Origin: Gracilinanus agilis
Taxonomy: Eukaryota
Assembly: GCF_016433145.1 (NCBI RefSeq)
Contig: NC_058135.1
Location: forward strand, 264,850,776-264,911,870
Reading direction: 5' to 3'
Length of the DNA stretch: 61,095 bases
In this document: one piece after another, positions 1-61,095 of the stretch
Layout of the letters: every line of letters begins with the position of its first letter
How positions within the stretch are numbered: position 1 is the first letter of the stretch
Translations under genes and position numbers: made by a program
The notes under the pieces: model-generated
What the model was told of the DNA's origin: nothing
What the model saw: the letters and a program-made list of their open reading frames with translations, nothing else
Databases searched by the model: none

Positions 1-627
1 TAGCTCTCAAGAATCCTACAGTAGAATAAAAGAGAAAATACAGCATAAGCAAATAATCACCTACTTCTGATATAGCTTGACTCAACAATCATAAGACCAC
101 ACCAATTTATCTTGAAGGTCAATCCCACTCTTATAAATGCTAAGAGTCTTGTCCATGACCTCCACAGGAAAACACAATCTATGCCCCCAACAAAGGCTCA
201 CCATCTTAGAAATGCATTACATTAGTTTGTCGTTGTTCTTTTTTAATCACCTCCCCTGCCATCATGTCTGATTCATCTTGGTATCTACCCCAGCACCTTG
301 GTCATTACATATAATAAATGCTTAGCATGTTTGTTAAATGAATGAAATTTGTGAATTGTGACCAGCAACTATAATTATAAATTTCATTTATAAAGAGTGC
401 TAGGTAATAAAGGAATAAAAAGCAGCTTTCATTTTATAATGGCCACATTCTTCATTTCACTTATGGCAAGTTACATTTTTGTATCTTAAGCTAGTTCCAT
501 CTTGCTTCCTCAAGAGCTGCCTTTGATGGAGACCATCTAGAAGACAGGCTGATTAATGACAACACCCCTATTTGTTATTAATCCTGGTGAGAAGGGCTTA
601 AGAATGCAAATTCTTTCAGGGATAATA

Positions 628-860
628 ACTGTAGCTCACATTTATATAGCTCTCTAAGGTTTATAAATTGCTAGGTATGCATTATCTCATTGGATCCTCA
701 CAACAGCCTGGGAGATAGGAATCAGAAGTATTCTAATCTTCATTTTACAAATGAGGAAACAGGCTAAGAGACAAGAAGTGACTTTCCCAATGGATAAGAG
801 CTGAGATTGGAAGGCAGGACTCTTCTCACTCCAGATCCATTTTTCCATTAGACCACACTG
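628..860 (-). mobile_element. MIR-family CORE-SINE, degraded
   Basis: Contains the MIR core in antisense ('cattttacaaatgaggaaacaggct..aagtgactttccca') with typical MIR flanks. Family recalled, not searched. Confidence 0.7.
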
Positions 861-2283
861 GATATGTCCTTCACCTATTTTAAAAATAAAATTTGCTATT
901 TACCTACCATCATACATTTAAAGCTGATAAGAACCTCTGAGAACATTTAGTCTGAACTCCTTCAATTTATAGATGAGGAAATTGAACTAGAGTGAAATGA
1001 TTTGTCTGAAGTATCATGTACCTGATGCAAGATTTGAACTTCATTTCCCAAACACCAAATCATTAAAATTAGAAGTTTATAATACTGACTAATGTTAAGG
1101 CTTTCCAATTGGGATCTTGGTGAAAATCTAAGCTCATAATTTAACATCAATACATCTGTATACATGTTTTCATCTATATTTGTTAATAAATCAATATCAA
1201 TAGAATGTACAAGGTCACAGTACTATGCTAAATCCCTGGTATATTTCTAAGAGGCAGTTTAGGCTTGTCAGCAAATGCTTAACACAAAAAAAAGCATTCC
1301 TTCTCTGAAAATTCCAGTTTTAAAAGCTAAGCACTTGGGTGGTTTCATATCATGAACAGGAACAACACATGAGTATCACATCTTTAAAAATCACTTTTGT
1401 CTGCGGTGATTGTCCAACAATGTCTTATTTAAAGATTCTCCCCAGGAAGGTGAATATTTTGCTTTAATGTGCTTTTCTTATCTTAATTCAAGATTTTACC
1501 TAGAGTAGAATGAAATGCACCCTGTGGTCATTCAATCAATGCATGAAAATTATTTCATGATAATGATCCTGCTGTAGTCCATCCTTTTAACAACAGAATT
1601 TTCCTGGGGATGCTCTAAGTCTGTGAATAGTGGTGTCCTGTGATTTCTGGAGAATTCTGACTACAGATGTCCTAAGAGATAATGAAGGATTCCTTGTAGA
1701 GGTGTGAGCAGGTTGTAACACATTGCCAATACTCATCTGAAAGAAAGACGAGCTAAATTCATACAAACAAGGAAATACACCAGAAGCATTTACGAGGTGA
1801 AAAAGTGGGGGTAGTCATGTAGCAAGAGTGATGGTGTATAGAAATGTCGCATTAGATCTATGCAATATTAATTATGACAATCAGAGGAAAACATCCATAT
1901 GTCAGATGACTACTTTATATAAGATTTATGAAAGGATATGGAGAAGACCATAATGGATGAGAATGAATGAATGGGCTATGATATCTCTTGGAAGGAAGAA
2001 TGCCAATACATAAAAAAAAATCCAAGAACAACAATAATGAATCACTATAAGGATTTAAAGTACTTTGTGTGTGTGTGTATGTATATGTATTATCCCATTT
2101 TGATGAGATCAAGAATTCACTGAAACACTGAAATGCTAATCCATTACAAATGGAAAGAGTGGAGTTATTTGTGAATGGTATGATTTTTAAAAGATATGAT
2201 TATTAAATTCACTCCTATTGTATTTATCTTGTGATGTACCCTACACTAATTGGTTTACTATTCAGGAGAATTGGTCTCTTTTT

Positions 2284-2510
2284 TCAGTTCCTGTTATGTC
2301 TGACTCTCCAGGACCACATTGGGGATTTTCTTGGCAAAGGTACTGGAGTAGTTTACCATTCTTACCTCAGTTCATTTTATAGAGGAGGAATTGAGACAAA
2401 GAGGGTTAAGGTCATAGAGCTAGTAAGTATCTGAGACCAGATTTGAACCCATGAAGATGTATCTTCCAGATTCCAAGCCCAGTATTCTATCCACTGGACA
2501 ACCTGTCCAC
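2284..2510 (-). mobile_element. MAR1-type marsupial CORE-SINE
   Basis: 'ggggattttcttggcaaaggtactggagtagtttaccatt' followed by the MIR core and 'ccagatttgaaccc' (B box) is the reverse complement of the MAR1 layout. Confidence 0.75.
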
Positions 2511-4409
2511 TGTCCTCCTCATTAGAAACCTTCAATTATAGGTCAAATGCCCATTTTGGGAGTTTGATGTAGTGGCAATTTCTTTTATATATTACTTAGG
2601 CTACATTGCCATTGAGGTCCCTTTCGAACTCTGAAGGATAGATACCAAAGGACTCACTCAAAAAGAGACCTCCTTCCTCTGGTGTCTGAACTTCAATTTG
2701 GAGACCACAGAGGAGATTCAATGTTTTCTTAGTGAATAGAGTACAAAGCTCTCAGCATGGCATTTATAGCCTTTGAACAACTACCTTTCTTCTTTTTGAA
2801 GTCTAATCCAGATTATTGCCCTTACGCTCTCTCTTCTCCAGGCATATTGGTATACTTACTATTCCCAGTATATTCCACTCCATCTCTATGCAAAAGCCAT
2901 CTTTCTTTCCCAGAATTACTTCCTTCTTTGACATCTCTTATATAGATTCTTAGCTCCTTTCAGGGCTCATCTTGGGTACTACTGCACAGATGAAAAAGTT
3001 CCTGATCCCACAAATTCTACTTCTGGTCCTAAACTTGCTGTGTATATTTTTTGCTTTTCTTCCATACATGTTGTATTACCTCCAAAAAATGTAAGTTCCA
3101 TAAAGACAAGTATTGTTATACATGTTGGTTTTTTTAAATCCCCAGTGACTAGGCTTTATTATAAGCCAATTGATTAATGTTTATTAAGTCCCTATTCTTT
3201 GCTAAACACTAGAGATATAAGGAAAAAATGAAATAATATCTGTCTTTGAGGAATTTATATTTTTTCAATGTGTGCTTGCTCCTTGAAGGCAGGAGTCATT
3301 TCATTTTTTATCTTGGCATCTCCACTGTAAAATAATATAAATTTATAGGTAAAAAATGCAAATATTGGGAAAGTAATAAATGTTTGAATAATTGAATTTA
3401 GTGGAACTGGTAGGAGTACACACATCTGTGGGGCCAGGCATCTATTGAACTATTGATGTGACTCAATGGCAGTGGAATTCTTAAACCATAGACATTAAGC
3501 CTTTGGAGTAGGAATGTAATGTTCATAAAATCTGTTCATAACTTAATAAATGGATAGCAGAGAAGCTCTGCCCCAAGAATTAATGCCTTCCTCAAGTCTA
3601 GACTTGGAATATAGCTCTCAGAAAATGTGTAGTCATAGCTGAGTTTAATCCTCATGGTGACCAGCTATGCTTTGCCAGGTAAGACAAGTGTAGTATCCTC
3701 CCATCAGAGAAATTCAAAGAGGCACATCAGCACAAGCATCCTGCCTGGCTGTCACACTTTATCTCTATGTTGTCCACAGTCACTGGAAGCCAGATCATCC
3801 TCTGCTTGAACTCTCCCATCCTCCCCCCTGAGCCCCACTGGCAACAGGACTTTTCCATTTGAATCACTCCTGTTGGGAAAATGCATTAGTGTTTGTGATC
3901 CGTTAATTATAAATAGGCAGACAACTAATGCCCCCTGTATGATTTCCAAGACATCCTGTGAAAATTAATCCTAATGGATTTTTTTCCTGTCGTTTCCCTC
4001 CAATGGCTAATTACAGTTCCAGTGAGTCCAATATCACTGGGCCATTGTCAAAGGCAATGGCAAGGCTGTTTCTGTCGATGTTCCTTGGAATCCCGGTTGG
4101 CCAAATGCAGGCAGTGTTCTGGCAACGGTCTTTAAATGTTTTATAGGTAATGCCACAAAAGGAGCACTCTCTTGCCCCTCACAAGGGAAGGTAATGAAAG
4201 CTGTTGTGCATTTACAGTTCTATCTCTAGTGTAGGTGAGGGTCCATTAAGGATTTTAGTAATATGTGTATTGATTGGTAGCCAGGATAGTACATGAATGA
4301 ATACACCTACATATTTATACATTATAAAACAAGCAGTGTTTAGCTGCAAAGAATTCAACACAATTATATACTCACACACGTATTCTTCATTTATTAAATA
4401 CAGCTATGA

Positions 4410-4615
4410 TTCATCTTCATGAGTTCAAATCTGGCCTGAGATACTCATTAGCTATGTGACCCTGGGAAATTCACTAAACCCTGTTTGCCTCAGTTTCCTC
4501 ATCTATAAAATAATCTGGAGAAAGAAATGGCAAACTGCTTCAATATCTTTACCAAGAAAACCACAAATTGGATCACAAAGAGTAGGACATAACTGATATA
4601 GTTAAACAATAACAA
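4410..4615 (+). mobile_element. MAR1-type marsupial CORE-SINE
   Basis: 'gagttcaaatctggcc' B box, core 'ctgtttgcctcagtttcctcatctataaaat' and 3' part 'ctggagaaagaaatggcaaac..ccaagaaaacc'. Confidence 0.8.
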
Positions 4616-5028
4616 TGCGTAAACTATATCTGTTATTATTGATTGGCTGTTTCTGTTGAGTCCTACTCTTTGTGACCCTCTGGACCTCTGCCCACGGGTT
4701 TTTTTTGCACAAGCTGCCATTTGCTTCTTCAGTGGCAAACAGAGATTAAACGACTTTCCAAGGTCACAAATCTAGGAAGTTTTATATGAGATAGATAGAT
4801 ACATAGGTACATAGTATTATGATTAAAAATAATAAAGGCTGATATAATAATAGAAATTAGTATTTTAATTAAAGCCATGCTGATAGATAAAGTCATTAGA
4901 CCACACACTTGTAAGAATTTAAAACGGCCACCTAGCCATAATTACCTCCCCTCTCCTCCTGCGCCCAGTAGCCAAAGAGGAAATTCAAAGTCACTACAGG
5001 AGTTTATATTCCTTCTCTTACATCATCC

Positions 5029-5075
5029 CACTTCCTGTCTACCATGAGGAATCATGGGAAATGTAGTTTCAAAGT
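5029..5075 (-). promoter_or_regulatory. Adjacent ETS-type and ZNF143/THAP11 (SBS)-type motifs
   Basis: CACTTCCTGT at 5029-5038 (reverse: ACAGGAAGTG). GGGAAATGTAGT at 5056-5067 (reverse with flank: ACTACATTTCCCATGATTCC). Motif match only. Confidence 0.3.
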
Positions 5076-6249
5076 CTCCCACATGTCCATAGAAAATATA
5101 TATACTTTTAGATGGCATTTTCCAAATTTCACTTTTACAATAGATAGATAGGTAGGTAGATGGGTAGATGGGGTAACATAAATAATATCTCAGATTTATA
5201 TAGTGATTTCAGGTATAAAAGAGTTTTATAAATTGTCTCATATTTGGACTCATGGCTTCCTTGTACAACAGGTATTAATGATGCTATCATCCTGATTTAG
5301 ATGGGAGGAAACTTAAGCTCAGATAAGCTCAGATAATTTACATGACCTGATCAGAGATGCAATATAGGCTACTGTTTTGACATTCAATGATGTTTTTATC
5401 TAATTCTAAACAATAACTCAAAATTCAAATTGGGATATCTGGTTACTAGTGTTACCCCCAATAACTTAGGCAGGCTTTTGGGATTGAGGAAGCATTAATT
5501 TTATATTTATTTTAGTGGTGAATTTTGCTGGGGTCTCCTATTCTGAAGAATCGATGGAGAAAACAATATATCTAGTCTATTGTTCCATTTCTTGAACTCA
5601 TGTCTGGGAGATGAGTTGGTAAAAAGTTACATTGAACAAATCTGAATTCCCAATATACAGAATCACAGGAAATGAAAGAAGCAGTGTATAAGGAGGAGGG
5701 AAAAATATAATAACCTAACTGGAAAGCTGTCAACATTGCATAGGGGTAAGAGCACAGGGATAGCATCCTGCTTTGAGTATCAGTTCTTCCACTTATTTGC
5801 TTAAAAAGGTCAATTCACCTTTGTTGAAGTCAGTTTTCTCTTTAATAAAATGATAAAATTGGATTTATTCAACTCTAATAAGATACTTTTCAGTTTTAAT
5901 ATCATGTAAATTGTTTGGATTCCCCAAGTTCTTATGAACAATTACAGAATTGACCTGTGTCTATAGTAGAAGTGGGCATGGTTAGGAATGACACAAAGGG
6001 AGAGGCTGGAGAATGAATGAAGATAGTGACTGCTGTTTGGAAACAGACTTTTTCAAGATATTTAAAGTTATAAAAGTAAACCTTCAAAGATCAATCCAAC
6101 CCTCTTTTGGTCTATTTTTGGGACAGTCATATATACTATTTAAATTTTTTTTGAATTTTGTAATTTGTATAATGATTGTTTACTATACAACATTCTCAAA
6201 TTTAATTTGCTACAACTTCTTATTGTTGAAATTTCTGTTCTCAGGGTTA

Positions 6250-6500
6250 AGAGGAAGTCAGTGTATACCTTTTCAATAATAGCCATTCGAGTACTTAAAA
6301 TCCATCATCATAAGCTCTCTACATCTTTTACAAGCTAACCACAACTAATTTCTTCAAGTGAACCCATTGTGCCATTATGGCCCAAAGTCTTCTCAATATT
6401 TTGGTCACTGTTCTCTAGAAATACACCAGTTTTTTAGTAGTTTTCTTAAAATGTAATTATCAGAAAGGAATTTGATGTTCTCTCTCTTTATATATGTTGA
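6250..6500 (-). mobile_element. CR1/L3 LINE fragment, ancient
   Basis: 'ttctctagaaatacaccag..ttcttaaaatgtaattatcagaa' resembles the antisense CR1 3' ORF2 region that is also seen at 49.9 kb. Confidence 0.4.
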
Positions 6501-9500
6501 GCAGTGAAAAAAACCTCCTTAATTTGAGAAATTTTTAGCCCTACCCCTGTGACTTGAATTCTAGTTTAATCCTTGAAATAACACTCACTTCCAAACAACA
6601 TAAAATTACAAGAAAAGGTGTTACAATTATTATTGTAAATTGTTTTTTAGATTTACATTGTAGATGTATTTAGAATCTAGAACTACATTGTAAGTATATA
6701 ATTATCTAATCCAACAACACAATATTGTCATGAACAGGGCCTAGGAACAAATTCCCCAAGCCCAGAGGGAAAGAGTATCAATCTGCTCTCCAAATATAAA
6801 TTGGATCCTGTTGGTGGTGGTATCTTAAACCACAATGTTCCCAAATTCAAATTCTCAAACATTTGGCTTTTTTTTCAGTTTGAATGAGGGTATAATTTGG
6901 TTTCTATCAGAAGCCTGCTGGGGATGCTTGACTTGTCTCCAGTTCAAAAGACTGATAAACCCCATGAATCTTCTTTTTGTCAATTTGCTGAGCTGTCGAT
7001 ATTTAATATCTCTGGATCGGTGTCTCTCTTTCATAGGAATGATTTTTATTCTAAACGCATTTTGATATGCTTTCTAAATAGACCTGCTGCTCTCAAGAAA
7101 TCAATAACGTCACCCAAAATATTTTAGAACAGGAAAATATTAATTCTCTTCCCAAAATGCCCTGACAAAATTTGGAGATACAAATATTTATGTTCCTGCC
7201 TCAGACATTATTAACATAAGGTTGTATCTTTCCATGAAGAATTTATACAGATGATAAAATTATCTCACATTCTATTGGACACCTTCATAACAAGGCTAAG
7301 AGGTTGACAATGAAGTAGGATTTTTCATTTTCTCAAAAGATGTATTTTTCATGATATGTAATCAGTAGTTTAGAACACATATGTGCACTGCCCAAGGTCA
7401 TACAGCTGGTAAATTTCATAAATGGGAGAAAAAGTTTTGTTTAATAATTTAAATGCCATTGGTCTTTCCATTACATGTAGTTGATAATTCAGCTTTCTGT
7501 TTTAGTTTAAATTATTATAGCATTATTGCTTTAAATCATAAAGATATAGGCAGTGTCACATAATAAATAGGAAGTTAGTTAGACGTGGGTTCAAATTTAG
7601 CTTTCAGTCTTTATCAGATGAGTGATTATGGGCAAATCATTGAATTTCTATTTGCTGCAGAATTCAACCTAATACTTATTCACTAACTCATGTTTAGATT
7701 GCAATTTGTGTGGGTGGAAGGAGTTCCCATATTAAGAGTTCCCCACACTGAAGAAATTACTGGTTATTCAATATAATTTGATATAGAGATAGGTTTTAAA
7801 TATATAATTTATAATGTAAAATATAATTTGAATGTGTAATTTATAGATCAACTCTCATGTGTAGAACTATAATTCTGTTTTTTTATACTGCTAAAGAGAA
7901 CAGGTGACTATTTATTGGTGATTAAGGAACTGACAGAATCAATGAAGGTTAAAAAGAAAACTTAGAGGTCATTAAATGATCTAGTCACTTTAAAGATTAG
8001 CAAATGGAAATCCAACTAGATTAGTTTCTTGGTCAAAGTCATATAGGTAGATGGAAAAGCTTGGAGTTGAGTCTATAAAGTCTGACTCCTAGGTTCAGGG
8101 TTATCTAAAATCATGGATCCATGAAAGTATCAAAGGAAAAGGCCCTATCACAGAACTTTCCTGATATGTTCAAGAATGGGTCTCTAAAAACTTCTGGAAG
8201 AGCCACAAGAAATAGGATCAGTGTATTTATTATTTTGTCAATATTCCCAATATCTGATGGTTTTCTTTACAAGCAGGGAAAACAATTTAAAATTTTAAAC
8301 ATAAAAAACTACAATTCTTTCCCTATCCCCAACAACAAAATGCCATTTTGAAACTGTGGAATTGGTTTCCTGATGGGTTTGCAATATGTACAGGCAGTTT
8401 ACATTATCTCATGCCTCCACACACACTATTTCAAACTCCTTTCTTGAAAGAAGCTTTTGTCCTTTAAATAAAGGGCTGAAGTGTAGGTTTGCACTTGCAA
8501 GATGCTGACTTGCACCACACATCCAGTGAATATCAACTGCAGAAGAATAATGAGTCCCTCCTCTTGACCTTGCCAGGAATGCTATACATGCTGGAATCAG
8601 GAAGTCTGTGATGCCATATGCCATGGGTCATCCTTTGACCAGTTATCTCGTCCAGCTGTCATCCTGCAACTACTATCATATAAACATAAAATAAAGAAAG
8701 AAATAAAACTGCCTCAGACATCAGCCAGAAGAGTATCTTGCCAAACAGGAATCCTGAAGTTGTTCCAGACAAATAAGAATACATGCTTTTAGTCTTTAAA
8801 ACAGAAATTGTAGAATTAGAAATTATAGTAGGGATCACTTCCTCCGATCTCTTCATTTAAATGTGAGAAAACTGAGGTAAAGAGACTTTCTCAAAATCAG
8901 ACTCTGGCAGAATTGGGACTGGGACCCAATACCATCATCTTCAGTTCATTGTTTCCTACAAAAATAGGAAGAATAACTTTTTGTTCCATTTTCATGGATC
9001 TTCTTTGAAAATGGTATGATGACACAGGAATTACCTCAAATGACATGGCAATGGAACTAGCAACAAATGAAAATATATTATAAATGAAAGCATATCACCA
9101 AAGGCTGGATTATCCAAGCTTTTACATGTGTTCTTCCAGTTTTATCAATCTAAAGAACATCAACTTTGTTAAGTTGGGGGCTATTGATAGAAACAGAATG
9201 TTAAGAATAAGACTAGATATCCATGGAACATGTACATTTATTCAGAAATTGTAAATAATAAAATTCAAGGTGGAAGAAACATTCTAAGGCATCTGGTCTC
9301 AAGGAAACAAAACCAGAGAAGTTTAAAAATGTATACTAGATAACACAAGTAGAACATAGTAGAGGCAGGATTTGAACCTATATGCTCTGATTCTAAATCC
9401 TATACTCTATTGCACTATGAAATTGAAACTTCATTATTCAGTTACATGAACAATGAGGGAGCCAGTATACCAAAACAGCTATCTGCCAACCAATTTAATA

Positions 9501-9537
9501 GAATTTAACAGAAATAATATACCAATTACATATGCTA

Positions 9538-9848
9538 CAACAATTCAAGGATCCTGAAAGAATGCAGATTGGGAGAGAAAGAACTGTGGGAGTAGAAACA
9601 CAGAAGAAAAACAACTGTTTGACACATGGGTCAATGGGGATATGATTGTGGATGTAGACTCTAAACAATCACCTTAGTTAAAATGTCAATAATATGGAAA
9701 TAGGTCTTAATCAATGACACAGTAGAACCCAGTGGAATTGTGCATTGGCTATGGGAGGAGGTTTGGAAGAGGGGAGGGAAAGAACATGAATCCTGTAACC
9801 ATGGAAAAATTTTATTAATTAATCAATTAAATAAAATTTTAAAAAATA
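9538..9848 (+). mobile_element. L1 3' end (5'-truncated), opossum L1 type
   Basis: Marsupial L1 3'UTR phrases ('gatgtagactctaaacaatcacc', 'agaacccagtggaattg', 'gggagggaaagaacatgaatc..tgtaaccatggaaaa') ending in AATAAA and an A-rich tail. Confidence 0.75.
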
Positions 9849-10519
9849 ATACAGACTGGGGTCCCTTCTGCCCTTATTAAATGTCCTTTTGAGAACTGTT
9901 ATAACATAAAGATTGAACACCTTATGGTCAACCCAGTAATGAGCTTTTCTGGATGTAAATGTGTCCTTCTTTGGGCGTCTATTTCATTACTAACTTCATA
10001 CTCAAACTCTTCCAGTGAAGTAGGACCTTCAATTTTTTTACTCTGTTGTTATATCCTTTAAGAAAGACACGAGTCAGGTGACTGACTGAATGAGGAAATA
10101 TTAGAGGAACCATCATTTAACTCTTTTGATTCTACTCACTATATTACAGAGAATAAAGAGGGGGGAAAGTCCAGTGAAAAACTTGACAAACTACATCAAA
10201 CTAATTTAATAATGTTAGCTTCAGCGCCAGGAAGATTTGGATTCATCTCCTATCTCAGATACATAATGGCTATATGATCTCTTTCTCTTAACCTCTTAGT
10301 GTCTCAGGTTATCTGCAATTACAAGTTACATAAAAGGTAGCAATTTACCTTAATAAAGGGAATTTTTTCATTTTGATTTCCCTACATGAATGGAATTATA
10401 AGTCTACCCCCCAAAAAGAATGGACATATTCATTAGCAATCAAGGGGAGGAAAGTGGACTTAGAGGGGAATTAACAACAACAAATATTTTTGTTTTTTAA
10501 AAATCAATGTTAATAATAA

Positions 10520-10700
10520 TAGCCATAATAATAGTTAGCATTTGTACTGTTTATTGTGGTTTGCAAAGCACTTTGCCTACATGAATTATTTGATCCTCCA
10601 ACAACCATGTGAGCATGGCACCATTCTTACCACAATTTTACAAATGAGGAAAACAAGGCACATAGATGTTTAATGACTTGTCCAATGTCACTAAGCTAAA
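10520..10700 (-). mobile_element. MIR-family SINE
   Basis: 'tttgcaaagcactt...tttgatcctccaacaaccatgtgag...attttacaaatgaggaaaac' is the antisense MIR body. Confidence 0.7.
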
Positions 10701-12556
10701 TAGACCAAAAGTTTGTAGATCATTCAAAATATTCATGTTTTATATCATGAATAATTTAAGGAGAGTCTGAAGGCATTGGTCATGAGTAGTGTTAAGCAAT
10801 ATTACCTCTATTGAAACTGATCATACCATTAATTGGTAGAGGGAAGTTCTATTGTGGAAACTCCCTTCATCAATACAGAGAGGCAATAACTAAGGATCAT
10901 AAGTTCAGCAGTCTAGAACAGGAAACTATCTTAGTTGCCACATAGTTCAATAGTCTCATTTTCAAGCTAAGAAAATAGAGGTTCCAGGAAGTTAATAGAT
11001 TTCTCCAAAAATTAAATTAATGTTTTCCTTAATCTAAGGTCATAAATTGACCTATTTTGCCTCTCATCTAAGAATACATCTTAAGGATTAGGAAATGACT
11101 GAGGATGAAATAATGCCTATGTCAAAAATCTTGATTAGAATTAAGTTAAATATCAATAAAAAATTAGAAGAAAAGTAAAATATATATATATAATTAGAAT
11201 ATATTTAGGCTCTCTTAAATATTTTCCCTTTTTAAAAGGCAAGAAATGGTTAAAATATATTGAATATCACCATTTTTACCCAAGTTTAATAGTTACTATA
11301 ACAAAGAGGCACAAAGACCACAGAAACCAACTTAATCAAATTCCAGCCTTCATGACCAAGCAGAGAAAGAAATGAAAAACAAAACAAAGCAAAACAAAAC
11401 CCAATTCCCACCCATTTAAGTCTTCAAGATCATGGTCAAAACATTAAGCAAAATGATGAAGGGAAATTATGAGGCACATTGTAAAAATCAACTACAAAAA
11501 CATCTAAAAATAAAAATATTTCAAGGGATCTTATAATAGGACACCATTAAGTGAGACAATCCCCTAAGTATCTGAAAATGAAATTGAAAAGAAGGTAGCA
11601 AATCAAAACTAAATAAAACATTAATAGGAATTTCAATAGTGATCTTTTTTATCAGTAGCATTAGTGAACCTGGTGGGATGACCATTTTTGGATCTTGCCT
11701 TCTCAGTAACTTGAACTACATAAAGAAGTGGCAAGAGGACTTTAGAAGATATAAGCAAGATTGTCTGGGACTAACTAAATAATTGCAGAATATATGTAGT
11801 CCAAAGCCAATAAAAATTTTAAATGATTTTGAATGGTTTTGAAGATATTTCATATAGGAAGATTTGAGGATGAAAAAAAAAAGGTCAAATACAATTTTCT
11901 TCCTCCATATAATTGTATCCTATACCCATTCCATGACTAAAAATGCATTGATCCAAACTGACCCATATGTTATCAGAGAATCAACGTTAAGTAAGGAAGA
12001 GCTGGCTCCAAGACCTGCCTTTGACCCATACTTGCTAGATGAACCTGGCCAAGCAAGCATCTCAGAGCTCCAAATAATTCTTCTAGAACCAGATGTATAC
12101 AATTGTTAATATGTATCCATGGGAAGAAGATTACCCTTGCCAGATTAAAATAGTCTAAAATATCTAATCTCCCCTCCATTCCCATCCATGTTAATAATTT
12201 CTTTTTGCGTTTCTATAAAATATTAAAAGCATTAGTCTATATATGTGTCAAAGATGTCATTGTTGAAAAAGAGAAGACAACAGGTACACTCTATTAGCAA
12301 CAAATTTCCTGACAGACAGCTGACAGATGAAAAAAGATATTGTTTGGTAATTTGTTAACTTAGGAAAACAATTGTTAAAATGGAAATTTTGAATCAAGTT
12401 AACTAGAATTTTCAAGCATGTTCTATGTGCCAGGCATTATGCTTAATACTTGGGACACAAAGGAAGCCAACAACATGGTTCCTGCCCTCACAGGGATCCC
12501 ATTATTATGGATCTTCCTTTAAGTGACTATCTTTAATGCATTTGCTAAGAGTCTTC

Positions 12557-12749
12557 CAGTGACTCACAAAATGGGTGCCACCGCCCCCTGGTGGGTGCTG
12601 CAGCAATCCGGAGGGGGGTGATGGCCACAGGTGCATTTATCTTTCCTATGAATTGCTATTAAAATTTTAAAAAAATTAATTTCCAGGGGGCTAAGTAATA
12701 TTTTTTTCTGGAAAGGGGGCGGTAGGTCAAAAAAGTTTAGGAACCACTG
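12557..12749 (-). mobile_element. Non-autonomous hAT/Charlie-type MITE, copy 1 (193 bp)
   Basis: Degenerate TIRs CAGTGACTCACAAA / reverse CAGTGGTTCCTAAA. Roughly 90% identical by eye to the reverse complement of 47859-48055. No clean TSD is visible (left GAGTCTTC, right GCTAAGAC). Confidence 0.85.
12581..12594 (-). promoter_or_regulatory. CTCF core motif within the MITE
   Basis: CCGCCCCCTGGTGG on +, which reads CCACCAGGGGGCGG on -. This matches the established CTCF core CCACCAGGGGGCG. Binding is not shown. Confidence 0.6.
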
Positions 12750-15589
12750 GCTAAGACCAGTGTGGAAGAGTTTATACCAGATATAACCAACAAGATAAAT
12801 CTGTTCAATGACTAATGAGTAAACAGCATCAAGCCAGAGAAAATGTATCTAGCATTAGGTGGCAAGAGGTGCTCATCTAAAGGGTTCTCAAGTGCTCTGG
12901 GGGATACCTGTGCAGAGGCCACATAACATAGGAGATACTTAATTTTCTTTGAAGCTATTCAACCATTATTATTAGATAATATTACACTGTAGTAATTGAG
13001 TTTTGGATTATGATAAGCCATTCATAATGAGGTACGTGTCATTAAAATAGATTATCCTGGATATATTTGCTTAAAAAGAGAATCAACAAATAATGGAAAC
13101 ATTGTGAAAAATATTAAGCAGATAGATTAGATAGAAAGATGATAGACAAGGAGATACCTACATACATACCTTGATGAAAGACAGAATAATTAAGATTTGT
13201 TTAAGACTTTCTATGTGGTCAGACACTGTAATACGAACTTGGAACATAAATATAAAAAAGTAAAACAAAAAAGGAACTTACTTTCTAATGGAAGTAATAA
13301 CAAATAATGGGGAGCCTGGGGGAGTAGAGAAAGATGGGGAAAGGCTTGAAAGGTGATGGGTTGGGGCTGAAACAGTTTCATGGAGAGCTGGGCTGAGCAA
13401 ATGGTATTCTATCAGAGTCAAGGACCCAGGAGACTATGAACTACAAATATATGTGTTTGTGGGTGTGTACACATATACATATACAGACACATATACTACA
13501 TTAGCACATATAAACATGTATATATATGTATTACATGAATACAAACTGTGAAATTATATATGTAATGAGTATATGTATTATAGGAATAGAATTATATGTA
13601 CACATAATTAGATTCCAAACAAATTAATTTCCTTTGTAATCTTATGTATATTATTTTAAGCACTTAAAAACATTATTCTCAAAATAGTGCTATTTGATCT
13701 TAATATTCTCTAGTCTAGAGTTAGTTATCTTTCCACTGTATCCTCATCAAAAAAAAATCTATCACAAATGTGGAAGAAGTATCATTAACGCCAGCATCCT
13801 CTGTCCTAACCCAGGAGTAAATTGAGGCTCACAATAATGAATTTTTAAAAATATTAAATGGCACAGAATCGAGCATGAATGTCTGGGACACTCAGCATGT
13901 GGAGTTTTATACCATAGTTCACATTCCTAACTTCTCTTTTCTCCACATCCTGGCCATCTCATTTGGGAATGCAAGGATCAAATAATTGTTTGCCAGTGTA
14001 CACTTCCCCTTCTGTGATTTGTTGTAAATACTCCCCTAAGACACTGGTCATGAGATTCTTCTATAAATCAAATATATAAATATAATCCTATTTCATAGAG
14101 AGCTATTGGGAGGCCCAGTGAAGAGGAAATTGCATTAAAAAATGTAGCTTCCCCACATGGGGCAGAATGTATCACAAATGCCTCATTTATTGCTGGGAGG
14201 GCTGGTACAGACTGTACACCCGCCAGGTCATTTTTACTACTACATTCATTTTCCTCTGTGCTTACTGAAATGAAAAATCTCCATACCTGAGGAAAAAAAA
14301 ATAACAGCGTTGCATCTCTTCCCTCTCTCCCTGGTGACAACTCCTGCTTGGAAGAGCCAACTTGCTCTATTCCAGTATATGAGCTATGCTGACAAAGCCT
14401 GGAGAATAACACTGACTGAAGAGAATGGTGAATTACCTTTGCTTTGGGAAAATGCAAAACACCAAACACCCATAGCATGGCTAGCAGCTTCAATTCCCAG
14501 CCAAAATTTGCCTGGAATACTGCAGGAACCACAAACATTCTTTTCAACACCTGCACACCCAGCACATCATCACCATGGCCACATACCAGGGAGCGCCATT
14601 TTGGATGTTTTCCTGAGACTCCCTGTGTTCTGAAAGTGTACCCCACTCAGCTGAAATGTTCAACAGCAAAATAGTTAATTATTCCTCTGCCCCCCAGACC
14701 TAGGAAACCAGCCTATGCATCCATATACATGCATAAATAAGATGTGTACATTATATGCAGAATACATGTCAACACATGGATAGTAAAGATATATGTATGC
14801 ATACATGTGTGTGGTATGTTTGTATAAAATACACACATGGGTATACCCCTATGCTTACACACATCTCCTCTCTCTCTGAGTCTCTCTCATTTTCACTACC
14901 TATCTCCAACCCCCATTGAATGTGGCCCAAAAGCCTGATTTCAAGAGCTCTGAGAATAGCAGCATCAACCAGACCATTAAATTGACTAGTAGATGCTATG
15001 CAGCCACATTTAAATGAAGAAAATCTTGTGGAAAAGAAATCCACCATTTTCAATACCATTAACTACTGACCTAGTGCCACCAACATGCAAGTTAAGTCCA
15101 AGTGCGAGAACCCTGGAGAAAACAGCATCCCCTACCTGAAATCAACAACCCTTCCTCCAAACTAGTAATGGCAACCATCATACAGAAGAGAAATCCATGT
15201 AGAAATGGGACCTGGCATTCTCTACAGTGGGTGTCATAGCTCCGGTCCCATCCACAGCCTCAGTTATGGAAGACATGGAAAATAAAGTTCTCTTCATTCA
15301 AGTCTTTGACACAGTCAAATATTTCCAAATAAGAAGCAGATATACTTTTCTCTGTTAATACAAAGGGTATTAATAAAAGTGCATCATCATCTTCCTTAAT
15401 GTGAAAAAGGATAGGATTACAAGCCTTTTCGATCTGACTTATAACTGAAGCTTCCAATGTGTATTGGCTCTTCCATGAGAAAAAGAACAGAATATAAAGG
15501 ACTGTGTCTATTTTTCTACTTCTTACTATTTAACATAATGTTTGGCACACAATAAGCCCTTAATTGATATTTCTTTTATTTTGCCTTGC

Positions 15590-16020
15590 TTCCTTGCTTC
15601 CTCCTTTCCTTCCTTCCTCCCTACCTTATTTCTTCCTTCCTTCCTTCCTTCCTTCCTTCCTTCCTTCCTCCCTTTCTTCTTCCCTACCTTCTTTCCTTCC
15701 TACCTCCTTCCCTCCCTCGCTTCCTTTTTTCCTTCCTTTCTTCCTCCTTTCCTTCCTTCCGCTACCTTATTTCTTCCTTCATTCCTCCCTTCCTTCATCC
15801 TTATCTTCTTCCCTACCNNNNNNNNNNNNNNNNNNNNNNNNNNNNNNNNNNNNNNNNNNNNNNNNNNNNNNNNNNNNNNNNNNNNNNNNNNNNNNNNNNN
15901 NNNNNNNNNNNNNNNNNNNNNNNNNNNNNNNNNNNNNNNNNNNNNNNNNNNNNNNCTTCTTTCCTTCCTACCACCTTCCTTTCTTCCTTTTTTCTTCTTC
16001 CTTCCTTCCTTTTTTCTTTC
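15590..16020. repeat. (TTCC)n-derived polypyrimidine microsatellite, with N-gap 15818-15955
   Basis: Direct reading of imperfect TTCC arrays flanking an N run. Confidence 0.95.
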
Positions 16021-16204
16021 CAAAATCATATATATATATAAAGATATAAATACTCACAAAAATATATATGCATACATACATGCATATTGGAAATAAAATG
16101 TTGATTTCATTGATAAAAGAAATTCCCAATGATAAAATTATTGCTCTAAGAACTGTATTATCTTGGTTATCTTGCCTATCTGACATTCAGATTCTTCATG
16201 AATA

Positions 16205-16400
16205 TAAAGAAGAAGGAAGGAAGAAGGAAAAGAGGGAAGAAAGGAAGGAAGCAAGGAAAGAAGGAAGGAAGGAAGAGGGGAAGAAAGGATGGAAAGAGGG
16301 AAGGTAGGAGGGAAAGAGGGAAGGAAGGAAGAAAGGAAGAGCTATAGGGTGGGAGGGAGGTAGTAAGAGAGGTATGGAAGGAGGGAAGGAAGAAGGAAAA
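16205..16400. repeat. (GGAA)n-derived polypurine microsatellite
   Basis: Direct reading of imperfect GAAG/GGAA arrays. Confidence 0.95.
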
Positions 16401-16974
16401 TTTTATGATACCCCTACTACATGATTGCCAGAATTGTGCTAAGGGCCTTAGAAATATTATCAGCCTCAGCTTCTATAAATAACAGACATAGTTTCAAAAT
16501 AAAAGTCAGGGTTTATGCTCTTGTGATCAAAGAAGTGCTAGATGTCCAGGCAATTTGGTCCTTTCATAGGTTAAAATTTATTGATGGAAGACACCCTGAC
16601 CATCACCTAGAAAACAAAAATTGCTAATATGACTATCTGACTATACCTGATTTCCGTAATGTTAGCAATATATATACAATATATCTGATATTTCTCTAAT
16701 GAAGCATTTCTAACAGCAAAATTTACTCTGAATTTGAGGGAGAAGGCTATATAATGAATATCAACATCTCCCTTCATACAAGATGATTAGCTCTCTCCTT
16801 TGGCATGCAGTAGAATTAGCATCAAGTGAGACAAATTCTCACAGATAAAACTAAAATGCAGGGATAGGAAGACTTGATATTCCCACCAAGAAGTGGGCCT
16901 ATATAGGCCTATATATCTTCATCCTGAGAAAAATCGTCACTTCTCTTATACTAGTTCCTGTCTCACTTATTATT

Positions 16975-19900
16975 TAAATTACTATTCTTTATTAATAGAA
17001 TGTATTCATAAGTCTTTCAATTCTTCCCTCTCTTCCCTGCATCACAGAAGGCATCATTTGGGAGACAGACAATGTATATGTAAATTATATATTTTAATTT
17101 TCCATTTCTCAATTCACTCTCTGTAGGTAATAATTCCTAAGTTCTTCTTCAAGTATTAAATCTATAGATATGTATAATGTTGTCTTAGTTCTATTCCCTT
17201 TACTGTTTATTATCGCATGTAGTTCTTTCTAATTTTTTTCTTTTTTATTAGCCTGCTCATCATTTCTAATAATGCAGAAGAATGCCATTATAATTATATA
17301 CAATTTGTTTAGCTATTCCTAATTGAGGCATCCCTTCAATTATAAGTTCTTTGTAAACACAAAGAGAGCTGCTACAAATATTTTGGAAAACATAGGTTCT
17401 TTTCTTTTCCCACTGTTTTGGGAAATAGATATCTAAGACTATATACAGTTTTATAGTTTTCTGCGTATAGTTCCAAATCATTCTCCAAAAATGGTTGGAT
17501 CAGTGATCAGCTCTACCAACAATGTATTGGTATGCCCATTTTTGCACATCTACTCCAACATTTGTTATTTTGTCCTTTTATCCTTTTAACCTATCTGATG
17601 CGTGTGTATGAGATGATATGTCAGAATGTTGTTTTAATTTCTTTAATGAATTGTGACTTGGAACATTTTTTCATATGCCTATTATGGCTTTAATTTCTTC
17701 ATCTGAAAATTATTCATATCATTTATCCATTTTTCAATTGAGGGATGGCAGTGACTCTTATGAATTTGACAATGTTCTCAATGCATTTTAGATATGAGAC
17801 CTCTCTCTGAGAGGTTATTTTTAACACCCCCCCCCATTTTTTTGCTTCCTTCTTGGCAACATTTGTTTTATTTGTATAAAAAATTTTCAATTTAATGTAT
17901 TTAAAATTATCCATTTTACATCTCATAATGTTCTATATCTCTTGGTGACTCATGCATTTTTCTCCTATTCAAAAATCTGATAGACAATCCCTGTTCTAAA
18001 TTACTTTTAATATCTCCTTTTATGTTTAGATCATGTATCCATTTTGATCTTATGATAAGTGAATGGTGTCAGATACTGTTCTAGACCTAGTTTTTGCCAA
18101 AATGCTTTCCAATTGTCCAAAGAATTTTTCCCCCAAATAGTGATCTCTTCCTGCCCAAACCTATATCAATGTTTTTGTCTGAAAAAGGTTACTACAATCT
18201 TTTTACTACTGTTTGTTGTATGTCTGTTTTCTTTCAATGATCTTTCTTTCTCTTTCTTCGCCCATACCAGACAGTATAAATAATTACTATTTCATATTGC
18301 AATTTAAAATATACTATTACACCTCCTTCCTTTACATTTTTCATTGATTCTTTTGATAATCTTGATCTTTTGTTCTTCCAAAGCATACTTTTAAAGTTTT
18401 CTAGCTCAATAAAATATTTTTTTGGTAATTTAATTGGGATGGCATTGAATAAGTTGATTACTTTATGAAGGACTGTCATTTTGGCGCTTCCCATCCATAT
18501 AATTAAAATATAGATATGACTTTATTTACATAAAGTTTTATATTTATGTTCATATAGCTTCTGGGTTTGTTTTAGCATTATATTCCCAAGTATTTTATTC
18601 TGTGGTTATTTTAAATGGAGTATCTCTTTTTTATTTCTTCTCACAGGATGTTGTTAGTAATATATGAAAATGCTGATGATTTTTGTGGGTTTTTTTATGT
18701 CATCCTCCATCTTTGCTAAAATTATTGTTAGTTTCAACTAACTTTTTAAGTTGTATCTCTAGGACTTTCCACATATACCATCACTTCATTCACAAAAAAT
18801 AGATAGTTGTATTACCTACCCCTTTGTTCATTCTAATTTCTTCAGTTTCAGTTTCTTTTAATATTGCTATTGCTGGCATTTCTAATACATGGTTAAAAAA
18901 TATTGGTGATAATGGTCATCCTTGTTTCACTCCTGATCTTAATTGGCAAGGTATCTAGCATATCTATTGTAAATAATACTTGCTAATGGTTTTAGGTATA
19001 TTCTTCATATCATTTTAAGAAAAAAATCCTCTTATACCTATGCTTTCCAGTGTTTTTAATAGGAATGAATGTTGTATTTTTTCAAAGGCTTTTTCAGTAT
19101 CTATTGATATGATCACATGGCTTTTATTACTTTTGTTATTAACATAATCAATTATGTTGATATTTTCCTTATATTAAACCATCCCTTCATTTTGGTATAA
19201 ATATTGTTTGGTCATGATGTATAAACTTTGGATTATATATATATATATATACATATATATATTTATTTGAATAAATATATGTTGCCTAATAATTACTTTA
19301 TTTTCATCTTCATTAGTGGCATATTCATCCTTTTCACCTTTAGTGCTAGAGATTTGGTTTTGTTCCCTCATTTTAAAAAAATCATATTATTGAGTAGTTT
19401 ATCAGTTTTGCTTATTTTAAAAAAAACAATTCCTAGATTTATTAATTCAATGACTTTCTTATTTTCAGCTTTATTGATCTCACCTTTAATTTTTAGGATT
19501 TCTAATTTGATGTTTAGTTGGGGATTTATAATTTGTTCTTTTTCTATTTTTTTGAATTACACTCCCAATTCACTGATCTTTTCTTTCTCTATTTTAACAT
19601 AAGTATGCAGAGATATAAATTTCCCCCTATTTTACTGCTTCTGCTATATCCATAGGTTTTGGTATGTTGTCTCATTATCATCATCATCACTTTCTTTAAT
19701 AAAAAATGTTTAATTGTTTCTATGATTTGTTCTTTAAATGACTTAATCTTTAAAAGATTAAATTATTTATTCTCCAATTAGTTTTTACTTTTGTTTCCAT
19801 GGTCCCCAATTATTTACAATAAAAAATGTCTCACAGCCTAAAAAAGGATGCATTTACTATCTCTGCTCTTCTATTTAAGTTTATTATTTTTGTACCCTAA

Positions 19901-20100
19901 CACATGATCAATTTTTTGGTAAAGGTGTGATGTACCACTGAGAAGAAGGTAATAATATACCTTTCTTTTCCCATATAATTTTCCCCAGATAGCTATCAGA
20001 TTTCACTTCTCTGAGATTCTATTCCTCTCCTAGACTTCCTTCTATTTTTTGGTTAAATTTATCTAATTCTGAGAGGAGAAAATTGATAACTCCCTCCATT
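16975..20100 (-). mobile_element. Old L1 LINE, 3' ~3 kb (ORF2 remnant plus 3'UTR), decayed and internally deleted
   Basis: Track ORF 18234-18494(-) reads 'INLFNAIPIKLPKKYFIELE..WKNKRSRLSK..GG..TVWY', which is recognisable L1 ORF2 C-terminal sequence. The T-rich + strand fits antisense L1. Confidence 0.92.
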
Positions 20101-20214
20101 ATGAGGATAATATTCATTATTTTAGTTAAAACTTCTTGCATTTAAAGGGACTGTATATCTACTTCACACATTTTAATGCCAATTTTAAATAAAAAATAAT
20201 GTTAAATCCTTTTT

Positions 20215-20470
20215 AAGTAGTAAGCTAGGGGACCCATTGGATACAGTGCTGAGCTAGGAATTAGGCAAACCTGGTATTGAAGGCTGTCTCAGACACTAGC
20301 TGGATAACCCTGGGTAAGTCATTTAACGTTTCCAAAATCTTGTTTTCCTCATCTGTAAAATGGGGATAAAAAGAACATTTATTTCTTAAAATTTTTAAAG
20401 GACTAAATGAGATAATATATGTAAAGTGCTTGGCAAAACTTAAAGTGCAATATGAATTCTAGTTGCTCAT
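20215..20470 (+). mobile_element. MIR-family SINE
   Basis: 'ggataaccctgggtaagtcattt..ttttcctcatctgtaaaatggggataa...gagataatatatgtaaagtgctt' is a near full-length MIR. Confidence 0.75.
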
Positions 20471-21222
20471 TAAAAATTTAGCTTCTCTCTGTACTGTAAA
20501 AATATATCTTTTCCTCTCTAATCTATCTTCACCTTTTATGAGAAACAGTACACTTTACATGAATTAGTCATGAATAATATTTTCTAGGGAAAAAAAGAAA
20601 GAAAAAGTGAACCAGGTTCTAACTATTGATTGAGCCCTTGACTTTGAACCAGAAATCATTTCAATTTGAACAATGTTTTCTTAAGCAACTGTATATTATA
20701 TGCCAAGTACTATGCTAGATGTAGGCACTTATAAAGACAAAAATTGGCCAATTCCTGGCCTCAAGGAGCTTTTATTCCATCATATGACATAATATATATA
20801 CAAGTAGGTAGCTATTCAGTATAAAATACTGAAAAGTAAATTAAAGTTGAGGGGAGCTTTCCTACTGGGGAGAATCAGGACAAAGACTTGTGCAGGAAAT
20901 GATATCCAAGTTTTACTAAAAAACTGACATCCTGAATTCAAATCTTGGCTCAATACTTATTGTTTATATAACTAAAGCCAAGCCATTTTATGTTCTAAGC
21001 CTGCTTTGTAAAACATGAATACTAATACTTTTTTCTTCACAGAATATCGAGGAGGAAACATTTTAATAAGGTATAATGTAATAATTATACTTATATCTGA
21101 ATACAGTAAATATTGTACATTTTTATTATTTTTCCAAAAAGTATCAATAAATGAAATCTTTAGAATGTAAGCCCTTTTAGGCTTACTTTTGTTTCTGAAG
21201 AACCTAGTATAGTACATTGCAT

Positions 21223-21415
21223 NNNNNNNNNNNNNNNNNNNNNNNNNNNNNNNNNNNNNNNNNNNNNNNNNNNNNNNNNNNNNNNNNNNNNNNNNNNNNN
21301 NNNNNNNNNNNNNNNNNNNNNNNNNNNNNNNNNNNNNNNNNNNNNNNNNNNNNNNNNNNNNNNNNNNNNNNNNNNNNNNNNNNNNNNNNNNNNNNNNNNN
21401 NNNNNNNNNNNNNNN
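21223..21415. other. Assembly gap (N run)
   Basis: N characters. Other gaps are at 15818-15955, 36125-36260, 41613-41693, 51062-51163 and 54754-54983. Confidence 1.
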
Positions 21416-22209
21416 TTGGAAGGGACTTTAGTTATCATTTAGTCTCTCCTTTTCAATTAACATACTAGGGAACCAAAGTCCAGAGTGGTTAGGTGACTTG
21501 CCCTGGAGTCATTAAGTAGGAGACCAATCTGGGATTTGAACTCTGGAATTCTGACTCCAAATCCAATGATTTTACCATTTTACCACAAAACTAAGCTTGC
21601 ATTATAGTTTTAATGCATTGAATCAGTGCATTATCAATGACCCTAAAAATATCCTTTCTTTTCCCTCTGGCTCAGTTTCCCTAAATGCAAATGAGGGGCT
21701 TGGACTAGATCTCCAAGGACAGTTAATCAATCAAGAAACATTTATTAAACAATTTCTGTGTGGTACACCTCATGGGAAACTCTAGGAATACTTGCAGGGG
21801 AGTGATGGGGTTACTTGCCCTCACAGGCTTACAACTCAGTGGAGTAGACAACATACAAAAAATACAAGATACATATAGTGAAAACATCAAGGAGTCTCAG
21901 AGAGAAAAATACTGGTGAAGGGGTTATACCTCGAAAGGTTATTTTTTTTTAATTTTTTTGAAAGGTTATTTTTAAAATTCTGACATCCACTGATTCTTCT
22001 TATATCCATTACCCAAAAAGAAAATATAAATGTTATACCACTTTTTCAAATGGACCCTTTAAGAGCATGTCACATTGGTTGAAAAATATATTTCCAGAGT
22101 CTCAGAGGGCCGCTTTTTCCCTCCTCTTTCTTTTTTAATGACCCACTATTTCCTAAACTTCTCTCTTCACAAGAGGCATACCACCTGCTTCTAATCATTT
22201 CCCTTCCAG

Positions 22210-22343
22210 CCTGAACCTGGATATTTTTAATGTCAATTCAGAATAGTACATAAGTCACTTAGTTAATAAGCATTCTCAACAGTGCTTTAGAAATGGAAAG
22301 AAATGCTCTCGTTACCCTTCTGCTATGTAGCACGGTCCCTGAA
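22210..22343 (+). ncRNA. Candidate exon of an unannotated spliced transcript
   Basis: Branch-like CTAATC, then pyrimidine tract ATTTCCCTTCCAG|, then donor GAA|GTATGT. All three frames are closed from the exon start, but a strong-Kozak ATG lies at 22293. Confidence 0.25.
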
Positions 22344-25171
22344 GTATGTATTATTATTATTCTTATTACCCAGTTGCACTGAGCTAATTTTCACTTTGCT
22401 AATTTGCAAGCCAGTCAATTCTTGAATTTCCCCTCATCCCATCCTATTTCTGCTTTCTTTCTCTGGGCAATATACACATTTGTAAGACCGTTAGTGTGCG
22501 TGTATATATGTTTATTTTACCACACAAAGGGAGAGTTACGTACAAAAATATAAAATGCCTTCATACACATGTAGCTATCTATACACATATATGTATTAAT
22601 TTGTGTGTACATATATGGAGAAAGAGGGTAAGGGAAGATTGGAGAGAGAGAGAGAGATAAGAGATGGGGGAAAGGAAAAGAAAAGTTAGTAGGAAAAAAA
22701 AACAGATCTCCAAAAGCACCAAGGAAGCTCTTAAGGATTTTAAATTTCTTAATTTTTCCAGAAGACTTAAAAGCATATTAATTTTTATGCAAAGAAATGT
22801 TTCCATAAATAATTGCCACTCAACTACACTTGTCAAAATAAATATCCAAATTCTGCTCACTTGTTCAAGTAGTGAATTACTTTATTGATGATAATGGTCT
22901 CTCTCTTCATTGGCCCAAGCTCACTGAGACAACAGGGTAAAGAGGCACCCTTTAGCGGAATATCAGAGCAGAGGAGAAATGGCATCAGTCATTCACTGAC
23001 AATTCTAGTAGTGCACCTCTTGATGCCCAGAAAGGATATACTGGCTTGAATCCCTTACTCTGGGTCCAGGTTTCCCATTTCCAACAAAACCTCTTGGATT
23101 TGTCATTCCTGAGAAATATTGCTTCCAAACCCCTCTTTGCTTCCCTGTAAGGATGGAATCTTGGAACTTGATTCTTTTGCCCAGGACATGGTTTCCCTTC
23201 ATAACTAATTACCATCCAAATTATTTGCTACCAAGATATGGAGGCACTGTTCAAAACACCCCTGTTTCTAATTGGCTTTCAGAGATGCAGAGAAATTGTT
23301 TAATAATGACCATTTTTTAAACAAGTCCAGATATCCATTTTAATATATGGATTATGGCCATAAACCTTTAAGAGTGTTAAATTTTTTGCTACCCAAAGAT
23401 TCAAACAATATTTCATCCTTCATTTTCCGTGAATACTTATGAGGATGTATGGAACTGAAAAACAGGAACACTAGGTAGAAGAAAATCATGGTAATGTTTA
23501 GAACCATTCTTGTCATCCATTTGACCTTGCTTGATTTTGATGATAGCTTTGTTTATACATTGGCCTGGATATACATTTCCTTCTCTTAACTAAGAAAATT
23601 TATGGGATTTGCATTTCTATTCTTTTATCCTTGGACTTTACCAATGTGATATTCCAGGTCTTGATGTAGTATGGAGACAATTGTAGGTTTTTAAAACCTA
23701 TGTTAATAAGTATAAAGTCTAGTACCTTTTATCTACCTACTTAGAAAGGTTTCCAACATGGAACCAGAGATTTCAATTATCTAAGATTAGCCTAATTATC
23801 AATTTATATTATCTAAGATTAACCTAGTTAAGGGCAGAGAACATTATTAGTACTAGATTGGCTACTGGCTGATACATTCATTGGCCAGAGTAAGCAATAC
23901 AATAGAAATTTAGTGAAATAAACAGCCTAATTCCAACGTGGCCTCCCCTCTATTTCTATAATGATGGTGGAATCGTGGCTGAATTATAGGGAAAGGGGTT
24001 GCAGGTCATGAAATTTTAATATAATCTCTAAGTATTAATTAAATGGTCAGAGCACTGAAAGTGAGTGCATCATTCAACAATCAATGATTTGATCCAGTAT
24101 TAAAAAATCTAAAGCACATAGACACTGACATTTTCACTTTAAAAATAATATACGAATATAAAGAAGTTGCAGCTAATGGAAAGATCACTTATAGGCATTC
24201 CTTGGGAAGAAAATAAAAGTATTTCATTGTGAACCCAAAGATAACAATACAAGTGACTTCATAAACTGCTTGGTCTTGACTTACACTAGGCAGGATAGAT
24301 ACAAGCATAAAAATAATAGAGAACATAATTGTGTTTAATGTGTCAACATCTGCTATAAAAGGATGTAGGAGTAGAGACATTTTATGGATAATTTGACAGG
24401 ACCCTCCTAATCAAATTAACAGATGCCACCATATTCAGTGAAAATATAGAAGATACCTAAGGCATTTAGATGTTTCAGAAACAGAACACTTGCACTGTAT
24501 AAATAATTTCTTAAAGAAGAAAGACTGAAGATATTCGACATTTTGAGCACTGAATATATACGAAAATAGGAACTGATATGAGTACAGATGGCATACATTC
24601 ACATATTGATGGGGGAATTATTTCAGAATCGGTTGTACTTGTTCCTTCGGATTATCAATTTTTGATCAAAGGTCAAAATCTACATCAAATCAGACAATGA
24701 CACGTGAGATGGTGAGATGGTGAGCTTTTGCACTAGCTTCATCCTATTGTTTTTAAACAAGCTGTTGAGTCTGACAGAGAAAATGGATACATCTTTTTTT
24801 TTAAAACCATATTTTTATGGTCCTTCAGAGTCCTAGAGGATAAGACAGAGGAAACCTGGATTTATTTGAGTGATGTGTTGGCATACAAACGAACAGATAA
24901 AGCTGCAGAGAATAAGCCTGCTTCCCAGATCTATCTCAAGTCCAACTCCTCTTCTGGATACAAGTTCTTTTTGTATAAAAGAAAGCATTCCACGATTTTC
25001 TGACTAATTGAGGGAGTGGGGGGGTACTGGGTTACTTTTTTTCTCAGTTTGGAAGTCTAGTGGAAGCCTGATTGCACAATTACTTGGTAAAGGAGCCTTG
25101 ATTCAGTCTATTTCTAAGCATGGCTGGTTTGCCATCCTTAGGTAGCTTAGTGCACCTCTCTCTCACTTCAG

Positions 25172-25297
25172 AGAACTCAGCGTATTCATGCCAAGCTTAG
25201 TGCTGACACTTGATCAGATGTGGCACGCTATAGATCAGAACTCCAGCACTTAGTGCTTCCACCCGTCTCAGCCTTCCCCAGGCGCTGGAGATTACAG
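25172..25297 (+). ncRNA. Candidate exon (126 nt; alternative internal acceptor gives a 16-nt exon 25282-25297)
   Basis: Acceptor CACCTCTCTCTCACTTCAG| and perfect donor CAG|GTGAGT at 25298. Four CpGs are retained. The long form has stops in all frames. Confidence 0.3.
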
Positions 25298-26202
25298 GTG
25301 AGTTCATTAGGCATAGACTCAGCAGATAATTATGGAAAGAGAGAGACAAGAGGCTCACAGTGTGAGAGTCTGGTCTGGGTTGTGACCAGATCATTTATCT
25401 ACATTAATACAGGCAAGGCAAAAGATAATAGGGTCATGGATTTAAAGGTGTAAGGTCCTCAGATATTCAACCTCCTTTAATAGAAAAGGAAACAGATAGT
25501 AAAGCAAGCTATATGATTTCTTCCAGCTCATAAACATAATTATAAGTAGAGAACTTCTACAATTTGCACTCAAGACCTTTAGCTACAGAATCAGGGCTCT
25601 TTCCACTAAAGCTCATAGAGATAAACTTTCCTTCAAAGTTTCTTATTTTAAATTGAAACAAGAATAATTATTTCCCAGAAGTCTGCAATTATCTAACACA
25701 TATAACATACATATCTATATATTCATATACCTGTGTGTATATATGTATATTTATTTGATCAGGCATTAAAATGAATTCCTCATAAAAAAGGACAGATCAA
25801 TGGAAAACAAAGGGTGAAAGGAAATGGAATTTGTAAATATACAAGATCCATTGGGTTAGAATGGTCTCAGAGCAATCACCAGATATGATGGTTAAGAATT
25901 GATACCAATATGTTTGCTTTTTATCTTTTAAAAAAATTCTGAGCATTCTTTTGGGAGTTCAATTTTTTTTTCTTCTGAACTACAATGCAGTTCATTGTTA
26001 AAACAAACAAAACATACAAAAAATAATAAAGCACCATCCTGAGTGATTGCAATGGCTTCACCCAGCCTGGTCAATTCATCATGGTGAACACACATACAGT
26101 CCAGTCTGGGATGGGTTACACATGGCTGCAATTTCAAAGACTGGCAGAGGCATATTTCAACAGGTCCCCTAAATAGTGGGCCATTTTAATTTCACACTAC
26201 AG

Positions 26203-26467
26203 GCTTCGAGTGTGACTTCAACAATGACAGCCTCTGCCAAAGGATGAATATCACTTTTGGGTGGTTATCATTACACCAAACTCTGAGATCAAAAGACTTT
26301 TGGTAAAGACATCAGGGCAAAAACTCATTGGGGAAGCCGATAGTGTCTTTATTACCTTTTTGGTGCTTTCCTTTCTCTCAGTATTGATGGGGTTTTCTCT
26401 GGACGATAACTCCACCATTGACCTTGTTGTGCAAGGAACAAATAAGTTGTATATTCCCAAGCTCTAG
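26203..26467 (+). ncRNA. Two candidate exons (26203-26302 and 26382 onward) separated by a 79-nt GT-AG intron
   Basis: Acceptor TTTCACACTACAG|, donor TTG|GTAAAG at 26303, and strong acceptor CTTTTTGGTGCTTTCCTTTCTCTCAG| at 26381. The 3' end of the last exon is undefined. Confidence 0.25.
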
Positions 26468-26942
26468 TTGACAGCACTGGAGCCTTGATGACTGTACCTT
26501 CCCAACCAGTGGGACAATTAAACTCTCATTCTCAGAAAAGAAAACAGAGTTGTCTACTGAAAGTAGTAAATACTGCCAGACTCCTAAATTTTTTAGGTAT
26601 CTGTCCTGTGTTTTATTACTTCTCAGGAAGCTCGGGTTTTCTGATACTGCTCCACGCACACAGTAACTCAGCACTGAAGTTCCAATTTTGGGAAACTAGT
26701 ACATTATGAGAAATAGAAATCTGTATTCTGATCTTATGGAGCCTTCAAGGAAGCTGTATTTCACATCTTATCCTACTCTTGCTTCTCACAGTACCAGACA
26801 CATAATGAATGCTTCCTTCCCGTTGGACCAAAGTACAAGAACTTTTAACTTGATTCCCTACATCATTAGGAGGGCACTGGGAATTAATATACCAAGAACC
26901 TACCCAGAGTCACAGAATTAAAGGGTGGTATTGTCAAGAGGG

Positions 26943-27182
26943 GAAGCTAGGTGGTACTATATTGTATGGAGTGCTCGACCTAGAGTCAGAAAGAGTCATC
27001 TTTGGGTCTGAATGTGGTCTCGGACATTTACTACCTGTATGGCCCTGGGCAAAGCACTTAATACTATTTGCCTCAGTTTCCTCATCTGTCACATGAACTG
27101 GATAAATAAATGGTCATCACTGTGATGTCTTTGCCAGGAAAACCCCAAACTGAGCCATGACAAACAATGGAACAAAACTAAC
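26943..27182 (+). mobile_element. MAR1-type CORE-SINE
   Basis: 'gaagctaggtggtac..' head, core 'tttgcctcagtttcctcatctg', and tail 'ctttgccaggaaaacccca'. Confidence 0.75.
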
Positions 27183-27239
27183 ACATTTCAAGAGAAACTA
27201 GACATTATATGGAATCCCAGAAGGAATCTGTGCTTTTGC

Positions 27240-27420
27240 AATCAAGGTTTTGAGTCAGAGGGCCTGGGTTCAAATTCTTTCAGTGTCACTTTACTTACTT
27301 ACATGACACTGGGCAAATCACTTAAGCTCTCTTTTTCTCAGTGTCCACATGTATATAATGAGAGAGGGGGATTACACTAGATTTCTTCTAAGGTTCCTTC
27401 CAGCTCTTAAAGGATTAACT
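27240..27420 (+). mobile_element. MIR-family SINE
   Basis: 'gcctgggttcaaat..catgacactgggcaaatcacttaagctctct..cagtgtccacat' and a MIR3-like tail 'ctaaggttccttccagctct'. Confidence 0.65.
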
Positions 27421-27659
27421 ATGATAATGTTGATTTCCTAATCTTAAAGAAGATAAAAATGAGTCCCAAATCAATGATGTAGTATGGAATGTTGTTACTT
27501 AATTCCATCCTTCAATAACTTGATATCGATTGAACCCCAAACATTGAAATGGAACCAACATGCCTACGATTGTGCTAGGTATCGGGAACATAAATACAAA
27601 AGGAATTTTATGTTTTAAAAGGATCTTACAAGGGAAATATGATGAGTTTACAGATAAGA

Positions 27660-27880
27660 ATATACCAGAGATAAATATAAATATATATGCATATATAAAA
27701 CACATATATCTCTTTGACATGTATATATATAAATACACACATATATGTATATAAATATATATATAATACATATATACAACTGATTGGAAATGTGTGTGCA
27801 TGTTTTCATCTGCATACATTATATGAATGTATATATATGTATGTATATGACATTTGTTATATTTATATATATGCACCTCT
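27660..27880. repeat. (TA)/(CA)-rich low-complexity tract
   Basis: Direct reading. Similar tracts occur at ~13440-13620, 45070-45200 and 60775-60860. Confidence 0.9.
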
Positions 27881-28670
27881 TCCATCATAACAGCATTATT
27901 TCTTCAAATAATATCCTTTTTAGGTATTATAGGCATACCCGTGGTGCCTAGAAGTGAATTCTATATTATAAATGTAGCTTAACAAAATAGAGTACAAATA
28001 GATGGTTTCTTCTCTTTCCTGGACAATATAATCTTAGTTTAATGAATCCTAGGACACCAGTTGTTAATCTAGATCTGAATTCTAGCTCAGTTATTGAGTA
28101 GCTGCTATCAATATAGCTGCTTAGTGCAGTGGATGGAAGGTTAGATCTAGAGTCAAGAAGCCCTGAGTTCAACTCCTATTTTAGACATCTTATATCTATG
28201 CATTTCTGGATTACGTTAATCCTTTAAAAGCTTTAATTTTTTGATCTACAAAACACGGCTAAGAATAGCACCTTCTTTACATGGTTGTTATTATCCAACC
28301 AGCTCCTTCTCCTCAGCAAAATTAGTAAATAAGGATTATGAGGGGGTCAATGATTACCTGGATTGGATCATATAATATATCTCTGACTCTTCTTTTCCTC
28401 ATTTAAAAAAATGAGTGTTGCCTTGATGGACTAATGGCTTGATCCATGGTACTTGTATATGATGGAGCATCTTTGTGCTGTGAGACACAATGAATATGAT
28501 CACTCCTGAAAACCATGGATAATTTCATATGAATGATGTAAAATGAAAGAAATAGAATCAAGGAACCAATACTATGATGTCAATGGGAAAAACAACAACA
28601 ACAAAACCACTCTGAACTGAATGTTGCGAAATTGTAATGAGGACACTTGATTCTAAAAATGTGATATAAG

Positions 28671-28847
28671 GGGGCAGCTGGGTAGCTCAGTGGAGTGAGA
28701 GTCGGGCCTAAAGACAGGAGGTCCTAGGTTCAAACCCGGCCTCAGCCACTTCCCAGCTGTGTGACCCTGGGCAAGTCACTTGACCCCCATTGCCCACCCT
28801 TACCACTCTTCCACCTATGAGACAATACACCGAAGTACAAGGGTTAA
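28671..28847 (+). mobile_element. Young SINE1_Mdo-type tRNA-derived SINE with 16-bp TSD
   Basis: Head GGGGCAGCTGGGTAGCTCAGTGG, B box GGTTCAAAC, tail 'aagggttaaaa'. TSD AAAAATGTGATATAAG at 28655-28670 and 28848-28863. Confidence 0.95.
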
Positions 28848-29267
28848 AAAAATGTGATATAAGAAAGCAGTTGGCAATTTCTTTGATGAGATAGGAAACT
28901 AGGCATACTAATGTCATTTTGTGTTGTTAAACTTTCTGATTTTTTCTTTATTTGATATATATCTAGGAATGGGAGTGAAGAGACATTTGGAAATAGAAAT
29001 AATAGTAAGATAAAATACAGCAATAAAATATATATTTATATTAAAAACATTGGGAGCTGGAATAAATGACTTAAGTTCCTCCTAGATCTAAAGCTACTAT
29101 CAAAGAAAACACAAGATAATAAAAGCAATTACTTCATAGAGTTGATGTGGGAATCAAATAAGAATTTTTGTTAGTACCATGTCAAACCCATTACCAAGTT
29201 CTTAATAAATGCTTATGTCTTTTGTCTTCCATAAAATTAATCTCTACCCAATTTAAAGAGAAGCTGA

Positions 29268-29510
29268 GGGCAGCTAGGTGGGTTACAGTGGATAGAATAA
29301 GGGAGACTCAATTTCATGAGTTCAAATAAAGCCTCCAACATTTACCAGCTGTGTGACCCTGGGCAAGTCACTTAATCCTATTTGCCTCAGTTTCTTGTCT
29401 ACAAAGTGATCTGGAGAAAGAAATAGAAAATGATTCCACTAACTTTTTCAAGAAAACCCTAAATGGGGTCTTGAAGGGTGTGACACAATTTAAATGATAG
29501 AACAACCACA
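29268..29510 (+). mobile_element. MAR1-type CORE-SINE
   Basis: 'gggcagctaggtgg' head, 'gctgtgtgaccctgggcaagtcacttaa' core and 'caagaaaaccctaaatggggtc' tail. Confidence 0.85.
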
Positions 29511-31122
29511 ATGACAAAGAGGTGTCCAATCCTGTGGGCACCTCGAATTAGTTACTCCCAGAAAATGAGGCAAAAATGCAGAACAGGCATATTGGACATC
29601 ACCAGTTGCTGATGCAGAATATCCAGGTCCTACAAGGGACTGACAACACTTGTAAACAGAAGAGTCTCAGAGATACTATATAATGCTTCTCTTTTGAGTG
29701 CAAGATAAAAAAGAGATCATAAATTCCTATACTGTATAGACAAACATATATAAAGAAAAGATTCAAATAACAACCATCCCAGCAAACGATTTAATTTTAT
29801 CCATCATAAAAATTTCTATAGATAATCAGAACCTGTAATTGCCAAAATTAGAATAATCAAAGATTAACGCACCAAAACGAACTAGGAGCTTCCAATGACC
29901 AATTTTTTTTTGGCAACACATCTGTGGATCCTCTTCTCCATAAAAGGACAGGATGAAAAGGAGAAAAGGAGAGAATACAGTAAGAGAGAGGTACAGGGCC
30001 ACTGAAAGAGGAAAGATATTCTCTTGGCATCAAGCTGTTTGTAAATAATTGGTTTCAATTGCAAATTCACATGATTCCCCACTGAGCTTTTCAATCAGGA
30101 TCCTCCAGTGGACCACAAGTGACCAAAAGACAGTCAGACAGTCCTTCCATGCTTCAGATGTGCTGAATGCCAGTAAGGCTATGATTCACAGAGGCATATT
30201 ATTATCCTGAGGGAACTAAGGGGCTCTTGATTATTGACAATCTCCCAAACTTTAAGGAGAAAATGGTATCTCTTTAAATTTCATGTCTCCAGTAATCTTT
30301 ATCATAGCACAGTGCTTGGCATATAGCACTTAATAAATTCATTCATTCATTTATCTATCCATTCATCTTCACATCCCAAACCTATATAGGAGAAGGGACA
30401 CAATCATGCTTGAGTTAGCCTTCCCCCAGCCCCTCCCATTGCCTGCCATTCCAGAGGGTCTCTGATTGCTCCCAGCATGCTGCAACCTTATTTTGTCAGC
30501 CAGCATCATCTTATTTCCTTAGTAGATTCCTTTCTGCCTCTTCTTCCCTGCGCTGTTAATTTATGGTCCATGCCATTCCCAGGGAGCACCAGTCTCATTA
30601 AAATCGACTCCTATTGCTTCAGTTCTGTCCATGTTAGTGGGAATATCATCATCACAGTGCACTTGTTCACCCACACCTACTTCTCACTCTTGGCCAACCA
30701 GCTGTCAGATAAACATAAAGAAAAGAGGCTTATTAAATATAAAGAAAAACATTTCTCTGCATGATTTTATCATGTTTTCTAACAGAGAAATTATATATAT
30801 ATGTATATATATATATATATATATTTCAATTCCCAGTAGTGAATGATGATAATAAAATGACCTCTTTCTTAATAAAAACAGGTTTTTCTCCAAGTAGTTA
30901 AAACTGGTTAATGATTCAACAAAATGTGAAAAAGATGTATCTGAAATAAGAGAAATGCCAAGAAAAAATTTCCTCTTTTACTTATTAAAAGAGGTAGAGA
31001 AGTCTTCACATGTATGGAAAACAGAACTGGTAAAGCTTGTAAAAACAGAGTACTTTGGGCAGTGATCAAAGAGAGAACAAGGATGGAATAGAGTGACTTC
31101 AAAATTTTAGACCATATTTCTA

Positions 31123-32930
31123 GGAGTGGGTCCAAGATGGTGGGGTAGAGAAAATATTCAGCTGAACCCTCTTAACATTTTCTCTGAATGACTTAAATAC
31201 AATTTCTCAAAATGAATTCTGGAGTGGCAGACCCGACAAAAGGTCAGAGTGAAACAATCTTCTAGTCAAAGATAATTTAAAAGTTTGGAAAGTCTTATCA
31301 ATAAGATACGGGTTGATGCTGGCCTGGAATCCATGTGGAAGAAATTCTAAAGGTGGTACTAAGTGGTGGGGAGAGCAGTTTCAGGAGCTCCCAAGCTACA
31401 GAGAATAAGGGTACCTGGAAACTGGTCAGAAAGAGACTCCAGGGGACCATGTTCTAGCACTGGAAACAGGACCAAATATTATTTGGTGACTACTGTCTCT
31501 ATCCACTAGAGTCATAATTCAAGGACAGGCAGATCAAGAGGAGATGGAAGCCCTGTGGAATTGTATCATTTCTGGTTGCAAGGAACATGGAACTTTGAGA
31601 ATCAATTACAGTCCCGAGAAATCAGGGATCCTTCATGGGTAAGGGGCAGAGTAACAAGGAAAGCAGGGACCACTCTTCTCCTCAGATCATACAACTTTGG
31701 GAGCACCAAAAACTTACAAATCCCCAGAACTAGTTCTGAAAACAGAAGTGCAAAAAAGCCTGAAGCTTAGATACTACTCTCCCACTTATGCTGAGAATAG
31801 AGGCCAATGTCAACATAAAGGTCCAGATCAAGAAATAGGGTGAGAAAAATAATAATAAAAAAGAACCCAACTATAAAAAAACTACTATGGGAAGAGGGAA
31901 GATCAAGTCAGACATTGAGAAAAAGACAATGAAGCCATTTTCCAGTTCAAAGGATATGAACATTTTTCAAAAGAAGAAATCTAAACTATTAACAGTGTTA
32001 TGAAAAAAATGCTCTAAATCACTATTGGTTAAAGAAATATAAATTAAACAACTCTGAGTTTATCACCTCTCACCTATCAGATTGGTTGATGTGACAGAAA
32101 GGAAAATGACAAATGCTTTAGGGGATGTACAAAAATTTGGACATTCATTCACTTTTCTTTAAAAACCCTTAACTTTTGTGTATTGGCTCATGGTGGAAGA
32201 GTGGTAAGGGTGGGCAATGGGGGTCAAGTGACTTGCCCAGGGTCACACAGCTGGGAAGTGTCTGAGGTCAGATTTGAACCCAGGACCTCCTGTCTCTAGG
32301 CCTGACTCTCAATCCATTGAGCTACCCAGCTGCCCCCATTCATTCATAGTTAAGTTATAAACTAGTCCAAACTTCTAGAGAACAATTTTGAACTATGCCT
32401 TAATAAGCAAGTAAAACTGTTCACACTCTTAGACCCAGAAATATCAATACTAGGTCTGCATTCCAAAGATATTCAAGAAAAGCAGAAGGGGCCTATTTTT
32501 GAAAATATTTATAGAAGATTTATTTTGTGGTGGCAAAGAATTGGCAATCGAATGGTTGCCCATCAAATGGGAAATGGCCGAGCAAGTTGTGATGGAATAA
32601 TATTTTGCTATAAGAAATGATGAGCAGGGTGGTTTCAGAAAAAACAGGGAAGATTAATAGGAACTGATCAACAGTGAAGAGATCCAGGAGGAATATGCAC
32701 AGAGTTATATAAATATTGTAAGGCTAATCAACTGTAACAGCTTTTCTGATCAAGACGATGTTCTAAGACAATCTCAAAGAAGTCATAAGTGATAATATTC
32801 ACCTACAGAGAAAAATATGAAGAATTATGAATGTCAAGTGAAGCATACCATTTTAAATGTTCTTTATATTTATTGTTTTATGTATATTTTCTTTTGCAAT
32901 GTGGCTAATATGGAAATGTGGTTTTGTGAA
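31123..32930 (+). mobile_element. Internally deleted L1 (5'UTR and ORF1 start joined to ORF2 3' end and 3'UTR), interrupted by a SINE
   Basis: Starts with 'ccaagatggtggggtagag'. ORF1-start-like 'aaaaagaacccaactataaaaaactactatggga..gggaagatcaa' at ~31860-31907, then 'caaaggatatgaaca..gaagaaatc' (ORF2 C-terminus) from ~31948. Confidence 0.75.
32155..32337 (-). mobile_element. Young SINE1_Mdo-type SINE nested in the L1
   Basis: Reverse complement of the same family as 28671. Flanked by repeated 'attcattca', a probable TSD. Confidence 0.93.
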
Positions 32931-32945
32931 AAAAATCCAAGAGAC

Positions 32946-33250
32946 TGTAGTACTGGGTAGTAAATTAGTTTATTAATTGACCAGTCAATTACAAATTAAT
33001 TTAGCAAAATAATTATCTGTTAAAAAAGACCCTCAGTTCTCATGTGAGGATTTGTAAGTACAATTTGGGAGCTAAGCCCTTGTACCCCACCAGACATCCA
33101 AGGCATCTCTAATTGGTGAATAGCACATTGAGAGGTAATACATCAAAACTCTCAATACATATCTATCCCTAGGTCATGATGGGCAGTCATGTACATAGTT
33201 ATGCCCCTCCCCTCATGAGGAAGATTCTAGGTCTCTCTGGTCATGACTTA
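32946..33250 (-). mobile_element. Probable ERV LTR fragment
   Basis: Terminal TGTAGTA, antisense polyA signal 'tttattaa' near the left end, and LTR-like composition. No TSD found. Confidence 0.4.
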
Positions 33251-33265
33251 CCTTTTCTAATTATT

Positions 33266-33467
33266 CTTTTTTTTAACCTTTACCTTCTATCTTAGAATTG
33301 ATACTATATATTGGTTTCAAGGCAGAAGATCTGTAAGGGGTAGATAACGAGGGTTAAATGATTTGCCCAGGGTCACACAGCTAGGAAGCATCTGAGGTTA
33401 CATTTGAATACAGGATCTCTTGCCCATAGGCCTGGATCTCAATCCACTGAGCCACCTATCTGCCTCC
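33266..33467 (-). mobile_element. Opossum SINE (SINE1/SINE2-type), older subfamily
   Basis: T tail, then 'accttctatcttagaattgatac..caaggcagaaga..gcccagggtcacacagctaggaag..atttgaa'. Confidence 0.85.
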
Positions 33468-33477
33468 TTTAATGATT

Positions 33478-33605
33478 CTTTTTTTTTTAAATATATTTTA
33501 AAAATATTTTTCCAAGGTTACATTATTTATGTTCTCTCCCTCCCCACTCCTGGAGCTGACAAGCAATTCCACTCAGTTATACATGTATCATCACTCAAAA
33601 CCTAT
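33478..33605 (-). mobile_element. Short L1 3' end
   Basis: T tail, then 'tccaaggttaca..ctctccctcccc..ctggagctgacaagcaattccact..atacatgtatca', the antisense opossum L1 3'UTR. Confidence 0.6.
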
Positions 33606-35173
33606 AATATTCTTAATGAGAAACTCAAGAATTTAGTTCTTCCATTAGCAAGAACACATCTAAACTAACTCTTATTTACTGAGCAAGAGGAGCCTCATAA
33701 TATCCCTTTTATCTTTACCAGGATCTAGGATGGGACATTATTTAGAATTCCTAAGAACAAAAGAATGAGTACTGAGGTCAAAGAACTGATCTGAACCCCC
33801 TAATTCCAAACCTAGATATAGAAATGATGCAAAATGTTAAAAATAATTTATCTCATTTCCTATGACTACACATGCATAATCAATATCAAATGGTTTGCCT
33901 TATCAAACATGGAGGAAGGGTAGGGCAAAGGAAGAGAATTTGGAATTCAAATTTTTTAAGAAAATGTTTATTTTAAAATAATTGGAAAATATTTAATGCA
34001 TAAAAGTGATACCTTTTCATACCCAACTCTATATGAAAATGGCAATATTTGTGACAATATGTGTCACCCTAGGAAGGTAGAAATGAAAGAATATAAGGCA
34101 CTCTGCAACTGGGTGTTATCAGATTGCCCACCTCAATGATCTAGAATTACACACAGATTTCCGTCTAGTATTTAAAGCCATCTATAACCTTAAGTATAAG
34201 CTTCTTTTCCAGCCTCATCCTGCACTACTACCCTTTCACCACTTTTCAAGGTAGGCACACTAGCCTTTTACCTCTTCAAGTAGAGCACTTCATCTCCTAC
34301 CTCCATAACTTTACCTAGATTATCTGCAGATCCTTGTTATAATGCACCTTCACGTTCTCTTGGACACCCTTGTTTTTCTTTCAATCTCAAATTTAAGTGT
34401 TACCTTCTGAAAAAAAGGTGATAATGGAATATCTTCCCATTACACTTCTCCATGAAGGCTTTCTTGTTCCTCCTATTTCCTTGAATTTATCTGCTTGATG
34501 CTGATATAAGCACTTGATATATCCACCAATAAACTGCAAAAGACCTTATTTAATGCAGGGATTGTTTCACCTTTATATTTGTATCCCAAATAATTCCTGG
34601 CAGAGACTAGGTCCTTAATATGTGTTACTTGATCATATACCCCTGTGGATTTCCTGAGATTTAAAAATGTCCTTCTCCAAATCTATGGACATAAATACAT
34701 CCTTTCAGTGAGCTCAGTTGTCTCATTTGGCCCTGATTGGTTTTCAAACTAAGCCCCAATATCTATTTTTTTTTACTTAATCTAAAGAAAACACAGATTT
34801 GAAACTTAGCTCTGTCTCTTTAATTTAAAAAATAGGCAAACCAACAAGGACGAACAGAATGAGAGAGACGGAGTCATTTCACACACACACACAAACACAC
34901 ACATTGGATTTGCCAAACCTTCTTACCAACCCAACACGTTATTCAGCTTCTACTTAAATAGGAGAGAATTGTTAATGGGTAATGATATCAGAGCTAAAAG
35001 GGACCTCAAAGAGATTATCTAATTTAACTCTCTAATGTTACAAAGGAGGAAAATAGGTATAAAAAGTGACTTCTCAAGAAAGTAGATGTAGGAAAAAGCT
35101 AAAATTCAGGTCTTCAGTCTCCTAACCCAGAGATATTTCTACTATGATGTGTTGCCTCTCAGAACTACCTATT

Positions 35174-35204
<31 letters not shown>

Positions 35205-35320
35205 AAGGACAAATGTCCTGGGCAGAACTAAGGCTCATCAACTTGAAATTTTCTTTATCCTCAGTGCTTGTTGATTGTTTTAGCTAATTGTTTGTTATTA
35301 TTAATTGCTTACATCAATTC

Positions 35321-35520
35321 TTTTTTTTTTAACTCTTACCTTCCATCTTAGAATCAAAAGTGCATATTGGTTCCAAGGCAGAAGAGTGGAAATATCTAGG
35401 CAATGGGGGTTATGTTACTTGCCTATAATCACACAGCTAGAAAGTGTCTGAGGGTATATTTGAACCCAGGACCTCCTTCTTCTAGACTTAGCTCTCAGGC
35501 TATGGAGCCATCTAGCTCCA
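35321..35520 (-). mobile_element. Opossum SINE (SINE2-type)
   Basis: 'cttaccttccatcttagaatcaa..ggttccaaggcagaagagtgg..tttgaacccaggacctcc'. Confidence 0.85.
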
Positions 35521-36918
35521 CTCATTTATATAAAATTTCAGAATTTTTGAGATCACTGAAATGGGCCCCTCATTCAAAATATTTAATATTTGCAAGTTAA
35601 GATGCCATATGTCTTACTGATTTTGCTAGGCTCAAGGTTACATGCATCTATCTCTATAGGAGTATAGAACACCAGTTCTTCTTACAGATATCCCTAGGGC
35701 ACATGAGGCTGAGGGACTTGGCACAGGCTTCTCTGTATTAGAGACAAGATTTAGATCTCCATTCTCCTCATGCCAAAGATGACTAGATCTATGCCCTGTG
35801 CCAGGCTCCTTCTATTTCCTCCACAGAATGTTAAGATGACTCTGTTTGTAGACTGCATACCATCTACTTCATTGTGTTCTTTTTCTACTCCTCCTGAGAA
35901 AACATTTATATTCAGTTTTTTTACTTGTTTCTTCACAATGCAATGATCAAAAATGGCTTTAATTTCTATGTGTGAAAGGCAAAGGCATAGAAACAGAGGC
36001 AGAGATAGAAAATTAGAGACAGGAAGACAGATACAGGAATAGGGTGAAACAGAAATGAAAACAGAAAAAAGAGTGAGAAACATAAGAAAGAGAAGGAAGG
36101 AGGGAGGGGAAAGATGGGAGGCAGNNNNNNNNNNNNNNNNNNNNNNNNNNNNNNNNNNNNNNNNNNNNNNNNNNNNNNNNNNNNNNNNNNNNNNNNNNNN
36201 NNNNNNNNNNNNNNNNNNNNNNNNNNNNNNNNNNNNNNNNNNNNNNNNNNNNNNNNNNNNGGGAGGTACAGAGACTTTCCATATTACTTCCTGAGCTATC
36301 ACATTCCACTCAGAAAATTATAATTGATAAGAAGATATACTTGCTATCAAAACTAAATTTGTTTCTTTGCAATTTGTGTTCCTAGTTTTGCCCTCTGAGA
36401 CCAAACTGCAAGTTCAATCACACTCCCACATGAGGGTCCTTCACATCTTTTAAATCAGTTTATGACATGTAAGTCTTCCCTCTTTGAGACATTAAAATCA
36501 GCATTTATAGATTAGAAAACTGAGGCCAAAAATTCAATAATTCTCCTATAAGTCACAAAGCTAGTGACAGAGAAACTATTCAAAACCAAGATTTCCAAAT
36601 TCCAAACTCTAACCATTATATAATATTGTCTTTCTTAATACATTATGTATATATTTAGAGATGACTATGTTTTCTCTCCCATTTGAATACAAGCTCCTTT
36701 AAGAGCTAGGGCTGTTTCATTGCTTTTGTATCCCTAGTATCTAGAACCAAGCTTGGCACACAGGGAGTGGCACAGAGGCTAAACAAATAATTTATTTGAA
36801 CTAAATAACTCCCACATGTCAAAATTTTCTCTCCTAATGCAGGTCAGTATATTCTCTTCAACATTCAGTCTTATAAAGTTGACTAGAGGGCACTGAGATG
36901 TTCAATGACTTTTCCAAG

Positions 36919-37455
36919 TGTCAACTAGGTTTTTACAAGTTTCCAGTTTGCCCCTGCTCACAGAGAACTCACTCCAAAGGAAGTCCCAGACTTACCTGTT
37001 TCCAAATGAACAATAGACTTTGAAGTGTTTGGTGCCCCCAATTTGTGTGGGACTAGTGGACAGAGTCAAATTTTAAGTAGCCTTTTTTGTCTTAGTAGCT
37101 TCTCCCATTGTATTAAAGTCCTCTCCCAGGAAGTCCAGTTCTTAGTTTGACACTTCCTTTTGTATTTATTTTAAGACTTTTCCCTGATACCCCAGCTGCA
37201 GGCTGCAACCTCTTTCCCAATCCTGTCAATGTATGTTTGCTATACCAAGTTCCCCAAAAGATATAAAAGATTCCTAAGTGCTATTATTCTTTGGAGAATC
37301 ATCTTGAGTGGTGATCCTTCCAGAGACATTGTCTCCAGAGCCCCAGGGTTTGGACTCTATGTAGCCTGGGGCAGATTTGGACCTATCTCTTTCCTGATTA
37401 AAGACTTGGTTTTTGCGAACTACTTTAGTAGTTCTGTGTTATTTCCAGGTTAACA
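36919..37455 (+). mobile_element. Solo LTR (537 bp) with 4-bp TSD CAAG
   Basis: TGTCAAC...GTTAACA inverted termini, TATA-like GATATAAAAG at ~37260, ATTAAA at ~37397. CAAG at 36915-36918 and 37456-37459. Confidence 0.8.
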
Positions 37456-37499
37456 CAAGGTCTTATGGTCAATATTTTGCCTGGCACATAGCACATACA

Positions 37500-37845
37500 T
37501 AGTTTGTCCTGTGTCAACTTGTGTGTGAATTGGATTTAAATGTCAGAGCTACACAAAACCAAAAGCCTCACTTGTCCAGAGGTGATACAAATATGAGGAT
37601 GCCAGGAGATGGCTCAGAATACAATGGATGACATTGGTGTCTCTGATACTTAATCAGATTCTAATTGTTCCATAGTGCCCACTTCAGCCCCTTTCATGGC
37701 TGTTGGAACAAATTGTTCTCATCTATCCATTCTGCCCTGGGAAAGTCTTCATATGCTTGGGGCAGACACTCCCTTAAGTTACTAGTATTGATTATCTTCA
37801 ACTTGGTTTAGATTACCTACTGAGAAGGTTTTTCCTGGGTGTGGA
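37500..37845 (-). mobile_element. RTE-related element (RTE LINE end / WALLSI-type)
   Basis: 'tttgtcct..gtgaattggatttaa..gagatggc..catggctgttggaacaaattgttctcatc..ggaaagtcttca.atgcttgggg' matches marsupial RTE-related consensus as recalled. Confidence 0.65.
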
Positions 37846-37945
37846 CATTGTACATATTGATACACAGTAGGTGTTTAATAAATGTTTATTGATTGACTAA
37901 CAGTTGATGAAAACTAATAGGTGAGATTCAAGACAGGATAAGAAC

Positions 37946-38631
37946 TGTGAAGATGGGATTAACTCTCCCCTGCCCTCTTTTAGGTGTAATCATGCCACAT
38001 TTCCTTAAGTGAGGGGAGGTCAGTAACCCATATGCTAAAGTGAATGACAACTCAGAAAAGACTGACTGCCCACCACAGTCTTAAAATTCTAAAATTGTGA
38101 CTGGTCCCTGTAAAGTGGAAGGAAGGCACAGGAAGTGACATAAAGAAGGGTCTTTAAAAGTAGTTGCAACTTCCTGTGACCAGCCCTTTCTCCTTCAAAC
38201 TTGGCCTTAGAGGATCTCCAGCTTGGAACCTTGGACTGTTTCTGGTAAGACTGCTCTTGAATTTTCCCTTTGGACTATCACATGGGTGAGTGGGAAAAGC
38301 TCACTTTCCTTTCCTGACTTCCAGAGAGATTTGCACCAACTAGCCCACCCCCCCTCTTTCTCCGAGGCCATGTGGGTGGTACCTAATCTATCTCTGGGCC
38401 CTCAGGCTAGGCTTCTGGAGCTCTGCTGGAGCAAAGCCAGGTGCAGGAGCAGATATCTAACTCTTTAAGTTAGATTTCTTTCTCTACCCTCTTCCTCATT
38501 TCTCTCCTTTCACTTTCCCCCTCTATTTTATAAATAAATACTGCTAAAAAGTCATCTGACTTGAGATATATTAATTTTGGTGACCATAATCTCATATATT
38601 TAGTCCAAACTTAATTTTTTTAACCATTACA
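37946..38631 (+). mobile_element. Solo LTR (686 bp) with 4-bp TSD GAAC (ERV1-like)
   Basis: TGTGAAG...ATTACA termini, TATA-like 'tttaaaag' at ~38153, AATAAA at ~38533. GAAC at 37942-37945 and 38632-38635. Confidence 0.85.
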
Positions 38632-38652
38632 GAACTTATTCTATATCCCTAC

Positions 38653-39644
38653 TGTAATGGGGTAATTTGAGGAAAGGTGTATGATACAAGGGAATTTTGA
38701 AAGGAGGTTATCAGGGATTTATTAAGATAGTAAATCTAGGCTACAGGTAGGCTGGAATAAGGAGATTCAGGATATACTAGGGCTGAAGTCAGGAGTTATA
38801 ACACAGAAGGGAAACAGAGATCTTCAGGGAGAGGAGAAATTAAACTAAACAGACAAACAGCAGGCTTTACAGACTGGGACTTAGACTCAAACACAGGCTG
38901 AGGGAAATAGACTAAACTGAAATTAACAAACAGGGTTTAGTTAATTTCACAGGAAGGGACTTGTTTTGAACTTACACCTTCCTTCAAGATGGATACCTCA
39001 GCTTCCCTTTAAGCCCAGAGTATGTTGGTTCTTTCCCTCTTCTTCCCTCTCTTAAATAACGAACAGACAAATTATACTAATAGGTCTGTTGAAACACAAA
39101 AGGGTTTATTATCTTTAAAGGATGATTTGTCAGGAAAGTGGATTGAGGAAAGCCCTAACAGTTGTTTCAGGAACTTCAGGTGGGGGAAGGGAGGCAGAGA
39201 TGGAGTCTGAGTAAGGACCTGCCATTAACTCAAGCTCACAAAGTGCTCTTGATATCTAATGGGGATAAATGATGACTGACTAGTTTCTTTATATTTAATA
39301 TTGTCAATATAATTAATCCTTCACAGATTTGAACTCCTCTCTAATTACTCTCCTTATTAACTCCACGGACATATAAGGTAAGGGAGGGAAGGTAGGAAAT
39401 AATATTGGGAAGGAAGATATAAAGGGTTTATCCAAAATAAAAATTTCTTAAATAAATATTTCAAAGCTAGGCTAAATTTCAATACTACAGATAGGTAAGG
39501 AAGCAGCTTGGCTGGTCAGACAACCTCCCTCCACGGGAGACCCAAACCAACTTTCTTTTTCCCTCATGATTCCAAACCCCTACCTGCTTTTAGAACTCAG
39601 CCAAAGCTTGAAAATACTATATGACCCCCTCTCTCTATACTACA
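38653..39644 (-). mobile_element. Antisense LTR sequence (one long or two abutting solo LTRs)
   Basis: Left end TGTAATGG is the reverse of the CCATTACA end of the previous LTR. Antisense polyA signal at ~38717. Candidate 5' termini at 39325 (reverse TGTGAAGGATTAAT) and 39644 (reverse TGTAGTAT). No TSD match. Confidence 0.55.
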
Positions 39645-39789
39645 TAGACTGATGATAGTAGTAGGAAACCACATGAGGAGAATTTTGAGATACTGGAAAA
39701 AGCAATGTTTTTGGAATCAGAAAACTTAGATGAGAATCCCAGCCTCAACACTTACTATCTACATGACTATCACTGGAAAAAATATTAAT

Positions 39790-39966
39790 GGGGGTATCTC
39801 CGTGGCTCAGTGGATTGAGAGTCAGGTCCTGAGCTCAAAATCTGACCTCAGCTACTTCCTAGGAAAGTCACTTAACACCTATTGCCTCACTCTTATTTCT
39901 CTTTTGCCTTGAAACTAATACACAGCATTGATTCTAAAATGGAAAAAGGGATTAAAATATATTTTT
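39790..39966 (+). mobile_element. Opossum SINE (SINE2-type)
   Basis: 'gtggctcagtggattgagagtcagg..ctgacctcag.tacttcctagg..aagtcacttaac..gcattgattctaaaatggaa'. Confidence 0.8.
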
Positions 39967-41559
39967 TAAGCATGGGAATACAAATAAACTTTTTAAAGCC
40001 CCCTCCCTAAGGGACCTTGCAATACAATGAGAGAAGCAAAATGTGTATATATGAATACATGATAGAATATATAACGATAACAAACATAATACATAGACAA
40101 AGGAGAGATGAAATTTGGAACAGTAGAAGTGTAGCACAGGACTTCATCTGAGACTTGAAGAAAACCAAGAATTCTGAGAGGTAGAGGTGAGGAATAATGG
40201 CATCGGAAGACTGGAGCATATGAACACAAATGCAAACAGATGGGAAATGAGGCATTGCATGTATTGGGCAGTGATTAGACAACTACAGCTATAACTCAGA
40301 ATGGGAAAAAGGAAGGGTGAAAAGATCAGAAAGACTAGAAGGGGTCAAGTTATGAAAGATTTTAAATTGTAAATAGAGGTTATATTTGATCCAATTAACA
40401 AGAGGGGCCTAGTGAAGATTGTTAAGTAGGGGAATGACATGATCAGGTCAGTGCTTTAGGAAAAATATTTTGATAACTGAGTGGAGACTAGACTGGAGGA
40501 GGAAGAAGCTTCAGTGAGAAGAGATGGAGCAGTAAACCATCATCATAGTGCAGGAAAGAAGAAATGAGTGACTGGATATGGGTAATGACTATGTAAATGG
40601 AGGCATGTGAGAGATGTTATGGTAAAATTAACAAGAAGAAAATAACTTTATCTAGAAGTTCTCTCATCTTTAAGATGTACTAGATGTCTGCTAAGATCTT
40701 CTTTCAGTTCTAAGTTCATAATCCTCCTGCATCTCCCCCCCATCTCCTCTTCACCCCAAGCTGGCAGGGAACATCATCCAGCATGGTCTTCCCATGAAGG
40801 TGAGTCTTCCTGGGATTCACTCCAAGGAAACTTATCATTAGAAAAGCCACAAACTGGTGGTAATAATTTTACACACAGAATAGAACCACAGCCTGGATTT
40901 TCAGGAAAGCATTACTGTGAAGGGCAAGGGGAGGTTTCTAGTGCTCTCATCAAAGAGTCTATAATGCCAAATGCAATTGCCCACCTTCTATCTCGGAGTC
41001 AGCCACAGAGCTGGCCATTGTCCAGCCTGGAGGGCTGCCCGATCTCTCTGTCAAACCACAGGGAGCCATCTCTCATTGCTATGTAAACTTACCCTCCCTT
41101 CTCTGAAACAGAGGAGCTCCCTCACTTACAGCAAGTGCTCCAAAGCCTCTTGGCTATAAAAGCAAAGAAAATGCACTTTAAAATAATCAAGTGCCAACCA
41201 GTTCAGTGTGTAATCATCTTAAAGTGCATAAAAGCTAAAGCATATGTAAGGATCTATGGATAGCTTTGACCTGGTCCTTCATTTACACCTTCTGTACCTC
41301 CTCCCTTACTTCCCTCACCCTCAGAGAATAGCAAAGTAATTCAGTCAGTGTTTTCCTTCCCTCTCCTAACAAAGGAGGAATCAGGTCCCAGCTAGAGGGT
41401 CATGCTGAAGTCCTCTTAGTCCTTGACACAACTCAAATGGATGCCAACGAGACAGGGATACAGTACAGGATTTTTTAGAATGGAAGAGCCCGTTGGATCT
41501 TTTTTTCTAGAAAGAGAAAGAATAAGTTAATGCATATTTCCAAAACTGAATCTCATCCT

Positions 41560-41562
<3 letters not shown>

Positions 41563-41612
<50 letters not shown>

Positions 41613-41693
41613 NNNNNNNNNNNNNNNNNNNNNNNNNNNNNNNNNNNNNNNNNNNNNNNNNNNNNNNNNNNNNNNNNNNNNNNNNNNNNNNNN

Positions 41694-41756
<63 letters not shown>
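41563..41756. repeat. (CT)n microsatellite spanning N-gap 41613-41693
   Basis: Direct reading. Confidence 0.97.
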
Positions 41757-41759
<3 letters not shown>

Positions 41760-44155
41760 TCTTCCATAGCATAGCATCCTCTCCAAGCCTCATGTATATG
41801 TAGAATCTAGGAGGGCAAGAGCAGGGGCTGGATGCTAGGTGTCAGGGAGAGTATTCTATTTGTAAGGCATGACCTCACAGCTGCCTGTGCAAACAGGAAC
41901 AGATTTACACGCAGAAAAAGACACAGTTCCTTTTTTCTGTTCCCTGGTAGACCTTGCCACTCTGTAAATGGTAAATCATTTCTTCCTATTCAGCCACATT
42001 GCTGCTTCTCAATTGCTTTACAAAATCAATGCAATTTCTATATGTGTCTCTGTACGTAGGTATGTGTAGACAGGCATATTTGTTGGAGTTGAGGCTAGCC
42101 AGATACAGTTTTTCTTCCTCCTTAATAGTTGATGTGAGCTAATCCAGTCTAAGAACACTCTCCCACCACCACCCCCAGACAACTGAGTTGCCATTAATAA
42201 GACCAATGAGAGCAACATTTGACATTTATACAGCCTGAAGGATTCTGAAAGGTTTCACCAATTACTGAACAGAGAGTCCCCAAGAGCCACAGCTCCTGGC
42301 ATCCCACAGCCCACAGCAGTCTGGAGAGAGATTTTGCCCAAGGGCATGTAGCAGATGCCCACTCTTTTAAGGCATGCACACAATGCCCATCTATTACTCA
42401 TTCCCAAATGGATGGGTCAGGGTTTCAGTTTTTAAAACTGTATTAAAACGCCCCCACTGCCACCCCCCACCCCCACATAGAAACTCATATGCTAGTCAGT
42501 CTTCCTTGGAAGCCTGAAAGGAATCCTGATTGTCCAAATTGGATTTCCAGCTAGGGCTGAACACTCTTAAGAAGGTTAATCATCACCTGGTAGGCTCTGA
42601 GACAAATTGAAAGCCTTTGGATCCTCTCTACAGCAAGCCCAATCTGTGTACAGTGGTTTGATGTGACTAAATTTCCAGATATAAGCAACGAGAATCCAAA
42701 AATCTATCACCCTATGATTTATCCATATCATAAGGGAGCTGACCCTGAAAAGTATTTAAACGGGGAGGATTTCAAATGGCCTACAACATTCACATATGGA
42801 CAGAAAATCAATAAGTGCTTCAAGAAATCATATAAACCTGTTGGTTCATAAAGAATGAAGCATGAATTTGGTTTGGTGGGTTGCGCATAGTCTACTTTAT
42901 CACAAGCAACCCAGGCATCATTTTCTTAGGGGAAAAAAAATTGAGGAATGACAGGAATAAGGCAAAAAGAAAAATAAGAACAAAAACTTTTGGTTTCTCT
43001 GAATCATTTGATTAGCCAGAGACATTTTGCTACACAGACAAGCTGGTTCCATTGATTGGATCAAGACTGTTTTACTTAAATGCAAATGTAAATTAAACCA
43101 GAATCCCTACCCCTCACTCACCACCATCATAAAAGAATTCACTTACCTAGAGACCAAGGCATCCCAGTTCCTCCCCACTTGTGTGAATTTAGCTTTTACA
43201 GGAGGCAATTTGCCTTTTTCAGGCTGACAACGTTTAGGAAGGTTGAATGCTTAACCTAATTTTTTGTTGATTCAATTCAGGACTAATGAATGCCGCTCCC
43301 CCTCCCCACCCCCCTCTTCTGACTTGGGTTACTAAATAGTGGACCCTCCTGATTTGCATTCTCCATTGAAGCCCAAGGCAGTCTGGCTGCCAAGGGGGTA
43401 TCATGTGCAGAGTTCTCAGACAGGTGCTATAGTTCATTATCATAAACATCTGTGGAGACCCAAACCAGGTTCCTGTAGCTACTAAATAGGCATGAGAAGA
43501 GAAAGGTTCTTCCTGAACCTCCAGCCAGGCACTGTGACAAAAAGTATTTGCAATCATCTTTGCAGATATGCATACATTGACTCCTGAAGGTTAACTGAAA
43601 CTTAACAGGCATTTTGCATAATTCCGTTATAAATATGGATCTACATGCAAATTTGAAAGGAGCCTCTCTGGGAGGATTCCCATGTCCCAGGATGCTCTCA
43701 GATGATGGGCAACACCATCTATCCTGGAAACAAAATCAAAACAAAGGAAAACTCATTTATTGCCCAAACTATGGAGGACAGTGGGAGCGTTCCATTGTTA
43801 ATCAAATATACTCATTAATATCTCTCTAGAAAGGACAATATGTTCGAGATGGGTGGGCAAACTGGCTAACATATGTCACTTCCTGGATCAAATAATATAT
43901 TTGTAGAGCTCAGTGGAAACCATAAAGAACTATATAAATGTTAGCTTTTATTATCATCATCATTATTGTAATGATCTTCATCACCAATATTAATTCAATT
44001 AATTCAGCTAGCTATGGGGATTAGACAACTGCTCCCATCCTCATTAACTGCTTTGCCCCTGCCCTCAAGGGAGCTACTGGGTCTTTGGAAGAAAAAAATC
44101 AATTGACTCCATAGTGGTGGGTGATGGGAAATGACTGTCTATGGTCTTCAGTACA

Positions 44156-44625
44156 CAGTGATCTCTCACCTATGGTAGGAGTTAGGCTCCAGAGACCCCA
44201 GCAATCAGTGAAAATTTGAGAAATAGCAGCATTATAATTATTTTATTATTTATATATATTTTAAAGCTTTATATACCCTTCCTACTCTCCTATAAACCTT
44301 TTGCACACTTTTATTAAACTTTCCCACACTCTTATGAACACTTCATACACTCTTAAACACTTTCTACACTCAAACCTATATAATTTTATCAACATATAAA
44401 ATTCTATTATATTTTACATAAGAGTGTATTATTATATACTAAATTATATACTATTATATAATTATATACCAATATAACAGTACTCACCAGTGAAGTACTA
44501 TATCACAACTTGAATGAAAATCCTGTGATATAATGAAAACTCTATGATACAGAAGTAGATTTTTTTAAAACCCACAATACAGTGAAGTCGCAATAAGTGA
44601 ACCACAATATAGCGAGGCACAACTG
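44156..44625. mobile_element. Tigger/pogo-type (Tc1-mariner) non-autonomous DNA transposon
   Basis: Degenerate TIRs CAGTGATCTCTCACCTAT / reverse CAGTTGTGCCTCGCTATAT, TA after the right end, MER2-like subterminal sequence and an AT-rich interior. Confidence 0.65.
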
Positions 44626-46254
44626 TACTGCCAAAGTCATAAGTCAATCAGACCAAATCCCTTCTCAATTATACATGAAGAAACTAAGATGGAGAGTGAC
44701 ATGCCCAGTGTGCCATAGCTATTAAATGTCCAAGGTGGAATGTGAAATCACTTCCTCCTGATTCCAAATTTGGTCCTCTACCTCATCCTCTGAGAATTGA
44801 TCAAATGAGCCCTGAGAGGAAAACCACAAGGTATAGTCCTCTTTTTGTCATTGGTTATCCTAGTTTTATCATTGTATGGCTTTGAGGAAGTACATGGACC
44901 GCCATTGACCTTAATTTCTTCTTGTGTAAAAAATGACACAGCTGGACTACATAATCAGAGCTGGAAAGGGACTTAGAAAATACATGTATAATTTTGAGGA
45001 AGTCACTCGGTAGCAGAGTTTTCTAATTAGCTAATTGAGGAAATGGGATCTATCAAATGAAGTCTACGGAAAATATATGCATACATACATGTATGTGTAT
45101 ACAATTTTGCATATATACTTACACATTTGTATGTGTGCATATGTTCATATGTGTGTTTATATATAGGTATGTGCATATATAGTATATATAAGAAAGGATG
45201 TTAAATTTGATTACAGGACTAATTTTTTAGAAATAGAAATGCCTTTAGATGTAATCAAGTTAAAAGTTCTAATGTTTAAAAAATATGTTGAATCCCAAAG
45301 AAATTGGCTTCTTTTGATAGATCCCATTTTCTTAATTCATTAATGAGAAAACTGTGCTACTATGTGACTTCCTCAAAATTACAGTTAATTAGTAGCAGAA
45401 TAGGAACTTGAATGCAGATCTTAGAATTCAGTCCCATGTGCTTTTTCACAAATTTGCTACATCACAAATTTTAAAAATAACTTGTCAGGATTTTATATAC
45501 ATAATGTATATGTGTGTAACATGTATGTATGTGTGTATGTATGATTTAGAATTTAGACATAACCAACCCTTTTACTTTAAAGATGCCAATAGAAATTAAG
45601 TGATTTGCACAAAATCACACATATGTGGCAGAATCCTTTTCAAATTCAGTTCCTGTGATTTCAAGTTAAAACTCTCTGACAATCAGCAAAATTCATCCAC
45701 TTTTGACATGCTAGTTATGTTGTATTTGATACATTTCCTGAATTTCTCCAGCCCTGTTCTGATTACCAAAGACATTAACATAAAAACAAAATCTTGGTTG
45801 GAATTCATCTGTTTTTGCTGTTCAATCTACTACCTGAAGTCTTGGTTTTGTCACATCATAATTAGTTTCTATGGAAATGATTATGTCATCAGAAGCCAGA
45901 AATCTGAATTCTGTTTTCATGCAAATATCTTTTCAATAGGAATGAAAGGAAGAGAAATACAATAAACAGAAATATTTAGTCACCACATCTGTGATTGGTA
46001 TGGGGAGGAGAGGAATTTAAAAAGAATGAATGTTCTTGAAAATGCTTTTCTATCAAACTAAGACATGTCAGTCTTTAAGCAGTGTGAATATTTACTGACA
46101 AAACCTTCAACTCTTGGCATTCTCCTTTACTCTCTCATGTCCAGCAGAACTGGAGAGAAGACGTTGAATTATCTTTGGACATTGGCAAATGAGGCAAAAA
46201 ATTGCTTATGGATATTGGGGTTGTTTTTAGTGAAATCACTGAATCCATGATTAA

Positions 46255-47427
46255 TGTGTTCACGCAAATATCATCTATGTCCTGGGACATAGATAAAAGT
46301 TGGTTCTTGTATGTGGGCGAGTATGGATGGTAGATAGGTGGGTATCTACACTCCCCCCTTGTTAGCTTTCAATGGTCCCAATCAGCTATTCACTCACCCC
46401 CATCCCAGGTAAGGGAATAAACTCAAAAAGGTTCCCAAATGGCAAAGCTATAGTGGGGATACTGAAGGAAGGTATTGGGGTTCAGTTGTGACCCTAATGG
46501 ATGGGATCCCACCTTCAGAGCCAGCACTATGAAGAATAGCCTTCCCACATGGTGTTTGATATTCTTCTTCCCCTCAGCCACAAGATTAGTCTTCCTCCCC
46601 TCCAAGTAAAAGCCCAAACTACCACTAATGAACTAAGAAAGATTTATTATAAGGATGAAGGAATTCAGGATAAGAGGGTGAGGGATGTTTGAGGATTTAT
46701 GAGGAATTAGGGTGCAGGGATAACTTATCTATCAACTATGAACCCCCACAACAAGAGAGCAGTTCTGGTTTCTTCTATAGCTTGGACTCAGAAACTGACT
46801 CTCCTTCCCCTCACAATATCCTATCCTTAATACTATCTAACAAACAGAGGGATAACTGCAAGGAAGGGGCAGAAGAGGGATCAAGGAAGGGTCTCCCAAG
46901 TGCCCTCTCCCTCCAGAGTCCGGGCACTACGGCCAATTATGGAGCACAAGTCTTTCGGTTTATTCTTCGTTGGCAATGAAGTCAGAAGAAAGGTTTTGCT
47001 GTTGAAATCTCCAGATTGCCCCTGAATTTTGGGTTCAGAAGAGCTAAATTCTTGTCCAGAACCTCCCAATCACCATCCACCCCCAGCCCACCAGAAACTT
47101 GAATGTCCTTTCAGCAATCTTTGTCAATTGGCTGTTGGCAGTTTAGAATCTTCAGAATTTTCCCCAAACTCACTCCTTCACTGTCCCCTCCCAAAAGGAA
47201 GTCTCTCAGAGTTCCATGGGGTCTGTATCCAGTCCCTTCCAAGATGAGTGCTTAGTGATCCTTGATTTACCCCAATTCCACACTTACAGATTCCCCCATT
47301 TTTGTCTTGTGGATCGATCGTCCTCCGGAGGATCCACGTATTTTTAATCTAATTTACTTATCTATTCCCTTTCTATTCTTAATTCCTCTTCCCCACCCCC
47401 CAGAAAAATTAAAAAAAAAATCCTACA
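46255..47427. mobile_element. Probable ERV/LTR-derived segment
   Basis: TGT...ACA termini, raised GC and CpG relative to flanks, LTR-like purine/pyrimidine blocks. Flanks TTAA/TTTA are only a near match. Confidence 0.4.
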
Positions 47428-47858
47428 TTTATCTTATCCTATATTAATGCTATTCTTTCTACACTTTGCTAAGGTGGGCTAAGAAAAGTTGGGAAAGGAA
47501 AGGGAGAGGGATACAAGGTTCCAATGCACATTTCTTACACGTGAAACAATTTTGTATCAATGGACTTTTCCTAATGAATACAAAAGTTCTGTTAGAGAAA
47601 GCTTTGATTAAGGAATTTCTGGGTTTCTTTGGAATATTGAGAAAGGAATACTAAAAGTTCTAAAAGCAAACACTTCAGTGACTGGATGAGATGGAATGGG
47701 GAGGAAGAGCTAGTCCCACCTCTGTGGGACTCCTTAAATTTTATGTGATCATAAGGAAATCTTTTCACCCCCATGGAACTCATTTTCCTTATGTATAACA
47801 TGAGTATATTGTACTACATGATGCCCAAGGACCTTTTTTCAGTGGATATAGTCTATAT

Positions 47859-48055
47859 CAGTGGTTCCCAAACTTTTTCGGCCTATTGCCCCCTTTCCAG
47901 AAAAAAAATATTACTTAGCCCCCAGGAAATTAATATATTTTTTAATTTTAATAGCAATTAATAGGAAAGATAAATGCAACTGTGGCCATCACCACCCCCC
48001 CTGGATTGCTGCAGCACCCACCAGGGGGCGTTGGCACCCACTTTGGGAATCACTG
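47859..48055 (+). mobile_element. Non-autonomous hAT/Charlie-type MITE, copy 2 (197 bp), perfect 8-bp TSD
   Basis: TIRs CAGTGGTTCCCAAA / reverse CAGTGATTCCCAAA (13/14). TSD GTCTATAT at 47851-47858 and 48056-48063, resembling the Charlie NTCTAGAN target. Confidence 0.92.
48018..48031 (+). promoter_or_regulatory. CTCF core motif within the MITE
   Basis: CCACCAGGGGGCGT on +. Binding is not shown. Confidence 0.6.
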
Positions 48056-48374
48056 GTCTATATTATATATTCTCAGGTTCCTAATAGTTATAATGTTACT
48101 TGTTCCCTTCTTATCCTAACAGTCTGTTTTCCTCATTGAAAGGTCTATTTCAGATATAACATTCAATGCTCTTGAAGTCATTTTGAACTCTCACATTCTA
48201 TAAATTATTTTAAAGTTTTCCCTAGCTTTGGCCTTCTATATTTTCTAACATAACATATCTTATAATACCATTAACTTATGCTCAATATAGCTTTCTAGCT
48301 TTGGTATTGTGTGTTTTGTGATTTTACTTGTGAAATTTCTGATGCTAAATCCACTTGAATTAGAGATTATGTGG

Positions 48375-48590
48375 AGAGAATGCTAGGCATGGAATCAGGA
48401 AGACATGAACCCAAATCTGCCCTCAGACACTTTATTTGTGTGACCCTGGGCAAGGCTTTATCCTTTTGGTCTCAGTTTCTTCCTCTGTAAAAGAAGTTGG
48501 AGAAGGAAATAGGAAACTACTCTAGTATCTTTGCAAAGAAAATCTCAAATGGGGTCACAGAATCAGATATGATTATACTAACTAGACAAC
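48375..48590 (+). mobile_element. MAR1-type CORE-SINE (duplicate at ~51356-51571)
   Basis: 'ggaatcaggaagacatga..ctcagacact..gtgtgaccctgggcaag..ctcagtttc..gagaaggaaat..ctttgcaaagaaaat..aaatggggtcaca'. Confidence 0.8.
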
Positions 48591-48899
48591 AAAAAGGAAA
48601 AGGAGGAGTGAGTGGTTATGTTTAATATTAAAGGGTATTTGAATGGTTTCATTATAAGAAGGAGAAAGTTCTAAGAGAAAATCCAGTCGTTTTAAACAAC
48701 CACATCCAAATACCCAGTTTGACCCTTGATAATTTCATTAGCTTTCTGTACAAATTGGCATGACCAAAATGATTATTTTTACTCTCTGTTTAAAACCAGT
48801 ACTTTTTTCAATAGGCTACTTAATATAGAAATAAACATCTTACCCAGTACCCCAGTACAAGTGCCCCTTCTGACCTCCTTTAAAGAATATTTGAGTTTA

Positions 48900-49298
48900 G
48901 AGGCAGCAAGGTGGCTCAATGGATAGAGATCCAATCCCAGAAATGGGAAGTTCTAGGTTCATATCTGGCCTCGGCCATTCCCTAACTCTATGACCCTGGG
49001 GAAGTCTCTTAATTCTCATTGCCTATTCCTAACCACTCTCTGCTTTAGAAAACCAATACATATTATTCTAAATGGAAAAGTTTAAAAAGAAAAGAATATG
49101 TTCTAGCATAGCAGTTTTTTTTAAATTAAAAAATGGTTAAACCCTTATCTTCTGTCTTAGAAATAATACTAAGTATTAGTTTCAAGGCAGAAGAGTGGTA
49201 AGAGGTAAGCAACTGATTGAGCAAGTTTCTGAGGTCACATTTGAACCCAGGAACTCCCATGCCTGTCTCTCAATTCACTAAGCCACCTACCTGCTCCT
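48900..49298. mobile_element. Tail-to-tail pair of opossum SINEs (+ 48900-49095, - 49116-49298); duplicate at +2981
   Basis: The first has head 'ggcagcaaggtggctcaatgga' and an A tail. The second begins with a T tail and ends 'gccacctacctgctcc'. Confidence 0.8.
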
Positions 49299-49619
49299 TA
49301 GCAAAATAAACTTTAAGTTAATGTTAGGTAAATGCCCATTTTCCTAAAATATATTCGAAACTTACTTTGATCAACATTTTACGATATAAATTATATCAAT
49401 GAGTCAATCAGTCAAAACTTATTAGGCACCCACTATGTACAAAGAGAAAACTGGAGCCAGTCTGTAGCCTCATGATTACTTAAGAGACTACTATATAGGC
49501 AACAGAACTAAGAACTAGAAGAAAATACTGAGTTCATCAATCCTTAGATATTTCAGATGACCAATTAGCTTCTTGGGGAGAAGAAATGCTTCAAGTTCAC
49601 AAACTAACTGTTGTCAGAG

Positions 49620-50167
49620 ATGTGGATAGATATCTTATCACATGGCTCCCTTATCAAATGTCCCTGGATCCCAGGTCATTCTCTGTTGTTAGGTATACTT
49701 TGTTCTGGGGATGGAGGGAGAGAGAGAGTCTTAATGCCTGCCTCAATTTGTCTCTATGGCATCAGCCTTCTTTCACATGCTCACCCTTCAATAACTAAGA
49801 CAATCATCCTGTCCTCCTCACTCTTCTCTTTTCCAGGATAAATATGACAATTTCCTTCAACTGATCTGGATTTGACATGATCCAAAGGCTTGTCAGTATC
49901 TTGATTCTTCTCCTATCCCTCTTCCATGGATTATTGTCTCCTTTCTAAAATGTGCAACACAGAACACAATTCCTCAAGCATGTTCCGACCAGTTCAAAAC
50001 AGCATGGAATTATCATTTGCTTAGCTCTGGATAGTGTAATTGTCAATGGAATCTTGGAATTGATTCCTTCTCCCACCTCTGTCAATTAAAAAAAATTCTG
50101 TAGGACACAATTTGACTCAGTTTTATCTGGTAAACTTTTAAAACCCTTAGATTCCTCCCCACCCCAA

Positions 50168-50225
<58 letters not shown>

Positions 50226-50310
50226 CCTATTCTGAACATAAAAGCCTGATTTCTTGAATCTGAGTATAAACCTTTACATTGGTCCTGATTAAACTGGATC
50301 ATATTAAATT
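49620..50310 (-). mobile_element. CR1/L3 LINE 3' fragment (duplicate at +2981), interrupted by (TA)n at 50171-50219
   Basis: 'ctcttctcttttccaggataaat..tccttcaactgatc..tttctaaaatgtgcaacacagaacac' is antisense CR1 ORF2/3' sequence. Confidence 0.6.
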
Positions 50311-53148
50311 TGGCCCAACTAGCCAGCCTGCTTCTTTGCTTTAAGATAACGTGGATGAAAAATTCTCAATAAATATTTAATCAAGAACTTACTATTACTC
50401 TAAAGGAATTAATACAACTCCCCAAAGAGTTTAAGATAAGAGAACAGCTGAAATAGTAGGGCAATCTGGCTCATTAAAAGTTTAATAATGATTATAATTA
50501 CAGTGACTATAATCAGATAGAAATTCATTCAATGTTAGCATTTTTTCCAAGATAGTGTACTCTTTCCATGGTTTCAATAATGCCCTATGCAACTTTTAAA
50601 AAAGGAAGAAGATTTCTTAATAACAGAGTCCATTGTGTATCTTGGTGAAGTCCCTAAATGTGACATTAATCTTTAATGTTCTGATGGCTTCTTTCATTTC
50701 CCATCAAGCTATTTCTGTTGTCACAGGGAGGAGTCAATAGGTAATGGTGAAGAGATCTTCTAATTTGTGCCTCTTTAGAATTGAAATGAATGTTTACTAT
50801 AAAAAATAAATCTCAAATTTACTATATTAAAAGAGTAATTTTTTTCAGTTGTCTTTTACTTGTTATAGATCACCAGAATCACCAGACTCCAGTCTTTGCA
50901 AGGAAAAACTAGTAAAATGGTATCTTCCATTGAGGTCATTTGCAGTTAAAGAAATGGAATTGAGGAAAGAGTTTTGAAAGTCATTAAGTGTGCTATAATG
51001 GCAGAAAATTCATCTTCAGAGAAGTAAGAACATTTACAAAGAAAAGCACAACATACACACANNNNNNNNNNNNNNNNNNNNNNNNNNNNNNNNNNNNNNN
51101 NNNNNNNNNNNNNNNNNNNNNNNNNNNNNNNNNNNNNNNNNNNNNNNNNNNNNNNNNNNNNNNTTGAACTCTCACATTCTATAAATTATTTTAAAGTTTT
51201 CCCTAGCTTTGGCCTTCTATATTTTCTAACATAACATATCTTATAATACCATTAACTTATGCTCAATATAGCTTTCTAGCTTTGGTATTGTGTGTTTTGT
51301 GATTTTACTTGTGAAATTTCTGATGCTAAATCCACTTGAATTAGAGATTATGTGGAGAGAATGCTAGGCATGGAATCAGGAAGACATGAACCCAAATCTG
51401 CCCTCAGACACTTTATTTGTGTGACCCTGGGCAAGGCTTTATCCTTTTGGTCTCAGTTTCTTCCTCTGTAAAAGAAGTTGGAGAAGGAAATAGGAAACTA
51501 CTCTAGTATCTTTGCAAAGAAAATCTCAAATGGGGTCACAGAATCAGATATGATTATACTAACTAGACAACAAAAAGGAAAAGGAGGAGTGAGTGGTTAT
51601 GTTTAATATTAAAGGGTATTTGAATGGTTTCATTATAAGAAGGAGAAAGTTCTAAGAGAAAATCCAGTCGTTTTAAACAACCACATCCAAATACCCAGTT
51701 TGACCCTTGATAATTTCATTAGCTTTCTGTACAAATTGGCATGACCAAAATGATTATTTTTACTCTCTGTTTAAAACCAGTACTTTTTTCAATAGGCTAC
51801 TTAATATAGAAATAAACATCTTACCCAGTACCCCAGTACAAGTGCCCCTTCTGACCTCCTTTAAAGAATATTTGAGTTTAGGGGCAGCAAGGTGGCTCAA
51901 TGGATAGAGATCCAATCCCAGAAATGGGAAGTTCTAGGTTCATATCTGGCCTCGGCCATTCCCTAACTCTATGACCCTGGGGAAGTCTCTTAATTCTCAT
52001 TGCCTATTCCTAACCACTCTCTGCTTTAGAAAACCAATACATATTATTCTAAATGGAAAAGTTTAAAAAGAAAAGAATATGTTCTAGCATAGCAGTTTTT
52101 TTTAAATTAAAAAATGGTTAAACCCTTATCTTCTGTCTTAGAAATAATACTAAGTATTAGTTTCAAGGCAGAAGAGTGGTAAGAGGTAAGCAACTGATTG
52201 AGCAAGTTTCTGAGGTCACATTTGAACCCAGGAACTCCCATGCCTGTCTCTCAATTCACTAAGCCACCTACCTGCTCCTTAGCAAAATAAACTTTAAGTT
52301 AATGTTAGGTAAATGCCCATTTTCCTAAAATATATTCGAAACTTACTTTGATCAACATTTTACGATATAAATTATATCAATGAGTCAATCAGTCAAAACT
52401 TATTAGGCACCCACTATGTACAAAGAGAAAACTGGAGCCAGTCTGTAGCCTCATGATTACTTAAGAGACTACTATATAGGCAACAGAACTAAGAACTAGA
52501 AGAAAATACTGAGTTCATCAATCCTTAGATATTTCAGATGACCAATTAGCTTCTTGGGGAGAAGAAATGCTTCAAGTTCACAAACTAACTGTTGTCAGAG
52601 ATGTGGATAGATATCTTATCACATGGCTCCCTTATCAAATGTCCCTGGATCCCAGGTCATTCTCTGTTGTTAGGTATACTTTGTTCTGGGGATGGAGGGA
52701 GAGAGAGAGTCTTAATGCCTGCCTCAATTTGTCTCTATGGCATCAGCCTTCTTTCACATGCTCACCCTTCAATAACTAAGACAATCATCCTGTCCTCCTC
52801 ACTCTTCTCTTTTCCAGGATAAATATGACAATTTCCTTCAACTGATCTGGATTTGACATGATCCAAAGGCTTGTCAGTATCTTGATTCTTCTCCTATCCC
52901 TCTTCCATGGATTATTGTCTCCTTTCTAAAATGTGCAACACAGAACACAATTCCTCAAGCATGTTCCGACCAGTTCAAAACAGCATGGAATTATCATTTG
53001 CTTAGCTCTGGATAGTGTAATTGTCAATGGAATCTTGGAATTGATTCCTTCTCCCACCTCTGTCAATTAAAAAAAATTCTGTAGGACACAATTTGACTCA
53101 GTTTTATCTGGTAAACTTTTAAAACCCTTAGATTCCTCCCCACCCCAA

Positions 53149-53206
<58 letters not shown>

Positions 53207-55554
53207 CCTATTCTGAACATAAAAGCCTGATTTCTTGAATCTGAGTATAAACCTTTACATTGGTCCTGATTAAACTGGATCATATTAAATTTGGCCCAAC
53301 TAGCCAGCCTGCTTCTTTGCTTTAAGATAACGTGGATGAAAAATTCTCAATAAATATTTAATCAAGAACTTACTATTACTCTAAAGGAATTAATACAACT
53401 CCCCAAAGAGTTTAAGATAAGAGAACAGCTGAAATAGTAGGGCAATCTGGCTCATTAAAAGTTTAATAATGATTATAATTACAGTGACTATAATCAGATA
53501 GAAATTCATTCAATGTTAGCATTTTTTCCAAGATAGTGTACTCTTTCCATGGTTTCAATAATGCCCTATGCAACTTTTAAAAAAGGAAGAAGATTTCTTA
53601 ATAACAGAGTCCATTGTGTATCTTGGTGAAGTCCCTAAATGTGACATTAATCTTTAATGTTCTGATGGCTTCTTTCATTTCCCATCAAGCTATTTCTGTT
53701 GTCACAGGGAGGAGTCAATAGGTAATGGTGAAGAGATCTTCTAATTTGTGCCTCTTTAGAATTGAAATGAATGTTTACTATAAAAAATAAATCTCAAATT
53801 TACTATATTAAAAGAGTAATTTTTTTCAGTTGTCTTTTACTTGTTATAGATCACCAGAATCACCAGACTCCAGTCTTTGCAAGGAAAAACTAGTAAAATG
53901 GTATCTTCCATTGAGGTCATTTGCAGTTAAAGAAATGGAATTGAGGAAAGAGTTTTGAAAGTCATTAAGTGTGCTATAATGGCAGAAAATTCATCTTCAG
54001 AGAAGTAAGAACATTTACAAAGAAAAGCACAACATACACACACACCCAAACAAACAAACAAATACTTAATTTTTTTTCTAGATTATCAACCCCAAATAAT
54101 TAAATTCATTCTGAGATTAATATGCTGATTATTTTGAGACAAACTACTTGTGTTAGGTAGGTTATATTCTTCTTAAGGATATCAATGTCTTTGATTTACC
54201 CCAAATACTAATACAAACATGTACATACATACATATATACACAGAAAGGAAAGCATCAGCATCTCTGTAAGTGCATCACGATTTGTTACAGATATGCCTT
54301 AGCAACAGGTGTAGTCCAGGAAGAGACATACTCATGCTTTCATTCCACTACTTAGTAAATACAGACTTTAAAAGTTTTCTTTGATGCCATTGTAATATGA
54401 AGAGATCTTGGGAAAAAATGGTCAATTCATTAAATGCTTTCCAAAAGCAACATTTATTTGGTGTCCAGGGTTTGCTTAGTGAGCAATGTATTGCACTTCA
54501 TCGATCCAATAATAATAATAATAAGCCATGTTGAAAAAGACTGGTGAAGAAAAGGGAAAGTGAGTTCAGGGGAACTAAGAAAACAATGTCATGCAAGATA
54601 CAAGTATGTGAGCTTATTCAATTCAACAATCATTAGGCACCTACTATGTGTCCAACAGTATTATGGGCAAAGGAGATATGCCCCGTCCTTTTGGAACATA
54701 CAACAAATTTGTAGTTGAGAGGATAGATGTGTACACTGATAGGTAAGGAGAGANNNNNNNNNNNNNNNNNNNNNNNNNNNNNNNNNNNNNNNNNNNNNNN
54801 NNNNNNNNNNNNNNNNNNNNNNNNNNNNNNNNNNNNNNNNNNNNNNNNNNNNNNNNNNNNNNNNNNNNNNNNNNNNNNNNNNNNNNNNNNNNNNNNNNNN
54901 NNNNNNNNNNNNNNNNNNNNNNNNNNNNNNNNNNNNNNNNNNNNNNNNNNNNNNNNNNNNNNNNNNNNNNNNNNNNNNNNNNNGTAATTTATTTTCTAAG
55001 GAGCCAAGTGCCTATATCTTTCAAAATATCCTAGGAAAGGGATCAGAAAATCCATGAATAGTAGGTAGTATTAGAGTTGAACCCGGAAGAGAATTAGAGA
55101 TTCTAAGAAGAATAGGAGAGGAACCAGAGTTTTCCAGGTTTCAGGTAACAGCCAGTTTAAAGACATGGAGCTTGAGATCTATGAAAAAATACACTAATGC
55201 TACTTAGACTTGAACACTGAATAAGAGGGTTAATTATATGGGAAAAACCTGTAAAGATAGACTGAAGTAGGTTTTTAAAGAGCTTTAAATGTCAAGCTTA
55301 GAAAATGTGTTTTTCATCTAGAGTAATCAAATCTTTAGTGTAGGAGAATGGCTTGATCTGACCTGTTTGTTGGAATCAGATTAATTTCTTCTCCCCTATC
55401 ATTCAATTACATCCCAAACCCCAATGAGGCTTCCTTAAACATATGAAAGCAAAGGTTTTAATAAGCCAAAATTTGAATTATTTTTTGGGGGGAATATATC
55501 AAGCATATCATTTCATTCAATGGTCAACATAACATCACAGAAAAGGCAATAACA

Positions 55555-55742
55555 GGGGGCAGCTGGGTAGGTCAGTGGATTGAGAGTCAGGCCTAGAGAC
55601 AAGGGTCCTAGGTTCAAATCTAGCCTTAGACAGTTCCCAGCTGTGTGACCTTGGGCAAGTCACTTGACCCCCAATTGCCCACCCTTACCACTTTTCCACC
55701 TAGAAGCCAATACACAGAAGTTAAGGGTTTAAAAATGTAAAA

Positions 55743-55803
<61 letters not shown>
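55555..55803 (+). mobile_element. SINE1_Mdo-type SINE with (GAAA)n tail and 16-bp TSD
   Basis: Head GGGGGCAGCTGGGTAGGTCAGTGG. TSD AGAAAAGGCAATAACA at 55539-55554 and 55804-55819. Confidence 0.95.
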
Positions 55804-55806
<3 letters not shown>

Positions 55807-57329
55807 AAAGGCAATAACATTTGGAAGATCTAAATTTGATTCCTGGCTCTACCTCTTATTAACAGTTCCTAGATTCTACAGGTTCAAACTCAAAGTTATG
55901 GTTTAGATTCAGAGAAACAGTTTTAAACTTTATGTCAGGAATTTTTTAAAGGTTCTGAAAATTACAGCTGTCCAGAAGAAAAATAGATTGCCTTACGGAG
56001 AAATTGTGTTCACATACAGGTTGGACTAGATTACCTCTGAGGTTTTTCTAATTCAGAGATTCTTTGATTCTGTAATGAAAGAATCATTTTGTAACATGAA
56101 GGACCTAAAATAATTTATCTTTAAAGTCTCCTCCAGCTCAGTTACTCTGTGACTCTGAGAAAATGGGTGAACATAGCAGTCAAGGTCTTCAGAGCGTAAT
56201 TACATGTTTATTTAGAATAAATCCCCCCCAAAAAGGTAATGGCTTAAACCTCCTAAGACTTGATTATTTTCTCCCAAGCTTGGATATATTGGTTCTCTTT
56301 CTATACTAATAGTACTGGCAAAATTGTAGCATCTTTTACAGAGATGTAGAAAACACATTTTGCATTAATTCATTTTTTATATAGGAACCACATGTCAAAG
56401 ACTTAAAAAAATCAGAATTGGAAGTGAACTCAAGGGAATATATACTATAGCCAAAATTTAGAAAATAATTCCTTCAATAAAAAGAACAATTCTGCCTTTG
56501 CTTAAAGTCCTTCCATTAAGAGAGAATCTATAACCTCTCAAGGTAACCAGTTTCACTGTGGAATAGCTGAAATTATTAGAAATTTTGTTATTTTCCCCTG
56601 CTATAAAGCCCAATTTGACCTTTTTATATCTTTCAGAGATAAACAAATTGCTCCTTCAACTTCTTTATTATTTTCCAGGCCAAGATGTGTGCTATCTTTC
56701 TCATACCACTATAAAGCTAGTTGAGGGTAAGGATTGTCTTTCTTTTCCCTATTAGTATCCTCTGCACTCAACACTTCCTTTTTAGCCTTCTTGTGCCCTC
56801 TGGTCCTGTTAGTCCAGCTGTCCAAAGTACCTTGCCTAAACTCAGCTGCTCTCTTGGCTGGGCTGTGGATATGGAGAGAGTTGCTGTTGGATTTTTTCAT
56901 TCAATAAATTGGTGGTTTCTTAAAAAGCAAACAAACAAAAAACAGTGCCTGAAACATGATAGGTAATTAATAAAAGTTTAATGACTACTGGCTATCTACT
57001 CCATGAGATATTCTTTGTCCACCATGCCAAGAATGCTTTCCTTCTTCCATTCCATCTACTGACTTCCCCATCTTCCTTTAGGTTTCAACTAAAATTCCAT
57101 TTGCTACAGGAAATAGAACCCTAACACGTCAATTCCAGGGTTTTCTCTCTTTAAACTATATCTTGTTTTATCTTGTATAGAGCTTTCTTTGTACATATTG
57201 TTTGCATGTTGTTTCTCCCATCAGATTATGAGTTTCTTGTGGAAAGGGACTTTTTCCTCCTTTTCTGTCCATAATGCTTAACTTGGTGGCTAGCACATAG
57301 ATGGTGCTTAATGAATATTGATTGCTTCA

Positions 57330-57535
57330 TAAGAGGCAAAATAGGAAAAGTTCATTACTCTTTCATGTGACAACCCTTTATAGATTTGTAAATAGGTATC
57401 AATATTCCCTTAAGTCTTTTATTTCTATGCTGAAGGCCCCCATTTCCTTAAAAAAAATACTCATTGTCCATGAACTCAAGGCTTTTTACCATTCTGGTTG
57501 CCCTATTCTAAATATTCTCCAGTACTGAATGGCAC
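57330..57535 (-). mobile_element. CR1/L3 fragment
   Basis: 'ccttatagatttgtaaatag..cccttaagtctttt..ttttaccattctggttgccctatt..tattctccag' is antisense CR1 sequence. Confidence 0.55.
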
Positions 57536-57689
57536 CATAGCATATGTAATAAGCATTAGATAAGGCTCAAACCCATAGTCCTTTGCCCCCAAATACAGTA
57601 TTTTCTTCCCTTTCTACCTACTTAGTCAACTAGTTGAACAGAGCATTTTAAAAAAATCTGACTGTATAAAAATGTATTAATCTCGTTCG

Positions 57690-57910
57690 TATATTTTCTG
57701 TGTTTCTTTTGGAAGATATACTCCTAAATACTTTATTGCATATTTAATTTAATGGGTTATTGCTTACTATCTCTTGTAGAACAAGTTACTTGTTAACTTA
57801 GTAACTATCAACTACCTGTTAATAAAAAATAGAAATGCTCATTATTTGTGTGGTTTTACTTTATAATTTGCTACTTTGCTAAAATTATTGATAGTTTCGA
57901 TTATTTTTAA
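57690..57910 (-). mobile_element. Old L1 ORF2 fragment
   Basis: 'ctttgctaaaattattgatagtttc' and 'gaaatgctcattatttgtgtgg' parallel the L1 at ~18660-18740. Confidence 0.55.
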
Positions 57911-58257
57911 GTGAATCAGAAAACTGATTACTAGTGATGTGACAATAAGCAAGACTATTATAATATAAGTACTCTTTAGTACTACTTAGATCTCAGTTCC
58001 CTTTCATATAAAGTGGTAATCCAGATGCTCATATTCTGTGCCTCAGAGGGTTGATGGCAGTTAAAGATGTTAGATAATGACTTTATCATAAAAGGATCAT
58101 TTGAAGACCGTAACCTAATCAGAAACTTACATCCAAGTATTGAAGCAAGCATTGGCATCACTTACATTTGGCATCTTGACTATATAATTTCTCCTTTGGG
58201 AACCTTCATTTCCTCATTGATAAAGGATGATAATTTGACTTAAAAACAGAATGCTGA

Positions 58258-58457
58258 GGGCAGCTGGGTGGCAGAGTGGATTGAAAGCCAGGCCCAGAAA
58301 CGGGAGGTCTTAGGTTCAAATCTGACCTCAGACACCTCCTAGCTGTGTGATCCTGGCCAAGTTACTTAACTCTCATTGTCTAGCTCTTGCCTTTCTTCTG
58401 CTTTAGAACCAATACATAGTATTGATACTAAGATGGAAGGTAAAGGTTTAAAAAATA
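58258..58457 (+). mobile_element. Opossum SINE (SINE2-type)
   Basis: 'gggcagctgggtggcagagtggattgaaagccaggccc..ggttcaaatctgacctcagacac..gaaggtaaaggtttaaaaaa'. Confidence 0.88.
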
Positions 58458-58949
58458 TAGAATCCAAAGATCGGATCACCTCTGAGTTCCTATCCTACGC
58501 ACATAATTTTTTTAAAAAATATTTTCATAACACTCAATAATGCCTTATAGCCTTTTTATAGCCTTGACATTTCAGTCTTTTATTTATTTATTATTTATCA
58601 TATCCTTTATTATATGGTTCCTACTAACACTTACATTTTGTGACCTGAATCTTTTAGAGACCAAGTGACCAAACTGCAACCCTTGTACCACCTGTGAACC
58701 ATCCCATTCCCCTAGACTACAGGGAAGAAGTTCTCCCTTTGGGCTTCTGAGCAGAGAGGCAGGTGATGTGAGAAATGTCTTCAGGAACAGAGGAGTAGGG
58801 GAGGGGAGCAGACCCCTCTGGCACACACGCCATAGGTTTGCCAACATGGTTCTAGGGTATCTCCATCTCTGCTATTCATATTGTTCTAAGCTTCCTTCCA
58901 GCTCAGATATTGCACTTTCTAACATTCCTTTCAATTCTGACAGTTAATG

Positions 58950-59150
58950 ATCATTTTTTAAAATCTTACCTTCTAACTTAGAATCAATATTATATATTGG
59001 TTCTAAGACAGAAGAGAGGTAAGGGCTAAGCAATGGGGGTTAAGTGACTTGTCCAGGGTCATATAGGTAGGAAGTATGGAAGGTCAAATTTGAACCTAGG
59101 ACTTCCCATCCCTAAGCTGGCTTTCAATCCACTGATCCACAGAGCTGCAC
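58950..59150 (-). mobile_element. Opossum SINE (SINE2-type)
   Basis: T tail, then 'cttaccttctaacttagaatcaat..gtaagggctaagcaatgggggttaagtgacttg..aatttgaacctaggac'. Confidence 0.88.
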
Positions 59151-59664
59151 TGCTTAATGATTCTTTCAAATGACTCTCCAACTTTCTCTCGTCCTTTCAA
59201 AATACTTTGGATTTGGACTCAGAGTTAGCAATTCAAACTTCAATGGCAGGTGTAGGAATATAGCATTTTCTTTCTCATGAGTTAATTTTCCCTTCAATTT
59301 GTTACTATTGGAAGAATTGCACTAAAAGTGAATCCTTCTCTTTATGAAATGGAGTTACTCTGGAATATTTCTGATCTGCTCAGACTATGGCAACTCATAT
59401 CATTTAGGAGGACACAATGGGCAATGATGCTTTAACAGCACACATACATGAAGCTAATGACTCATGCCTTGGAAGAGACTCTTTCCTGGGAAATTTCCAG
59501 GTAAATGACAAAAAATAAAATAAAGCCCAATACGAATTTCCATGCAAGTGAACATCAGTAATGGATATGGACGTCGTAGTGGTTTATTGCTTAAATAACA
59601 TGACGGTAGCAGGTGCCTGCATTCCTGATACATTGTTCTGAGACCTCCAATCGAATAGAAACTT

Positions 59665-60055
59665 TTACAGTATCATAGAATTTTAGAGGTGAAAGAGACT
59701 TCAGCAGTTATTTCGTTCCATACATACCCATAAAGGAATTCCCAGTCTGACACTTTGGACAAGTGGTCATTAAACCTCTTTTTGAAGAGCTCCACTGAGA
59801 ATCACCTATCCCTCTGCTATCTTGTTTCTCTTTTAGTTGACTAATTGTTAGGAAGATGAGTTTCTTTTTTGTTATCATTTTACATCAAGCCTAGATCTGT
59901 TTTATTTCCACTTCTACTACTTACTCCTGGTTTTACCCTCTGGGGCCAAGCAGATCAAGTCTAATCCCTGTTTCCCAAGACAATCCCTCAAGTACTTCAA
60001 GACAGCTATCTTGTTACCCCAGAGTCTTTCCTTCTGGAGGCTAAAACATCCCTTA
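59665..60055 (-). mobile_element. CR1/L3 LINE 3' end
   Basis: 'atcatagaattttagag..gaaagagact..agtggtca..aaacctc..ctaattgttaggaag..ctctggggccaagcaga.caagtctaatcc' is the typical antisense CR1 3' terminus. Confidence 0.7.
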
Positions 60056-61095
60056 GTTTAGCTTTTGGTGACATTCAAATGTCTTCTTAATGAGCAGCTC
60101 CAGGATTCTATACTGGAATGTCTAGGGAGGCAGGAGCACGTCTGCGGGTTTGCAATACTTTGTTTGCAGAGGGATTTTCAGAAGGCTTTGGCTAATTGAA
60201 ACAACTGTTGAAAATTTACTTGGCATTTTTCTTTCTCAATATTTTCAGCCCTGATGAAAATGTTTCATCTCTGAGATGCTTCTCTACTGAGATCTGGCTA
60301 CTGAGACCGTGAATAATGTATGTGCCCTACTTTATCCAACATTCCCAGGGAGATACTGCCTGGAACCCACTTAAGCAAACACACCCACTGTTTCCTGGCT
60401 TCACGGGTTGATTCTTGACTTCAACCCTTTGTGCAGGGTAGTTGGGCAAAAATTTTGACTCCCCTGTGTAGTTCACCCTCGCTCTTTCTTTTTGGAAATT
60501 AATGATAGGATTATAGAATTAGTCATAGAAATGAGCTTAGACTCCATCTATTCCAACTCCATTTTACAACAGAGGAAACCATGACAAAGAATGGTGATGT
60601 GTCTAGCCCAGGGTTTATTGTAAAGAACCATTGTTGAAGAGTCAGAAGACTTGTGTTCAATTCCTTTATCTTTCATTATTCTTCTAACCTAGTTTCTGAT
60701 TTCCTCTGGACTTCAAAACCATGCTTTCTCTCTACTGCTGACTCACCTTGGAATTAACCTCAGTATTTGGAGTCTCCATATACATATATATGTATATATA
60801 CATATATATACACACATAATATATGTATATATATAAATATATACATATATTTATATTTAATCTGTAGTTGAAAAAGATCCCCACATTCATTAACTAGTCT
60901 CTTCACAAAGAGCTTCAGTGAGGGGCAACCCTATCCCTCATTAGGCAACGCATTCTTCTAGGATGATTTTATAGGCATAATTTTGACAGTTTTAAGTATT
61001 AGGAATTTTTCCCTACCCTTGCTTTGGTTGCCTCTTTTTTAATTTTCATCTGTTCCTCTTCTATGATGAAATAAATATATATATATGTACTATAT

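What the first reader, a model, noticed from the sequence alone, without database searches (positions are those of the whole stretch)
12557..48055. A hAT MITE family carrying a CTCF site: two copies bracket 35 kb in divergent orientation
Seen: two ~195-bp elements with CAGTGGTTCCCAAA-type TIRs at 12557-12749 (-) and 47859-48055 (+, perfect TSD GTCTATAT). Both contain CCACCAGGGGGCG. The 28-nt stretch GGATTGCTGCAGCACCCACCAGGGGGCG, including a CpG, is the longest identical run between copies that otherwise differ by about 10% by eye. Established: this 13-mer matches the CTCF core. TE-driven spreading of CTCF sites is described mainly for SINEs (rodent B2; MAR-type SINEs reported in opossum). Motif orientation governs cohesin loop anchoring. 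Inference: a DNA-transposon MITE may have seeded insulator sites across didelphid genomes. The left motif points left and the right motif points right (divergent), so they would anchor loops outward rather than to each other, around the enhancer-like islands at 14-44 kb.
Basis: partly seen in the sequence, partly recalled or inferred. Interest (0 to 1): 0.7.

Follow-up and report, generated by a model that had tools for sequence, protein, structure and literature searches.

The report
Dead hAT transposon copies carrying CTCF motif
Two relics of a small cut-and-paste (hAT) transposon, each about 195 bases long, carry a textbook binding motif for the genome-folding protein CTCF. The motif is part of the transposon's own end structure, shows no sign of special conservation here, and could not be tested for binding, so this is an ordinary case of a known way such motifs spread.

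Summary
Two copies of one non-autonomous hAT-type element lie at 12557-12749 (-) and 47859-48055 (+). They are 89% identical, and similarity stops exactly at their terminal inverted repeats. The right copy has a perfect 8-bp target-site duplication. Each copy holds CCACCAGGGGGCG, which equals positions 4-16 of the canonical CTCF 19-mer. These are the only such sites in the 61 kb, and they point away from each other.

- The "longest identical run" argument fails. With 21 differences in 197 columns, a run of 28 or more arises in 60% of shuffles.
- The G-run of the motif is one of three copies of a short subterminal repeat (GCCCCC/GGGGGC). It is the inverted partner of a 5' subterminal 10-mer, so it reads as hAT end architecture and need not be an evolved insulator.
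- A divergent arrangement is one of four equally likely layouts.
- hAT-derived elements (MER20, MER91B, the hAT-Charlie group) are already documented CTCF and loop-anchor sources in placental mammals.
- CTCF occupancy could not be tested: no ChIP run was listed.

This scan has noted the same family many times elsewhere in this genome.

The parts
12557..12749 (-). Left copy of the non-autonomous hAT-type element (193 bp)
   Evidence: 89.3% identical to the right copy, and similarity ends at the TIRs.
12736..12749 (-). Left copy, 5' terminal inverted repeat (CAGTGGTTCCTAAA)
12557..12570 (-). Left copy, 3' terminal inverted repeat (degraded; ends in CACTG)
12582..12594 (-). CTCF-core-like 13-mer of the left copy. 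It contains the inverted G5C subterminal repeat (12583-12588).
12714..12723 (-). Left copy, 5' subterminal 10-mer ACCGCCCCCT. Its inverted partner lies inside and just 3' of the CTCF-like core.
   Evidence: P about 0.001 against shuffles.
12686..12691 (-). Left copy, second direct GCCCCC repeat
12750..12757 (-). Left copy, upstream candidate target-site duplication GTCTTAGC
12544..12551 (-). Left copy, downstream candidate target-site duplication CTCTTAGC (7 of 8), separated from the element end by GAAGA
47859..48055 (+). Right copy of the element (197 bp)
47859..47872 (+). Right copy, 5' TIR CAGTGGTTCCCAAA
48042..48055 (+). Right copy, 3' TIR TTTGGGAATCACTG (13 of 14 complementary to the 5' TIR)
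48018..48030 (+). CTCF-core-like 13-mer of the right copy. It contains the inverted G5C repeat (48024-48029).
47888..47894 (+). Right copy, 5' subterminal GCCCCCT, the inverted partner of the AGGGGGC inside the CTCF-like core
   Evidence: P about 0.04.
47918..47923 (+). Right copy, second direct GCCCCC repeat
47851..47858 (+). Right copy, target-site duplication GTCTATAT (upstream)
48056..48063 (+). Right copy, target-site duplication GTCTATAT (downstream)

Best explanation
These are two independent, long-dead insertions of one non-autonomous hAT-superfamily transposon (a MITE). A hAT transposase supplied in trans moved them by cut-and-paste and left 8-bp target-site duplications. Each end carries a 14-nt terminal inverted repeat, followed by short subterminal repeats of the type GCCCCC[T/A]. 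There are two in direct orientation in the 5' part and one inverted in the 3' part. The inverted 3' repeat, together with the bases upstream of it, spells CCACCAGGGGGCG, a full match to the CTCF core. The motif is therefore an inherited piece of the element's end architecture; that these repeats are transposase-docking repeats is inferred. Every insertion of the family delivers a potential CTCF site in the orientation of the element. Shown here: the element anatomy, the identity of the motif, its place in the repeat architecture, and the absence of any detectable extra conservation between the two copies. Inferred: that the repeats bind a transposase; that the copies inserted roughly 15 million years ago; and that some copies of the family may be occupied by CTCF opportunistically, as happens with hAT-derived MER20 and MER91B in placental mammals. 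The divergent pair spanning about 35 kb is most simply two chance insertions.
For: There are two copies at 89.3% identity, and similarity ends at the TIRs. The right copy has a perfect 8-bp TSD. The TIRs begin with CAGTG. GCCCCC/GGGGGC occurs three times in each copy, and none of 20000 shuffles reaches that count. ACCGCCCCCT lies 27-36 nt from the 5' end and, inverted, 24-33 nt from the 3' end of the left copy (P about 0.001). The shorter GCCCCCT plays the same role in the right copy (P about 0.04). The 13-mer equals positions 4-16 of the canonical 19-mer. There is no excess conservation: a longest run of 28 has P = 0.60, and fully identical motif columns have P = 0.22. The K2P distance is 0.094. 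At the marsupial rate of 3.21e-9 quoted in PMC3621081 this gives about 15 million years. hAT-Charlie, MER20 and MER91B are known CTCF and loop-anchor sources.
Against: Only two copies could be examined, so family-wide constraint on the motif cannot be excluded. The motif CpG is kept in both copies, while each of the other three CpG sites is lost in one copy; this is suggestive but rests on one site. These are the only near-consensus CTCF cores in 61 kb of AT-rich DNA, so if CTCF binds anywhere in this window it is probably here. Transposase binding to the G5C repeats is inferred by analogy with other hAT elements, and no autonomous partner was identified.
Confidence: 0.75

Rival explanations
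1. Exapted insulators. One or both copies are occupied by CTCF in vivo and stall cohesin. Being divergent, they would anchor loops outward, to the left of 12.6 kb and to the right of 48.0 kb, and leave the 35 kb between them as an inter-domain stretch.
For: The 13-mer matches the canonical core exactly. They are the only such sites in the window. The CTCF motif is conserved between opossum and placental mammals, and repeat-borne sites are bound in opossum liver (PMC3368268). hAT-derived sites do anchor loops in human cells.
Against: There are no occupancy data: no ChIP run was listed. The two copies show no excess conservation. The layout is one of four equally likely. Schmidt et al. found that the opossum-specific over-represented bound motif words lie mostly in SINEs (MAR1_Mdo) and number in the hundreds. 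That argues weakly against massive binding of a MITE family, although a canonical word could escape their species-specific test (my inference).
Confidence: 0.15
2. Transposon strategy. The family evolved or kept a CTCF site because recruiting CTCF shields its copies, or the donor site, from silencing. On this reading the motif is a selected feature of the element and does not merely fall out of its repeats.
For: Schmidt et al. raise this idea for repeat-borne CTCF sites in general (PMC3368268 discussion). The match covers all 13 core bases, which is more than the 6-7 nt shared with the other two repeats of the element.
Against: The G-run and the bases flanking it are mirrored at the 5' end at the same distance from the terminus, and end architecture alone explains that. 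No data on active copies or on the autonomous partner are available.
Confidence: 0.08
3. Not a transposon. The two stretches are a segmental duplication or a chance similarity.
For: None beyond the bare fact that there are only two copies in the window.
Against: Similarity starts and stops at inverted termini. The right copy has a perfect 8-bp TSD, expected by chance about once in 65000. The blastn E-value is 1e-69. Earlier notes of this scan report the same element in many other windows of this genome (unchecked).
Confidence: 0.01

Closest known systems
MER20 / MER20B and the wider hAT-Charlie group, and MER91B (hAT-Tip100), in placental mammals
   Same: [quoted passage not shown] MER20 and MER91B are enriched at loop anchors and TAD borders (PMC9902604). 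Both recur among deeply conserved CTCF-binding events (Table S3 of PMC3368268).
   Different: Those families are ancient, eutherian-wide, and have demonstrated binding. The element here is younger (about 9% pairwise K2P), sits in a marsupial genome and has no binding data.
MAR1_Mdo SINE (opossum) and B2 SINE (rodents) as CTCF-site dispersers
   Same: A lineage-specific repeat family carries the M1 core motif to many loci (PMC3368268).
   Different: Those are retrotransposed SINEs and have ChIP-seq evidence. This is a cut-and-paste DNA element with TIRs and an 8-bp TSD, and binding is untested.
OC1 (OposCharlie1) non-autonomous elements, horizontally transferred hAT MITEs of marsupials (192-bp OC1_Das-NA)
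   Same: Similar size (192 bp against 193-197 bp), the same superfamily, a similar age range, and a C5 run near one end.
   Different: The OC1_Das-NA consensus starts with CAGGGGTCCTCAAAC and has a different interior (supplement 1 of PMC3621081). None of five short strings taken from the element here occurs in that paper's files. This is not the same family.

Membership tests
hAT superfamily, non-autonomous element (MITE) | 8-bp target-site duplication | tested here: met
   The right copy has a perfect GTCTATAT on both sides, and it fits the nTnnnnAn target preference known for hAT elements (my knowledge). The left copy matches 7 of 8 and is displaced by 5 nt.
hAT superfamily, non-autonomous element (MITE) | Short terminal inverted repeats beginning with CAG.G | tested here: met
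   CAGTGGTTCCCAAA pairs with the inverse of TTTGGGAATCACTG at 13 of 14 positions in the right copy.
hAT superfamily, non-autonomous element (MITE) | Small size, no room for a transposase, and dispersed copies whose similarity ends at the TIRs | tested here: met
   The copies are 193 and 197 bp with an AT-rich interior. Similarity between them ends at the termini.
hAT superfamily, non-autonomous element (MITE) | Short subterminal repeats in both ends (transposase-docking sites in studied hAT elements) | tested here: met
   GCCCCC occurs twice in direct orientation and once inverted in each copy, and 0 of 20000 shuffles reach that count. The inverted 10-mer ACCGCCCCCT lies at matching distances from both ends. 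Binding by a transposase was not tested.
hAT superfamily, non-autonomous element (MITE) | An autonomous partner encoding a hAT transposase with matching ends; a named Dfam or Repbase family | not testable with these tools
   There is no repeat library or marsupial genome among the tools. Scans of the metagenome, prokaryote-genome and viral collections gave only chance hits or none.
OC1 (OposCharlie1) non-autonomous family | Termini and interior matching the OC1 consensus | tested here: not met
   The OC1_Das-NA consensus read has different TIRs and a different interior. String look-ups in its files found nothing.
CTCF binding site | Match to the core motif | tested here: met
   13 of 13 bases match positions 4-16 of the canonical 19-mer. 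The 13-mer also fits CCASYAGRKGGCR (this consensus is from my memory).
CTCF binding site | Occupancy by CTCF and cohesin in vivo | not testable with these tools
CTCF binding site | Slower change in the motif than in the surrounding element | tested here: inconclusive
   With two copies only, the longest identical run has P = 0.60 and the identical motif columns have P = 0.22. There is no signal, but also little power.
Insulator / loop anchor | Insulation or loop anchoring at the site, with orientation-dependent partners | not testable with these tools
   No Hi-C data are available. The orientation is divergent, so by the convergent rule the two sites would not pair with each other.

The most novel reading that the evidence does not exclude
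This didelphid hAT MITE family could be a second, DNA-transposon wave of CTCF-site dispersal in opossum, alongside the MAR1_Mdo SINE. A substantial share of its copies would be bound by CTCF and cohesin. Earlier motif-word analysis would have missed it because the family carries the canonical word and not a species-specific one. If the family also proves to be one of the horizontally transferred hAT groups of South American mammals, foreign DNA would have imported ready-made architectural sites.
Probability: 0.12. Interest if true: 0.55.

Novelty: new member of a known kind. Interest (0 to 1): 0.25.

Why it matters
If many copies were bound, opossum would offer an independent marsupial example of a cut-and-paste transposon seeding CTCF sites, to set beside MER20 and MER91B in placentals and B2 and MAR1 among SINEs. 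It would also show that a transposon's own end repeats can double as architectural-protein sites. As it stands, the locus adds two motif instances with no evidence of function. The kind of event is well documented, and the same family has been flagged repeatedly elsewhere in this genome by this scan.

Tried and rejected
1. ChIP test. The look-up of sequencing runs on 12150-13150 with the library word ChIP listed none. The single search was then spent, so read laying could not be used. No run was listed, which does not mean that none exists.

2. Relatives in public collections.
- A TIR-gap-motif pattern in metagenome contigs gave one hit, L001. It is GC-rich and unrelated apart from the typed bases.
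- A TIR-gap-TIR pattern gave nothing in the prokaryote-genome or viral collections.
- The 22-mer around the motif hit two bacterial MAG contigs, L002 and L003, which are chance matches in GC-rich sequence that looks coding.
- Two more viral scans gave nothing.

3. Family name.
- A literature search for the TIR string found nothing.
- Gentles et al. 2007 is not held.
- OC1 was rejected by reading its consensus.
- The Rhodnius paper holds no sequences for SPIN, hAT1 or ET.

4. Rfam found no family in the window.

5. No paper among those searchable links an opossum hAT element to CTCF.

6. A position-weight-matrix score was not computed.
Full report
**Observation**

Reading both places and aligning them shows two copies of one short element: 12557-12749 on the minus strand (193 bp) and 47859-48055 on the plus strand (197 bp).
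- A sensitive blastn of the right copy against the whole window finds only itself and the left copy, at 89.3% identity over 197 columns and E = 1.6e-69. Everything else is noise of 26 bases or fewer.
- With 600 bases of flank on each side, similarity still begins at the first base of the 5' TIR and ends within one base of the 3' TIR. These are discrete mobile-element copies and not a duplicated segment.
- The right copy is flanked by a perfect 8-bp direct repeat, GTCTATAT.
- The left copy has GTCTTAGC upstream. Downstream it has CTCTTAGC (7 of 8), but only after five extra bases, GAAGA. Its target-site duplication is therefore recognisable but disturbed.
- The 13-mer CCACCAGGGGGCG lies at 12582-12594 (-) and 48018-48030 (+). 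Shuffles give none at up to one mismatch.
- At up to two mismatches, or with the degenerate core CCASYAGRKGGCR at up to one mismatch, these remain the only two sites in 61 kb. The window is AT-rich, about 35% G+C, with no G+C-rich island at 2-kb resolution.

**Assembly gaps**

The four runs of N named by the scan's program lie between the copies, and neither element touches one.
- The copies belong to different contigs of the scaffold. The 35-kb distance is therefore an estimate, and the relative orientation depends on the scaffolding.
- The gaps at 15818-15955 and 41613-41693 sit inside CT-rich microsatellites that continue on the same strand on both sides. This is what a read-through failure in a simple repeat looks like, and it fits continuity.
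- The gap at 36125-36260 has GA-rich simple sequence on its left.
- The gap at 21223-21415 offers no test.
- I filled no N and looked up no letters for them.

**What the elements are**

Four features are the marks of a non-autonomous hAT-superfamily element:
- fourteen-base terminal inverted repeats beginning with CAGTG;
- an 8-bp target-site duplication;
- a length near 195 bp with an AT-rich interior;
- homology limited to the stretch between the termini.

The point that matters for the finding lies just inside the termini.
- In the left copy, ACCGCCCCCT lies 27-36 bases from the 5' end. Its exact inverse lies 24-33 bases from the 3' end (local alignment against shuffles, P about 0.001).
- In the right copy the shared core has shrunk to GCCCCCT (P about 0.04).
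- A third GCCCCC lies about 60 bases in, in direct orientation. Each copy thus has three of these hexamers, two direct and one inverted, and none of 20000 composition-matched shuffles reaches that count.
- The inverted 3' hexamer is the GGGGGC inside the CTCF-like core.

The core is therefore built from the element's own subterminal repeat plus the five bases upstream of it. In studied hAT elements such repeats are transposase-docking sites. That is established knowledge about the superfamily; for this family it is my inference.

**The CTCF reading**

The 13-mer equals positions 4-16 of the canonical motif TGGCCACCAGGGGGCGCTA, as quoted in PMC10589630 and in bioRxiv 10.1101/024620. As a motif match the claim is correct. 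The orientation claim is also correct: the left motif is on the minus strand and the right one on the plus strand. By the convergent rule they would not pair with each other.

The argument for constraint does not hold.
- The 28-nt identical run is the longest. But when the 21 differing columns are placed at random among 197, the longest run is 28 or more in 60% of trials, with a mean of 30.8.
- A given block of 13 columns is free of differences in 22% of trials.
- Of four CpG positions, three are lost in one copy each and the motif CpG survives in both. With roughly half of the CpG instances lost, that has a chance of about one in four.
- Two copies cannot show more than this.

**Age**

The Kimura distance is 0.094 (9 transitions and 8 transversions over 193 sites). 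Halved and divided by the marsupial neutral rate used by Gilbert et al. (3.21e-9 per site per year, PMC3621081), it gives roughly 15 million years. This is a rough figure that assumes a shared master sequence.

**What is already known**
- Schmidt et al. (PMC3368268) performed CTCF and STAG1 ChIP-seq in opossum liver. They found opossum-specific over-represented bound motif words mostly in the SINE MAR1_Mdo, numbering in the hundreds.
- The same paper's Table S3 lists MER20, MER20B, MER91B, MER91C, MER102b, MER117 and MER119 again and again at deeply conserved CTCF-binding events.
[quoted passage not shown] They also show a MER20 insertion taking over a conserved loop anchor in mouse (PMC6979391).
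- A later study again finds MER20 and MER91B enriched at loop anchors and TAD borders (PMC9902604).
- A deep-learning screen singles out hAT-Charlie and hAT-Tip100 elements for genome folding (PMC10589630).

A hAT MITE that spreads CTCF sites is therefore a known kind. What would be new is a marsupial, lineage-specific family doing so. I found no paper reporting that.

**What could not be done**
- The decisive test is occupancy. My one search for sequencing runs, restricted to ChIP libraries, listed none, which also closed the way to laying reads.
- No repeat library or marsupial genome is among the tools. The family could not be named, counted or aligned beyond these two copies.
- Pattern scans of the metagenome, prokaryote-genome and viral collections returned only chance hits in GC-rich bacterial sequence, or nothing.
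- The 192-bp OC1 MITE of marsupials looked like a candidate by size. Its published consensus has different termini and a different interior.
- Whether the family belongs to one of the other horizontally transferred hAT groups shared by opossum and the bug Rhodnius (PMC11614815) remains open.

**Earlier notes of this scan**

After I had formed the subterminal-repeat idea, the scan's index showed that the same family has been flagged many times in this genome: 33 notes hold the search words. Follow-up agents reached similar verdicts.
- They judged the motif to be part of the end structure, and binding to be untested.
- One note on another divergent pair made the same one-in-four point.
- One note says close relatives exist in arthropod DNA. 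I could not reproduce that.

These notes are leads, and my conclusions rest on the calls cited above.

**Verdict**

I found no support for the suggestion of conservation or for any meaning in the 35-kb bracket. Function is untested. The most likely account is two neutral insertions of a dead transposon whose end repeat happens to spell a CTCF core. Opportunistic binding of some family copies is plausible but unproven.

Noticed in passing
window 15584-16339: A (CCTT)n array at 15584-15796 and a (GAAG)n array at 16212-16339 flank the assembly gap at 15818-15955. The two arrays are reverse complements of each other, so they form an inverted pair of polypurine/polypyrimidine microsatellites. The stretch 14001-16000 has a GC skew of -0.30.
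   Followed up: partly
window 41565-41756: A perfect (CT)n runs into both sides of the gap at 41613-41693, so the gap is most simply an unread continuation of one dinucleotide repeat.
   Followed up: partly
window 47840-47845 and 12758-12762: A second CAGTGG hexamer lies 5 bases upstream of the right copy's target-site duplication. CACTG, the element's last five bases, lies immediately upstream of the left copy's duplication. This may be chance, a target preference or an old footprint.
   Followed up: no
window 12552-12556: Five extra bases (GAAGA) separate the left copy's 3' terminus from its 7-of-8 target-site duplication. This could be a small insertion after integration or imprecise end processing.
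   Followed up: no
window 21416-21505: The sequence just right of the gap at 21223-21415 contains GGTTAGGTGACTTGCCC, which resembles the core of MIR-type SINEs (from memory, not tested).
   Followed up: no
L001 413-580; L002 6594-6615; L003 3772-3793: The only collection hits to the typed patterns are chance matches in GC-rich bacterial-type contigs. They share nothing with the element beyond the typed bases.
   Followed up: yes
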